Shown: positions 1 through 64,000, counted from the stretch's first letter. The stretch is DNA of 64,000 bases from an uncultured Chloroflexia bacterium (GCA_963751345.1 CAVVUS010000027.1:76354-140353), one strand, 5' to 3'. Made by a program: numbers and translations. Notes: generated from the letters alone by a model not told the origin.

Positions 1-912
1 ACAGCGATCGATCTTGAGATGCAGGAGAGCAACCTGGGCCTCGGCCTGAAGCACTTTGGCTTCGGCAACGGCCACCTCCTCGGCGGTCGGCCCGGCCAAC
101 GTGTCCGTTAACTGCGCACTGGCTACCGCAACCTCGGCGGCGGCGGCATGATACTGACCCTCGGCCGCGTCGGCCTGAGCGATGTAGCCCAGGGGCTTGC
201 TGTGAATCCACCACAACTGATCAAGGAGTGCCTGCGCCGTTCCCTGATCGGCCTCCGCGGCGGCCAGGGCGTGCTCGGCGGCGGCGACCTGGTAGTCCGC
301 AGCCTGTCGTTCCGTCGTGCCCTGGGATTTGATGTCCCTCGTCATCTGAACCTGGGCTAACTGCGCTTCAGCCAGCTCAACCTCCTGCACTGCAAGTGCG
401 ACCTGGGAGCGAGCGTCAACGATTCGCGCCTCCAGATCCAGGGGGTTATCGACCACATCCAGCGCGTTCTGCCATGCCGTGAATAGACCGTCACGCTTTG
501 CCTCGGCGGCGACCACCTTTGCACGCGCAGCCGCGGTCTCCTCGGCCCGCGGCCCTGCGCGCAGCACCTCGAGATCACTACGCGCGACACCGACGGCCGC
601 CTCTGCCTGCAGAAGCTGCAGATCCCACGGGGTCGTATCCAGGGCCACGAGAGCCTCGCCGGCCCGAACTGTCTCACCCTCCCGGACGTTGACGCTCGTG
701 ACCCGGCCGCCGAGTTCGCTGGCCAGGCGGATCTCCGTAGCTCGAATCGTTCCCGACGCCGTCAACGGAGAAAGAGCCGCAGACGGCGCCTGCGGCGCGG
801 ACGTCGTCTGCGGCGTGCCTGCACAACCGGCAGCCAAAAGTGCCACCACTACGCTGATCGCCGACACCACCCTGTGCCGCGTCGACCTCCGACTCACTGC
901 TCCCTCAGTCAT
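1..912 (-). CDS. HlyD-family periplasmic adaptor, probable lipoprotein (3' end runs off the window)
   Basis: Translated by hand from the ATG at 912, which overlaps the upstream stop (ATGA): MTEGAVSRR...LLAAGC (lipobox) ...LTASGTIRATEIRLASELGGRVTSVNVREGE, followed by Ala/Gln-rich coiled coil. Confidence 0.8.
   Translation of the reverse strand, partial: MTEGAVSRRSTRHRVVSAISVVVALLAAGCAGTPQTTSAPQAPSAALSPLTASGTIRATEIRLASELGGRVTSVNVREGETVRAGEALVALDTTPWDLQLLQAEAAVGVARSDLEVLRAGPRAEETAAARAKVVAAEAKRDGLFTAWQNALDVVDNPLDLEARIVDARSQVALAVQEVELAEAQLAQVQMTRDIKSQGTTERQAADYQVAAAEHALAAAEADQGTAQALLDQLWWIHSKPLGYIAQADAAEGQYHAAAAEVAVASAQLTDTLAGPTAEEVAVAEAKVLQAEAQVALLHLKIDRC
781..816 (+). repeat. Family A in-frame micro-repeat, 2 degenerate 18-nt units
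   Basis: agacggcgcctgcggcgc / ggacgtcgtctgcggcgt; encodes TPQTTSAPQAPS just after the lipobox. Confidence 0.5.
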
Positions 913-2536
913 GGCTGGGCGTCCCCTTGGATAAAGCGCACGTCGGCGGGCATACCCGGCTTCAGGAGGCCCTCTGGGTTGTCCAAGTGAAGATCGACGG
1001 CAAATACAAGATTCTCACGCTCCTCGACCGTCGCCACATTTCGCGGCGTGAACTCTGCTTGGTCCGAGATGTACTTCACGTGACCCGTGAAAGTACGGCC
1101 CGGAACGCCATCTGAGGCGCGAACGCCGTCTGAGGCGCGAACGCCATCTACAGTCACCTCAACCGCTTGGCCCAACTGGATCTCGCCCACGCGTGTCTCA
1201 GGGATGTAGACCGTCAGTGTCATATCCGTCAGATCGGCTATGGAGATCAACGGGGCACCCTTCGCAGCGATCTCGCCTGGGTGTGCCAGGATCTCAACGA
1301 CGGTCCCTGAGATCGGGGCTGTGAGCGACAGCATCTCCCGCTCTCTCTGCAGCGCCTCAACACCGGCGTAGACTTGGTCCACCCGCGCTTTGACTGCCGC
1401 TATTTCCTCCACGCTCATACCCGCACGCAACGCGTCGACCCGGGTCTGGGCAAGCACCGCCTGCGCTGCCAGCTGCGCTTGCGCAGACAGCGCCTCATCG
1501 AGCTGTGCCTGAGTGGCCTGGGGGTTGGCCCTCTGGATATAGAGCTGGTTGAGTTTGGCCTCCAACCCATCTACTTTCGCTGCAGCAGCGTTCACCCCGA
1601 CCCACGACTGCCACCATAGGTTCGGAAGTGACTGCGCATCTAGGGGAAAGACAATGTTCTTGTACACATACAGCTCGTAGTTGCCTTGATCCAAGTGGAG
1701 TTCGTAGTCATTGTATGTAAACGTGCGGTCCACAACCCCCGGCAGCACGTCCCCCCAATCGGCCGGCAGCTGGTCGACCAGCTCATCAGGCAGGGCGTCG
1801 GTGATGAGGTCCTGCCACCGTGCCGTTGGCCACCTCGAATTTGTGCCGTCCTCCACCATCAAAACGGATATACGCCTCATCGAACGCAGCTTTCGCCACC
1901 TCCACAGCGTCTTTCTGAGCCACGGCCTCCGCGGCTCGCTCCTGGGCTGCCGCCAGTTGGCCGCGGGTCACCGCAATCTGCAGATCGATATCCTGAGGCG
2001 ACGCAAGCAACGCCTGCGTATCGCTCACGGCACGTTGCGCGGCCACTTGCGCCACCTCAACCTGCGCCAATTGGGCCTCAGCCACCGCAATCTGCCCTGG
2101 CCTGGCGCCCGCTTGGGCCTGTGCGAGTCCAGCCTGCGGCAGCAGCGACCCCCGCTTCGGCGACCGCGATCTGCGCATCGAGCATCGCCGTGTCGAGCTG
2201 GACGACGAGCTGGCCAAGCGCCACCGAATCCCCCTGCCGCGCAGCCACATCAGCCACGAGACCCCCAAACTCACTGGCCACCGAGACCTGCCTGGCCTGC
2301 ATCACGCCCGATGCGGTGAGCGGCGACAGATCCTGCGATACTCCCAGGTCATGTCGCAGTAGTTTGCCGAGCAGAGGCAGGTTGCTCCAAGACACCCCCG
2401 GTATGATGCCGCTCAGATACAATGCAACGGCCCCCATGGCCAGCACGGCCACGACGATCAGCAATCGAACGCCGTCTGAGGCGCGAACGCCGTCTGAGGC
2501 GCGAACGCCATTCGAGGCGTGCCCTCTCCTCTTCAT
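909..2536 (-). CDS. HlyD-family efflux adaptor, split by two frameshifts
   Basis: ORFs 2078-2536 (TM, LTASGVMQARQVSVASEFGG), 1786-2274 (coiled coil) and 909-1880 (LTAPISGTV...AEFTPRNVAT...LKPGMPADV) are consecutive parts of one HlyD protein. Confidence 0.8.
1103..1149 (+). repeat. Family A, 2 units plus partial, in HlyD
   Basis: gaacgccatctgaggcgc gaacgccgtctgaggcgc gaacgccatct; encodes DGVRASDGVRASDGV. Confidence 0.95.
2467..2520 (+). repeat. Family A, 3 x 18 nt, HlyD N-terminus
   Basis: gaacgccgtctgaggcgc x2 + gaacgccattcgaggcgt. Confidence 0.95.
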
Positions 2537-2549
2537 CTCACACTCTCAC

Positions 2550-3560
2550 TCATTCGCGATTTCGCCCACTCGTCGATTCCCGCTTCACCGCCGAGATAAA
2601 GACATCCTCCAGCGTCGGAGCGATCCAGGCAATACCATTCACCGTAACGCCACCCTCTGACAACACCGCCGCTACCTCGGCCTCCGAAGTCCCCGCCGTC
2701 CCGGGCGCCTCAGGCACAACCACGTGGATCTGCGCCCCATAGAGCGCAACCTCCTCGAGCGGGAGCTGCCCCGTATCCTGGGCTGCCGTCAAGATCCTCA
2801 TCGCACCATCGGCATCATCGGTGTCGATCTCAAGTACCCGGCCACGCATGCGGGTCGCCTTTAGTGCATCCGGCGTATCGAGCGCAATCAGCCTTCCCCG
2901 GCTCAGAAAACCGACCCGCTGGCACAGCTCCGCCTCGTCCATATAGTGTGTCGTCACAAGCACCGTCACGCCGCCCTTGGCCATGCCGTAGATCAGATCC
3001 CAGAACTCCCGGCGACTGATCGGGTCGACGCCCGCCGTGGGCTCGTCGAGAAAGACAACTTCCGGCTCGTGCACGATTGCGCACCCAAGCGCCAGCCGCT
3101 GCTTCCACCCTCCCGAGAGATTTGCGGTCAGGGAATGCGCACGCCCCTCAAGCCCGGCCATCTCCAGGATCTGGGTCTCGCGCTGACGTAAGAATGCTCC
3201 TGAAAGCCCATACGCTTGGCCGTAGAAGCGGATATTCTCCATGGCGGTGAGGTCTTTGTAGAGCGTGAAGAGCTGGGACATATAGCCCACGTGAGCCTGC
3301 ATCGCCTTGGCCTGCTTTGAGGGATCATACCCCAAGACGCGCATCTCGCCGGATGTCGGTCGCATGAGCCCGAGTAACATCCGAATCGTCGTCGTCTTTC
3401 CCGCGCCATTGGGTCCCAACCACCCGTAGACCTCGCCACGGTTGACGTGAAAGCTCACATCCTCGACGGCTGTGAAATCGCCAAAGGTCTTGGTGAGATT
3501 GCGGACGATGATCGGGTGCTCCGCATCCGCGCCGTCACGACCCTCGATCCGCGCTCGCCC
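2550..3560 (-). CDS. ABC transporter ATP-binding protein (start uncertain, probably frameshifted)
   Basis: GPNGAGKTT Walker A, LSGGWKQR signature, VFLDEPTAGVD; the frame extends upstream of 3458 as IIVRNLTKTFGDFTAVEDVSF. Confidence 0.85.
   Translation of the reverse strand, partial: GRARIEGRDGADAEHPIIVRNLTKTFGDFTAVEDVSFHVNRGEVYGWLGPNGAGKTTTIRMLLGLMRPTSGEMRVLGYDPSKQAKAMQAHVGYMSQLFTLYKDLTAMENIRFYGQAYGLSGAFLRQRETQILEMAGLEGRAHSLTANLSGGWKQRLALGCAIVHEPEVVFLDEPTAGVDPISRREFWDLIYGMAKGGVTVLVTTHYMDEAELCQRVGFLSRGRLIALDTPDALKATRMRGRVLEIDTDDADGAMRILTAAQDTGQLPLEEVALYGAQIHVVVPEAPGTAGTSEAEVAAVLSEGGVTVNGIAWIAPTLEDVFISAVKRESTSGRNRE
2691..2708 (+). repeat. Family A, single unit
   Basis: ccccgccgtcccgggcgc; encodes APGTAG. 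Confidence 0.65.
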
Positions 3561-3575
3561 CTCATCGCCTCCGCC

Positions 3576-4616
3576 CTACTCGTGGGAGGGCGATCGTCTG
3601 CTTCGTGGAGGCGCTTGCGCCGTCTGAGTCGCTCCGCCGTCTGAGGCGCCTCCGCCGTCCGCGGCGCGTGCCCTGATCAGCGAAATAAAGGCCTCCTCCA
3701 TCCGCGGCGCGATCTCCCGCATCCCCTGGTAGGAGATCCCCTCGGCCGTGAGCGCCGCCTCGATCTCCGGGCGGCGTTGCGCTGGGTCATCCACGAAGAC
3801 GTGAAGCATCACACCATACGTCTGCACCTCCTTCACGCCCGCCAGCCCGGCGACCAGGCGCTTGGCGGGCACAAACGGAGAGGGCACAAACTCCAGGAGA
3901 TGACCGGGCACCATCGTTTTGATGACATCCGGCGAGTCGTGAGCAATCAGCCGGCCCCGATACATCAGGCCGACCCAGTTGCATCGCTCGGCTTCATCCA
4001 TATACGGCGTGCAGACAAAGATCGTGACCCCTTTTTCAGCGCGCAGGCTCCCCAGGAGATTCCAGAACTCGCGGCGACTCACAGGGTCAACACCCAGCGT
4101 AGGCTCGTCCAACATCACGACCTGTGGCTCGTGGATCAGACTGCAGGCCAGCGCCAGCTTCTTCTTCATCCCGCCTGACAGCTGCTTCGCCGGTCGGTCT
4201 GTGAAATCGGAGAGACCTGCGAACCCCAGAAGCTCGGGGACGCGCCGCCGTTGGGCCTCGCGGCTCACGCCCTGGACGTTCGCGAAGAAGCGCATGTTCT
4301 CCATGACCGTCAGATCTCCGGGCAGCGCAAACTGCTGGGCGATGTAGCCCACGCGTTCGCGGATCGCGTAGATATCGCGCATCGAATCATAGCCCAGGAT
4401 CTCGCTCTCGCCGGAGGTCCTGGAGAGCAATCCCAGGATAACCCGCACCGTCGTCGTCTTTCCGGCACCGTCGGGGCCAATCAGTCCATACGTCTCACCG
4501 CGCCGGACCTGGAGCGTGACACCATCAATTGCCAGAACCGGGCCCTGCCGCGTTCGGTATCGCTTCGTCAGATCATGCGTTCGGATGGTTATTGTCCGGT
4601 CCACGAGCCCAGACAC
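3576..4616 (-). CDS. ABC transporter ATP-binding protein
   Basis: GPDGAGKTT, LSGGMKKK, MLDEPTLGVD. Confidence 0.9.
   Translation of the reverse strand: MSGLVDRTITIRTHDLTKRYRTRQGPVLAIDGVTLQVRRGETYGLIGPDGAGKTTTVRVILGLLSRTSGESEILGYDSMRDIYAIRERVGYIAQQFALPGDLTVMENMRFFANVQGVSREAQRRRVPELLGFAGLSDFTDRPAKQLSGGMKKKLALACSLIHEPQVVMLDEPTLGVDPVSRREFWNLLGSLRAEKGVTIFVCTPYMDEAERCNWVGLMYRGRLIAHDSPDVIKTMVPGHLLEFVPSPFVPAKRLVAGLAGVKEVQTYGVMLHVFVDDPAQRRPEIEAALTAEGISYQGMREIAPRMEEAFISLIRARAADGGGASDGGATQTAQAPPRSRRSPSHE
3615..3667 (+). repeat. Family A, 3 units (18, 17, 18 nt)
   Basis: ttgcgccgtctgagtcgc tccgccgtctgaggcgc ctccgccgtccgcggcgc. Confidence 0.85.
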
Positions 4617-4692
4617 TCCTTATCTTGGATACCCGAAACCGGAGAAGGCACTTGACCGTTGGCATATCCACACGTCTAAACGTTCAAACGTC

Positions 4693-5991
4693 TTAACGTT
4701 CAGACGCCGGATAGTGCGTGTAATTACGCAGGTCGACCACACGCCCTGCGTGCGCCCACGGAACGTCAAAATCACGTGGCAGTTCCGACGGCAACACCCC
4801 CTGATCATAGCACGTCTCCAGGGCTTGCTGGAGTCCTTTCACCCAAATCAGGGCGTCGTCCAGTCTGCTGGGCGCGTCATCGTCCAGTCTGCTGGGGGCG
4901 TCATCGCCCCGTGCTTCATGGTTCACCAGGTAATCGGGGAACTCCCCGATCGATGTGACCGACTCCTGTGCTCCATTGACGGCCAGAGTATGCGACATCG
5001 CCGCGCGAATCCCGCATGCCAGCGGCGCGCCGGTGCCATCGCGTGGATCGCCACGCGCCGCGTGGCTGCCACGCGCAGCGTCGATGGCATCCCAGAGTTT
5101 CTGATCCTCGTCGGCGAAGGGATCTCCATAGTCCTTGACGCGCCCGTCCGTGAAGTGCGCGAGAACGGGGTTGCCGTATGCGGCATAATCGACCACGGCA
5201 TCCTCGAACTCGTAGCTCAGCACGGGACCGATGTTCTCGTGTACCGAATGAGATGTATAGAAGAGAATCTCTACGCCTTCCTCGGTATGACACCGCAACG
5301 CGGCCGTATCGTAGTTCTCGATCTCGTTCGCGCGGTAAAGCTCGGCTTGCACGTCGACCGGGCGCGCACTGGTCTCGCGCGTTGGCCCCAGGACGTAGAA
5401 GCAGTTGTGCAGATAGTGGGCCGTCGCGTTGTTGACCGGGCTATCCAGGATCCAATCCCCGTTCGACGCTCGTAACTTGGCAGCCCAGTTGTTGCGACGG
5501 TAGTAGGAGAGGGGCCGAGGCCAGAGCACCTTGGTCCGGAAACGCAGCGGCTTGCCCAGCACCCCGGCCATAATATCGGCCTTCAGCGCCTGCATCGTGC
5601 GCGAAAAGGACCATTGGTAGCCAATCCCGACAAAGCCCTCTGCAGCGTCGTCCGCCTCCGCCATCCGCAAAGCGTCCTGGATCGTCGCGGTCACGGGCTT
5701 TTCACACAAGACGTTCGACCCGTGCGCCAACGCAGTCTCCGTGAAGGGGCGGTGGAGATGGATGGGTGCGGCAATGACCACTAACTCGGCCGAGGATGCC
5801 GCGTAGAAGTGATCCAGATCAGGATAGATCGGAATCTGACGCTCCTGGAATGCGTCCAGGAAGCGACACCCACGCGGATCCGGATCGATCCCGGCGACGA
5901 GCCGGAATCCCTCACGGTCGGAGAACAGGCGTGCGAGATAGGTGTTCCCGTAGCCCCCTAAAGCCACCATCGCGACAGTCACGTCTCTCAT
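4693..5991 (-). CDS. Gfo/Idh/MocA family oxidoreductase
   Basis: MRDVTVAMVALGGYG, VLCEKP motif, GGAGG RBS before the ATG at 5991. Confidence 0.9.
   Translation of the reverse strand: MRDVTVAMVALGGYGNTYLARLFSDREGFRLVAGIDPDPRGCRFLDAFQERQIPIYPDLDHFYAASSAELVVIAAPIHLHRPFTETALAHGSNVLCEKPVTATIQDALRMAEADDAAEGFVGIGYQWSFSRTMQALKADIMAGVLGKPLRFRTKVLWPRPLSYYRRNNWAAKLRASNGDWILDSPVNNATAHYLHNCFYVLGPTRETSARPVDVQAELYRANEIENYDTAALRCHTEEGVEILFYTSHSVHENIGPVLSYEFEDAVVDYAAYGNPVLAHFTDGRVKDYGDPFADEDQKLWDAIDAARGSHAARGDPRDGTGAPLACGIRAAMSHTLAVNGAQESVTSIGEFPDYLVNHEARGDDAPSRLDDDAPSRLDDALIWVKGLQQALETCYDQGVLPSELPRDFDVPWAHAGRVVDLRNYTHYPASER
4857..4904 (+). repeat. Family B in-frame repeat, 2 x 24 nt
   Basis: cgtccagtctgctgggcgcgtcat / cgtccagtctgctgggggcgtcat; encodes DDAPSRLD x2. 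Confidence 0.9.
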
Positions 5992-6064
5992 GCATCCTCC
6001 CCTAAGGGGACTCGGGGCGTAAGCCCACCCAGCCCGGTCATCAAAGGAACGCCCACGGCTGAAC

Positions 6065-6493
6065 CTATGCCGGTACGAAGCCGACACTAACCGCAGTGCG
6101 GATCATAGCCACATTGTCGGATGCGGTATGACACGTTGCCACTCGTCCGGACGCCAGGATGTGGGACGTAACAAACGCAACTACCCGTTTCCCGTAGCCC
6201 TGCCGGCGGAAACCCTCCGGCGTCCTGACCGCCGCCGTCTCCCAGGCTTCATCCGAATACCGCCACTCGGCTGCGATCGCAACCACCTGCCCACCGGCGA
6301 CAAAGCCACAGTACCGATAGCCATCCTGATGGGCATCCTCCCAGATTCGCCTGGATAATGGAGCTTCAGGCGACCAGAGAGCCTCAGCAAGGTGATAGTC
6401 AGCGTCCCGGTCGAGCCACCGAACTCCTGAGAACTCAACATTCCTGTAGCTCTCCGGTGTACAGACCAGGCTAACGAAGGTGGGTGTGGGCAT
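6065..6493 (-). CDS. GNAT family N-acetyltransferase
   Basis: FRRQGYGK acetyl-CoA motif A, DNVAMIRTAVSVGF. Confidence 0.85.
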   Translation of the reverse strand: MPTPTFVSLVCTPESYRNVEFSGVRWLDRDADYHLAEALWSPEAPLSRRIWEDAHQDGYRYCGFVAGGQVVAIAAEWRYSDEAWETAAVRTPEGFRRQGYGKRVVAFVTSHILASGRVATCHTASDNVAMIRTAVSVGFVPA

Positions 6494-6505
6494 CGAAGGG
6501 ACAGC

Positions 6506-7820
6506 TCATCTGTGGGCCAGGATCATATCGATCCGCAAGATGGCCTCGTGGGTCGCACGCCCCGAATGGTAACACGCCTTCCATGGGTTGCCGATTGCCG
6601 CAACCAGCGGGTCACCGGTCTCGCTCAGCAGCGTCATCCATTCACCCAGTCTATGGTTGATCATATGCTCCCATACGAACGACCAGACAAGGTCGAACGC
6701 CTCGAAGTACTTCGCATCGCCCGTGATCTCATAGGCGTCAAGGTAGCCCACGAGCGCCTCTGCATTCTGCCAGAACTCCTTGTCGCGCACCAGAGCAGGC
6801 CCTGCGTGCGGTCCGTCGCGGTAGACGCCCCCATGCTCGCGGTCGAGGCCATAGGCTAGCGAGTGATCCACCAGATGGCGAACCACGCCTTCATAGGCGT
6901 CCCGTGGCTTGCCCAGCACCTCGCCGGCCCGAACCAGGAGCCAGGCCAACTCCACGTTGTGCCCGTAGGAGGTTGTATCAGTCGGTGCTTCGACCGACTC
7001 GCCCTCGCGGTCGGCGTTCCACGTCCGCCGGATCGCGATTGCCGGGATGGGGCGGAAGTTCAGATCGTACTGGTTACCACCGCAGCCGTTCTCCATATCG
7101 ACCATGTGCGTGAGGATCACGTCGATGACTTCCTGGAGCCGGCGGCGGTGGACCTCTTTGCCGGATGCTTGCGCCAGGACCGTGAAGCATTCCAACAGGT
7201 GCATGTGGATATCCAGCGACTTCCGATCCCCCGCGCAGAAGCCCCCCGGCGAGAGCTGCCAATCGGGCTCCAGGTTCTCGTAGTAGCCGCCGCGAGCGGT
7301 GTCGACACAGTATCGCTGCAGCAGATCGAACGTGCGCTCCGCATAGTCCAAGCCCACGCTCGTCGCCCGTGGCGAGATAATACGTGGCGAGAGCGTAGAT
7401 GGCGAAACTCTGACCATAGACCAGCTTGCCATTGTCGATCATCGTGCCGTCGCGCGCCACTTTCCACGCCCAGCCGCCGTGATCCACATCCCAGAAATGA
7501 TCGATGAAGAAGTCGACGCCCTGGCGTGCGTAGGGGACATAACGATCGTCGTCGGGATCGATCATATGGAAGGTGGAGAATCCCCAGATCAGGCGGGTCT
7601 GCGTGACGATATGCTTATCGAACACCGTCTGAGGCGCGGACGCCGTCCGAGGCGCGGTGTCATCCTCGATGAGTTCGCCGTTGGCATCGAAACAGGTCAG
7701 ATAGCCGCCGTAGTCCTGATCGACACCGCGCAGCGTCCAGAAGGGCATGATCCCCCGGGTCAGGTGCTCCTGTAGCTGTGCACGCGCCGTACGCAGTCGC
7801 TCCTCAATAAGTGTGTCCAC
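6506..7820 (-). CDS. AGE-family epimerase (N-acylglucosamine/cellobiose 2-epimerase-like), one frameshift near 7350
   Basis: YGQSFAIYA, HMHLLE, SYGHNVE, EFWQNAE and WKACYHSGRA motifs across ORFs 7074-7820 and 6506-7432. Confidence 0.85.
7620..7655 (+). repeat. Family A, 2 x 18 nt
   Basis: gaacaccgtctgaggcgc ggacgccgtccgaggcgc; encodes APRTASAPQTVF. Confidence 0.95.
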
Positions 7821-7835
7821 GCTTGCCCCCGATTT

Positions 7836-9225
7836 CTATGGAAAGAAGTTCGGTAGATTCGCTCGGTGCGCCGCCAGCAGGTCCTCCATCATCGACGCTG
7901 CCACGCCGCGGTCCGTGATCGCGCCATCCAGAAGCAAAGCCTCCACGAAAAGCCTCCGGTCTCCGGTTAGCGCTGCTTCGACCGTGAGACGCGTCGATGC
8001 CAGTCTTCGCGAGATAACGCCTGCCAGCTCATCGGAGAAATCCGGCGTCTGGATCGGCAAGAGGCCAACCGCGCGTCGCGACGGCGGGGATCTCCAGGAT
8101 GGCATCGTCGGGCAGGCTGGGCACAGTCCCCTGGTTGGGCAAGTTGGCCGCGAAAACCTCACGGGTATCGTAGCGAATCGCACGAATGATGTTCAGCAAC
8201 TGCTCATGCTCGCCCACCGTGTGCGTGAAGATCCACGCATCCAGCGGCTCCTCCCCCAATGCCTGGGCTCGCATCCGGGCGTAGTCTCGGTCCCCCGCGG
8301 CGATCGTGCCCTCGAACGAATAGGCATCAACCCCCAGCGTCTTGCCGTAGTAACGTCCACCGGGGAATCGCTCGGGAAAGAACTCCGTGACGTGCCGATC
8401 GTTTGCGGAGGGATACGCTCCATAGGCCTCGAAGAGCGACCAGGAGAACGGATTGTCGATGCCGAAGGTGGAAGGCGAAGCCGAGCCATCGCCCAGTCGT
8501 TCGCGAGCCACAGGCCACATATCGCGCCCGCGCCACCGAAGGTCGTGGATGAAGGTCAGGTGGTTCAGGCCCGCAAAGCGCACCGTCCAGTCTGCTGGAC
8601 GCACCGTCCACGCCGTCTGAGGCGCGTCCGCTGGACGCATCGTCTCCTCCGGGGGTGCCCCCACAAACTGGGCTAGCTGCCGGCTGACGTCGAAAGTGCC
8701 ATGACACAGCCCAATAACGGGCACGCCCGTGGCCTTGCGCACCGCCCAGCAGTTAGCCGTCATCGGGTTGCTGTAGTTGAAAAACCAGGCACGGGGACAC
8801 TGTTCGGCCACGTCGCGGGCGATCCCGACCAGCGCCGGAATCATCCGCATGGCGCGCGAAATACCTCCCGGCATCACGGTGTCGCCTACCGGCTGGTAGA
8901 TCCCGTAGGTCCGCGGGATGAAGACATCGGCTTCCCAGGCGCGACGACCGCCGACGCCGATCGTCGAAACAACGATGTCCGCACCGGGCAGGAGATCGCG
9001 GCGATCTTCGGAGGCCTGGACGTCGATATCGGCGCCCGTCGCCTCCACCATGCGCCGGCTCAGCCCCTCTGCCGTCTCCAGCGCCTCAGGATCGATGTCG
9101 ACAAGGCCCAGCACCCACGGCCCCAGTGCCGGTGACTGGATCAAGTCGGCCACGAGCCCTTTGGTGAAGACCGCGCTCCCGGCACCGATCAGCACGATTT
9201 TCGTGGTACGTTGACGTTCCGTCAT
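7836..9225 (-). CDS. Glycoside hydrolase family 4 (alpha-galactosidase-like), frameshift near 8070
   Basis: KIVLIGAGS, GDTVMPGG, NYSNP, IGLCHG, AGLNH motifs. Confidence 0.9.
8580..8640 (+). repeat. Family B doublet with a nested 15-nt family A core (8611-8625)
   Basis: gcaccgtccagtctgctggac gcaccgtcca[cgccgtctgaggcgc]gtccgctggac; encodes MRPAD-APQTA-WTVRPADWTVR. Confidence 0.9.
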
Positions 9226-10078
9226 TTTGCCTCGACGCACCCGGCCTCGACCATCACCTTGCGCAACGCGGTGACGGCAATCTGCATCCCGTCGGCGCCG
9301 CTGAATCCGGTGCTGTGACCGGCAATCTTCAGGTGGGGCTCCAGTGAAAGGATCCCCTGATATCCGCTCGCCTTCAGGTGAGTCAGCAGAAGCGAAAGCT
9401 GACCATCCCCCTCACCCGCAGGGACAACGTGCCCATCACTCAACACCGCATCCTTGATGTGAACGTAGCCGATAGCATCGCCGAGCATCGGCCATCCGCG
9501 CTCGACGACCTTGGCCTCTCCGACCTGGATGAAGTTCGCCGAATCCCAGAGAAAGCGCAGATTCGGACTGTCGACCGCCTTGACCACCGTCTCGCAACGC
9601 GCAAGCGTGTCGGTGACGATCCCCTTCTCGTTCTCCAGCAGCAGGACAAAGCCCGCTTCCTCGGCCATCCCGGCGAGCTTGCTCAGACGCTCGGTGGAGG
9701 CCTCGACGTACTGGTCATACGCGGCGTTGGTGCTTGTATCAGGAGGGTAGAAAGAGAAGAGCCGCACGTTACGGCAGCCGACGATCTCGCCGACCCTGAA
9801 GATCCTGCGCAGGTTCTCCATCTCAACCTCGATCGGCTGCATGATGGGCGACTTACCGATCGGGCTTCCGAGACAGGCGACGTACAATGCCGTGAGTCCG
9901 CGCAGACCTTCACGACTTGGTCGAGGTCCTCGTCGTCCATATGGAGCACGTTCTTGCCCCACGCGCCGCGCAGGTCGAGGCGCCCCACCCCCAGCTCCCC
10001 CAACGTCGTAAGCTGCTCGTCCAGATCCGGCGCAATTTCATCGCCAAAAGCGCTGATCCGAAATGTCGCTGACGTCAT
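9222..10078 (-). CDS. Sugar phosphate isomerase/epimerase (xylose-isomerase-like TIM barrel), frameshift near 9900
   Basis: ISAFGDEI N-terminus; LLENE, WDSANF, YVHIKDA, SLEPH metal ligands. Confidence 0.85.
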
Positions 10079-10113
10079 CTCTCTTCCCTCCTGATAGTTA
10101 GTCGTGTCAGTCC

Positions 10114-10214
10114 GTTAGCACATTGAACGTTTGCACGTTCGGACTGTTAGTTTCAACGTGCAAACGTTCAAACGTGCTAACAGCTTGCCCTGTGTATGTC
10201 ACGGGGTCCCAACG
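10114..10214. repeat. Intergenic composite hairpin repeat (ACGT-octamer family)
   Basis: Arms ttgaacgtttgcacgtt / aacgtgcaaacgttcaa, then acgtgctaacagcttgccctgtgtatgtcacgggg; related to 21152-21252 and 26525-26682. Confidence 0.85.
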
Positions 10215-10215
10215 C

Positions 10216-11808
10216 TTATCCATACTCTGTCTTGACACCCTTCGTCGGAAGACCGGTATCGTAGTCGCGCACCTCCGGCGCATAGCCGTCAGCAGGCCGC
10301 GGGCGGAACTCTCCACGCCACTGCAGTCTCCGGCTAGCACGCCAGGGGCGCCGCTCCCAGACCGGGCCTCGGAAGGGATCGCGCTTCTCGTACATCCACG
10401 ACAGCAATCGGTCGTGGAGCCGATTACGTACTCCGACCATTGCGGGATCATCAATCAAGTTGGTCACCTCGCCTGGGTCATCGGCAAGGTCGTATAACTC
10501 ATCACTGTAGAGCAGGTTGATGACCAGCTTATGCCGCCCCTCCACCCAACCGCGCACCGGCTGGAACCCGCCCCAGGAATCGTGTTCGATTTCATAGCGC
10601 TGGAACTCTATGGCAACGCCCCGATCGGGATCCTCCTCTCCCAGAAGCTGCGGGACCAGACTCTCGCCCTCCAGGATCGGCGGCACATCGAGCCTGGCCA
10701 GTTCGAGCATCGTCGGCAGCAGATCGATGTGGCTGACCAACGTGGCAACGCCGCCACGCCGACTTCCCTCTTCTCCAAGGTCAGGTTCGGAGAGAAGTCG
10801 AGCAAAAGGATGGGGAGGGGAAGCGCTTGACTCGGCAGTGGGCAGTTCGATGATGAGCGGGATGTGGGTAATCTCCTCATACATCACGGGGCCCTTCCCC
10901 GTGAGTTGGTGCGCACCCAGCATATCGCCATGGTCAGAGGTGAAAATCACGACGGTGTTCTCGGGTGCTAGCCGGTGGGTCGCGTCGATGACGCGCCCGA
11001 TCTCGGCGTCGACGAAACTGTTGCACCCGAAATACATAGGGTCGCGAATCGTGCCATTGCGGATTCGCCGACCGATCGCGGCAGACTCAGCCCACTCGCG
11101 CTGATGTGCAGGCTTGTCCTCCAGCGTATCGAAGGCCCCCGGGCCGAGAGGATAATCATAGTCCATGAACCTCTCGGCGTATTCGGGTGGACACGTGTAG
11201 GGGTGGTGCGGCTCGTCGTAGGAGACAACCAGCAGGAAAGGCTCACCGCCCTGACGTTGAAGGAAATCGATCGCACGGTCACCGATACGATGGGCCCAGG
11301 TGAACCCCGGCCGAATATCATGCTCACGAAGATCCGCCGGAGAGTTCAACCCCCGCCGCCACAGCGTGATCTCGTCCTGCGTCAGTTCATCCAGATAGTT
11401 CTTGCCATCGAACCAGTAGGCGGGATCCCACCCGTCAGGGCAGATCCCCGTGCCGAAATAGTCGTGCCCGTCGAGGTGCCACTTGCCGATGTAGCCGGTC
11501 CGGTACCCGCCGTCGCTGAACCGCCGTCCCATCGTGATGACGTTATCGCCCAGGGGCAGGTTATTCGTCCATGCCCCAGCCGTGTGCGGATAAATGCCCG
11601 TGAAGAGCCCGGCACGCGCCGGGGTACACAAAGGGCACGTGGTGTAGGCATGCTCGAACTTGATGCCGGTCTCGGCCAGCCGGTCGATGTTCGGCGTCCC
11701 AAGGTCTAGCGCCCTAGCAGAAGCATAGGCCCCAATCACGTTGGTGGCCTGGGTGTCGGTCATAATCAGGACGAAGTTGGGGCGCTCCCCGGCTATCCCA
11801 TTCGTCAT
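10216..11808 (-). CDS. Cys-type sulfatase, YidJ-like
   Basis: CTPARAGLFTG (CxPxR), GKWHL, DEPHHP, TSDHGD. Confidence 0.92.
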   Translation of the reverse strand: MTNGIAGERPNFVLIMTDTQATNVIGAYASARALDLGTPNIDRLAETGIKFEHAYTTCPLCTPARAGLFTGIYPHTAGAWTNNLPLGDNVITMGRRFSDGGYRTGYIGKWHLDGHDYFGTGICPDGWDPAYWFDGKNYLDELTQDEITLWRRGLNSPADLREHDIRPGFTWAHRIGDRAIDFLQRQGGEPFLLVVSYDEPHHPYTCPPEYAERFMDYDYPLGPGAFDTLEDKPAHQREWAESAAIGRRIRNGTIRDPMYFGCNSFVDAEIGRVIDATHRLAPENTVVIFTSDHGDMLGAHQLTGKGPVMYEEITHIPLIIELPTAESSASPPHPFARLLSEPDLGEEGSRRGGVATLVSHIDLLPTMLELARLDVPPILEGESLVPQLLGEEDPDRGVAIEFQRYEIEHDSWGGFQPVRGWVEGRHKLVINLLYSDELYDLADDPGEVTNLIDDPAMVGVRNRLHDRLLSWMYEKRDPFRGPVWERRPWRASRRLQWRGEFRPRPADGYAPEVRDYDTGLPTKGVKTEYG

Positions 11809-11880
11809 AGGACCTCCTTCAGTTGGCAGTACATAAACTTGGCGGCGATGGGTGTCAACATCGACACCGGCCTCGCGCGA

Positions 11881-12735
11881 TCAGGGATACTTCCTGTGCA
11901 GCGCCCGCAGATCGATGCGGCCCTCAAGGTCGTCGACGATGCGGACGTTGGCCTCCAGAATCTCAACGTCGCGCATGCCGACAAGGGCAACGTCCACCAT
12001 CGGGTTCGAGAGCACGAACTGAAGCAGTGCGGGGGTGTAGTCGAAGGTGTTGTCCGGGTTCGCCCACTGGATCCACCGCTGGAGCAGGCCCGACGTGACC
12101 GTACGCATCGTCACGACACCCATCTGCTGTGCCTCGGCGTCGAACATCGTGCCGAAGGGACGGGTCCACTCTGCCGGATGCTGATAGAGCAAGTTGTAGC
12201 AAAGTTGCATCACGTCGAAGCGCCCCGACTCGATAAAGCGATAGACCGCCGGGTTGTTGTCCTCCGTGGTGAAACCCAGGAAGCGGATCAACCCCTCGTC
12301 TCGCAGCGCTTCCATCTGTGACACCATCCCCCCTGGCGCGAGAAGGGCATCCGCCTGCTCTTTGCGATAGCTGGACCCGTGGATCTGCAGCAGATCGAGG
12401 CGATCACGCTGCAGCCGTTCGAGGCTTCCCTCGACGCTGGCCCGAACATCCGTGTCAGTCGGGACGATCTTCGTTGCCACAAAGATGCTGTCGCCCAGTC
12501 CGGCCAACGCCTCTCCGTAGATCGCCTCGCTGGCGCCCTGGCCATAGGCCGGCGCCGTGTCGAAGTAGGTGACGCCCAACTCGACGGCACGCTGGAGCGC
12601 CTGTATCACCGCGGCACGTTGTTCGCGGTCCTCCGGCGTGTAATCCGCAAGATAGTTCGCAAGCCCTGCAGGCGCACCGCCAAATCCCAACCGGCTGACG
12701 GTCACCCCGGTTCTGCCCAACTTCGTGGTTTCCAT
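11881..12735 (-). CDS. Aldo/keto reductase
   Basis: METTKLGRTGVTVSRLGFGG, YFDTAPAYG, DLLQIH; true start taken at 12735. Confidence 0.9.
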   Translation of the reverse strand: METTKLGRTGVTVSRLGFGGAPAGLANYLADYTPEDREQRAAVIQALQRAVELGVTYFDTAPAYGQGASEAIYGEALAGLGDSIFVATKIVPTDTDVRASVEGSLERLQRDRLDLLQIHGSSYRKEQADALLAPGGMVSQMEALRDEGLIRFLGFTTEDNNPAVYRFIESGRFDVMQLCYNLLYQHPAEWTRPFGTMFDAEAQQMGVVTMRTVTSGLLQRWIQWANPDNTFDYTPALLQFVLSNPMVDVALVGMRDVEILEANVRIVDDLEGRIDLRALHRKYP

Positions 12736-15270
12736 AAATGCCCTCTCTGTATCAGTCGTCCAGTCTGCTGGGCGCATCGTCCAGTCTGCTGGGCGCATCG
12801 TCCAGTCTGCTGGACGCGTGGTCCAGTCTGCTGGGCGCATCGTCCAGTCTGCTGGACGCATCGTCCAGTCTGCTGGGCACGCCAGTGGGCCTGGTCTTGG
12901 CTCAGCTCGAAGACCAGCACATCGTAGTCTACGACCCTCGGCACAGTAACCCTCCAGACCCCATCGACTTGCGCGACGGGGAGCGCGGCGCCATCGGAGA
13001 GCATGAATGCCCTCTCGACACTGCACCCGGCCTCCGCCGGCAGTTCGACGATGACGTCGTACAGCGGAACGAGCTCACGGAAGAAACGTTCCCCACCTGT
13101 CAGGTTAATCAGATGCACCATGCGCCGCGCAGAGGCCTGGGTGCGCAGCGAGACCTGCAACGTCGGCGGAGCCGTTACGCGTAGCGGCAGCACGTCGTGC
13201 GCCGCCCATCGTACGGCGTTGGCGATCAATCGCTGCAGATCCGGATAGGGCACCGTCCATGCCAAGGAACCCAGGGCACCGGAGAAGTATACCGAGCGCC
13301 CACCGCTCTCAGACTCCTTGATAATCACCAACGGGTCGCCGCCCGCCGTCGTGGAAACGTCGCGGTGCCCCATCTCAGCCTCAGATGTCGAGGCCGTGGG
13401 GTAGGAGTAACCCTCCGGGAAAACGATGAACGGGGTCGACAACGTCAAGGGCACGGATGTGCCGGGCGACGCGCGACGGTGCAGTAGTCTCCCCCCATCG
13501 GAAGCACCGACGTTCCCTCCAAGCCATCGACGAGGGGATGCTGTCGGGCGATATCCATGTAGACCTGCTTGTAGCCCTGATCTGCACTCGCCATCGACGA
13601 TCGGGTGACACCGCTGTAGCGCACCCCGAACACGTCCTCCAGAAGGAAGCCATCGCGCCGAAGGCCTTCAGCGTCGCAAAGCGACGTCTCAAACGTGGTG
13701 ACGATGTTGCCGCCGCGCCGGACATAGCCGCGGATCGCCTCAGCCTCTTCTTCGGTCATGCAGGCCAGATTTGGCAACACAAGCACAGCATAGCGGTCCA
13801 GCAACTCACCCACGGCCTCCGTTGTAGAGACAGGGCGGTCGCCCCTCGCCGGTGTGATGCCGTCGTAGAGTGGATGCTCCGTCGCCGTTGTAGAGACGGG
13901 GCGGCGCCCCGTCTGCGGCGCTAGGAGCCGCGTCGAGATGATATCGAAGGGAATATGCGCCGCGTGCAATGCTTGCTCGATTCCCCGTATCTCCCTCACG
14001 TACCGCTTCTCGGGCTCGTCCCTGCCGTAGAAGACAAGCGTATCGAGAGAGTAGACGATAGCAACGTTGGCCCCCGAGGCATCCCCTTCGTAGTAGTCGC
14101 GGTGCGTCGCAAGAAAACCGTAGAGGTCGCGAATCACATCGAAGCCACGGGGATCCTCGTGCACGGCCGGCGGGCCGCCCGACAGGTTCACCATCGGATC
14201 GGCACCGTTGGCCGCAATCTGGGCCAGATAGACTTTCTGCTCCGCGGGCGCCATCGCGCTCCGACGCCAGGGCCACGCGAGGAAGTAGGAAGCCACCACC
14301 CAGATCGGCGTGTCGGAGACCGACGTCATGAATCGCGCACTCTCGGCGGGCCAGCTCAGATACTGCCACGTGGCCGATCCGCTTCGCGTTCATTGTAGCG
14401 CGCTCGTGTCTGAACTTCCACCTGGACGGCGTCCGCGACCGCGGCCTGACTCTCGACGTCGATCGACGAACCCACCGTCCAGTCAGGATCCCCAAAGCAG
14501 ACACTGTTGCCCATAAAGGGCATGTCGGGATCTATAGCGTGGACAACCTCGCCGAGCTGATCGACCCGTTGGCGGGCATGCTCAATCCGCCAGGCAGTAT
14601 ACGTTCGCCATAGGGGGTCGGACCAGTTCACCTCTGATGGAAGCTCACGCCCGGTCTCCTCGTAGAAGCTCCGGCGGCAATTGGGACAGTAGCAAATGGA
14701 GCGAGAGAACCCGAAGCTCCCGCCCCCGAACTTCACACAGTCGAGCGGATACCGCCCCAAGATCTCCGCTACGATCTCGCGCACGGACGCCGTCTGAGGC
14801 GCGTAGTCGGTCTGATAGCCGCCCATGGGACATGCCGCATACAGGCCGGGCACGCGCTCCACGGGACGTCCGGCTGCATCCTGGGCACACCAGTCCGGAT
14901 GATCCCGCGCGGCCTGCTCCGGCACCTGGCCAAGGTCGATCATGCCCAGGGCCTTGATACCGGCGGCGTGGGCAGCCTCAACGATCTCGCCGGCAAGGTC
15001 ACGACCGCCAAGATAAGGACTCTCTCGCTGATAGGCCAGCCGGGTCGGATAGGTCGTCACGTACCCGCCGACAAAGAAGCTGAAGAACGTCGCGTGCATC
15101 GAGGCCAAATCATCGATGAAGCGCTGGACGTCAAAATCACGGCAGTCCACGTCACGGATCGTGACGTGGAATCCCCGATTCCGACGCTTGAGCCAGGCGT
15201 TGCGATCTCTGCCGGTCATGATGCCCCTCAATGAGTCTTGATCCCTGAGCCGCAGATCCCCATCCGTCAT
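12702..15270 (-). CDS. Putative glycoside hydrolase (GH42/GHL6-like TIM barrel plus class-I glutamine-amidotransferase-like trimerisation domain), split by two frameshifts
   Basis: ORFs 14356-15270 (YPT..DLAGEIVEAAHAAGIK, CYCPNC), 13445-14329 (VAIVYS, LVLPNLACM) and 12702-13454 (GRSVYF, VHLINLTG) fit one domain architecture. Confidence 0.7.
12757..12879 (+). repeat. Family B tandem array, 6 x 21 nt (last unit partial)
   Basis: (c/g)gtccagtctgctgg(g/a)cgc(a/g)t head-to-tail, no spacers. Confidence 0.97.
13819..13921 (+). repeat. Two GTAG-type REP-like units inside a CDS
   Basis: ccgttgtagagacagggcggtcgcccct (13819) and ccgttgtagagacggggcggcgccccgtct (13885); encodes RPVSTT twice. Confidence 0.75.
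14785..14802 (+). repeat. Family A, single 18-nt unit
   Basis: ggacgccgtctgaggcgc; encodes APQTAS. Confidence 0.9.
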
Positions 15271-15273
15271 CCG

Positions 15274-18560
<3,287 letters not shown>

Positions 18561-18572
18561 TTACGTACCGAT

Positions 18573-18626
18573 GTGACGGGTGACGAGTGATCGGAGACGT
18601 CACCGGTCACATCGTCACTCGTCGTC
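18573..18626. repeat. Intergenic heptamer-built hairpin
   Basis: gtgacgg gtgacga gtgatcg ... gtcacat cgtcact cgtc; related to 30842-30890, 32178-32191 and 36630-36674. Confidence 0.75.
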
Positions 18627-18630
18627 TTTC

Positions 18631-19080
18631 TCAGAAATTCTCGAGCAGCTCCAACATCACACCCAGCACCGGCTCGCTATCGACGTAGGTGTACATGCCG
18701 CCGGGATAGTGCCCCTGCTGGATCACAGGCATATTGTAATCTGCGAGGAAGTTGGTCACGTTGTCGGTACCCTTGACCTGGAAAGCGATATGGTGGACGC
18801 ACTCCCCCCTCTCGTCCAGAATCTCCTGCCACACGCTGCCTTCACCGATCGGCTCAATCAGCTCCAAGTCGACCTGGCCAAGCTTGAAGAAAGCCAGCTT
18901 GGCCTGCGCATTCGTCGGCTCGCCCCGGTATGTGGCGTCAGCATCGGGTCCGCCGGCGATGCTCACGCTGGGCTTGGGGAGGCCAAAGATCTTGCTGTAG
19001 GTCTCGATGGCCTTGTCGATGTCCTTCACCACCAACCCAATCTGCGTGACGATGTGGGTGCCCATGCCTTTTTCAGCCAT
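18631..19080 (-). CDS. VOC family protein (methylmalonyl-CoA epimerase/glyoxalase-like)
   Basis: QIGLVVKDIDKA, LELIEP, VHHIAF, MLELLE. Confidence 0.88.
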   Translation of the reverse strand: MAEKGMGTHIVTQIGLVVKDIDKAIETYSKIFGLPKPSVSIAGGPDADATYRGEPTNAQAKLAFFKLGQVDLELIEPIGEGSVWQEILDERGECVHHIAFQVKGTDNVTNFLADYNMPVIQQGHYPGGMYTYVDSEPVLGVMLELLENF

Positions 19081-19102
19081 CTCAGTCTCTCCTTCTCTTG
19101 CG

Positions 19103-20128
19103 TTACTTGATGATTTCCCTGACGGGATAGATCCCTTCATTGCGCCAGACGTCGAGAATCAGCTCATATCGATCAAGCTGCATTCCCGTATAGACACAAT
19201 TACTCGTCGAGAAAATGTAGCGTCCACCCGGCATCCCGTGCTGCAACGCGTAGCGCGCGGACGCTACAACCTCCGCGTCGGTGCCCGTGTCCATCAGGCC
19301 GCAGTTCACGTTACCGATAAGGCAGATCTCATCCCCACAAATCCGCTTCACCTCCGCAATGTCGACCCCGCCTTGGGGATCTAGAGAATGCAGCGCGTGA
19401 GGATTGGCCTGGATCAACTGGTCCAGGATTGGCATGATGTTGCCATCCGTGTGCTTGATGGCGTAGAAACCGAGATCGCGATAGCCCTGGATCAACTCAG
19501 CAAGGTAGGGCGTGACAAACTCGCTGAAGCGCGATGGGCTGAGAAAGGGACCGGTGTTGAAGCAGTAGTCAGAGCACAGCGCGAAACCATCGAGTCCTTC
19601 CACGCCCGGCGGGCGGTGACTCACCAAACCCTCGGCCCTGGCCAACGCGTGATCGACGCTTGTCTGGGCCTCGCGCTTGAGCCCCGCCGGATCATCGATC
19701 AGCCGGTAGGAGAACTCGGCCATCTGATCGCCGCCGGGGATGCTGAACGTGGCATCGCCGTGCATCATCAGGAAGTAGCGATCTCCACTCTTCTCCCGGA
19801 CCAGGTCGATCAAGCGCAGGGTCTCCTGCTCGTCGCCCGGATTGGGATGCAGAAAGATCGCGTTGTGTTCGTACCGTTCGGCGGTGGCAATATAGAGATC
19901 CGCCATATCCTCTCGGTGGAGACGACGCTCTTCCTCGCTCATCTGAACCCACTGATGATAGCTGCGATGGCTGGGATGAACCTTGCCGAACGCCTCCATC
20001 GTCAGAAAGAAGACCAACTCGAAGTGGGGCACGCGCCCGATATAGGGACGCCCCTCCAGGGCATCGATGAACTGCTCACGCGGCGTATTCGTCCCGCCGG
20101 CCATTAGCGGATTCGCTGGTTTGTCCAT
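19103..20128 (-). CDS. Uroporphyrinogen decarboxylase (URO-D/MtaA-like) family protein
   Basis: CSDYCFNTGPFLSP, KHTDGN, LIGNVNC, YIFSTSNC. Confidence 0.85.
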   Translation of the reverse strand: MDKPANPLMAGGTNTPREQFIDALEGRPYIGRVPHFELVFFLTMEAFGKVHPSHRSYHQWVQMSEEERRLHREDMADLYIATAERYEHNAIFLHPNPGDEQETLRLIDLVREKSGDRYFLMMHGDATFSIPGGDQMAEFSYRLIDDPAGLKREAQTSVDHALARAEGLVSHRPPGVEGLDGFALCSDYCFNTGPFLSPSRFSEFVTPYLAELIQGYRDLGFYAIKHTDGNIMPILDQLIQANPHALHSLDPQGGVDIAEVKRICGDEICLIGNVNCGLMDTGTDAEVVASARYALQHGMPGGRYIFSTSNCVYTGMQLDRYELILDVWRNEGIYPVREIIK

Positions 20129-21121
20129 CTACGCCAGGATATCCTCGATCGCGGCCAGTTCCTCGCCACTCAGATCGAGGTTGGCGACCACGCCGGCGCA
20201 GTCCTCGATCTGACTCACGCGGCTGGCACCGATCAGAACAGACGTCACCACAGAGTGGCGCAGTACCCATGCAAGAGCCAACTGTGCTATCGTCTGTCCC
20301 CGTGCCTCGGCGATGGCTTTGAGCTTGCGCACCTTGGCCAGTTTCTCGTCGGTGATCTGTGCGGGGCGGAGGAAACCGTGCGGGTTCGCGGCCCGTGAGT
20401 CCTCGGGGATATCCCCGCCAAGGTACTTGCTGGTCAACAACCCCTGCGCCAACGGCGAGAAGCAAATCGCGCCCATACCTGTGTCCTCAAGCGCCTCCAG
20501 CAGACCATCCTCGATCCAGCGGTTGAACATGCTGTAGGAAGGCTGGTGGATGAGGCAGGGCGTACCGAGGTCCTCGAGAATCCGGGCGGCACGCCGCGTC
20601 TGGTCCGGATTGTAGTTCGAGATGCCCGCATAGAGCGCCCGCCCACTCCGCACGGCATAATCCAGCGCACCCATCGTCTCCTCAAGCGGCGTCTCCGGAT
20701 CAGGGCGATGGCTGTAGAAGATATCAACGTACTCCATGCCCAATCGTTTCAGGCTCTGATCGAGGCTGGCAATCAGATACTTTCGTGACCCCCACTCGCC
20801 ATAGGGGCCGGGCCACATCCCGTAGCCGGCCTTTGTTGAGATAATGAGCTCATCCCTGTACGGCGCCAGGTCCTGGGCCATGACCCTGCCCAGCGTCTCC
20901 TCGGCAGAACCAGGAGGCGGGCCGTAGTTGTTGCCCAAGTCGAAGTGGGTGATACCGAGATCGAACGCACGCCGCAACATGGCGCGCGCATTCTCATAGT
21001 TATCGAACCCACCGAAATTGTGCCATAGCCCCAGCGAGACCGCCGGAAGCTTCAACCCGCTGCGCCCGCAGCGGTTGTACTGCATGCTCTCGTAACGATT
21101 CCCGTCAGCAACGAACACCAT
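20129..21121 (-). CDS. gpr: L-glyceraldehyde-3-phosphate reductase (YghZ/Gpr-type aldo/keto reductase)
   Basis: SGLKLPAVSLGLWHNFG, ITHFDLGNNYGPPPGSAE, SRKYLIASLDQSL. Confidence 0.9.
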   Translation of the reverse strand: MVFVADGNRYESMQYNRCGRSGLKLPAVSLGLWHNFGGFDNYENARAMLRRAFDLGITHFDLGNNYGPPPGSAEETLGRVMAQDLAPYRDELIISTKAGYGMWPGPYGEWGSRKYLIASLDQSLKRLGMEYVDIFYSHRPDPETPLEETMGALDYAVRSGRALYAGISNYNPDQTRRAARILEDLGTPCLIHQPSYSMFNRWIEDGLLEALEDTGMGAICFSPLAQGLLTSKYLGGDIPEDSRAANPHGFLRPAQITDEKLAKVRKLKAIAEARGQTIAQLALAWVLRHSVVTSVLIGASRVSQIEDCAGVVANLDLSGEELAAIEDILA

Positions 21122-21151
21122 ATCAACCCTCCATGTCTGTAAAATCTCTCA

Positions 21152-21252
21152 CACGTTGACACGTTTCAACGTTGGAACAGCTTGCCCTGAGCGCAGCGTA
21201 GGGGCGGAAACGTGCTAACAGCTTGCCCTGAGTATGTCTCAGGGTTCTAACG
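21152..21252. repeat. Intergenic composite hairpin repeat (ACGT-octamer family)
   Basis: acgttgacacgtttcaacgttggaacagcttgccctgagcgcagcgtaggg...acgtgctaacagcttgccctgagtatgtctcaggg. Confidence 0.9.
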
Positions 21253-22340
21253 CTGCCTCCACCTCCGGCACCCGCAGGCCGGTCAGCGCCTGCAGTCGTT
21301 CGTAAACCCGCGAGAGTGCGGGGAAGTTGTCTGCGCATCATCTCCTCGGCCCCAGCGCGCATCCCGAGCGCCTCGGCCCCTGCCGACAGCGAAATAGTCA
21401 CGCTCGCCAACCGTTTGGCGCACGCAAAGACCTCAAAGGGCTCGATATTGTGGACCTGCCGTCCGCCAGGCTGCTGGCGCCCGCCAGGCTGCTGGCGCCC
21501 GCTCATCGCTTCGTAGGTTCGCAGTATCCTCTCCCTGACCTCACCCCCCTCTTGCGACCCGACCAGGACCATCGTCCACGCCAGATCGAAGCGCGGGTCC
21601 GAGATCTCGAACTGCGTCCAGTCAATCACGACACCGGAGCCGTCGGCGCGAACCAGGATATTCTCAGGATGATAGTCCCAGTGAATAGGCGCAGCTCGCT
21701 CACACGCCATCCCATCCCGCCGGGCAAGCAGCCAATCCAGGATAGGCAAATATCCCGGCTGGCCAAATCGATCGATGTAGGCTCGCAGAAGGCCCAAGTA
21801 ATGATCCACGAAGGCATAGGGATTTTCAGGGAACGGCACCGGGAGGACGTCAGTCAAAGCTCGCCAGTCAAGCGCATGGAGCTGCACAAAGAGCCGGCAG
21901 AAGAGCTCAAACCTCGACCGCTGCTGATCCTCCGGCCCGCTGAAGGTCTCACGCCACATCCCGTGGCCATCAATGCGCTCCATAAGGATAAAGGGCTTCC
22001 CCAGCGGCGCGTCGCTCTGCTCCAACCGCAGGACGGCAGGCACAGCATAGCCCACGTCGTGCAGGCGTCGCACGGCATCGAACTCGCGCCCGGCCTTCGC
22101 GCCCGCGTCCTGGCCCGGATAGATACGAAGAACCAACGGCTCCCGGCTGCCGTTGCGTGCGAGATCGAACGCATAGACGTCGCTCTCCCAGCCGGCGCTG
22201 ATCTCACGGAAATCGACGACCTCCGCGTCCTGATATTCCGGCACGCCGCCACGCAAATAGGTCTCCAACGCCTCCGAACGCCGTCCGAGGCGCCGCAGCC
22301 GCTCAGACGTCACGGCAGCGTCATCTTCCAGCTCATTCAT
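21239..22340 (-). CDS. Aminoglycoside-phosphotransferase-like (APH family) kinase; C-terminal frameshift near 21322
   Basis: IHWDYHPENILV, VIDWT; removing one base in the G-run at ~21320 gives LPALSRVYERLQALTG...ALEP-stop. Confidence 0.8.
21463..21498 (+). repeat. Family B variant, 2 x 18 nt in frame
   Basis: ccgccaggctgctggcgc x2; encodes RQQPGG x2. Confidence 0.9.
22276..22293 (+). repeat. Family A, single unit read in the third frame
   Basis: gaacgccgtccgaggcgc; encodes RLGRRS. Confidence 0.85.
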
Positions 22341-22383
22341 GTCTCGATCCCGTTCCGCATTCGGATGTGCACACAATCTTGCG

Positions 22384-24384
22384 TCAGGCGTCTTGGCCCA
22401 ACGTCTCCCGCAGGAAGTCGACGATAGCCGGGTAGGCTACCAGCTTGTTCTTCAACTTGGCAACCCCGTGCCCCTCGTCATCGAAGACCAGGAACCTCAC
22501 CGGAATATCACGAGCCTCAAGGGCGGCTACGAGCTGCTCGGCCTCGCTCAGCGGGACCCGAGGATCGTTGCGCCCATGGATGACCATCAGGGGCGCAACG
22601 ACCTGGTCAATGTGGTTGATCGGTGCAATTCGCTCCAGAAAGTCCCGGTCGCGCGCCAGGCTACCGTACTCCGCTTCCCTGTGCGCACGACGATAGCCGC
22701 TGGTGTTCTCCAGGAAGGTAGCCAGATTGCTGATCCCCACGATGTCGACCGCGGCAGCCCACAGGTCGGGATAAGTAGTCACGGCAGAGAGTACCATGAA
22801 GCCACCGTAGCTCCCGCCATAGACGGCGATCCGGCTTCCATCGATCTCGGGACGTGACCGTAGCCAGTATACGGCGTGGGCCAGATCCGCCACCGAATCC
22901 ATGCGCTTCTCCACGTCGTCGAGGTGGCTGTACCGCTTCCCGTAGCCCGTCGACCCTCGCACGTTAGGCACCAAGACGGCGTAGCCGTGGTGCAGCAGGT
23001 ATTGTATGAGAAAGCTGAAACCCGGGCGAGACTGTCCCTCCGGTCCGCCGTGGACGATGACGACGACGGGCAGCCGCGCATCCACCGCCGTAAGGACAGA
23101 GCGCTCGGCGGCCTGTGGCCTGTAGAACCATGCAGGAATCCGCCGCGTCTCGCCGTCCTCGTCGCGATCGAACGTTGGATAATGAACCAGCACGGGATCG
23201 TAGAACGTAGATACCGGCAGGCCTCCATGGGACGACCGCGTTAACGGATGCACCTCGTCCGCCACGAGATCCCAGAGATAGAGATCCGCCGTACGCGTCG
23301 CGCTGGAGAATGAGAAGGCCAGGGCGGTACCATCCGGTGAGAAAGCCAGGGCATCACCAATGACGACACCCATCGCCTCCGGGCCTGATGGGCACTCTCG
23401 TATCTCCCCACTCTCGGTATCCATCAGCACGACCCGATCTGCACCATCCACGTTCACCGTATAGGCAAGCTTCGTCCCGTCTCTCGTGATCGCCAGAGAG
23501 CCGCAATCCCAGTTCGGGGCAGCGATGCGCTCAAGCTTTCCCGACGGTCGGCCGCCCTCAGCCGCAACTCGGCTGTACTCAGCCGCGGCTCGGCTGTACT
23601 CAGCCGCAAGATCCACCCGCGCTACGTACAGGAAATCGGCGTCCAGATCAGTGACCAGATAAAGTGTGTCGCCATTGGGTGCGCTCGCCGTCCGAGGCGC
23701 GCTCGCCGTCCCAGGCGCGGTCGCCGTCCGAGGCGCATAGTGCGGGTAAAGATAGCGCACCGGCGCATCCGAGCCCAGCAGCGTCCTCGCCTCACCTGTC
23801 TCCAGATCGATCTCCAACAGCGTATGATCGAAAGAACTGGCCGTCCTTACGGCAATCACATGCCGTCCATCGGGCGCGAAGACCAGATGCCATAGGTATC
23901 CGCGCGTATCGTTCTGCCAGACACACACGGCCCGGCTCTCGGGCTCGCTCACGTCCTGCACGTAGAGGTCGAAGAGGGCCGGATCCCGGCGGTTGGCGGC
24001 GAAACTGATCCGTTTGCCATCGTCTGACCAACTGCCGAAGAGATGCATCGCGTCCTCAAATCCTTCGGTCAGACATCGGACCGAACCCCGGTCCACGTCC
24101 AGAAGGAAGAGCTGATGCTGCTCGCTGCCTCCCACGTCGCTCACATAGAGTAACCGTCCGTCACCAGGCGCTGGGGAGTAGGCCACTTCGGTGACGCGAT
24201 CTGACGCAAACGACAGCTGATCGGGCCACGGAATGGCGTTGGCATTGACGTCGTCGACGGCAACCTGCCACACCTGTGACAAGCCGGTGATGTCGGTGAG
24301 AAAGGCAACGTGTTTGCCGTTCGCTCGCCAGGTCGCACCATAGGCCTGACGGATATTGAGATAGCGCTCAATCGACCAAGACAT
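22384..24384 (-). CDS. S9 family peptidase (beta-propeller plus alpha/beta hydrolase)
   Basis: VHGGP, PNVRGSTGYG, GGSYGG nucleophile, NDPRVP, DEGH. Confidence 0.93.
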   Translation of the reverse strand: MSWSIERYLNIRQAYGATWRANGKHVAFLTDITGLSQVWQVAVDDVNANAIPWPDQLSFASDRVTEVAYSPAPGDGRLLYVSDVGGSEQHQLFLLDVDRGSVRCLTEGFEDAMHLFGSWSDDGKRISFAANRRDPALFDLYVQDVSEPESRAVCVWQNDTRGYLWHLVFAPDGRHVIAVRTASSFDHTLLEIDLETGEARTLLGSDAPVRYLYPHYAPRTATAPGTASAPRTASAPNGDTLYLVTDLDADFLYVARVDLAAEYSRAAAEYSRVAAEGGRPSGKLERIAAPNWDCGSLAITRDGTKLAYTVNVDGADRVVLMDTESGEIRECPSGPEAMGVVIGDALAFSPDGTALAFSFSSATRTADLYLWDLVADEVHPLTRSSHGGLPVSTFYDPVLVHYPTFDRDEDGETRRIPAWFYRPQAAERSVLTAVDARLPVVVIVHGGPEGQSRPGFSFLIQYLLHHGYAVLVPNVRGSTGYGKRYSHLDDVEKRMDSVADLAHAVYWLRSRPEIDGSRIAVYGGSYGGFMVLSAVTTYPDLWAAAVDIVGISNLATFLENTSGYRRAHREAEYGSLARDRDFLERIAPINHIDQVVAPLMVIHGRNDPRVPLSEAEQLVAALEARDIPVRFLVFDDEGHGVAKLKNKLVAYPAIVDFLRETLGQDA
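23557..23609 (+). repeat. Family D, 2.5 x 21 nt in frame
   Basis: ctcagccgcaactcggctgta ctcagccgcggctcggctgta ctcagccgcaa; encodes AAEYSR(A/V) x2. Confidence 0.9.
23683..23736 (+). repeat. Family A, 3 x 18 nt in peptidase
   Basis: gctcgccgtccgaggcgc gctcgccgtcccaggcgc ggtcgccgtccgaggcgc; encodes [18 protein letters not shown]. Confidence 0.95.
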
Positions 24385-24416
24385 ACTCGTGCCTCCTGAA
24401 AACAGCCCTAAGGTCC

Positions 24417-25326
24417 TCAACCGAGCTGATGCCAACCCTCAGAATCGGCAAACCGGTCAAACCGCCGGTGAAGCTCTTCCACCGTTTCGGCGGGGATCGG
24501 CAGCCGCGATTCCACCCACTCAATATTCACCCGCATATGCTCGGCACTGCGCGTCCCCACAATACACGTATCGACGGCCTCCTCGGCGAATGCAAATCCC
24601 AGCGCCAGCAGAATCCGCTCCTCCGGCGCGCCGTGCAACGGACCTGATGCCCTCATCTTCTGCGCCCGCCCATAGTAGGCCGCGGCATAGCTGCTAGGAG
24701 CCGTCGAAGCGCCCCAGGCACCGTTGGCAATCGGCCGCTTCGCGATGATCCCCATATCCTGATCCTTCGCGGGACCGAAGAGACTGGAGACGCGCATTCT
24801 GATCCACCAGGTTATAGCTCGTCTGGAGCGTGTCGAAGAGACCACTCTGCACGGCCCACAGCGCGGCCTCGTTGTCGCCGCTGTAGCCGATAAAACGTGT
24901 CTTGCCTGCCTGCTGCGCTTGCTGCAGCGCCTCGATCACCTCGCCCCGCTCCAGAGTCGCGACACCACAACTGTGAAGCTGGAGCAGGTCCAGATGGTCG
25001 GTGCGCATACGAACCAGGCTACGATCGATACTGTCGAGGATCGTCTGAGCCGTCCAATCCTCGCCCTGGTATCCGCCAGCACTATGTCCGGCCTTGGTAG
25101 CAAGCACGTAGTCGTCCCGCCGGTGGGCAATCGTCCGCCCAATCAGCTCTTCGCTGTTGCTATAGCACGCCGACGTGTCGAGGAACGTGACACCATTGTC
25201 GAGCGCCAGGTTCAGCACCTCCTCGGCCTGTTGGGCTTCCCCCAGATCCAACCCACCGATCTCCGCGAGCCCCACGCCCAGGCGTGAGACCAGCAATCCC
25301 GTCTTGCCAAGCACACGTGTTTGCAT
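24417..25326 (-). CDS. Aldo/keto reductase, frameshift near 24785
   Basis: MQTRVLGKTGLLVSRLG, FLDTSACY, DLLQLHS; the C-terminal part is in ORF 24417-24845 (MGIIAKRPIANG). Confidence 0.85.
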
Positions 25327-25374
25327 GGTGATGCAGTCTCCTTTGGGTAGCGGAGAAGCTGTAAGCCAATAGCG

Positions 25375-25452
25375 ATCAGCAGTCAGTCAACAGACAGGAG
25401 TAAGGAGTAGGCTGCGTAGCCCCTACTCCTCTACTCCTTACTGACCGCTGAT
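25375..25452. repeat. Intergenic nested hairpin with AGGAGTA heptamers
   Basis: atcagcagtcagt..aggagtaaggagtagg / cctactcctctactcct..actgaccgctgat. Confidence 0.7.
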
Positions 25453-25456
25453 AGCT

Positions 25457-26500
25457 CTATTCCGCCCCTGTGACCTCTGCCAGTAGCCCGAAGAACCCCC
25501 GCTTGCGCTCCGAGCTGATGCCCCAGTTCACGGGCACACTCTGATAGCCATCATCGTATCCTTCGCCGGCCATCCGATAGTCGAAGTAGCCCCAGCCTGC
25601 ATACCGGTCGAGCGCGGCGAGCATATTGTTATCGTCCGCGTCGAAGTCGAAGTGATCGTCCTCGTTGAACAAAATGGGTTGTCCGCGATAGCCGGCTACC
25701 TGCCGGGTCACGTCCACCATCTCGCGGATGCGGTTAGGATCGGAGACGCCGTTGCCATGCAGCAGCAGAAAGTCAGAGGCCTCGACCAGGTTGGTGGGTG
25801 GGATCACGTTGCCACAGAGGCTCGTGCTCACCAACAACCGGCCCGACGACCTCGCCTGGACCAGGTGGATCAGCTCGTGGCAACGGTCCGCCTTGAGGAT
25901 GGGGTGGTCGTACTGCCGGTTGTCCACCTCGTTGCCCACCTCAACCAGAACGTTGCGATAGCCTTTGTCCAGCAGCCAATCCGTCGCACTCTCCGTGGCC
26001 CGGACGACGCTCTGCTCGCTTTCAAGTCGCTGATCCTGACCGAAGTAGAAGTACCCGACGATCGGGGCCATGCCCAGCCGGTCGGCCTCATCGAGGATGC
26101 GTGCCAGCCGATCCATATAGGCCCCGCGCAGCTCGCCTGTTGGCGTGAAGGCCGAGTTGTGCCACGGCTGGTGCCGGCTGTATCCCTGCGGGCTGCCGCC
26201 CTGCAGGTTGATGGTGAAGCTCAAGAGGCCCGCCGCGCGCCACGCCGGCATCGCAGCGACGAACTCGTCGGTATTTCGGTCGGGGTCCCAGGGCCCGGAC
26301 CCGTTGGTCGCCTCCGGAGGATAGGCCCATAGGCTCCGCGTCTCAGGATTGAGATCGTCAAAGATGCCCTGCACCATCCGCGAATTGAGGAGCAGTCCCT
26401 CAATCTTCTTGCCCCGGTACCAACGCCCGGCATACGTGGGCGCGCCGTCGATCAGAAACGCGTCGCCGTCGATGGCGACCGTCGTCTTCCACTCCGCCAT
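25457..26500 (-). CDS. Conserved hypothetical protein, possible glycoside-hydrolase-like TIM barrel
   Basis: 347-aa clean ORF; VEVGNE and ILFNED resemble clan GH-A catalytic motifs. Confidence 0.65.
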   Translation of the reverse strand: MAEWKTTVAIDGDAFLIDGAPTYAGRWYRGKKIEGLLLNSRMVQGIFDDLNPETRSLWAYPPEATNGSGPWDPDRNTDEFVAAMPAWRAAGLLSFTINLQGGSPQGYSRHQPWHNSAFTPTGELRGAYMDRLARILDEADRLGMAPIVGYFYFGQDQRLESEQSVVRATESATDWLLDKGYRNVLVEVGNEVDNRQYDHPILKADRCHELIHLVQARSSGRLLVSTSLCGNVIPPTNLVEASDFLLLHGNGVSDPNRIREMVDVTRQVAGYRGQPILFNEDDHFDFDADDNNMLAALDRYAGWGYFDYRMAGEGYDDGYQSVPVNWGISSERKRGFFGLLAEVTGAE

Positions 26501-26524
26501 ATCAATCTCCTTGGGAACCCAAAG

Positions 26525-26682
26525 AACGTTGACACGTTAGCACGTGTCAACAGCTTGTCCTACCGCAGTTCGGTAGGACTTGCCCTACCGCAGTTCGGTA
26601 GGACTTGCCCTGAGTATGTCTCAGGGTTCAGACATGCTGACGTGCCAACAGCCTGCCCTGAGCGCAGCGTAGGGTGTCAACG
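26525..26682. repeat. Intergenic composite hairpin repeat with 2 x 25-nt tandem
   Basis: cttg(t/c)cctaccgcagttcggtagga x2 (26554-26603), plus the same ccctgagtatgtctcaggg and ccctgagcgcagcgtaggg modules as at 21.2 kb. Confidence 0.92.
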
Positions 26683-27989
26683 CTGACGGTACGCTTGTGG
26701 AACGTAGGGAGCTAGCTGCTGCGCAGCAAAGACTTGGTCGAGCCGCGCGAAACGCTGCCGTCCGTCCACCAACGGGATCGAAGGCCAGCCGTCACCGATC
26801 AAGGGGCGCGCATAGCGAACAAAGTCGTCGGTGACGTCCGTGCGTGATGGCGCGATCCACTTGTCGGGGAAGGTGCGCTCCGAGTTCGCTACGAGTTCCA
26901 GTCCCACCTTGTCGTATCGGACGCTGTAGATCTCGCCCGGCTCGCGCAAGATCGTGGACATATACCCCGACCCGTCCTCGACGGCAATCTGAACGGCCTT
27001 CCAGCCGACGCGGTAGGCCTCCTCCAGGTCGATCGTGGAAGCATAGATGATGTTGTGGCGCTGATCCGTGCCGGGCACGTTGCCCCGCGCCGAGCCGCGG
27101 GCTGCCAGCCCGGCCTCGTTGAGGTAGTTGACCACGATCTGCTCCACGGTCATCTCGCTGGACGAGAACATTGTGTGGCCGAACGAGTCCTTGCGCTCGC
27201 CGATATCGCCAACGTCGAATCCCTCGCTGACCACCACTACGGCGCGACCGCGCACCTTCAGCAGATCGTTGACGGCATCCGTCAGCGCCGGCAGGTCGAG
27301 GTTGGACTCCCGAAGGAAGATCAGCAGCGGCATCTCCCGGTGCGGATCGGCAAGCCGGGCAGCCGCGGGGATAAAGCCGATCTTGCGCCCCATCGCCTGG
27401 ATCACCAGCACCGGATCCGAGGGTGACGAGCCCGCGTTCTCCTGATCTGCGTTCTGGATGTTCAGTGCCCAGTACCGGGCCACGCTCCCATAGCCGGGCG
27501 TATGGTCGATGATCTGGAAGGCACCGCCGTCTGAGTGCGCTGTCCCCCGACATCGTTGTCGATGGTCTTGGGTACGCCCGTGGCCACCAGGTCCAGCCCG
27601 CGCGCCTTCGCCAACTGCGCGACCTTGTGCGCGGTATCCATCGAGTCGTTGCCACCGTTGTAGAAGAAGTAGCCGACGTCGTGGGCCCTGAGCACCTCGA
27701 TGATGCGCTCGAAGTCCTCGGTCTGATTCGCCTTCAGCTTGTAGCGACACGTCCCGATGGCACCGGCGGCAGGCGTTGTGCTGAGCAGGGCAATCTCCTC
27801 GTCGCGCTGGGCGGAAAGATCGAGGAGATCCTCCGTCAACACCCCCTCGACGCCATGGAACCCCGCATACACCGTGCCGAACGTGTCGGGATAGGCCTTG
27901 CAGGCCTCCAGCACGCCGCGCAGTGACGCGTTGATCACCGGCGTAGGACCGCCGGACTGGGCGACGATGACGTTCCTGGGTTTCGGCAT
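26677..27989 (-). CDS. pfp: PfkA-family phosphofructokinase, probably PPi-dependent; frameshift near 27540
   Basis: AQSGGPTPVIN, GGNDS, PKTIDND, DHTPGYGS, MGR, VVVVSEG. Confidence 0.85.
27523..27540 (+). repeat. Family A-like unit at the pfk frameshift
   Basis: accgccgtctgagtgcgc. Confidence 0.7.
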
Positions 27990-28084
27990 AGGTTGCTCCT
28001 TTAGCTCCAACCAATTGGGTGGTGTGCCGGTCAGAGTGACCTGGACCGCCCAACCACCGCATATGCAGATGGCCTCGGGACTTG

Positions 28085-29566
28085 CTAGGCCTCCCCCGGC
28101 GGGACCTCCATATCCTCCCACACGGTATGGAACGAGCCGTCCTTGTCTACCCGCCGGTAGGTATGCGCGCCGAAGTAGTCGCGCTGGGCCTGGGTAAGGT
28201 TCGCGGGCAGACGCGCGCTCCGGTAAGCGTCAAAGTAAGCCAGGGCCGAAGAGAGTGCCGGCACAGGGATGCCGTTGGCGATGGCGTAGGCCAGGACCTT
28301 GCGCAGGGCGTCCTGGCGCGAGACGACCGCCTGCCCCAACGCCTCGTCCATCAGCAAGTTGTCGAGATCCGGGTTAGCGGCAAAGGCAGCCCGGATGTCT
28401 TCCAGGAGCGTCGCCCGGATGATGCACCCGCCGCGCCAGATCTTGGCGATGTCGCCGAAGTTGAGATCGTAGTCATACTCGGCACTTGCCGTCCGGAGTA
28501 GCGTGAAACCCTGGGCGTAGGAACAGATCTTGGCGACGTAGAGCGCATCCTCCAGCAGGTCGATGAACTCCTTCGCGTCCCCGTCGAATGCCGGCGTGGG
28601 CCCTGAGAGCGCCTCGGACGCCGCGACACGCTCGTCCTTGTACGCAGAGATGATGCGGGCCTCCACCGCGGCGTTGATGGTCGGCGTCGGCGCGCCGACA
28701 TCCAACGCGTCCTGCGACGCCCACTTCCCGGTGCCCTTCTGCTTTGCCTCATCCAGAATCAGATTGACCAGGGGTTTGCCCGTCTCGTCATCGATCTTGG
28801 CGAAGATGTCCGCGGTGATCTCGATGAGATACGACGCCAGCTCGCCCTCGTTCCACTTGGCGAAGATCCGGTGGAGCTTCTTGGCCTTCAGACCCAGCCC
28901 GCGGCGCAGGATATCGTAGGCTTCACCAATCAACTGCATGTCGCCGTACTCGATCCCATTGTGAACCATCTTGACGTAGTGGCCCGCCCCGCGGGGACCG
29001 ATATAGGTGACGCATGGCTCACCGTCAACCTTGGCGGCGATGGCCTCCAGCACCGGGCGCATCCGCTCCCACGCCTCGCGCTGCCCGCCGGGCATAATCG
29101 ACGGGCCCCATAGCGCGCCATACTCTCCACCGCTCACGCCGGTGCCGATATAGCGGATCCCCATCTCCTCCAGTTGCTTGGTGCGCCGCTCGGTGTCGGT
29201 GAAGTGGGAGTTCCCGCCATCGACGAGCAGGTCATCTGGATCAAGAAGCCCCTTGATGTCGCCGATGACCGCGTCGACGGGCTTGCCGGCGGGCACCATC
29301 ATCATAATGCGCCGCGGCTTCTCCAAGAGGTTCACAAAGGTCGCCAGATCGTTCGCCCCGAACAGATTGCGGTGCGTCCCATCGCCCTTCTCCGCATGGC
29401 CCTCGAAGGCCGAGACCTTCTCCGCGTCCAGGTCATAGCCCGCGACACGGAATCCATTGCGCTCCATATTGAGCGCCAACATCTGCCCCATCACGCCAAG
29501 CCCGATGAGGCCAATATCCGCCGTCTGAGGTGCCTCCACCGTCCCAGGTGCATCCGCCTTATTCAT
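28085..29566 (-). CDS. gndA: NADP-dependent 6-phosphogluconate dehydrogenase
   Basis: IGLIGLGVMG, DGGNS, GVSGGE, KMVHNGIEYGDMQ, QKGTGKW, QAQRDYFGAHTY. Confidence 0.95.
   Translation of the reverse strand: MNKADAPGTVEAPQTADIGLIGLGVMGQMLALNMERNGFRVAGYDLDAEKVSAFEGHAEKGDGTHRNLFGANDLATFVNLLEKPRRIMMMVPAGKPVDAVIGDIKGLLDPDDLLVDGGNSHFTDTERRTKQLEEMGIRYIGTGVSGGEYGALWGPSIMPGGQREAWERMRPVLEAIAAKVDGEPCVTYIGPRGAGHYVKMVHNGIEYGDMQLIGEAYDILRRGLGLKAKKLHRIFAKWNEGELASYLIEITADIFAKIDDETGKPLVNLILDEAKQKGTGKWASQDALDVGAPTPTINAAVEARIISAYKDERVAASEALSGPTPAFDGDAKEFIDLLEDALYVAKICSYAQGFTLLRTASAEYDYDLNFGDIAKIWRGGCIIRATLLEDIRAAFAANPDLDNLLMDEALGQAVVSRQDALRKVLAYAIANGIPVPALSSALAYFDAYRSARLPANLTQAQRDYFGAHTYRRVDKDGSFHTVWEDMEVPPGEA
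29516..29551 (+). repeat. Family A, 2 x 18 nt at the Gnd N-terminus
   Basis: atccgccgtctgaggtgc ctccaccgtcccaggtgc; MNKAD[APGTVEAPQTAD]IGLIGLG. Confidence 0.9.
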
Positions 29567-29595
29567 GGTACCCTCCTTCACGTACGAAACTGACT

Positions 29596-30786
29596 TCAGT
29601 TGAACGATGCCGCCATATCGATTCCGCCAACGCCGAGATTGCCAGGCCGCGTCGTCTGACACCTCTTTCGTGAATGTGGAGCCTGCGATCAGCCCCTTTA
29701 GCTCGGCCTCGTACGCAGCGCCGTCCAGCGGCAGATCGATGGGCCGACCCTTCAGCGACGAATAGAGCATCGTGTTCGCCAGCTCCACCGAGTGGATGCC
29801 CTCCTCTGCGGGCGCGATCAGCGGCTCTGCCGTACAGAATCGCATCCGCGAAGTTCTCCAGGATCGCGGCGTGCTGACCGCCGTGTCCGTTATACGGGAT
29901 CTCGACGTTCCAGACCGGTGGACGGGCGAACGATGCCTTCGAGGTCCTGCAGGAACTCGGTCGCAAGGACCTCGTTGCGCGTATACGCGATTCGGTCTCC
30001 CTCCATCACCAGCTTCCCCTGATCCCCGGCAATCTCCAGCCGGTTGGTCCCCGGAGCCTCACCGGTCGAGGTCACGAAGAGGCCGGTGCACCCATCGGGA
30101 TAGACCATGTAGGCCGTGACCTCGTCCTCGACCTCGATGGTGTGACGCTTGCCGATATCGCAGAATCCCCGGATCTGCAACGGCATGCCCACGATCCACT
30201 GGAGCAGATCGAGATTATGAGGGCACTGGTTCAGCAGCACACCGCCACCCTCGCCGGCCCACGTGGCCCGCCAGCCGCCGGAATCGTAGTAAGCCTGCGT
30301 GCGAAACCAGTTGGTGATGATCCAGTTGACACGGACCAGCTTGCCCAGCTCGCCCGACTTCACGAGATGGCGGACCTTCTGATAGGCGGGGTCCGTCCGC
30401 TGATTGAACATCGCAGAGAAGACCAGATCTTTGTCGGTGTGTGCCGCGATGAGACGCTCACAGTCGGCCTTATGCACCGAGATCGGCTTCTCCACGATGA
30501 CGTGGTAGCCGGCTTGGAGCGCGGCGATGCCGATCGTCGTGTGGAAATAGTGGGGCGTCGCAACGATGACCGCGTCGCAGACCTTGTCGGCGAGAAGCTT
30601 GTCGGAATCGAAGTACGCCTTCACATCACGTCCGGCTGCGGACGCCCGTCCGGCGGCCGCTTTGGCTTTCTCCGGCACGATGTCGCACACCGCGGTCAAC
30701 TCGACCTTCGGCTCCTTTTCGATATTGCCCAGGTGCAACGTCCCGATGTTCCCGATGCCGATGACTGCAATCCGAACCTTGTCCAC
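29596..30786 (-). CDS. Gfo/Idh/MocA oxidoreductase, several C-terminal frameshifts
   Basis: IAVIGIGNIG, IVEKP, GGGVLLNQCPHNLD; the C-terminus continues in other frames (HAAILENFADAIL; EPLIAPAEEGIHSVELAN). Confidence 0.8.
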
Positions 30787-30887
30787 GTAGATCCTCCTGC
30801 GAGTTGGAATGGTCGCTGGTTGAAGATATCCCGCTGCCGGCTGACGATTGGCGGGTGACCTGAAGGTGTCCGGTCAATCGTCACTCG

Positions 30888-32150
30888 TCATTCATCGCCC
30901 TTTAGCCTATACAGCAACTCCCCTGCCCTCGGGATGAACAAGATGCCCTCGTCCTCCCGGTCGCGCCATGCATCAAAATCGACTTCGGCGGGGTCCAGAT
31001 AACCCAGACCGACCTGTTCACAGCGCTCCTTGGAAATCCCGGTGGCTAAGGTGACCTTGACTCGCGGGCGCTCGACACCGGTGTCAGGGTCGTACTCCCC
31101 CACCCCGCGGAGATGCGTCGAGTGTGCCAGAACGCCCCACGGCTCGCCCTTGAAGCGATCCCATTGTTTGACGAAGTAGTCGCGGACGTGGTAGCCAACC
31201 CGACCCAAGACCTCGCCGTGGGTGTAGGAGATCTCGTCGATGTGCGGCGCGTAGATGATCACCTCGCCGCCATCGGCGATGACGGGCTCGACCTTGTACA
31301 TCCCCTTGGCTGCCGTCCAGATGTCATCGTACAGTTCGGGCATCACGGAGAGCACTCTCTTGAACGGGTGGTCCACGTAACGTATATGCAGCTTCGATGA
31401 CAGGGAAACGGCATCCAGCCACGCCTCTTTGTAGTCGCCAAAGTAGAGCCCCGCCATGCCGTGGTGGGTCACGACCATATTGCAGAAGAGCTTGGGCGTA
31501 CCGACGAAGGCGACCGCCCGGTCGATCACATTGCGCACCGGCGTATCGCGATGGCCGATGACGTGCATACTGGTGATGAGCGCGCCCAGCCAATGGGTGA
31601 AGTTGATCACCTCCGGCCCCGAGACCCCGGGGAAGAAATACTTGGTCCCCCCGGAGAACCCCACCACCTCGTGGGGAAAGACCGGGCCGCACACGATGAC
31701 CTGATCGGTGTCCAGCACCCGGTTGTTCACGGTGACCGGCACGTCCATCGACAGCATCCCGTCGGTGATCTCCTCAATCTCCGCACGTGGGATCACGCCG
31801 GCGATGGTGAAGGTCGCGGGATCATCCCATTGGTGATTGTAGATGCCAACGGCTTTGTAGGTTGTCATGCGTTCCTCGGCCGTGATACCCACCAGCCGAT
31901 TGAGCGCATCCTCGCTCATGAGGGGATGAGTCCCCAACGCCACGAGGAAATCGAGCTTTGCGGCGCGCCCTCGCAGCAACTCGGTGAACAGGCGGAACAT
32001 CAGTGGAATGGGCGCCGTCCGCGTGCTATCGGGGATGATCACCACCACCCGCTCCCCATCGATCCGGGCTTGCCCCAGCCCCTTGAACAGGATCTTCCGC
32101 ACTTCGTCTTCGCTCAAATAGCGATCTGTGTATCCTTCGCCGATCTTCAT
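30888..32150 (-). CDS. LarA-superfamily (lactate racemase domain) racemase/epimerase
   Basis: IIPDSTR, ALGTH, YNHQW, PHEVVGFSGGTK motifs. Confidence 0.85.
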   Translation of the reverse strand: MKIGEGYTDRYLSEDEVRKILFKGLGQARIDGERVVVIIPDSTRTAPIPLMFRLFTELLRGRAAKLDFLVALGTHPLMSEDALNRLVGITAEERMTTYKAVGIYNHQWDDPATFTIAGVIPRAEIEEITDGMLSMDVPVTVNNRVLDTDQVIVCGPVFPHEVVGFSGGTKYFFPGVSGPEVINFTHWLGALITSMHVIGHRDTPVRNVIDRAVAFVGTPKLFCNMVVTHHGMAGLYFGDYKEAWLDAVSLSSKLHIRYVDHPFKRVLSVMPELYDDIWTAAKGMYKVEPVIADGGEVIIYAPHIDEISYTHGEVLGRVGYHVRDYFVKQWDRFKGEPWGVLAHSTHLRGVGEYDPDTGVERPRVKVTLATGISKERCEQVGLGYLDPAEVDFDAWRDREDEGILFIPRAGELLYRLKGDE

Positions 32151-32212
32151 AGTTAGCCTCACTTATCGATCAACGACGTGACGGGTGACGATCCGGCGTC
32201 TGTCCAGACCCC

Positions 32213-33502
32213 TCACTTCCTCACGTGCATCTCCCCGTACACCACCCACTTATACGTCGTCAGTTCCTTCAGACCCATCGGGCCCCGCGCGTGGAGTTTC
32301 TGGGTGCTGACCGCGACCTCGGCGCCGAGGCCGAACTCACCGCCGTCATTGAAGCGCGTGCTGGCATTGACGAAGACGGCCGCAGAATCGATCTCGTTCA
32401 CGAAGCGTGTCACGTGGTGCCAGTCGTTGGAGAGGATACCGTCGGAGTGGAAGGTACTATGCTCCTGGATGTGCGCGATGGCTTCATCGAGATCGTCCAC
32501 CACTTTGACGCCAAGGACGAGCGACAGCCACTCCTGGTCAAAATCCTCCGGGCCTGCCTCCCGCACGACAGTGTCGTTGTTACCTGACAGGATATGCCAC
32601 GCCTCACCTGCCGCCCTTAGCTCCACGCCGTCATGTCCCAATCGTGCGGCGACCCAGGGCAAAAACGAGGCAGCAATGTCCTTGTGAACCAACAGCGTGT
32701 CCAGCGCGTTGCAGACGCTCGGTCGCTGCACCTTGGCATTCTGAATGACATTCAGCGCCCCCTCCATATCCGCGGAAGGTTCAACATAGAGGTGGCAAAT
32801 CCCGAGGCCCCCGGTGATCACCGGAATGGTGCTCTGCTCGCGACAGAGCCGGTGAAGGCCTGCTCCACCGCGGGGAATGATCATGTCGACGTAGGCATCC
32901 AGCTTCAGCAGCGCGGTGACCAGTGTCCGGTCCGGGTTCGAAATATACTGAACCGCATCGGAAGGCACGGAGGCCTTGGCCAGCGCATCCTGGATGACCT
33001 TGGCCAAGGAGAGATTGGAGCGCAGCGTCTCGCTGCCCCCTCTCAGGATGACGGCGTTGCCGGTCTTCAGCGAGAGCGCCGCAATATCGACCGTCACGTT
33101 GGGGCGAGCCTCATAGATGACACCCAGGACGCCAATCGGCGTGCGACGCTGCTGGATCTGGAGCCCGTTGGGCAGCACGCGGCCTTCGATCACCTCCCCC
33201 ACAGGGTCGGGCAGCGAAACCACATCCCGGGTCCCTTCAGCTAGCTTCTCCACACGTGCATGGGTCAGCAACAGGCGGTCCAGGAGCGCATCACTGAGTC
33301 CCTTGGCGCGGGCAGCCTCAACGTCAAGTGCGTTCTGGGCCAATACGGTCTCGGATTGCGCCTCGATCTCGTCGGCAATCATCATGAGCGCCGCGTTCTT
33401 CTCGTCCGTGGTCAACGTCGCCAGGTGCCGGGATGCTGTCCTGGCCCGCCGCCCCATATCGACCAGATCCACCTTCATCTCCGCCATCGCTCTTTGGTTC
33501 AC
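32213..33502 (-). CDS. proA: Gamma-glutamyl phosphate reductase
   Basis: [47 protein letters not shown]. Confidence 0.96.
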
Positions 33503-33544
33503 TACTACTCCTCCGTCGTGAGACCTTTGGGGGTTCTAGTCCCC

Positions 33545-34838
33545 CTACAACAGGATCAAGTCGTTGCGGTGTATGGCAACCGCACCATACGTATACCCCA
33601 GCTCGTCGGCGATCTTATCCGAGTGGCTTCCCTTGATGCGCTCAAGATCATCACTTGGATAGCGTGCGACCCCGCGTGCTATCTCACGGCCCATCCCCGC
33701 AGCAACGGGGCGCTCGCCGGTCTGCTGGCGCCGCCAGCAGCTGGCGGCCCGATCCGCGCACTCCCGTCTGCAGTATACCACCGGAAGCCCCCCTATGACC
33801 TTCACCGCCTTCCTCGAACACCGAGACCGTATCCCCTCGATCGAACGACCCATCCACCGCCACGATACCTGCCGGTAGCAAACTGCGCCCCTCGTAGAGC
33901 AGGGCTTGGGCCGCCCCGTGATCGACGACGATGTGTCCGGTATTCACAGCTCCTGCCAGAATCCAGCGTTTCCGGTTCTCGGGTGGCGTGTCGAGCGCCA
34001 GGAAACGTGTGCCCAACGACTCGCCTGCGGCGATGCGCGAAAGCACGTTAGGTTCACCTCCATCAGCGATGACCACCTCGGTCCCGGCGCGACGGGCGAC
34101 GGTCGCGGCCTCAAGCTTCGTTACCATCCCCCCGACACCCAACCCCGTCTTGCTGTCGCCGGCGAGCGCGCGCAGATTCCCATCGATCACGCGAACCTCA
34201 CTGATGAGCTCAGCTTCAGGGTCTCGCCGCGGGTCAGCGGTGAACAAGCCTTGTTGGTCCGTCAACAAGATCAGCAGGTCCGCATCGGCCAGCACGGCAA
34301 CGAGCGCGGAGAGGTTATCGTTGTCACCGATCTTGATCTCCTCGGTCGCGACCGCGTCGTTCTCGTTGATGATGGGGATGATCTTGTGCTCGATGAGCGT
34401 CTGCAGGGCATCCTGTGCGTTAAGAAAGCGGCCGCGGCTGGCCACGTCGCCCTGCGTCAGCAGAAGCTGTCCGACGTTGAGACCATAGATCTCGAAGAAA
34501 CGTTCCCACATCAACATCAGCCGGCTCTGTCCCACCGCAGCCAGCATCTGCTTTGTGGCCACCGACGCCGTCTGAGCGCGCTGAGGCGCATCCGCCGTCT
34601 GAGGCGCAGATGCCGTCCCAGGCGCGGACGCCGTCCCAGGCGCGCCCGCAACCCCCAACCGCTCGCGACCGGCAGCTATCGCTCCCGAGCTGCACAGGAC
34701 CACCTCGTGCCCTTCCTGCTGCAGGCTCGCACATTGTCGGGCCAGATCCACCATGCGCGGCGGGCTGAGCCGATGGGTACCATCGGTCAGCACGCTCGTG
34801 CCCACTTTCACAACGATCCGTTTGTACTGTAATGCCAC
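33545..34838 (-). CDS. proB: Glutamate 5-kinase with PUA domain; carries two insertions and a frameshift in PUA
   Basis: [37 protein letters not shown]; the C-terminus [10 protein letters not shown]...IHRNDLILL is in ORF 33545-33853. Confidence 0.93.
34563..34643 (+). repeat. Family A, 4 units (27+18+18+18 nt) in proB
   Basis: Encodes [27 protein letters not shown]. Confidence 0.95.
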
Positions 34839-34843
34839 TTAGG

Positions 34844-35743
34844 CTATCGCTTCCACGGTGGCGTCTCGGGCAGCATCGCCTCAAACTCCTCAATCAACTC
34901 CGCCTCATACGATCCGGCGTATTCCTCGGCCAGGAACTTGTGGACAGCTTCCTCATAGAAGCGCTGCCATGAGGCCTCTTCGTCACCGGGGTTGACTGGG
35001 TAGAAGAGCGCATTGTTCGCCTTCGCGGCCTTCATGTCGCCCGGCGCATCGCCGACCATCAGCACGTGCGTCGGATCGTACTTGCCCGTGGCCGCCAACT
35101 CGAGGTGGAGCTGCTTCTTGCCCATCTCCTGCCCTGCGATCACCTCCACGTACTGGGCGATGTCATGCTCCAACCACTCCCGCCGCAGCGCCTCGACCGG
35201 GGTAGCGGAGACGACGATCATATCCGCCTGACCTGAGAGCAGTTGCAGGCTCTCGCGGACATAGGGAAACGGCGGCACGCCGTGGACCATATCGGCGACC
35301 GTGGCGTTGACCGCGCAAGTCCATTCCCACGCCCTGTCCAACTCGGGATCGGGGTACCTGCCCATGTAGCCCGCCAGGCCGTCGTTGCTCTTGGGCCACG
35401 CATCATCGGCGATGAAAGCACGGATTCGCTCCGCCCTCGGCGGCTCGACGTGGCGGGCCTGGACCTCAGGGCGTTCGCGCAGCAGGTCGAAGACCATCAC
35501 CAGCGCGGGCCACCGGTTGATCCCGCGCCACTTGGAATAGAGGTTGACGAACTCCGAGGCCTCGCGCGCATACTTGGAGACAGCCTGGAGATCCCAGTAC
35601 TTGATGATGTTGGGCGTGAAGCACTCCTTGTGCTTGATCTCCATCGTATCAAAGGCGCAGCCATCGGAATCGATCCCAACAAAGAACGCCTGGCTTGGCT
35701 GCATCTCCGCCAGCGGCCGAGCAGGCTCAGGATAGGTCACCAT
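34844..35743 (-). CDS. HAD family hydrolase
   Basis: GIDSDGC motif I, IVVSAT, MVGDAPGD motif IV. Confidence 0.88.
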   Translation of the reverse strand: MVTYPEPARPLAEMQPSQAFFVGIDSDGCAFDTMEIKHKECFTPNIIKYWDLQAVSKYAREASEFVNLYSKWRGINRWPALVMVFDLLRERPEVQARHVEPPRAERIRAFIADDAWPKSNDGLAGYMGRYPDPELDRAWEWTCAVNATVADMVHGVPPFPYVRESLQLLSGQADMIVVSATPVEALRREWLEHDIAQYVEVIAGQEMGKKQLHLELAATGKYDPTHVLMVGDAPGDMKAAKANNALFYPVNPGDEEASWQRFYEEAVHKFLAEEYAGSYEAELIEEFEAMLPETPPWKR

Positions 35744-35770
35744 AAGTTGGTCTCCTTGAGAATAACGCTT

Positions 35771-36604
35771 CTACACGCCACTAAACGCGCTAAAGCCACC
35801 GTCTACGGGGACGACAATGCCGGTCACAAAGCTTGCGCCATCGGAGAGCAGCCACAGCGTGGTGCTGATCAGGTCCTCGGGATCACCGAAGCGTCCCATT
35901 GGCGTATGACCGATGATGGTTTGCCCCCGCGAGGTCAAGCCGCCTGTCGCCTCATCCGTCAAGAGAAAGCGATTCTGCTCCGTTAGGAAGAACCCGGGCG
36001 CCAGAGCATTCACGCGAATACCCGGAGCATACTCCTGATTCATATGCACCGCAAGCCACTGTGTGAAGTTACTTACCGCCGCTTTCGCCGCAGAATAGGC
36101 GGGTATCCGCGTCAGGGGCTGGAACGCGTTCATCGAGGAGATATTCAGGATGACGCCTTCCCCCTGGCCTGCCATCATCTTGCCAAAGACTTGGCACGGC
36201 AGCAGCGTTCCAATGAAATTAAGGTTGAAGACCCACGTCACGGCATCGGCAGGCAGATCGAAGAAGGTGAGGTCCGGTGTCGTGGTGGCCTCTCTCTTGT
36301 TGCCGCCGGCGCCATTGATCAGGATGTCCACCCGGCCAAACGCCTCGATAACTGCTTCGGCGGCCGATTGGACGCTGGTCTTGTCCAGAACATTGCACGT
36401 CACAGCGACGGCCTCACCGCCTGCCTCACGGACATCGGAGGCGACACGCTCGGCAGCCGCTGTGGCGATGTCCAGTACCGCTACCTTGACCCCCATCCGT
36501 CCCAATGCCCGGCTCATCGTCCCCGCCAGTACCCCGCCGCCGCCTGTCAAGACGGCGACCCGACCTTCGAGACCGAATAACTCAGCCAAATACGCCTGAT
36601 CCAT
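35771..36604 (-). CDS. SDR oxidoreductase, D-mannonate oxidoreductase/fructuronate reductase-like
   Basis: TGGGGVLA, INGAGGN, PLTRIPAYSAAKAA, APGFFLTEQNR; adjacent to uxaE and uxaC. Confidence 0.85.
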   Translation of the reverse strand: MDQAYLAELFGLEGRVAVLTGGGGVLAGTMSRALGRMGVKVAVLDIATAAAERVASDVREAGGEAVAVTCNVLDKTSVQSAAEAVIEAFGRVDILINGAGGNKREATTTPDLTFFDLPADAVTWVFNLNFIGTLLPCQVFGKMMAGQGEGVILNISSMNAFQPLTRIPAYSAAKAAVSNFTQWLAVHMNQEYAPGIRVNALAPGFFLTEQNRFLLTDEATGGLTSRGQTIIGHTPMGRFGDPEDLISTTLWLLSDGASFVTGIVVPVDGGFSAFSGV

Positions 36605-36629
36605 GTCGCCTCCTCTTGCTGATAGCAGA

Positions 36630-36674
36630 TGACGAGTGGCGATTGATCTGAATCCGATCAATCGTCACTCGTCA
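36630..36674. terminator. 19-bp intergenic stem-loop of the heptamer family
   Basis: tgacgagtggcgattgatc / gatcaatcgtcactcgtca, one mismatch; no U-tract, so function is uncertain. Confidence 0.5.
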
Positions 36675-36678
36675 CTGG

Positions 36679-38148
36679 TTACTTCGCTACGTCCGCGAAC
36701 GGTTCCAGGTGCCGGATGAAGTGCGCCTCCAATGCCGCGTAGTGTGCTTCCTCGTTTGCGTCCAGGGCTGCCTTGATCCGGTCGCCGTAAGCCTCGAGCG
36801 CCGAACCAAAGGTGACGTGAAGCACCTCCCGACCGTCGAAGGTATCCAAGACAGCGGAGAGGCGCCCGTCCTCCAGCGTATCCGGTGGCGGCACCTTTGC
36901 TGCGTCCGCCGATACGTGATAGGTCGCGCGGTCCTCGTCGTAGTGCGCGATGGCCAGCGCCAGGATCTCGCGGAAGAGCGCCGGATCGACTTCGGCGATA
37001 GCCCGAAGCGCTTCCAGGTAACTCGTGCCGGCGGTCTTGAGGTGTGCGGCGCCGCAGGTATGCTCGGCCATCAGCGGATAGATACTGAACTTGTCAGATC
37101 CCGAATGGATGCTGAGCTTGTAGGGACCCAATGCCCGCGCGATGGCTGCGTGTTTGGCGAACTCGGTCTCGAATAGGTCCAGATCGCCGATATAGTCCAC
37201 GCCCTTCTCGAATCGCCCAACATAGCGCGGCGCCAGGCTCACCCATTCCACACCGAGGCGCGACAGCTCGCTGGCGATGAAAATGTGCTCCAGCGCCGAC
37301 GTCGGGGTCGCGGTCTCATCGACGGAGACCTCGAGTTCGAACGGACGCCCCCCTTCGGCCTCCACCAGGTGCCGGTACATCCTGGAGGTGTGCGCCAGGG
37401 CAGCGCCGTACTTGCAGGCTGCCCGTAGGAGAGAGACCTCGTCGAAGGTCCCCATCCCCGCAACATACTCAGTGCCCCCCCTCTGGGTACCAGAGGCAAT
37501 GTATCGGGCGCGCATCGCGTCCGGGTAATCGTGCAACTGGGCCCAGGGGAGCACCTCGAACTTGCCGTACAGCGTCTCAACGGGATCGGTGTGGGCGTCA
37601 TTATCGACGTGGTCGCCGGGATCGATGGTGAAAAACGTATATCCCGCCGCCACACACAGATCGACATCATCGGTCGTCTTCAGATGGTCAGCGTCGGCGC
37701 CCCAGGGCGCCCGCCATCCCTCCTCGAGGACCCCCCACATCGCGTCGTCCATGACCTGCTGTGGCGTGCGCAGGGTCCGGGCGTTCTCGCGCATCGACTG
37801 CTGCGCAAGAATCGGCGCCACACCGCCGACCGCTCGCAGCGCACGGATATGTCCGGGCGTGGCAAGGCCCAACCTGTCCCCACATCCCCCGGACGTGTGG
37901 AGCCCAAGGAGGGTGGGACGCAGCCAGGGCAGGCGCTCGCGGATATGTTCCGCGTTCTCAGGTGAACGCGCGCAGACCAGCACCTCGCCTCGCTCCGTCC
38001 CCTGAAACCCTGCGACATCTCCTGTGACACAAAGTACCTTCTCCCCGCCGTCATCGCGGGCGAGGAAGTACGTCGTCCCACGCTGCTCCACAATCGATCT
38101 CGGATAGATCGTCTCGAACCCGGTCGACTCTCGGAGTTGCTCGACCAT
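36679..38148 (-). CDS. uxaE: Tagaturonate/fructuronate epimerase
   Basis: GDRLGLATPGH, AQQSMRE, GADADHLK, ELEVSVDE, FEKGVDY, SIHSGSDKF, HLKTAGTSYLEAL. Confidence 0.92.
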   Translation of the reverse strand: MVEQLRESTGFETIYPRSIVEQRGTTYFLARDDGGEKVLCVTGDVAGFQGTERGEVLVCARSPENAEHIRERLPWLRPTLLGLHTSGGCGDRLGLATPGHIRALRAVGGVAPILAQQSMRENARTLRTPQQVMDDAMWGVLEEGWRAPWGADADHLKTTDDVDLCVAAGYTFFTIDPGDHVDNDAHTDPVETLYGKFEVLPWAQLHDYPDAMRARYIASGTQRGGTEYVAGMGTFDEVSLLRAACKYGAALAHTSRMYRHLVEAEGGRPFELEVSVDETATPTSALEHIFIASELSRLGVEWVSLAPRYVGRFEKGVDYIGDLDLFETEFAKHAAIARALGPYKLSIHSGSDKFSIYPLMAEHTCGAAHLKTAGTSYLEALRAIAEVDPALFREILALAIAHYDEDRATYHVSADAAKVPPPDTLEDGRLSAVLDTFDGREVLHVTFGSALEAYGDRIKAALDANEEAHYAALEAHFIRHLEPFADVAK

Positions 38149-38229
38149 ACATGGCTCCTTTCGAGACGGACGTTGACGCGTCTGAAACGCCAGCCGTTTG
38201 AACGTTCAAATCTGAAAACGTGCTAACGT

Positions 38230-39667
38230 TCAGACGCCGTCGAACCCGTAGGCCTTTTTCGCCAGCCCGTAGGCGAGCGCGTGGATCATCTCGACCCCAT
38301 CCTGCATATCGATCAGCCCACGGACTATGAGGCCTGCCACCCAGTTGGCCGAAGCGCGGCGCCATACGTCGTGCCGGGCCGGGATCGAGGGGAACGCACG
38401 CGTGTCATCGTTGAAGCCGGCGGTGTTGTAGATACCGGCGGTCTCCATGATCCGGTCGAAGTAGCGCCGCATCCCATTCACACTGTCGTGGAACCACCAT
38501 GGCGGGCCAATCTTGACCGTCGGGTAATGTCCCGCCAATGGCGCCAACTCGCGGGCATACGTGTCCTCGTCGAGGTTGAAGAGAATCAACGTCAGTCGGG
38601 GGTCGTTGCCGTACTTGGTGAGCAGCGGGTGGAGGTTACGCGTGAACTCCGAGGCGATGGGGATGTCGGCACCCTTGTCGGCGCCAAACGCCTCGAAGAT
38701 CCCGGCATTGTGGTTCCGGTATGAGCCGACGTGCACCTGCATCACCAGACCATCCTCGATGCTCATCCTGGCCATCTCCATCAGCATGTGGCCGGTGAAG
38801 ACCCGCGCGTCCTCCGCAGTAGCCTCGGCCTTGAGCGCGCGGGCAAAGATCGCCTCGGCATCTGCCGGGGGTAGCTCCCCGGTGTAAGCCGTCAACACCG
38901 CGTGGTCCGTGGCATGCGCCCCCATCTCCTTGAAGAAGGCCCTGCGCTCCTCCAGCGCCCGCACCAGCAGCTGGTAACTGCTGATCTCGTAGCCAACGGA
39001 GTCGGACAAGGCCTGAAGGTGCTCTCGCCAGCCGGCCGTGCCCAGGTTGACCACGGCATCAGGCCGGAAGGTGGGCACCACCCGTCCCGTCCAACCGGAG
39101 TCCTTGATCGCCTGATGGTAGCATTAGCGTATCGCTGGCGGCATCCGTCGTGCAGAGCACCTCGATGTTGAAGGCCTCGAAGAGCCGCCGGGGCTTGAAC
39201 TCGGGCTGTGCCAGCTTGTCCGCGAGTTGGTCGTAGATCCTCTGGGCCGATTCGCCCCGCAACTTCTCATCGACGTCAAAGAGCTCGATGAGTTCCTGCT
39301 GAAGCCATGCACCGCTCGGCGTGCCCCGGAAGAGATAGAAGTTGTCGGCGAGGATCTGCCAGATTCGACGGGCACGATCCTCGCTCATCCCGGTGGCATC
39401 GCCTCCCAGCCGCGGCACCCCCTGGTCATCAAGCGATATGCCCTGCGAATAGAGCATGCGGAAGACGTAGTGATCCGGGATGATGAACATCTCCGCCGGT
39501 GACCCGAACGTGGCGTCGGGGTCGGCGAAAAGCCGGGGATTCACGTGCCCATGAGGGCATACAAGGGGCAGATCCGACACCTGCTCATACAGCTCGCGGG
39601 CGACACGCCGTTGCGTCGGGTCAGGATCGAAATACCGGTTGGGGTCCAGTGTCCACTCTCTTGCCAT
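38230..39667 (-). CDS. uxaC: Glucuronate (uronate) isomerase, frameshift near 39125
   Basis: CPHGH, IPDHYVFRMLYSQG, LCTTD, PTFRPD, GPPWWFHDS, GFNDDTRAF. Confidence 0.93.
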
Positions 39668-39694
39668 ACTCACCTCCTCATCTCAATTCGCTCT

Positions 39695-39727
39695 AACCTT
39701 CGCAAGGTCCTGGACCTTGCGAAGGTT
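39695..39727. repeat. Perfect 16-bp inverted repeat (REP-like doublet)
   Basis: aaccttcgcaaggtcc t ggaccttgcgaaggtt. Confidence 0.85.
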
Positions 39728-39759
39728 GGCATTCATCAACCCCGCGAGTTGGAAATCAG

Positions 39760-40836
39760 TCACGGCGCGCTCGCCCGGACCACGAGCCGTGGCTCCAGGA
39801 GAACCTCCCGGGTCAGCGTCGGCTCTCCCCGGATCTGGCTCAGAAGCGACTCGACGGCCCTGACCCCAAGCTCGTGACGGGGGATGCGGCACGTCGTCAA
39901 CGGCGGCGTAACCAGAGCCGCCAAAGGGATGTCATCGAAGCCGACGACGGCGATATCCTGGGGGACCAACTTCCCGATCTCCCGGCAAGCGCCCAGCGCC
40001 CCCACGGCCACCAGGTCGTTGTAGCAGATCAGGGCGGTCAGCTCGGGGTGTCGAGCCAGAAGTCGCAGGGCCGCTGTCCGGCCCCCCTCGGCGACCGGGG
40101 CCCCGATCTCTATCCAGTCGGCGTCGCGTGGCAACCCTGTCTCGGTGAAAACGGCTGCGTAGCCCGCCAGCCGGCGTTGGCCACTGTGCGATCCCCGCGG
40201 CCCCGCCAGAAAGCCAATCGCGCGGTGCCCACGGTCGAGAAGGTGCCGCGTCGACAGCCGCCCCCCCTTCACGTCATCCACCAATACGGCCGCGCCGCCT
40301 CGGCCGGTCTCATTCACACTCCGGTTGACCAGCGCCACCGCCGGGTAGGATTCCATCACCATCTGCAGGTCACCGAGGTCCAACCGTGAGCTACAGAGCA
40401 CGATGCCGTCGACGCGCTTCTCCTCCAGCGAACCCAGGACATCCAGCTCCCGCTGAGGATCTTCGTCGGTGTTGCACAAGAATACGTTATAGCCTTCGGC
40501 ATAGGCGACTTGCTCCACCCCCCGGGCCACCTCGGCAAAGAAGGGATTGGCCACGTCAGGCACCACCAGACCCAGGGTCCCGGTGCGACGCGTCGCAAGG
40601 CTGCGGGCGATGCTGCTGGGTCGATAGCCGAGTCGCTCGACGGCCTCTAGGACGGCCTGTCGCGTCGCGGGGCTGACGTCGCCCTTCTCGTTGATGACGC
40701 GCGAGACCGTCATCATCGAGACACCGACCTCTCGGGCAACGTCGGCCATCGTCACGCGGCCGATGGGCTTAGCAGGCTCAGACACAGGCAGCGACCTCCT
40801 CGCAAAGGGTTCCCGGATGAGACGGAACAAGGTCAT
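39760..40836 (-). CDS. LacI family transcriptional regulator (start uncertain)
   Basis: TMADVAREVGVSMMTVSRVIN HTH, LGYRPS, CYNDLVA, VGFDD. Confidence 0.95.
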   Translation of the reverse strand: MTLFRLIREPFARRSLPVSEPAKPIGRVTMADVAREVGVSMMTVSRVINEKGDVSPATRQAVLEAVERLGYRPSSIARSLATRRTGTLGLVVPDVANPFFAEVARGVEQVAYAEGYNVFLCNTDEDPQRELDVLGSLEEKRVDGIVLCSSRLDLGDLQMVMESYPAVALVNRSVNETGRGGAAVLVDDVKGGRLSTRHLLDRGHRAIGFLAGPRGSHSGQRRLAGYAAVFTETGLPRDADWIEIGAPVAEGGRTAALRLLARHPELTALICYNDLVAVGALGACREIGKLVPQDIAVVGFDDIPLAALVTPPLTTCRIPRHELGVRAVESLLSQIRGEPTLTREVLLEPRLVVRASAP

Positions 40837-40845
40837 CGTCTCACC

Positions 40846-40889
40846 GTTAGCGCTAACATGATATTAGCTCAGGTGTGCCTGGGTGTCAA
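40846..40889 (-). promoter_or_regulatory. Sigma70 promoter with LacI-type operator
   Basis: Minus strand TTGACA (40889-40884), 17 nt, TAATAT (40866-40861), then palindrome GTTAGCGCTAAC (40846-40857). Confidence 0.85.
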
Positions 40890-41160
40890 GCCATAGAGAA
40901 CCCAGACATACCATCGGATAACAGGCACATCACAAACATCGGCGCCCCGGTCCGGAAAGGATCTCCAGATCGGGGCGCTACCACCAACACGATTCAGGAT
41001 GCGTCACTCCGGGACAAGGTCTTGCTTGCGGCAGCCGTTGCCCCCCGAGACGCCCTTACGAGCTATTCACGCAGCCTCATAGTTACCGCAGTCGACCGGT
41101 ATGCCGAGAGGACGGACCTTCAGGCCGTTGGTAGCGGCGGCTGTGAGAGGATTGCCGACC

Positions 41161-42289
41161 TCAGCCGTTGGTTGTAGATCTGTCAATAGAGTCATCCGCA
41201 CCTGCCGGTGGGGCCGGCAGGTGCGGGTCAACTACGCCGTAGTCGTGCGCAGCTTCCAGAAATGCCGCGACGTTCTCCCAAGGGATGTCGGGCTCGCCGA
41301 GGTCATAGGCCGGAGAGAGGATGAGCCCCGCGCGCCCCAACGTGTCGACCCGCAGCTTCACTTCACGCCGGATCGCATCGGGGCTGCCGTAGCTGAATGT
41401 CCGCTGGTTACCTACTGTGCCCCAGAACGCCAGCCGCGGGCCATACCGATCCCGGATCTTCTCTGCATCCATGTGATCTGCCTGCAAGGGGTTGATGCCG
41501 TTCACGCCGATGTCGATCAGATCGGGGATGATCGGGGCATAGGCGCCGTCGCTGTGGAAGATGATCGCGCAGATCCGGCTTGATCGCCCGGGCCCCTTCG
41601 ATGATCGCCGCCATCCGCGCCTTGAAAAAGCGCCGCCACGTCTCGGGGCCAATCATCATCGTCACCGGCGCCCCGACATCATCATCGAGCGAGAGCAGGT
41701 CGACCCCGGCGCGGGCGAGGGTCTCCGCGTTTCGACACGCGAAGTCGGCCAGCCGGTCCAGCAGGAAGTCCGCCCAGTCGGCCCGCTCCAAAAGGTCCAG
41801 CAGGAAGTTCTCGAGGCCTCTCAGACGCCAGGCAGCCTCAAACAACTCGCCGCCGAGATGCGGCAGGTTTCCCCCCGCCGCGAGACCTCGGTCGTGCAGC
41901 GTCTTGACCTGGTCGCGCAGCCCATCGACGTGATAGGGTGCGCTGACATCAGGAAAGGGGAAGGCCTGAAGATCGGCTAGCGTCTGCGCTGTGGCGAGCG
42001 GGTTGCGCACGGTGGGAGTCTCAGGCCGATACGACCAGTGTGCGTAGGTCGCCATCTGTTCGAACGTGCCCAAGCGTGTGTCATACGGAAAGGGACGCGC
42101 CGCCGCGCGGAACGCCTCCTCCTCGGGTGAGGGGGGGAAGTGCACAAACTGCACATCGATCAGCGCCTCCCAATCGTATCCCGGAGGCGCAAACCCGTCG
42201 AGGTTGACGTGGAAGAAGTTAAGGGCACAGGGCACCCGATCCGGTGTCCCGCCGTCCAGCGCCGTCAAGATACGGTCACAACCATCCAT
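41161..42289 (-). CDS. URO-D/MtaA-like family protein, frameshift near 41570
   Basis: PDRVP, LRGLENFLLD, DDVG, FHSDG, INPLQ, FWGTVGNQ. Confidence 0.85.
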
Positions 42290-42365
42290 ATCGGCTGCCT
42301 CCCTTATGACGATGAAGTGACACGAACGACGGATCGAACGCCCTCAACAGGACACTACTATCGGC

Positions 42366-43361
42366 TTACTGGCGCACCGCCCGTTCGCGATTATACAGGA
42401 CCAGCAACAACACCATGATCACACCTTGCACAATGTTGCGTATGGGCTGCGACAGTGCCAGCACTGTAAGCCCATTGCTCAACACGATCATAAGCAGTGC
42501 ACCGGAGATACTGCCGGCAAAACTTCCGATGCCACCGGTAAAGGCTGTGCCACCCACGATCACCGCCACCAGCGAATTGAAAGCATAGTCGTCGAAGATC
42601 TGGCAACGTGCCGTGCCCATATAGGCTGCGCCCAGCATGCCGGCAAATGCGGAGAGCATAGCCGAGAACACGTACATGAGGATGCGGATCCTGTTGACCT
42701 TCACGCCCGTGAGCTCCGCGGCCGTCGGGTTGTTGCCCATGATGAAGAGCTGCTTGCCAAAACGCGAGCGGTTGAGCAAGAAGAAGACCAACGGCATCAA
42801 CACCAGTGCATACAGCGTCAGAGAAGGTAGAAAGCCCCAGATCTTGTTGATGACCGAGCTTACGAAATTCGGTGAGGCATAGCCACTCGGGGTTCCCTGC
42901 GTGAACACATATTCCATTCGGGTCACCACGTTGCTGATAGCCATCGTCACGATCATAGGAGGAAGATCGATCTTGACGGAGCAAAAGCCGTTGAGCAAGC
43001 CTATGATAGCACCCATCCCCATGGCAAGGGCGAACACAAGCGGGAACTTGCCGTTCTGCCCATTCATGACATAGGTGGTCAATATAGCAGCCGAGGACAT
43101 TACGGCGCCCACCGTAAAATCCAACCCTCCGCCTATCAGCACCATCGTCTGGCCTGCCGAGGCGAAGCTCAGCAGTAAGGTCAGGAGCAGGATAGAACCA
43201 AGGGCGCTCATATTGAACGACTTGGGATTGATGGCAACAGTCGTGGCGAAGAGGAGCACAGAGATGATCACCGCCATGCGAGCGGGGCTGCTCTGTATGA
43301 AAACTCGGGCCCTATTGCTCGTCGTCATTCTATCTGCTAGTTTAGCCTGCAACGCGCTCAC
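42366..43361 (-). CDS. Sugar ABC transporter permease (RbsC-like)
   Basis: GGLDFTVG, GNNPTAAELTGV, VIVGGTAFTGG; many TM segments. Confidence 0.92.
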   Translation of the reverse strand: MSALQAKLADRMTTSNRARVFIQSSPARMAVIISVLLFATTVAINPKSFNMSALGSILLLTLLLSFASAGQTMVLIGGGLDFTVGAVMSSAAILTTYVMNGQNGKFPLVFALAMGMGAIIGLLNGFCSVKIDLPPMIVTMAISNVVTRMEYVFTQGTPSGYASPNFVSSVINKIWGFLPSLTLYALVLMPLVFFLLNRSRFGKQLFIMGNNPTAAELTGVKVNRIRILMYVFSAMLSAFAGMLGAAYMGTARCQIFDDYAFNSLVAVIVGGTAFTGGIGSFAGSISGALLMIVLSNGLTVLALSQPIRNIVQGVIMVLLLVLYNRERAVRQ

Positions 43362-43376
43362 CTCCCTCTAGCTGCT

Positions 43377-44471
43377 TCATAAAGCCCCACCCGAGGGCGT
43401 AGCGCCGCCCATTTGCGGTTCAACAACCCGCTGATCCCCCTTGAACTGCCTCACAAATCCCTGCTTGAGAGCCTCGCGCTGCTCCTTAGCGGTCACGATT
43501 GTCATCAACAACCCCAGAAATATGATGATATCGGACACGAGGTTCTGCCAGTAGGAGGTCACGGTGAAACCAGGGATAAGCTTGAAAAGCAGGTTGAAGA
43601 AATAGTAGACTGCACTCTGGATCATCACAAGAAAGCCCGCACCAAAGAAGGCACAGGCCATAGAGCCCCAACCACCAAAGCCCAGACCTCCGATGATGCA
43701 TGCAGACAGCGTACGGAGGCCGTAGGCCTCTGCTTGCAAAGGGTTGCCGGAGGCCGTCATAAGCGTCAGGGAGACCCCGGCCAAACCCGTGATGACTCCC
43801 TTGATCATGAATGCCTGAAACTGCACCCATACCGGGCTGATCCCCGCAGCGAAGGCATTCCGCGGATTACCGCCCACGGCATAGATGTTGCGGCCGAATT
43901 TGGTGCGCATCAGATAAGCCCAGACCAAGAAGACGACAATCAAGAATAGCACCGAGAAGGGAATAACCCCACCAATAAGCGAATCGTAGGTCTTGTAGAA
44001 CACCTCGGGCACCTTGCCCTGCGGCTTGTCCATCACCAGGACGTTGACCCCGCGCACGATGTAGATGAGCGAAAAGCTCGCCAGCATCGCAGGCAGACGC
44101 ACGACCGATACCAATGCCCAACACACCGCGGACACGATAAGAGACGCCAGGATGCCCATCAAGAAGCCCACAAGGAGCGAGACGCCCCACTCTTGAAATA
44201 CCATGATGGATACGACGTTGACCAGCGCTAGCTGTATGCCGATAGAGATATCAAGCGTGCCGGCAATCAACAGCGGGCTCATCGCCATGGTCGCTAGCAG
44301 CAACGGCATGTTCTTTGAGAACAACGTGTTGAGGTTTCTGGTGCCAAAGAACTGCCCCGGGCCTTGCACGACGATATTGAGAACCAGCACAAACAGAAAC
44401 AACGTAAATCCAACAAACGCGGGGGTACGTCGAAAACGTGCAAACGCCCGTTTAATATCGCCCACGCTCAT
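43377..44471 (-). CDS. Sugar ABC transporter permease
   Basis: GTLDISIG, FGRNIYAVGGN; hydrophobic. Confidence 0.92.
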   Translation of the reverse strand: MSVGDIKRAFARFRRTPAFVGFTLFLFVLVLNIVVQGPGQFFGTRNLNTLFSKNMPLLLATMAMSPLLIAGTLDISIGIQLALVNVVSIMVFQEWGVSLLVGFLMGILASLIVSAVCWALVSVVRLPAMLASFSLIYIVRGVNVLVMDKPQGKVPEVFYKTYDSLIGGVIPFSVLFLIVVFLVWAYLMRTKFGRNIYAVGGNPRNAFAAGISPVWVQFQAFMIKGVITGLAGVSLTLMTASGNPLQAEAYGLRTLSACIIGGLGFGGWGSMACAFFGAGFLVMIQSAVYYFFNLLFKLIPGFTVTSYWQNLVSDIIIFLGLLMTIVTAKEQREALKQGFVRQFKGDQRVVEPQMGGATPSGGAL

Positions 44472-45991
44472 GCAGCCTCCTTTGCCGCCTCGGTCTGTTC
44501 ACGCGTCAGGCCCATCATGGCCGCCACCAGCCGCTCAGGTGTCTTGGAGGCGCCGGAAAGCAGACCGCTCACGCGGCCTTCGTAGAAGAGATACACGCGA
44601 TCCGCTATCTCAAGCAGTTCATCATTCTCGCTGGACGAGAGAATGACCGTCATCCCCTCGTCTGCACACTGCCTCAATATCCTGTGTATCTCGCGACGAG
44701 AGTGGATATCCACGCCCTTGGTAGGGTCGTCGAGAAGCAGCAGCGTGGGGTTCATCGCGATCCACCGGGCAACGACCAGCTTTTGCTGGTTGCCGCCCGA
44801 GAGCGAGCTGGCCGGATGCTTGATCGAGCCAACCGTGATGTCATACTTATCCACGGCAGCCTGCGCAAAGTCCCGAACGACTTTGGAGGGCAGATACTTG
44901 AACAGGGCACCCTTTGCCGCACGGCCCGCGAAGATATTCTCCCCCACAGAGCGGTCGGGGAACATCGCTTCGCGATTGCGTTCGCCCGAAATGAAGCCAA
45001 TGCCCTGATAGACGGCGTCCGCGGGGGAGTGAAAGTGGACCTCTTTCCCCATGTATACGATGGTGCCGTCGTCGGGATGCGTCACACCCAGAAGGGCGCG
45101 AATGAACTCCGGCTGCCCCTGCCCTTCTAGGCCACCGATTCCCACGATCTCGCCCTTGTAGGCCTTGAGGGAGATGTCCCTAACTTTGGGATAGAGCGCA
45201 ATATGCTCTACGTCCAGCACGAGATCGCCGCCCTCGTGATCGAGCGACTCCGTCTCGTGGGCCGCCTCCGCATCGGGCCTCTGTCCGGTCATATAGAACA
45301 CGATCTCGTCGAGCGTGACCTCGCCGGTGCTGACGTGCGCCACGGTTTCGCCGCTGCGCATAATGGTAGCCGTATCGCAGATCTCGTAAATCTCGTTCAT
45401 ACGATGGGTCACGTAGATAATTGCAGTACCCTGGGCTTTGAGCTCGCGCAATACGCCAAAGAGCAACTGGACCTCATCGCGATGCAGGGCAGCGGTCACC
45501 TCATCAAGCAACAAGAGGCGCGGCTTAAGGTAGACGGCCTTCGCCACCTCCACCATACTCTGCAGCGACGGCATCAACGTCTGCACATAAGCATAGGGGT
45601 CGCAGTCAATGTGAAATCGATCGAGAAGCGCGACGACATCGCTTAGCGACCTCTTCCGATCCACCATGCCCAGCTTGCCCTCGGGCTCACGTCCAAGCAG
45701 GATGTTATCCAGCACGGTCATCGTAGGTATCAGGCTAAGATCCTGGAAAGCTGTAGCGACTCCGAGACGACGGGAATCCTCACCCGAATGGATGGTCACC
45801 CGCTCCCCGTCGAAGCGTATCTCCCCGCCGTTCGGCTTGACCGTCCCGGCAAGGATCTTCACCATTGTGGATTTGCCGGATCCATTGGAGCCCAGGAGCG
45901 CTCGAATCTCTCCGGGCTCTACCTGCAGCGAAGCACCCTTACAGGCTACAACTGCGTCGTACCTCTTGTCAACTTCACGCATTTCAAACAC
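44468..45991 (-). CDS. Sugar ABC transporter ATP-binding protein (two-domain, RbsA-like)
   Basis: GSNGSGKST, LSGGNQQK, LLDDPTKGVD. Confidence 0.93.
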   Translation of the reverse strand: MFEMREVDKRYDAVVACKGASLQVEPGEIRALLGSNGSGKSTMVKILAGTVKPNGGEIRFDGERVTIHSGEDSRRLGVATAFQDLSLIPTMTVLDNILLGREPEGKLGMVDRKRSLSDVVALLDRFHIDCDPYAYVQTLMPSLQSMVEVAKAVYLKPRLLLLDEVTAALHRDEVQLLFGVLRELKAQGTAIIYVTHRMNEIYEICDTATIMRSGETVAHVSTGEVTLDEIVFYMTGQRPDAEAAHETESLDHEGGDLVLDVEHIALYPKVRDISLKAYKGEIVGIGGLEGQGQPEFIRALLGVTHPDDGTIVYMGKEVHFHSPADAVYQGIGFISGERNREAMFPDRSVGENIFAGRAAKGALFKYLPSKVVRDFAQAAVDKYDITVGSIKHPASSLSGGNQQKLVVARWIAMNPTLLLLDDPTKGVDIHSRREIHRILRQCADEGMTVILSSSENDELLEIADRVYLFYEGRVSGLLSGASKTPERLVAAMMGLTREQTEAAKEAA

Positions 45992-46088
45992 GACTTGCCA
46001 CCTCTGATCGATAATGACGGCACCCAGGGGGGTATGTCGAAACTGCCGGGCTTCGTACCTTCAACTCCATAGGACCGCACCTGCGATT

Positions 46089-46123
46089 GGCTTGGTCGGC
46101 GGAGAGTCTCCGCCGACCAAGCC
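46089..46123 (-). terminator. 17-bp perfect stem-loop downstream of the solute-binding-protein gene
   Basis: ggcttggtcggcggaga g tctccgccgaccaagcc; typical position for a partial terminator or mRNA stabiliser. Confidence 0.65.
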
Positions 46124-46162
46124 CTATCCGGTTCTTGCTGTCCGACGAAAAGCCCCGTACGC

Positions 46163-47257
46163 CTACTGGAAGTACTCGGAGGCTACTTCGTCTATGGTAA
46201 GCCAGTAGGAGATCACATCGCCAGGCGCCATAGACTCGGCCATCGAGCGATACTCTTCCTGGTTATCGTAGGTGTACCACACCTTGGAGGGAAGGTAGAT
46301 GCTGTTGTACTGAGGATTGGAGTAGACGCCGTCCTTGAGCTGCTTACCCATCAACAGGTTCAGTCCAAAGTTCAGGGCAGAGCCGCCCACGCCGGGAGGG
46401 TTCGAAACGACGATGTAGGGCAGAACTTCGCTGTCGGCGTTGATCTTGAGCATGCGCTGCATATACTCGCCGCTGTCGGCAAAGCCCAGGAACTTGGGCA
46501 GCGTGGCGCCTGCGGCATCATAAGCGGCGAGGATATTTTCAGCGCCCTGGGAGACCAGGATGCCGTCGAACTCCAGGCCCGAGTTGAGGATCTCGGTCAT
46601 GATCTGCTGACCCTTCACCGAGTTCCAGTCGTGGTTATAGGTGCCCACGACCTCCAGACCCTGCTCCTCGATGCCCTTCTCAAAACCGGCCTGGCGGTCG
46701 GTGTTGGCGGCATTTCCGTCAAGGGCAGCAATCATCACGACCTTCGCGCCCGGTCCAAGCACCTCACCGGCATACGTGGCGGTCTTGTAGCCGAGATAGT
46801 ACTGGTCGGTCGCGACATTAAGGATCTTGTCGGAGTAATACTCGCAGTCGACGTTGATATAGATGATCCCAGCATCAAGAGCCTTGTCGATAATCGGGTC
46901 GAGGCCAGTGGGAGCTACCGGGTTGACCAAGATGATATCGTAGCCCTCGTTGATGCTGTTCTCAAGCTGCTGCGACTCCGTTGCGGGGTCCCAGTTTGAG
47001 ACGAACGACGCGTACGACACGTTGAGGCCATGATCGATGGCCGCTGCAGCAGCATCCTGAATATCCTGCTCATAGCGGACGCGATAGGCATTGCCTTCGA
47101 TCACGGCGTTATGGGAAGCCAGCTTGACATCTGTAGGACCGGCTTCGGATCCCCCGGCGGGAAGTTCGGTAGGGGCAGGGGCCCCGCCAGGGCTCGCGCA
47201 ACCGACAACCGAGACGGCCAACATGCAAACGACCAGCAAAGCAAACAGGGACTTCAT
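46163..47257 (-). CDS. Sugar ABC solute-binding lipoprotein (periplasmic binding protein type I)
   Basis: MKSLF...VVGC lipobox, GGAGG RBS, YDIILVNP, DRQAGF. Confidence 0.9.
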   Translation of the reverse strand: MKSLFALLVVCMLAVSVVGCASPGGAPAPTELPAGGSEAGPTDVKLASHNAVIEGNAYRVRYEQDIQDAAAAAIDHGLNVSYASFVSNWDPATESQQLENSINEGYDIILVNPVAPTGLDPIIDKALDAGIIYINVDCEYYSDKILNVATDQYYLGYKTATYAGEVLGPGAKVVMIAALDGNAANTDRQAGFEKGIEEQGLEVVGTYNHDWNSVKGQQIMTEILNSGLEFDGILVSQGAENILAAYDAAGATLPKFLGFADSGEYMQRMLKINADSEVLPYIVVSNPPGVGGSALNFGLNLLMGKQLKDGVYSNPQYNSIYLPSKVWYTYDNQEEYRSMAESMAPGDVISYWLTIDEVASEYFQ

Positions 47258-47404
47258 TGCAGTTCCTCCTTGAGAGCCTCGATCAACGATGGACGGAAAT
47301 CCGGACAGATATACTTCATACACACTCCTTCTGTCGGTCGATATGTGGCAAAGCGCATAGATGGGTGGCTGGCAGCGCCTGCCCTGAAGCAACAACACCG
47401 CGCG

Positions 47405-48346
47405 CTAAGCGCTCTCGATCAGACTGTGCAGATACCTCTGCGCCAACCCGATCTGCTTCTCAATGTATTCATAGCCCAGGATTTTCCCGTCTCGGAAGGG
47501 CATGTGGCAGAACTCGTAATTGATGTAGCCCTCATAGCCGATCTTCTTGAGCTCACTGATGAATGCAGGATAGTTCGTCAGCACGGGCTGAATGTTCGGA
47601 TCGAAAGTAACCATGGTGATGGAACCGTCTGGATTCTCCACGAACTCGGCGTTAGCGTGCGAGATCATCTGCAGGTCGCCTACATCGCGCACTGCCTGTT
47701 TCACGTATGCATCGTCTTGTACCACCGCATTCCACCCAAAGCAAGGGACGTCAAGGCTGCACTTGAAATAGGGGGAATCCACCCACTTCACGAAATCCAG
47801 CATATCGTGATACGTCTGGATGATGGGGTGATGATTCTGCAGCGCCAACACGACGCCGGCCTCCTCCGCCCACTTCGCGCACTCCCTAAAGCAGGCTGTG
47901 GCACGCTGGCGAATCTCGTAATCCGTGGAGTCGTAGTAGGTGTGGTGCTTCGCGGTAACCTCATAGGTCGCGATACCATTCCTGAACGTGATGCCTCGCC
48001 AGGCCACGAACAGGCGCAGCACCGGCGCCCCCAGATCCTTGGCAACACGGATTTGCTCCTTCACCATCAGCAGCTCATTCTCGATATGCTCGGGAACCGG
48101 AGAGGTGAAGTTGTTGTTTGCAGCTACGCCGGCCATCTCCAGACCCTGCTTGTCAGCATAAGCCCTGATCTGCTTGCAGCGCTCTGTAGTGAGATCCAGC
48201 GGAGAACCATGAGGACGCTTGAGATCGATCTCTACACCCTCGTAGCCGTACTTCTTCGCAGTGTCGATGAATTCCTCGACGGTCAGGGCAGGCTTATCGT
48301 TGTACCAAGTGCCGGAACAAGAGATCGAATACAGACCGACTTTCAT
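47405..48346 (-). CDS. Sugar phosphate isomerase/epimerase family protein
   Basis: YGYEGVEI, LALQNHH, SLD, YINYEFC. Confidence 0.85.
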   Translation of the reverse strand: MKVGLYSISCSGTWYNDKPALTVEEFIDTAKKYGYEGVEIDLKRPHGSPLDLTTERCKQIRAYADKQGLEMAGVAANNNFTSPVPEHIENELLMVKEQIRVAKDLGAPVLRLFVAWRGITFRNGIATYEVTAKHHTYYDSTDYEIRQRATACFRECAKWAEEAGVVLALQNHHPIIQTYHDMLDFVKWVDSPYFKCSLDVPCFGWNAVVQDDAYVKQAVRDVGDLQMISHANAEFVENPDGSITMVTFDPNIQPVLTNYPAFISELKKIGYEGYINYEFCHMPFRDGKILGYEYIEKQIGLAQRYLHSLIESA

Positions 48347-48722
48347 CTCGTAGTACCTCCTCATCGGCGGTGGATGTGGCTGTTACTTTGTTCAGATCCT
48401 AAGCGCCGACAGTCTTGACGTTCGCTCAGATTGGAAAATGCCGGGATGTGCCTTGTCGTTGGTACCTCAATTGAGGAGCTGATTTATCACTTTGCGTGTG
48501 CCGGTCTCTCTGCGGCGGGGCTCACCTGAACCCATCGTGATCCGCGCCGGTCTCGATCTGCCGGCCTAGACACCTCCTTCGATGCGAGTTAGCCCGTCAA
48601 TAGTCCGATCATCTCTGACCATTGGATGGATTTTGCCTGGAAGAAAAACCGGAGGTACTGTGTAGTGTACAGCCATTGTAATATCATCCGGCTGACAGCG
48701 CTAGTGTGAAATCGATCGACTC

Positions 48723-50141
48723 CTACCAGTCAGTCTCGATAGGATCATCCGTCCACAAGATGCCCAGGGCTTCCTGCACACGGGTGAGGTACGCCTCCCG
48801 CATTGCCACCTCTGTCACGCCGTTGATCTGTACGTAGAGCCGTCTGGCATCGCCCGGGTAGAGCCCCATCACGTCCGGTTGCTTCTGCCCGTCGCGATAG
48901 TGATAGGTAAGCTGCAACAGCGGCGTCCCTTCCACTGCAATGTCATCAAGGAACGTGCCATCGTGGGCGGCACTGATGAGCAGGCCATACAAAGCACGGA
49001 AACGCTCGATATCCAATTCCTTCCCGTTACAGGTGACCTGTTTATCCGCGTTGGTCTCACCGGTGATGACAAAGTCATAGTCCTTGCCGCCGGTAGTCAG
49101 CTCGATCTCGCGCACATCTATCAATAGGGGCGAGAGAAACCATCGCACCGGCAGCTTGCCGTATTCGATATTCAGGAAGGCTGGCTCCTGTATAGCATAA
49201 ATTACGCCATTGTCATTGCAGGTAAGATACGTGGCATCGTCCTTCTGCAGCAGTGCCAGGGAGTAGTGCTCCGCGACCGCATCGGCGCCGTTCTTTAGGT
49301 CGAATTCCACACGCATGGTGGGCTCGCCAAACCCAAAAGCCATGATCTCCTCCTGCGTAAGGCCATAGCCCACGATATCATAAGCGGATATCCCAAGAAG
49401 CGAGCCCATCATCTCCACACCGTAGGTCTGGTCCACCTCGTAGACGCCCTTGCCCCGCACGATGTGTGTAGGCGCGCCAAAGGATATTGCCGCCCGTGCT
49501 ACGTCCGGGTCACCTGCAGCCACGGCCTCCAGCGTCACTGGCTCTGCCAACGACCCGCCGATAAAGGTCACATTCAGGACCGCTGAGAGCGGCGAGGACA
49601 TCGCCAGCTTCGGCGTTACCAGATCCTCAACGTAGGCTTTCTTGGGAAGCAGGAAGTCGGCGGAGCGCTTCGATTCCATCAGATATACCGCTGGATCGCC
49701 TTCCACGCTGAAGTAGGTATTCCCCGATACCGGCTCCACATCGCCTATGAGCAACGTCAAAGCGCTGCCCCCCGAATACCCAATCTCAACCCGCGCGGCG
49801 GGCTCGCTCAGACCATAGAGATCCAAATCGCCGGACGCGGAGGTCACGATACGCATCGCATCGACCCTGGCGCAATTCGTCAGCAGATCGATGAACTTCT
49901 CCATATTCACCAGATCAGCTGGGATATCATCCACGAGATAACCCTCACCGGTGAAAGAGACATCGATCGTGTCATACTGGTTACTGATGAAGACGTGGAC
50001 TACATCCGTAGGCTCGGCGGCCTTGAAGGATACCCCGCTGCCCTCTATCTTCTTGGGGTTGAGCAGCAACAGCGCCGATGCAATCGCAAGCAACGCCACT
50101 GCGCTTGCGGCGATCGCCACCAGCCTGCTCTCTCGGGTCAT
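48723..50141 (-). CDS. DUF4340-like membrane-anchored protein
   Basis: N-terminal TM, repeated YGLSEP / FGFGEP motifs, downstream of a GldG-like gene. Confidence 0.7.
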   Translation of the reverse strand: MTRESRLVAIAASAVALLAIASALLLLNPKKIEGSGVSFKAAEPTDVVHVFISNQYDTIDVSFTGEGYLVDDIPADLVNMEKFIDLLTNCARVDAMRIVTSASGDLDLYGLSEPAARVEIGYSGGSALTLLIGDVEPVSGNTYFSVEGDPAVYLMESKRSADFLLPKKAYVEDLVTPKLAMSSPLSAVLNVTFIGGSLAEPVTLEAVAAGDPDVARAAISFGAPTHIVRGKGVYEVDQTYGVEMMGSLLGISAYDIVGYGLTQEEIMAFGFGEPTMRVEFDLKNGADAVAEHYSLALLQKDDATYLTCNDNGVIYAIQEPAFLNIEYGKLPVRWFLSPLLIDVREIELTTGGKDYDFVITGETNADKQVTCNGKELDIERFRALYGLLISAAHDGTFLDDIAVEGTPLLQLTYHYRDGQKQPDVMGLYPGDARRLYVQINGVTEVAMREAYLTRVQEALGILWTDDPIETDW

Positions 50142-50142
50142 G

Positions 50143-51603
50143 TCACTGATACCTTCTGACGAGCCAGATCACGATGCCCGCTGCCAGAACTGCAAGCGGC
50201 AAGACCCCCGCTAGCAGGATGCCCAATGTGTTGCTCTGCGCAGTGGTGATGGAAAGCGTGTTGCCCGCCAAAGACTTGGGTTGGATATTCACTGCGTCGC
50301 TGCGTTCACAGAGCGTATTGAACAGATTGAGAAGATATTGGCTATTCGCCAGCGAGCTGTTTTGGATCGAGAAGGCATCGAGCATAGCGGTGGATGCCGA
50401 CACCACCAGATTGGACCGGAATTGGGTCACGCCGGTCGTCCCATAGATGCGCTTGCTGGCCAGCACCAGTGCGGGCATAGGTCCCCATCGCTCCGCTTGG
50501 TCCACTGTAAAACTGTCGACGGCTTCGGCGGGGCGTACGCCGCTCGTCTCTGAATACTGGAGCAGAATCTCGTTATAGTTGCTGTCTCGCGTCTCAAAGA
50601 GCAGCTCCAAGGGCCGCGACAGGGGCATCAGCACGGGAGAAGAAGCGTCGATCAGCATGTCGCGGTAGCCCTCAGCCACGTACTCCGCCACCGGATAGTA
50701 GGGCTGATACTGATAGGTACGCGTTGCCGTGGTCTCAAATACCGCACCATCGCCAACAATGATACCCCATTCCTTGAGGAATGCCGCCAGGTTAGGCAGC
50801 GAGTCCTGGGTCACGTCGGCCGTGTAGAACAGCGTCTTGCCATAGACACCATCATTGTAGAGAAACGCGTCCAGCTTCTTGAGCGCGTCCTCGGAGAGAT
50901 CGATGCGTGGGCCAAATAACAGTGCTAGGTCATAGGAATCGTCCAACGCATCCGTGGTGAGATTGACCGTGGAGAGCTCGTAGTTGTTCGCGACGAGTAG
51001 GTCGGTAAAGGCGGGCATGTCGATCATGCCGTTGCCTGTGAGTACGGCCACGCGCACCGGATCGCCGCTGACCACGTACAGGATGGCCGAGGTCAGTGCC
51101 TCCTCCGCCCGAGAGGATTGTATGGTCATATTCCCACTCTCGGCATAGGTATAGTTGAACAAGTCCGAGAGTTGCAGTTGCTTGACGCGATCATCGCAGG
51201 TCACCAGCACATCCCCCTGCGACAGGGTGAGGTCCGGATACCTTCTGGCAAAGGTAGGATCGGAAACGTAGTCGACATAGGTCAGGGTCACCCGAGGCGA
51301 GAGCGCGGGATATTGGTCGATGATTCGCTGCGCCTGGACCAGGTAGGGAGAGCCGCCGAAGGCATCCTCTGTGGCCAACACGTAGACGGCCACATCGCTA
51401 TCAAGCCCCTGCAACAGCGCCTTGGTATCTTCGCCTACCTCATAGGCGGCATTTGCCGTGAGGTCGATCGCCAGAGGATAGCGTTGGCCCAACTGCAAGG
51501 CCACAAAGTTGGTCAGGAACACGCCCACGACCAAGAGAGACAGAAGCACCACGAACAAGAGCCGGCGCTGCCGCGATTGCGCGTGGCCCTTGGCTTTCGG
51601 CAT
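50143..51603 (-). CDS. GldG-family ABC auxiliary component
   Basis: IDLTANAAY, EEALTSAI, N- and C-terminal TM helices. Confidence 0.8.
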   Translation of the reverse strand: MPKAKGHAQSRQRRLLFVVLLSLLVVGVFLTNFVALQLGQRYPLAIDLTANAAYEVGEDTKALLQGLDSDVAVYVLATEDAFGGSPYLVQAQRIIDQYPALSPRVTLTYVDYVSDPTFARRYPDLTLSQGDVLVTCDDRVKQLQLSDLFNYTYAESGNMTIQSSRAEEALTSAILYVVSGDPVRVAVLTGNGMIDMPAFTDLLVANNYELSTVNLTTDALDDSYDLALLFGPRIDLSEDALKKLDAFLYNDGVYGKTLFYTADVTQDSLPNLAAFLKEWGIIVGDGAVFETTATRTYQYQPYYPVAEYVAEGYRDMLIDASSPVLMPLSRPLELLFETRDSNYNEILLQYSETSGVRPAEAVDSFTVDQAERWGPMPALVLASKRIYGTTGVTQFRSNLVVSASTAMLDAFSIQNSSLANSQYLLNLFNTLCERSDAVNIQPKSLAGNTLSITTAQSNTLGILLAGVLPLAVLAAGIVIWLVRRYQ

Positions 51604-51647
51604 GGCGCGGTGCCTTACGTGTTTGCATCCATTTCATTCCCGTCACC

Positions 51648-52352
51648 TCAGCGCCAGCTCTCTTTGTCGAGCAGAGCCACGGTCAATAACACGAACAAGG
51701 CGCTGATGCTTAGGAAAAAGACGACGTTGGGCAGGTCCACGATGCCCACCGTAAACGAGGCGTATCGATCGTTGAAGGAGAGATTGCGGAAGAGGGCCTG
51801 CAAGAAGCTGCTGTTGACCACCAGTGCCAGCGCATCCACCAACATCAGGAACAGACTCACGACAAAGCCCGCTACCGCCGCAATGACCTGGCTCTCGGTC
51901 AGTGCTGAGAGGAACATGCAAATCGCAATCAGCGTGATCCCCAGAAGCAGCAATCCAACGAAGTTGCCCAAGATAACCGGCCAATCCGGCGCAGCGAAAA
52001 ATGACATCACCACGGCCTCAATCATCGTCGCGGATATCGCAACCAGAAACACCAATGCCGCCGCCCCATACTTTCCGAGCACAATGCCCATGCGTGAGAT
52101 CGGGGCCGTGAGCAGCAGTTGATCGGTCTTCGAACGCTTATCCTCACTCATCAGGCGCATCGTAAGCACGGGCACCAGGAAGAGCACGACGGGGAATAGC
52201 AGCTCAAAGAGCCGGCTCATGTTGGTGGTGTTCCCATAGAGGTTATAGGTGAAGAAGTAATAGCCCGAGAAAAAGAACATGGCAGACACAAAAACGTAGC
52301 CCAGGGGCGATCGGAAATACGCCCTGACTTCACGCTTGAGTACGGCTAGCAT
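51648..52352 (-). CDS. ABC-2 permease (GldF-like)
   Basis: KREVRAYFRSPLGY, LTMRLMSEDKRSKTDQLLLTAP. Confidence 0.9.
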   Translation of the reverse strand: MLAVLKREVRAYFRSPLGYVFVSAMFFFSGYYFFTYNLYGNTTNMSRLFELLFPVVLFLVPVLTMRLMSEDKRSKTDQLLLTAPISRMGIVLGKYGAAALVFLVAISATMIEAVVMSFFAAPDWPVILGNFVGLLLLGITLIAICMFLSALTESQVIAAVAGFVVSLFLMLVDALALVVNSSFLQALFRNLSFNDRYASFTVGIVDLPNVVFFLSISALFVLLTVALLDKESWR

Positions 52353-53304
52353 CGCTCTCGTCCTTCTTGCGGGTCTGTTCTTCTATCAGCTGGAGAAAGA
52401 CTGTCTCCAGGGAGGTCTCATTGCCGGAGGTGCTCAGCAGCGGCAGATCCGCCTTCGCCAGCGCTCGGAACACATCCGCCCGGATATCCTGCTGTTGGGC
52501 GCCCTCAATGAGATATTCGTAAGCGTCAGGTTCCTTCTGCGCCAGCATCCGGACCTCTTTGAGTCCGGGAACCTGGGTGAGGGCAGCCTGCACCTGCTCT
52601 GGCTCCCCCTGGATGCGGGCCATCACCCGGTGGGCAGCCGGTACCGTCTTGCCCAGGTTCTCCTGCGTGTCGTCGGCCAACAGACGACCATCATAGAGAA
52701 CGATGACCCGTGTACAAATGGCCTGAATCTCGGACAGGACATGAGAAGAGATAATGACCGTGCTGGTCTTTCCGACCTCCTGGATCAGAGAACGAATCTC
52801 GATGATCTGGGAGGGGTCGAGGCCCCCGGTGGGTTCATCCAGGATCAGCACCTTGGGGTCACCGACAAGGGCCTGGGCAAACCCAAGGCGCTGCCTGTAT
52901 CCCTTGGAGAGGTTGCGAATCATTCGACCGGTCATGTGAGCGATGCCCACTCTCTCACAGATACTGGCAACGTGCTCTTTGCGTCCCACCCTCACGCGCT
53001 TGAGATCGCAGACGAAATCCAGGTATTCGCGCACACGCATATCGGTGTAGAAGGCCAACTGCTCGGGCAGATAGCCGATCGCCCGCTTTGCCTCTATCGG
53101 CTCCCGCGAGACATCGTGACCGTCGACGGTCACCGTACCGCTGGTTGCGCCAATGTAGCCGGTCAGGATATTCATGACCGTGGTCTTTCCGGCGCCATTT
53201 AGGCCCAAGAGCCCCAGCACCTCACCACGCTGGACATCAAAGCTCACATTGTCCAGCGCCAGCTTGTCGCCGTACCATTTGGTCAAGCCTTGAACATGGA
53301 TCAA
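52330..53304 (-). CDS. ABC ATP-binding protein (GldA-like)
   Basis: GLNGAGKTT, LSKGYRQR, ILDEPTGGLDP. Confidence 0.92.
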   Translation of the reverse strand: MIHVQGLTKWYGDKLALDNVSFDVQRGEVLGLLGLNGAGKTTVMNILTGYIGATSGTVTVDGHDVSREPIEAKRAIGYLPEQLAFYTDMRVREYLDFVCDLKRVRVGRKEHVASICERVGIAHMTGRMIRNLSKGYRQRLGFAQALVGDPKVLILDEPTGGLDPSQIIEIRSLIQEVGKTSTVIISSHVLSEIQAICTRVIVLYDGRLLADDTQENLGKTVPAAHRVMARIQGEPEQVQAALTQVPGLKEVRMLAQKEPDAYEYLIEGAQQQDIRADVFRALAKADLPLLSTSGNETSLETVFLQLIEEQTRKKDESDASRTQA

Positions 53305-53344
53305 GCCAGTACTTCCTTCCTCGTGACGGCTGACGCCTCACGCG

Positions 53345-54646
53345 TCAATCGTCACCCGTCAGCCTAACGACGCGCTGCTCCTCCATAGAGCGGTCAGCCG
53401 TGAAACCGATTCGATGTCCAGCCACGGAATCGGCCAAAGTGGTGGTGGAGATGGATGGGGCTTCTCCTCGCATGACTCGCACGAAATCCCTGACCAACCG
53501 GAAGTCGCCGCCACCGTGATTGATGGCCGCCGCGGATCTATCATCGTCGTTCGGAACCCCGACGACTTCCTCCGAGTACTCGTGGCCGGGACGCGGATCT
53601 ATGTAGCGCACGGCGAACCGATCGTCCTCAAAGACGCCCTGGATCTCGCCCTTGGTCCCGATAATGTGAATAGCACGCGAGGGTTTGGCGGTCCCACCGA
53701 CCATATTGTGCATTGCAGTGGAACCATCCTCAAAGTCGATGAGCACGGTCTGGTGGTCAACCACGTCCATGTCGCACTTCCAGACACAACGGCCATATGG
53801 ACTGTCGCCCCTTAGCTGGGCGATCTTCTCCTCCAACGTGGGCTCGCGCGAGCCGTCGACGTTTCCCCACACGTAGACATTGTGGTGGTCCTCGTGGTCA
53901 ATGTAGTTCTCGCGCGCCGAGTAAATGCAGTCGCGCTCGATCTCGCAGTCGACCAAGCATCGGGTGCCCGCGCCCTGGGGTGCCCTCTCCGGTCGGAACT
54001 GGAAGTTGCTGCCAAAGCTCGCCACCGATTGCGGTCGGATGCCACTCTTCATCCACGCGATCAGATCGAGGTCGTGACTGCATTTGGCCATCAGCATCGA
54101 CGCGTAGCCGTGCTGTTTCCGCGCCCACTTTCCACGCACATATGATACCGCCATATGGCGATACGAGACGTGCTCGGCTGTGTGCATGCTGAGGATGTCG
54201 CCGATCTCACCGGCGAGCACACGCTGACGGATGGCGGTATAGAAAGAGGAGTACCGCAGGACGTGGCAGATCATGACACGTCGGCCAAGGACCCGCGCGG
54301 TTCTCACTAACTCGAACATCTCAGACTCCGAAACCGCGAACGGCTTCTCGAGGAGCAAATCATACCCGGCACGCAGCAAGGGGATCGACGTTGGGACGTG
54401 CTGATGATCCATCGTGCCGTTGATGGCGACATCGGCGAACTTGGGCTGGCTTGCGGCCTGCTCCGCCGTCTCAAAACAACGTTCAGGAGCCAGACCATAG
54501 AGGTCTCTCACGTACTCACGCCGGCGTACGTCGGGTTCCGCAACCCCTACAATCTCAAGCTCTTCCGGATGATGAAGGGCATACGAAGCGTAGATCAACG
54601 CCCGTTGCCCTGCCCCCACCACCAGGGCCCTAATTGGCAAGTGCAT
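53345..54646 (-). CDS. Gfo/Idh/MocA oxidoreductase
   Basis: VVGAGQRA, LLEKP, MAKCSHDLD, YGRCVW, HGGGD. Confidence 0.9.
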   Translation of the reverse strand: MHLPIRALVVGAGQRALIYASYALHHPEELEIVGVAEPDVRRREYVRDLYGLAPERCFETAEQAASQPKFADVAINGTMDHQHVPTSIPLLRAGYDLLLEKPFAVSESEMFELVRTARVLGRRVMICHVLRYSSFYTAIRQRVLAGEIGDILSMHTAEHVSYRHMAVSYVRGKWARKQHGYASMLMAKCSHDLDLIAWMKSGIRPQSVASFGSNFQFRPERAPQGAGTRCLVDCEIERDCIYSARENYIDHEDHHNVYVWGNVDGSREPTLEEKIAQLRGDSPYGRCVWKCDMDVVDHQTVLIDFEDGSTAMHNMVGGTAKPSRAIHIIGTKGEIQGVFEDDRFAVRYIDPRPGHEYSEEVVGVPNDDDRSAAAINHGGGDFRLVRDFVRVMRGEAPSISTTTLADSVAGHRIGFTADRSMEEQRVVRLTGDD

Positions 54647-54732
54647 AAGCTGGTCTGACCAACACGATAGGTTCAACAACAGATAGACTGCAATGATTCA
54701 GAACCACAAAACAGACGCCGTGTGCGAAAAGC

Positions 54733-55503
54733 CTAGAGACCGAACAGACGGGCAATGTTGCCACCCATCACCTTCTCGGCTTCCTCGGCAGTCGCTTCGT
54801 ATTTCAGGAGAGCATCGTACATAGCCCTGACAACGTGTGGCCTGCGGAAGGGACCATCCGACCCGAAGCAGACGCGGTCAGCACCAAGCGCCTCGATCGC
54901 ATACATCACGGCTTTGGCATCGGTCGCGCTGCCGATCAAGACCATGTTGGGACAGGCCTGTGCCACCTCGACCACGGCGCAGTTCATGTCCCAATCGGTC
55001 ATGCCCATATGAACCATCAGGATCGGCAGCTCGGGGTACATCCTGGCGACCTTCTCCGCACGCAGAGGATGCGTGCGCTCGTACGCATCTGGTCCGATAT
55101 GAAACGCCAGCATCTTCCCGGTCTTGGCAATCTCCTCGATCACGGGCAGCGCCAGATCCTGATCGTCGATCGTGTAGTTGTTCTGTGCCCCATTCAGCTT
55201 GACACCATAGAACCCATACTCCTCGGTGCAGACTCGGACCATCTTCTTCGCGTGGGCGACACTGATGGTGGGATCCGCCCAGCCAAATCCCAGGATCTTG
55301 TCCGGATACCGCTGCGTGGCATCATAGACGTAGCGGCAATGGCCCTCGATACCCTCTCCCTCATAGTCGGGCTTGAGCCAGGTCAGGGTCTTGTCAACTC
55401 CGGCCCGCTCCATACGCTTGAGATGCTCCTCCAGAGAAAAGTCTCCGCCGGTCGGGGCAATATGGGTATCGGCGTCAATGATCAGCATGGGTAGCGCCTC
55501 CAT
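54733..55503 (-). CDS. Amidohydrolase-2 family metal-dependent hydrolase
   Basis: IIDADTH, MVHMG, FGSDGP, GGNIARLF. Confidence 0.88.
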   Translation of the reverse strand: MEALPMLIIDADTHIAPTGGDFSLEEHLKRMERAGVDKTLTWLKPDYEGEGIEGHCRYVYDATQRYPDKILGFGWADPTISVAHAKKMVRVCTEEYGFYGVKLNGAQNNYTIDDQDLALPVIEEIAKTGKMLAFHIGPDAYERTHPLRAEKVARMYPELPILMVHMGMTDWDMNCAVVEVAQACPNMVLIGSATDAKAVMYAIEALGADRVCFGSDGPFRRPHVVRAMYDALLKYEATAEEAEKVMGGNIARLFGL

Positions 55504-55590
55504 TCATCCTTGTACGTACCTTATTCTCGGGGGCTGGACGTGCCCTCGGTGGTACATTATAAGTCATTTCAGGCCCCAGCGAACGACGAG

Positions 55591-55959
55591 CTACAGACCA
55601 AGCCGTGACCGCTTCACGCGTATCTTGTCTGCCTTCGCTTCAGGGCCCTGCAAGCCCGGCGTGTGAACAACGAAATGAAAGTAATCCGGCGAAGCAGCAA
55701 GAAACGTGTGGGCTTCACCGGGCTCAATCACGACCACGTCATTCTGGTCGAGACGGACCGTCTGATCCTCGATTCGCATCTCGACTGCACCACGAGCGAC
55801 CAAATAGATCTCGGTTATCCGTTCGTGATAGTGCGGCTCGTCCACGCCCTCGGTCGCGAAACCCACGGAAATCTCAAGACTCGCGTTCCAGGGACCGACA
55901 CACCACCCTTTGGGCACGTCACCTGCAGCTCTCTCAATGTACATGGGCCTCCCATCCAT
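55591..55959 (-). CDS. Cupin domain protein
   Basis: PHYH...EIYLV..G and PGEAH motifs. Confidence 0.85.
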   Translation of the reverse strand: MDGRPMYIERAAGDVPKGWCVGPWNASLEISVGFATEGVDEPHYHERITEIYLVARGAVEMRIEDQTVRLDQNDVVVIEPGEAHTFLAASPDYFHFVVHTPGLQGPEAKADKIRVKRSRLGL

Positions 55960-55976
55960 CGAGTTGCCTAGTGGAC

Positions 55977-58425
55977 CTACTGCAAGGATACGTGGACCTC
56001 AACCTCCTTGACATCCCCGGCGGGCACCGGGACTACCGTCCCTGCGGCGGGCGATCCATCCACAACGAGCGCGACCTCGTTGCCCGGCCCCTCCCGTACC
56101 ACCGTGATATGATACGTCACCCCACGAAAGATCCGTGTGGCCGTGAAGCCGGGCCATTCAGACGGTATCACGGGGGCCACCTGCAGCCCCTCGTAGGTCG
56201 GCCGGATGCCGAGAATCCACTGGGTAATCGCGACGTAGTTCCACGCGGCGGTGCCCGTCAACCACGAGTTCTTCGCCTCGCCGAACTTGGGTGTATCCCG
56301 CCCGGCGATCGTCTGGGCATAGACGTAGGGTTCGCAGCGATGTAGTTCACTGATGCCCTCGCGCGCCGATGGGTTGATGCGCCGGTAGTAGTCGAACGCC
56401 TGATCCCCTCGTCCCACTATCGTCTCGGCGATCATGATCCAGGGGTTGGTGTGACAGAAGACGCTCGCATTCTCCTTGAAACCGGGCGGGTACGAGCTGA
56501 TCTCGCCCAGCCGAACCTGGTAGTCGCGAATACGCCGGCTGCTGCAGCAGGATGCCGTGCTCTGTCGCAAGCCGCTCCTTGACCGAATCCAGGCACGTCA
56601 GTGCCCTACCGTCAGCGACGCCCATCCCTGCAAGGATGCAGATGCCCTGGGGTTCAATGAAGATCTGTCCCTCATCGCACGTCGCAGATCCGACAGCCTG
56701 GCCGAAGGCATCGTAGGCCCTGCGAAACCAGGCGCCGTCCCATCCGTGCTCCCAGACTGTCGCCTCCATCGCATCCGCCGCGGAGCGGTACGTCGCCGCC
56801 TCGTCCGCCAGCCCGCGGGCATCGGCGATGTCCGCCAGCTCCTGGGCTGCCATGCTGAACAGCCCGCCGATAAGGACGGACTCGGCTACGGTGCCGTCCT
56901 TCTTCAACGGCGCGACCTGGAACGACTCGCCCGGCTCATCGGAGAAGACATTCAGGTTCAGGCAGTCATTCCAGTCGGCCCGCCCAATCAACGGCAAGCC
57001 GTGGGGACCCAGGTTATCGAGCGTGAAGCGATAGCTTCGCTGGAGGTGCTCGTAGAGCGGCTGCTCGGTTCCCGGCTGGTTGTCATACGGCACGGGCTCG
57101 TCCAGGATCGACCAATCTCCGGTTTCCTTGATATACGCCGCCACCCCAAGGATAAGCCAGGCCGGATCGTCGTTGAAGCCGCCGCCGACGGCATCGTTGC
57201 CCCGCTTGGTCAAGGGCTGGTATTGGTGATAAGCCCCGCCATCCGCGAGTTGCGTGGCCGCCAGGTCAAGGGTTCGCTCGCGGGACCGCTCCGGCGCCTG
57301 ATGCACGAAGCCCAGCAGATCCTGGTTGGAGTCTCGGAAGCCCAAGCCGCGACCGATTCCCGACTCGAAGAAAGAGGCCGAACGCGACATGTTGAACGTG
57401 ACCATGCATTGGTACGCGTTCCAGATGTTCACCATGCGATTGGTGTCGTCATCCGGGGTTTGCACCTGGTATACCCCGAGGATGCCATTCCAGTATCGCC
57501 GCAGCGCGCTGAAGGCTGCGTCCACGGTATCGACATCGAGATACCGTTCAATGATCGGCTTGACCGTCGTCTTGTTGACGCGCTGTGAGTCGGGCGGATC
57601 GAACTTCGCGTCCCTGGGATTCTCGTGATAGCCCAGAACGAAGATGATCTGTCGCGACGCGCCGGGCGCCAGCGTGACCTTCACGTGGTGGGACCCAATG
57701 GGCGCCCAGCCGAGCGCTTCGGAATCCGCCGATACGCCTTGCTGGACGACAGCGGGGGATTCCCATCCTCGATAGGCGCCAAGGAAATCCTCGCGCTGCG
57801 TATCGTAACCCGCCAGCGGCTCGGAGCACGCGAAGTAGGCGAAGTGATCGCGACGCTCCCGATACTCGGTCTTGTGGTAGATCACCTCGTCCTCGATCTC
57901 CACCTGCCCGATGTTGAAATTGCGCTGGAAGTTGGTCGCGTCGTCCGAGGCATCCCATAGACAGAACTCGACCGCCGAGAAGACGGAGAGATCGACCTGC
58001 TCATCGCGATGGTTGGTCAGTGTGACCTGCCAGATCTCCAGGTTCTCATCCAGCGGCACGAAGTAGCGCGTCTCAGCGGCAACGCCCTCCCTTGAAGACG
58101 AGATCACGGTGTAGCCCATACCGTGACGACACGTATAGGAATCCAGTTCGGAACGGGTGGGCATCCACGAAGGTGACCAGAAATCGCCGGTCCGATTGTC
58201 ACGGACGTAGATGTAGCGCCCACCATAATCGAAGGGAACGTTGTTGTAACGGTAGCGCGTCAGACGCCGGAGGCGAGCATCACGGTAGAACGAGTAGCCA
58301 CCCGCGGTGTTGGAGATCAGCCCGAAGTAGGCTTGAGAGCCCAGATAGTTGATCCACGGCAACGGAGTATCAGGGCGTGTGATGACATATTCACGGTTGT
58401 CGTCGTCGAAGTACCCGAAACGCAT
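55977..58425 (-). CDS. GH94 cellobiose phosphorylase-like enzyme, frameshift near 56530
   Basis: [55 protein letters not shown]. Confidence 0.92.
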
Positions 58426-58479
58426 GGCGCCTCCTTTGTGCAGGTCTTGCTTCGTAGGCCCCCTTGGGATGACCCCATC

Positions 58480-59791
58480 TTACCACGATCCGGCAGGCAA
58501 CCCAAGTTCGATCACGCGTCGTTCTGCCATCGCGCGATCGGCTGAGAAGCCGATCAAGTGCCCGGTAACCGAGTCGTCCAGGCTCGTCGTGGATATCGAG
58601 GGCGCCTCTCCACGAACGACACGTACGAAGTCGTCAACGAGCCGTAGGTCCCCTCCCCCATGGCCGCCAGATTGACCATCCCTATCACCGCCCGCCGAGA
58701 GATCGACGATTTCTTCCGCATACTCATGTCCGGGTCGCGGATCGATACTCCTTACGGCAAAGCGATCCTCCTCAAAGACCCCCTCGATCTCGCCCGTGGT
58801 ACCGACCAGGTGAATCGAGCGCTGGGGCTTGCTGGCACCCCCGATCATGTTGTGTGTCGCCGTCGAGCCATCGGCAAACTCAATGAGCACCGACTGGTGA
58901 TCGACCACGTCCATCTGGCACTTCCATACACAGCGACCATAGGGGTTGTCGCCCTTCAACGAAGCCTCCTTGTCCTCCAGCGTCGGTGCCTCCAGGTGCT
59001 CCAGGCTCTCCCAGACGTAGAAATCCCAACGATCCGGATGATCCAGGTAGTGCTTGCGGGCAGAGTACAAGCACTCTGCCTCGATGCGGCAATCCGTCAG
59101 ACAGCGTGTACCCGCACCTTCGGGAGCCTTCTCCGGGGGGAACTGGAAGTTGCTGCCAAAGCTGGCGACCGCCTTGGGGGCGATTCCGCTCTTCATCCAT
59201 GCAATCAGATCGAGGTCATGACAGCACTTGGCCATCAACATCGACGCATACCCGTGTACTTTGCGCGCCCATTTGCCTCGGATAAAGCCAACGGCCATAT
59301 GGTGATAGGAAACGTGCTCGACCGTTTGCACACTCAGGATATCGCCGATAGCACCACTGAGGACGTGCTGGCGGACGGCTGCGTAGAAGGGGGCAAAGCG
59401 CAGCACGTGGCACACCATCACGCGGCGCTGATAATGGTGTGCCGTTCTCACCAGATCCCACATCTCTTCTTCGGAGGTGGCGAAAGGCTTCTCCAGGAGC
59501 AAGTCGTATCCGGCCCGGAGCAAGTGGAAGCGAGGTGGGGACGTGTTGGTGGTCCATCGTGCCGTTGATGACGACATCAGCGAATTTGGGCTGCTCGGCG
59601 ACCTCCTCTGCCGATGCATAGCAACGTTCGCGGGGATAATCCATAAAGCCGCGCGATTTCGTCTCGCCGCGGCTCACAGGGTCGGCAACCGCGACAATCT
59701 CGAGTTCCTCCGGATGATATTGGGCGTACGAGGCGTAGACCATGGCCCGGTGGCCTGCCCCTACCACGATGGCCTTAAGTGGCGTAGTCAT
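58480..59791 (-). CDS. Gfo/Idh/MocA oxidoreductase (paralogue of 53345-54646), frameshifted
   Basis: VVGAGHRA, LLEKPF, MAKCCHDLD, YGRCVW, HGGGD. Confidence 0.87.
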
Positions 59792-59868
59792 ATGTGGATT
59801 GACCTCCTTCGTGCCTAGTGGATCGCGCGTGTCAGTGCCCGCTGCTTGGAGTCCACCTGTTAGATAGC

Positions 59869-59933
59869 GTCCATTCTAGTGCATTTCATGCGCGGATTGC
59901 TTGCACTATAGCACACAATGGACTAGAATGGAC
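59869..59933. promoter_or_regulatory. Divergent promoter region with a 17-bp inverted repeat (candidate DeoR operator)
   Basis: gtccattctagtgcatt (59869-85) / aatggactagaatggac (59917-33); plus strand TTGCAC-17 nt-TAGAAT. Confidence 0.6.
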
Positions 59934-60023
59934 ATGATCTACCAATAGCCTGTGGGTGCCGTGCGCTCATACATCCGGATTGCCATCGGCGACCACACAT
60001 CCACTGCCGGGAGTAGACGACTG

Positions 60024-60820
60024 ATGTTACCCGAAGAACGGCGTCACAATATCCTGACGGATGCTCCAGTGGCAACCTGCAGGGGAGCGAGTCTGTCGCC
60101 GAGATCGCTGATGCCTTTGGCGTCTCCAGGATGACGATCCGGCGCGATCTCAATTGGCTGCAGTCCAGGGCCCTGGTCAGGCGCGTGCATGGCGGCGCTA
60201 TGGTCAGCGCGCTGCTCGACGACGAGAAACCCTTCAACGAGCGGAGTGCGGAGCTCACGCGCGAGAAACAGGAAATCGGGACGACCGCTGCTCGTCTTGT
60301 TCGGCATGGCGAGAGGATCATCCTGGATGCAGGTACCACCACCCGTGAAGTGGCGCGCAACCTCGTCGAGATCCATGACCTGACGGTCATCACCAATGCC
60401 TTACCTATCGTCCAGGATCTGGCGCGCTTTCCGCGTATCACGACGATCATCCTGGGTGGATTGCTCAAACACAAGGAGCTCTGTGCTGTTGGACCGATGG
60501 TTACCCGCGAGCTGGCGCGGCTTTCTGTCGACAAGGTCTTTCTGAGCATTGCGGGGTTCGACATCGAGAGAGGACTCACCGATCCCGATCTCCACGAGGC
60601 CGAGGTCAAAGAGGCGATGATCCACGCCGCTGACCAGGTCATCCTCGTTGCGGACAGCAGCAAATGGCACCAGGTCTCCCTTGCCCGGATTGCCGACCTC
60701 GACGCGATCGACATTTTGGTTTCCGACGACAACTTGAGCAGCGAGGCGATTGTCGCCCTTGAGGCCGAGGGCGTCCGCGTCGTGACCCCACAGCGACTCG
60801 CTCACCAACTTCAGGACTGA
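60024..60820 (+). CDS. DeoR/GlpR family transcriptional regulator (5' frameshift)
   Basis: MLPEERRHNIL, then MTIRRDL...RVHGGA, IILDAGTTT, ADSSK. Confidence 0.9.
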
Positions 60821-60843
60821 GATCATCAACAGGAGATACCCCT

Positions 60844-61957
60844 ATGCCAGAAGATGAGACACTAAAGATCGGCATCGTCGGCGCGGTCGGACGCGGCGCA
60901 AGTTTCCGCGCACCCTTCGACGCACATCCCGCGACCACCCTGCACGCAGTTTGCGATATCCGCGCGGACGCGCTGCCTGAAGCGGCCCGGACGCTCGGCG
61001 TAGCCGAGATGTACACCGACTACGAGCAAATGCTCGACAAGTCCGGGGTCGACGCGGTCGTGATCGGCACGCCGATGCAGTTCCACGCACCGCAGGCCAT
61101 CATGGCGCTGGAGCGCGACGTCCACGTGCTCTGCGAAGTGACGGCGGGCGTGTCGATCGACGAATGCCGGGCCCTCGTCGACGCGGCCAATCGCTCCAGC
61201 GCAGTCTATATGATGGCCGAGAACTACACCTACATCAAGTCCAACGTCCTGGTCAAGGCGTTGGTGCGCCAAGGGCTCTTTGGCGACGTCTACTACGCGG
61301 AAGGCGAATACCTGCACGAACTCAAGGAGCTCAACGAGATCACCAAGTGGCGGCGTCACTGGCAGACCGGCATCGATGGCGTCACCTACCCTACCCACAG
61401 CCTGGGGCCGGTCCTGCAGTGGATGGATGACCGCGTGGAGCGCGTGGCCTGCGAGGGCAGCGGGCACCACTATCGCGACCCGCGTGGCGATCTCTACGAA
61501 AACCAGGATAGCGTAGTGATGCTGGCCAAGACCGCGAAGGGTGGGCTGATCAAGATCCGCGTCGATATGCTCTCCAACCGCCCCCACGCGATGACCAACT
61601 ACGCGCTCCAGGGCACCACGGGCTGCTATGAGTCGGCCCGAAGCCGGCTGGAGCCCAACAAGATCTGGCTGGACGGATCTATGCCCGGACCCGAACACCT
61701 GGATCGACCTCGATGATCTGGAGGATGACTACCTGCCCGAGATGTGGCGCAACCCGCCCGAGGCTGCGCTCAAGGCCGGACATGGCGGTGGCGACTACTT
61801 CGAGGTCCTCGATTTCGTCAACAGCATCGTGGATGGGACGCCATGCCCCATCGGCATCCACGAAGCGATGGATATGACGCTGCCCGGGCTCGTGAGCCAG
61901 GCGTCCATCCGGCAGGGCGGCGCATGGCTTGACGTTCCCGATTCGCGGGCGTGGTGA
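60844..61957 (+). CDS. Gfo/Idh/MocA oxidoreductase, frameshift near 61680
   Basis: IGIVGAVGRG, VLCEV, YPTHSLGP; C-terminus GHGGGDYF in ORF 61628-61957. Confidence 0.88.
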
Positions 61958-61972
61958 GCCGGAGGCGACGAC

Positions 61973-63023
61973 ATGCTCTTCGACGTGACACCCGTCGACA
62001 GGCAGATCTACGAAGAGAGACTGGCCGGCTTCCTGCCTGCGCGCATCATCGACACCCACACCCACGTGTGGCTCAAGTCATTCATCCCGGTGGAGCAGAC
62101 GCCCGGAACGGCGCGGACAGTCTCGTGGCCCAACCGCGTGGCAGAGGACAACGCGATCGAAGATCTGATCGAGACCTACCGCCTGATGTTCCCGGACAAA
62201 CAGGTCACGCCGGTCATCTTTGGCTCACCCACGCACGGCGTGGACCTCGCCGAGACCAACGCCTACGCCGGCAATTGCGCACAACGACACGCGCTGCCGG
62301 CGCTCTTGGTCAGCACTCCGGCATGGACTGCGGCGCAACTGGAGGAGCGGGTAGCCGACGGCGGTTTCCGCGGCCTTAAGCCCTATCTGAGCTTTGCGCC
62401 GGAGGGTATCTCCGGGGCCGACATCACCATCTTCGACTTCCTCCCCCGCGACCATCTGGAAGTGGCTAACGCCCACGGGTGGGTCGTGATGCTGCATATC
62501 CCACGCCCGGCTCGTCTGCGCGATCCCGTCAACCTGGCCGCGCTGATGGCGATCGAGCGCGACTACCCCGACGTCCGGCTGATCGTCGCCCACATCGGCC
62601 GCGCCTACTGCCGAGAGGACGTTGGGGACGCCTTTGATGTGCTGGCAGCATCGTCGCACATGTGCTTCGACTTCAGCGCAAACACCAACGCCTGGGCGAT
62701 GGCCCGCCTGATCGAGACCGTCGGCCCGCGGCGGGTGCTCTTTGGGAGCGACTTGCCCATCCTGCGAATGCGGATGCGCCGCATCTGCGAGCAAGGCACC
62801 TACGTCAACCTCGTGCCACCCGGCCTCTACGGCGACGTGAGCGGCGATCGCCATATGCGAGAGGTCGCGCCGGCCGAGGGTGAGCAGCTAACGTTCTTCC
62901 TCTACGAGGAACTCCTGGCCTTCCGTGAAGCGGCGGAGGTCACAGGGCTTGGCCGCCTCCGACCTGGAGGACGTCTTCTACAACAACGCCGCACGGCTGT
63001 TCGACCTGGAGAGGAGAGGATGA
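61973..63023 (+). CDS. Amidohydrolase family protein (frameshift near 62955)
   Basis: IIDTHTH, AHIGRAY, LFGSDLP; the alternative frame gives DLEDVFYNNAARLF...TGA at 63021. Confidence 0.8.
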
Positions 63024-63613
63024 TGGACAACCCAAAGCCCCAATTGCAGATGCTCTGGCCTGACGCGCTGCTGGACACACCGCCCGAGCCCCGCCTGCAG
63101 TCCGGCTACGCGCTGCGGATCTACGACCCAGCCCGGGACCTTGAGGACTACCTGTCACTGGTCCACGAGGCGGGCTTCACCGACTTCGACAGCCAGCGGG
63201 TGGACGGTTGTCTGAACCGCGTGCTGCCCGACGGCTTCTTCCTGGCGGTTCACCGACCCACGAACGAGGTCGTGGCGACGGCGATGGCCACTCACAACCC
63301 CACGCCCCTCCACCCCTATGGGGGCGAGTTGGGATGGGTTGCAGGCCGTCCCGCCCACGCCGGCAATGGGCTCGGGATGGCCGTCTGTGCCGCCGTCGTC
63401 AAGCGTTTCCTGTCGGCCGGTTACCGGCGCATCTACCTCCTCACCGACGACTTCCGGCTGCCCGCATTGAAGGTATATCTCAAGCTGGGATTTGTGCCGT
63501 ACCTCTTTGAGGAGACGATGGCCGATCGCTGGCATGCGATATGCGACACGTTGGCTTGGCCCTTCACGCCGGACCTTTGGCCGGCTGTCGCGGCCGCACG
63601 GGCAGGCGGATAG
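63020..63613 (+). CDS. GNAT family acetyltransferase
   Basis: HAGNGLG, PALKVYLKLGF; ATGA overlap with the upstream stop and a GGAG RBS. Confidence 0.82.
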   Translation: MMDNPKPQLQMLWPDALLDTPPEPRLQSGYALRIYDPARDLEDYLSLVHEAGFTDFDSQRVDGCLNRVLPDGFFLAVHRPTNEVVATAMATHNPTPLHPYGGELGWVAGRPAHAGNGLGMAVCAAVVKRFLSAGYRRIYLLTDDFRLPALKVYLKLGFVPYLFEETMADRWHAICDTLAWPFTPDLWPAVAAARAGG

Positions 63614-63621
63614 ACCAGACA

Positions 63622-64000
63622 ATGCCATCCGGTAGGCAGCTCCTCCTCGGACTGGACGTGGGAACGACGGCCACCAAGGCCGTGCTCTTCGATCTCCGGG
63701 GCACTGCGATTGCTGCCTCGACCGAGGCCTACGGTCTCATAACACCACGCGACGGCTGGGTCGAGCAGGACCCGGAGGCGCTCTGGCGCGCGGTCATCGC
63801 CGCCGTGCGGCGTGTCGTCGCGCAGATGTCCCCGACAGACCGTGTCGTGGCGCTGTCGCTAGCTTCCCAGGGCGGCACGACCATCCCGGTCGACGCCAAC
63901 GGCCGGCCCACCTATCGTGCGATCAGTTGGATGGACGCGCGCGGGGCGCAGAGAGGCCGACCATCTCAGGGCCAGCTCTCGGGGCGGAGACGATCCGCAC
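63622..64000 (+). CDS. FGGY family carbohydrate kinase (partial)
   Basis: Translated by hand: MPSGRQLLLGLDVGTTATKAVLFD...GWVEQDPE...AISWMD. Confidence 0.88.
   Translation, partial: MPSGRQLLLGLDVGTTATKAVLFDLRGTAIAASTEAYGLITPRDGWVEQDPEALWRAVIAAVRRVVAQMSPTDRVVALSLASQGGTTIPVDANGRPTYRAISWMDARGAQRGRPSQGQLSGRRRSA

Follow-up and report, generated by a model that had tools for sequence, protein, structure and literature searches.

Small palindromic repeats in bacterial genomes

Among the small repeats of bacterial genomes, intragenic REPs are described, in the sections of Di Nocera et al. (2013, PMC3733652) on which we draw, as elements of 20–40 bp with stems of 6–9 bp and a terminal GTAG or CGTC tag. 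In the same sections, REPs are mostly extragenic and paired head-to-head, head-to-tail pairs being rare, CGTC REPs are presented as lacking a dedicated transposase, and the Rickettsia palindromic elements (RPEs) RPE-4 and RPE-6 are classed as CGTC REPs (PMC3733652). The repeats described here, termed family A, occur in a 64-kb window (the whole stretch of DNA that was analysed) and resemble known small bacterial repeats, but are smaller and differently arranged. As far as those sections report, intragenic REPs are, like family A, small, GC-rich and palindromic, numerous and variable between species, and some lie in ORFs, where they encode extra amino acids (PMC3733652). Family A differs from REPs in having a 15-nt core with a stem of 4–5 bp, CGCC(G/T)/(C)GGCG, and no tag at its foot, in not being predominantly extragenic (at least 69 of 123 arrays lie in ORFs by our own ORF scoring, the other 54 being ambiguous or non-coding), and in being arranged head-to-tail rather than as the inverted doublets of REPs and REPINs.

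RPEs, in the same source sections, are likewise palindromic and sit in frame within unrelated, probably functional genes, to which they add peptides (PMC3733652). Family A shares with them the in-frame insertion into unrelated conserved ORFs whose orthologues are free of the insert. RPE-1, which belongs to another phylum, measures approximately 100–150 bp and is not known to occur in codon-phased tandem arrays, whereas family A units measure 15–18 nt; the two are set apart here by length and description. Elhai et al. reportedly described in 2008 the cyanobacterial small dispersed repeats (SDRs), hairpin-capable elements of a few tens of nucleotides or less that are nested, lie inside conserved genes and have no known transposase. 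Set against these features, family A is nested in repeats and inserted in genes, and no co-distributed enzyme was found, but the sequence families and the phylum are different. The analogies to RPEs and SDRs that a preliminary description of the window had drawn are apt.

In the genome that holds the window (G000), RAYT-like genes with flanking palindromes occur, as in the REPIN-RAYT systems of the consulted part of Bertels and Rainey (2011, PMC3116915), and one of these palindromes holds a family A unit. Unlike REPINs, however, the A units do not cluster around a RAYT gene, and it is other palindrome families that flank the three RAYT-like genes. Coding minisatellites (VNTRs) are, like family A, head-to-tail, their periods are divisible by three and their copy numbers vary between close relatives (by ±18 and ±36 nt between G000 and its sister species G002). 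In a VNTR the unit derives solely from local sequence, but the same family A core stands at 123 places and its 5' half is missing at empty sites. Because one 15-nt core occurs at 123 places in unrelated contexts, slippage alone cannot produce family A.

A 15-nt core and its distribution

Family A is a genuine repeat family, confined to a few lineages within one genus. What stays constant in it is a 15-nt core, GCGCC-T(C/G)(A/G)GAC-GGCG, which has a possible weak stem of 4–5 bp and a CNGA-type loop. The 14-mer CGCCGTCYSAGGCG, allowing at most one mismatch, matched 25 times in the window (24 times on the + strand) against 0.45 expected, and none of 100 shuffles reached 25 matches. Exact matches numbered 17 in the window and 124 in the 5.40-Mb genome, so that 1.2% of the genome holds 14% of the exact copies. 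Tandem Repeats Finder (TRF) reported 18-nt arrays at the loci that had been listed before. The dispersed 15-nt core of the preliminary description is thus upheld as to enrichment and arrays, while two of its loci fall away, that at 781 being a degenerate pair and that at 13907 a member of family D. An 18-nt unit is not the dispersing entity either, since the core is constant while the linker varies in length, with linkers of 2, 3 and 5 nt present in non-coding arrays.

In total, 123 family A arrays were found in G000; a reversed control pattern gave no match against 123 exact copies. Arrays lie close to one another, with a median nearest-neighbour distance of 3.6 kb compared with 14.5 kb under random placement, a value as low as this being reached in 0 of 500 simulations. 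The arrays at 1103 and 2466 have an identical 18-mer; in general, near arrays had a linker in common just slightly more often than distant arrays (5 of 53 pairs vs 4.3%). Multi-unit arrays run head-to-tail with a spacing of 14–20 nt, and one inverted pair was seen (C30:16348/16365). Among 41 relatives, counts were 123 in G000, 160 in G002, 24 in G004, 34 in G012 and 47 in G016, the remaining 36 genomes holding 0–2 copies each. A pattern of tandem pairs matched 26 metagenome contigs, none of 400 other Chloroflexota genomes and no viral contig. Family A has been seen in no organisms other than a handful of related uncultured Anaerolineae. On a single-gene tree, the five unit-rich genomes occupy three positions, and their near-identical core hints at a sequence-specific factor, although none was found.

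Family A in the window

The features described below are assigned to the minus strand, on which all host ORFs of the window's family A units lie. Pfam bore out the host genes named earlier, namely HlyD, two ABC ATPases, GlcNAc 2-epimerase, GH4, GH42M, GHL6, GH2 lacZ, APH, S9 peptidase, PFK, 6PGD and ProB. At 775..815, in the N-terminal region of ORF 1-912, there is a degenerate family A-like pair (TRF, 18 nt x 2.1) with 2-mismatch matches only, one per strand; the G002 site holds a family D palindrome and two A units. In the HlyD-family gene 909-1880, two units and a native seed-like stretch at 1103..1151 read as VDGVRASDGVRASDGVP, and G002 is 36 nt shorter with just GTAGACGGTGTTC. Three units with the linker TTC occupy 2466..2519, at the N-terminus of ORF 2078-2536, where one diverged unit in G002 leaves G000 with +36 nt. 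The ABC ATPase 2550-3458 holds a single unit with one mismatch (2691..2708, APGTAG), in place of which G002 has family D palindromes, and the C-terminal tail of the ABC ATPase 3576-4616 holds three units (3608..3667), the aligned G002 segment having none. In the GlcNAc 2-epimerase gene, two units at 7620..7655 (APRTASAPQTVF) stand against one in G002, G000 being longer by a clean 18 nt. The GH4 gene contains a composite of two 21-nt family B units at 8584..8640, with an A core (8611-8625) nested in the first; in G002 the B unit is single and the A core absent, so that the 36 nt by which G000 is longer equal 21 + 15. The single unit at 14785..14802 (APQTAS), in the GHL6-family gene 14356-15270, is the same in G002.

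In lacZ, three units at 15910..15982, one of them spaced by an extra palindrome, lie in the Bgal_small_N part, with no unit in the aligned G002 segment, and three more at 16345..16399, the first lacking 1 nt, lie at the junction of two lacZ ORFs, where G002 has full-length units. The APH-family gene 21123-22376 has a single unit at 22276..22293 (RRLGRR frame) that is absent in G002 (G000 +18), and the S9 peptidase gene has three units at 23681..23736 against five in G002. A single unit lacking 1 nt (27520..27540) marks the frame break of the PFK gene, G002 having the full unit. The units in lacZ and pfk are each 1 nt short, with the frame broken; these losses are probably assembly errors. Two units at 29516..29555 directly follow the likely start (MNKAD) of the 6PGD gene, where G002 has three, and about 4.5 units at 34563..34643 add 23 aa after residue 64 of ProB.

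Families B, C and D and other hairpin arrays

Family A is accompanied by other hairpin repeats. A family B array of 21 nt x 5.9 (TGCGCCCAGCAGACTGGACGA) at 12756..12878, at a gene end, has about two units in G002 and folds with z = −4.33, which was equalled by 0 of 200 shuffles. The GFO/IDH/MocA oxidoreductase gene contains a family B-like array of 24 nt x 2.1 (4856..4906) and an 18-nt hairpin array (5040..5085, CGCGTGGATCGCCACGCG; G000 +18 vs G002). A family C array of 18 nt x 2.2 (GCGCCAGCAGCCTGGCGG) at 21463..21502 in the APH-family gene is absent in G002 (G000 +36), and a 21-nt hairpin array (CTCAGCCGCAACTCGGCTGTA) at 23557..23609 in the S9 peptidase gene has one unit more (+21) in G002. 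Many further 18- and 21-nt hairpin arrays of unrelated sequence occur in the G000 genome. The loop C(A/G)GA is conserved across families A, B and C.

Family D (CAGACGGGGCnnCGCCCCGTCTCTAC) is a longer palindrome distinct from family A; G000 and G002 share one copy, at 13883..13921 inside the GH42M-domain gene. When the opposite strand is read, family D is GTAG-tagged and REP-like, and in G000 it shows the imperfect palindrome of approximately 20–40 nt with a GTAG/CGTC tag at its foot that typifies REPs. The module CAGACGG is common to families D and A, and in G002 family D is inserted directly after CAGACG.

Folding of family A itself is less evident. The hairpin proposed for it stands as a possible but weak stem: two family A arrays folded no better than shuffles (z +0.25 and −1.0), which leaves a hairpin-driven mechanism thermodynamically unsupported, yet among 24 doubly substituted array units, 7 carried compensatory changes in one stem pair, of 4 distinct types. 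No Rfam family matched in the window.

Turnover between relatives

Empty orthologous sites demonstrate that family A units are lineage-specific insertions which add peptides to otherwise conserved proteins, as had been suggested. The 23-aa insert of ProB is absent from 11 of 11 orthologues; it was modelled as coil with pLDDT < 50 between two helices, and in this model it sits at a tolerant site. At gnd, 10 of the 11 genus members compared have no unit and read ATG..AAGGCAGAT|ATC, G002 being the exception. Conversely, G016 has three arrays at sites where G000 has no unit. Between G000 and G002, which are 84–95% identical, changes of +36, +18, −18 and −36 nt were found and some units occurred in just one of the two genomes; at most window sites G002 departs from G000, chiefly by multiples of 18 nt. 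In contigs from other public runs, one of run X3 skips 36 nt at the S9 peptidase site 23681..23736, and one of run X1 carries an extra G at 27534 in the PFK site.

Reading frame, strand and insertion context

Family A units of the window are translated in three frames (one giving RRLGRRS). Because three frames are used and antisense and non-coding copies exist, conservation acts at the nucleotide level, in agreement with the preliminary description. Its further statement that every copy lies in a CDS and in gene orientation is true of the window only: genome-wide, 49 arrays were sense, 20 antisense and 54 ambiguous or non-coding, as classed by our own ORF and codon-score caller on an assembly with many 1-nt indels. 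A TGA codon in the opposite orientation, also claimed, is present for the TCAGAC loop variant, but the TCGGAC and TGGGAC variants are stop-free in six frames. Among sense units, 38 of 84 had the TCA loop, whose antisense reads TGA, compared with 5 of 31 among antisense units (p = 0.005). Of 46 spacings in ORF-embedded arrays, 43 were multiples of 3, compared with 10 of 25 where the arrays were ambiguous (Fisher p = 1.7e-6), a comparison that is partly circular, as a frame-shifting array could not be classed inside an ORF; one intergenic array had linkers of 2, 3 and 5 nt. With GC skew taken merely as a proxy for replication direction, 90 of the 123 arrays lie on the skew-positive strand (p = 3e-7), which suggests a replication-linked step. 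The earlier caution that gene and replichore orientation could be confounded was right, since orientation tracks the GC-skew strand.

Several observations point to the core, rather than the 18-mer, as the entity that inserts. In the GH4 gene, an exact 15-nt core stands inside a family B unit without flanking duplication; the palindromes H1, H2 and H3 occur both in short-loop forms and in forms whose loop is approximately 15 nt longer and holds a unit; and single units stand at the apex of a palindrome of at least 9 bp in 16 of 123 arrays vs 5 of 2000 random places. The left flank was within two mismatches of GACGGCG in 21 of 123 arrays vs 3 of 123 at an offset used as control; such seed-like flanks are seen, for example, at the HlyD, gnd and C27:76162 sites. 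No general target duplication was found, as the left 3 nt equalled the right 3 nt in 12 of 123 arrays vs 0–5 in offset controls, and arrays with equal flanks were mostly those with degenerate neighbouring units; sites resembling a 3-nt duplication are gnd (GAT..GAT), C13:53953 (TTC) and C34:25941 (AAT). No terminal inverted repeats were detected in family A. Transposable elements of the miniature inverted-repeat type (MITEs) were considered and rejected, there being neither terminal inverted repeats nor a fixed-length target-site duplication.

Alternative explanations

Family A could be a minimal REP-type element that an enzyme with its gene elsewhere in the genome, either a RAYT or an IS200-like HUH tyrosine transposase, cuts and pastes in single-stranded form, a possibility which we regard as unlikely, though the most serious of the alternatives. 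The missing target duplication, the preference for hairpin loops and the replication-strand bias are habits of the IS200/IS605 type, so far as the cited portions of the literature describe them (PMC6006769, PMC3116915). Moreover, HUH and Y motifs are found in three RAYT-like genes of G000, a separate palindrome family flanking each of them; an A unit occupies the loop of the palindrome beside gene 1; and the GTAG-tagged family D has the CAGACGG module in common with A and, in G002, is inserted directly after CAGACG. Gene 1, however, the one of the three whose co-distribution was tested individually, does not follow family A: its best match in unit-rich G002 is 31% identical, with no close orthologue there, and in unit-free G005 61%. 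Matches to PF01797 occur in 17 of 22 genus genomes, units or no units, and the head-to-tail order, the 4–5 bp stem and the lack of GTAG or CGTC at the foot also argue against a REP-type element. To our knowledge, no RAYT/HUH-family substrate has been shown to be as short as 15 nt, and the core falls far below those known. No transposase-like gene was evident among the window host ORFs scanned with Pfam, as previously remarked, and no co-distributed reverse transcriptase was found among the relatives; since the assemblies are 83–97% complete, an enzyme may be missing from them. The term mobile element, in the transposon sense, was not borne out, as target duplication is not consistent, terminal inverted repeats are missing, and the tested RAYT-like gene and reverse transcriptase are not co-distributed.

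It seems improbable that there was no dispersal, with each array arising by local slippage of native sequence and converging on the same 15-mer because its sequence or peptide was favoured, either by a host factor or by biased mutation or repair. Native seeds like the unit's 3' half at empty sites, the unrelated 18- and 21-nt hairpin arrays and the identical core in three separate lineages would suit this reading, but empty sites contain nothing that corresponds to GCGCCTC, the core's 5' half, exact cores lie within a family B unit and palindrome loops, selection on the peptide is excluded by the use of three frames together with copies that are antisense or non-coding, and the reversed control had no copies against 123. 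Equally doubtful is a unit kept as a DNA or RNA signal, such as a protein-binding or processing hairpin, of which coding copies would be functional sites. Compensatory stem changes, the loop shared with families B and C and units at the apex of intergenic palindromes agree with such a signal, and transcription, instead of replication, might underlie the strand bias (the skew-positive strand holds 39 of 54 ambiguous arrays, no different from the gene-strand share, p = 0.21); against it, presence and copy number vary freely at orthologous sites between sister species, close relatives with the same genes lack units, 20 copies are antisense and Rfam found no family in the window. It is scarcely credible that metagenome assembly or sequencing produced the arrays as artefacts, even with 73 1-nt indels in 64 kb vs the sister and two units with frame-breaking 1-nt losses, because the same units with 18-nt spacing occur in five species-level assemblies of 30 to 650 contigs and in 26 metagenome contigs, contigs from other public runs span two sites, and array lengths, unlike those of an artefact, respect the reading frame.

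Proposed origin of family A and its effect on proteins

We somewhat favour an account in which copying carries the core to new sites, slippage then enlarges the array, and only frame-preserving copies survive selection. Seeding would place the core in genes and intergenic DNA as well as in loops, whether these belong to larger REP-like palindromes or to other mini-hairpins, would leave no regular target duplication, and may often set new copies next to native sequence resembling the unit's 3' half (..AGACGGYG NNN). A better fit to such seeding than classical transposition would be template switching guided by microhomology, or ectopic conversion, on DNA that is single-stranded during replication. 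The core and its adjoining linker are then gained or lost head-to-tail, an outcome observed between the sister genomes for which slippage is the presumed mechanism, and hence linkers are particular to each array and sister species differ in copy number. Within genes, the pattern of the arrays suggests that survivors are those that keep the frame, avoid stops and occupy tolerant places. Such filtering would yield the arrangement of a 15-nt core and a 3-nt linker at termini or in loops, with the surviving arrays likely translated as low-complexity inserts of 5–30 aa.

Family A in the Window and Its Host Genes

Family A is a real, lineage-restricted mini-repeat with fast turnover. Its constant part is a 15-nt core, and the unit reads GCGCCT(C/G)(A/G)GACGGCG plus 3 nt in the coding sense, with linkers that vary among arrays and repeat inside an array. 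The motif of the preliminary description proved genuine: CGCCGTCYSAGGCG at ≤1 mismatch matched the window 25 times, 24 of them on the plus strand, against 0.45 matches expected, and 0 of 100 shuffles of the window reached 25. Enrichment was judged against dinucleotide-preserving shuffles and a reversed-pattern control. TRF detected 18-nt arrays in the window where that description had placed them, and 14 of its 16 loci stood; position 781 is a degenerate pair, and 13907 is a longer palindrome of another hairpin family, D. The host genes are indeed unrelated, as Pfam assigns them to HlyD, two ABC ATPases, a GFO/IDH/MocA oxidoreductase, GlcNAc 2-epimerase, GH4, GH42M and GHL6, as well as to GH2 lacZ with Bgal_small_N, APH, S9 peptidase, PFK, 6PGD and ProB. 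Translation of the window units also bore out the use of all three frames (APQTAS/APRTAS/APGTAS; ASDGVR; RRLGRRS).

The minus strand carries all window genes up to 59.6 kb. Beyond 34.6 kb, the window holds no family A unit save two 2-mismatch matches, and G+C content at 40000-56000 is 57-60%, vs 61-64% elsewhere in the window. Rfam at gathering thresholds gave no matches within the window. Three intergenic, AT-richer direct repeats lie between sugar-metabolism genes at window positions 4672-4706 (ACGTCTAAACGTTCAA × 2.2), 10155-10181 (AACGTGCA × 3.4) and 26554-26611 (a 25-nt unit × 2.3); none of them is related to the hairpin families, and they may be operator-like sites.

Genome-Wide Placement and Orientation

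The source genome assembly (5.40 Mb, 49 contigs, 62.8% G+C), in which the window is C27:76354-140353, contains 194 units at ≤1 mismatch in 123 arrays. The earlier claim that every copy lies inside a CDS in gene orientation did not survive this wider count: judged by the ORF that best spans each array, 49 are sense, 20 antisense and 54 ambiguous or non-coding, numbers that inherit the errors of a home-made codon-score gene caller (4187 ORFs, 79% coding). Scored more crudely by their flanks, the arrays divide into 65 sense, 35 antisense and 23 for which neither flank is coding. Many non-coding copies sit within the loop of larger palindromes (H1, H2 and H3), which occur in two forms, one with short loops of 7-11 nt and one with loops about 15 nt longer that hold the unit. 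A perfect palindrome of at least 9 bp flanks 16 of the 123 arrays, all of them single units, vs 5 of 2000 random places.

The caution that gene orientation and replichore orientation were confounded in the window was well placed, since orientation follows the GC-skew-positive strand, which carries 90/123 arrays (p = 3e-7); the uniform orientation in the window therefore reflects one strand of one replichore-like region. Among genes on the skew-positive strand, 43 arrays are sense and 12 antisense, vs 6 sense and 8 antisense among genes on the other strand, and thus the sense fraction differs by gene strand (p = 0.018). The fraction of arrays on the skew-positive strand does not differ by gene strand (78% vs 57%, p = 0.17). 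The arrays are clustered, with a median nearest-neighbour distance of 3.6 kb vs 14.5 kb at random (0/500 simulations as low), and the window is the densest region. Linker sharing among neighbouring arrays is weakly raised (5/53 vs 4.3%).

Array Spacing, Folding and Related Repeat Families

Core-to-core spacing is a multiple of three in 43 of 46 cases in ORF-embedded arrays (18 nt in 39 of the 43) and in 10 of 25 in ambiguous arrays, where a spacing of 17 nt is seen ten times and one of 20 nt three times (p = 1.7e-6). The test has some circularity, since frame-shifting arrays are necessarily excluded from the ORF-embedded class. Linkers of 2, 3 and 5 nt were seen in one intergenic array that we inspected. 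Two family A arrays, at 13168-13212 of contig C395 in the unit-rich relative G004 and at C11:416148-416177 of the source genome, have a 15-nt period, with cores that lack a linker. Genome-wide, 18-nt arrays number 122, vs 90 for six non-3n periods combined, and a stem of at least 4 bp is found in 70% of 18-nt units vs 37% of shuffled units. Hairpin folding of family A is unremarkable (z +0.25 and -1.0), and folding of a family B array is exceptional (z -4.33). A compensatory change in one stem pair, of four distinct types, was present in 7 of 24 doubly substituted family A units in arrays, where the rough expectation is about 0.3.

Family B (CGCCCAG-CAGA/CGGA-CTGGGCG, 21-nt period) and family C (CGCCAG-CAGC-CTGGCG) resemble family A in their outer stem and type of loop, and A and B units alternate in one 36-nt array. 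Families D and A have the module CAGACGG in common; on the other strand, family D is a GTAG-tagged, REP-like palindrome. The genome census also listed the abundant palindromic 14-mers AACCTTGCGAAGGT (79 copies) and AAACCCCAAAGGTC (61 copies), and a CRISPR-repeat-like word ending in GTGCGTGGATTGAAAC (37 copies).

Empty Sites, Turnover and Distribution

Family A inserts are derived. The expected empty sites were found in ProB, where 23 extra residues of the window protein are missing from 11 of 11 aligned orthologues, and in 6PGD, where 10 of 11 genus members compared read ATG..AAGGCAGAT|ATCGGC; the units lie exactly at the bar, occupying 36 nt in the source genome and 54 nt in its sister species, G002. 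The 586-aa "6PGD" ORF is over-extended at its 5′ end (window 29557-29845): the genus alignment puts the true start at MNKAD, relatives have a stop upstream of that start together with a ribosome-binding-like GGAGG, and the first 95 residues correspond to the tail of the upstream gene read in a different frame.

The whole window is collinear with G002 at 84-95% identity, and unit differences were read from a site-by-site alignment. The source genome is longer at window positions 1103 (+36), 2466 (+36), 7620 (+18) and 8608 (+36) and shorter at 29516 (-18) and 23681 (-36); units at 3608, 15910 and 22276 have no counterpart in the aligned G002 segment, and a single unit is common to both species at 14785 and at 27520. 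Arrays 1103 and 2466, which are 1.3 kb apart and share the same 18-mer, are both expanded in the source genome only. Arrays of other hairpin families likewise differ between the two species (5040, 12756, 21463 and 23557). The reverse case was also observed: three arrays of another unit-rich relative, G016, lie at sites where the source genome has no unit. In the S9 peptidase array, 36 nt are skipped in a contig of another public run (one contig, low depth).

The core occurs 123 times in the source genome, 160 times in G002, and 24, 34 and 47 times in the relatives G004, G012 and G016, vs 0-2 times in each of the remaining 36 relatives searched; the reversed control pattern gave 0-1 matches per genome. 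A tandem unit pair was found in 26 metagenome records; the 400 other Chloroflexota genomes and the viral contigs searched gave none. The five unit-rich genomes occupy three places on a 6PGD tree, requiring three changes, at least two of which are forced by well-supported branches; this distribution is provisional because the tree is of a single gene.

Assembly Quality and Frame Breaks

Alignment of the window with G002 (contig C2) revealed 73 isolated 1-nt and 11 2-nt gaps in 64 kb, many within conserved genes, which looks like residual indel error of long-read assemblies. Such error would account for lacZ and PFK each being split between ORFs and for the truncation of the epimerase and of the PUA domain of ProB. 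The frame breaks in lacZ and pfk, in the epimerase and at the ProB C-terminus are therefore not reliable biology. Frameshifts at arrays (lacZ, pfk, C10:40523, C11:434316, C15:2726 and C8:43195) were set aside as biology given this indel load. G002 has intact units at both window frame-break sites (lacZ and pfk), and a contig from run X1 carries the base that the source assembly lacks in pfk, which brings that gene back into frame. Public DNA runs shared ≤0.19 of sampled words, were compared as contigs only and leave parts of the window without cover. A run of about 52 A near C24:32260, absent from G002, and the homopolymer 14-mers common in the source assembly (14 C 135 times, 14 A 84 times) may be assembly artefacts.

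Possible Mechanisms of Spread

The arrival of cores at new sites, the change of arrays in steps of whole units and the keeping of frame in coding arrays are all observed. We infer three steps, namely seeding, then slippage, then filtering. In seeding, the core would spread by microhomology-guided template switching or by ectopic conversion on single-stranded DNA. Sequence at empty sites or beside arrays often looks like the 3′ half of the unit, such as GTAGACGGTGTTC in HlyD, AAGGC(A/G)GAT in gnd (the 6PGD gene) and CAAGACGGCAGG at C27:76162, and in 21/123 arrays the left flank matches GACGGCG with at most 2 mismatches, vs 3/123 at a control offset. These near-seed flanks and empty sites, together with the 18-mer shared by arrays 1103 and 2466, favor template switching or ectopic conversion. 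The contrast in spacing between coding and ambiguous arrays is a sign of filtering by translation. A second sign is that the TCA loop, which is TGA in antisense, is scarce among antisense units (5/31 vs 38/84 sense, p = 0.005), partly through ascertainment, and a third is that inserts sit at termini or in low-confidence coil between two helices (ProB model, mean pLDDT just 63).

The main rival is seeding by an HUH-type, RAYT-like route. The source genome has three RAYT-like (Y1_Tnp) genes with HUH and Y motifs (C19:139446-139973, C23:278874-279758 and C19:22201-23094), each beside its own abundant palindrome family (AGTGCCGGGGAC.., GCGGGCGTCTCGCCCGC and GCGGATCTGTGATCCGC, respectively), and one of these flanking palindromes carries a family A unit in its loop. 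However, RAYT-like gene 1 is not co-distributed with the units, as its best match in G002 has 31% identity and that in the unit-free relative G005 has 61%, and PF01797 is matched in 17 of 22 genus genomes whatever their unit content. The 14-mer GCGGATCTGTGATCCGC was counted 66 times, and next to the corresponding gene its family is arrayed in a tandem cluster with a period of about 164 nt. Classical transposition that leaves a 3-bp target duplication (15 + 3 = 18) was suggested by gnd and rejected as the general case: matching flanks occur in just 12/123 arrays, most of them degenerate neighbouring units, and a 15-nt core lies in a family B unit without duplication. By inspection, we also rejected a fold-back origin from a native seed, since the reverse complement of GACGGCG is CGCCGTC and the observed sequence is CGCCTCA. 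A reverse transcriptase or retron route was dropped, PF00078 having no match at E ≤ 1e-5 in G000 (the source genome), G002, G004 and G016, a result to be read as "not found" rather than "absent" because these assemblies are 87-96% complete.

A bolder proposal, which we consider rather unlikely, is that the 15-nt core is the smallest self-propagating bacterial DNA unit yet seen, continually remodelling housekeeping proteins without its own transposase, or else that it is driven by a sequence-specific enzyme moved among three genus lineages. Self-propagation would proceed through template switching, coupled to replication, with single-stranded loops and microhomologous sites as targets; a transferred enzyme would account for a core that is identical between hosts although their 6PGD proteins differ by 20-30%.

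Relation to Known Repeats and Significance

The nearest kinds to family A are intragenic REPs, RPEs and SDRs. Family A is like them in being small, having palindromic potential, lying in frame in unrelated genes and having an unclear mobilising enzyme; it is unlike them in its 15-nt core, its head-to-tail codon-phased arrays, and its lack of a GTAG or CGTC foot and of inverted doublets. Features of intragenic REPs and of REPIN-RAYT systems follow PMC3733652 and PMC3116915. The literature search found no such units reported in Anaerolineae or Chloroflexota; the intragenic-REP list in Additional file 3 of PMC3733652 could include similar short units.

In practical terms, the arrays make gene calling harder, and they are places where long-read metagenome assemblies show frame errors. 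The difference between coding (multiple-of-three) and non-coding (17 and 20 nt) spacing offers a simple sign of selection on a neutral repeat-generating process, and the inserts would provide a natural experiment on protein tolerance of insertions and on the birth of low-complexity segments. If our reading holds, these Anaerolineae would show how small a dispersed repeat can become: a 5-codon core that is seeded widely, grows by codon-sized steps, differs at most orthologous sites between species just ~10% apart, and adds loops of 5-30 residues to ProB, 6PGD, PFK, S9 peptidase, ABC ATPases and other proteins.
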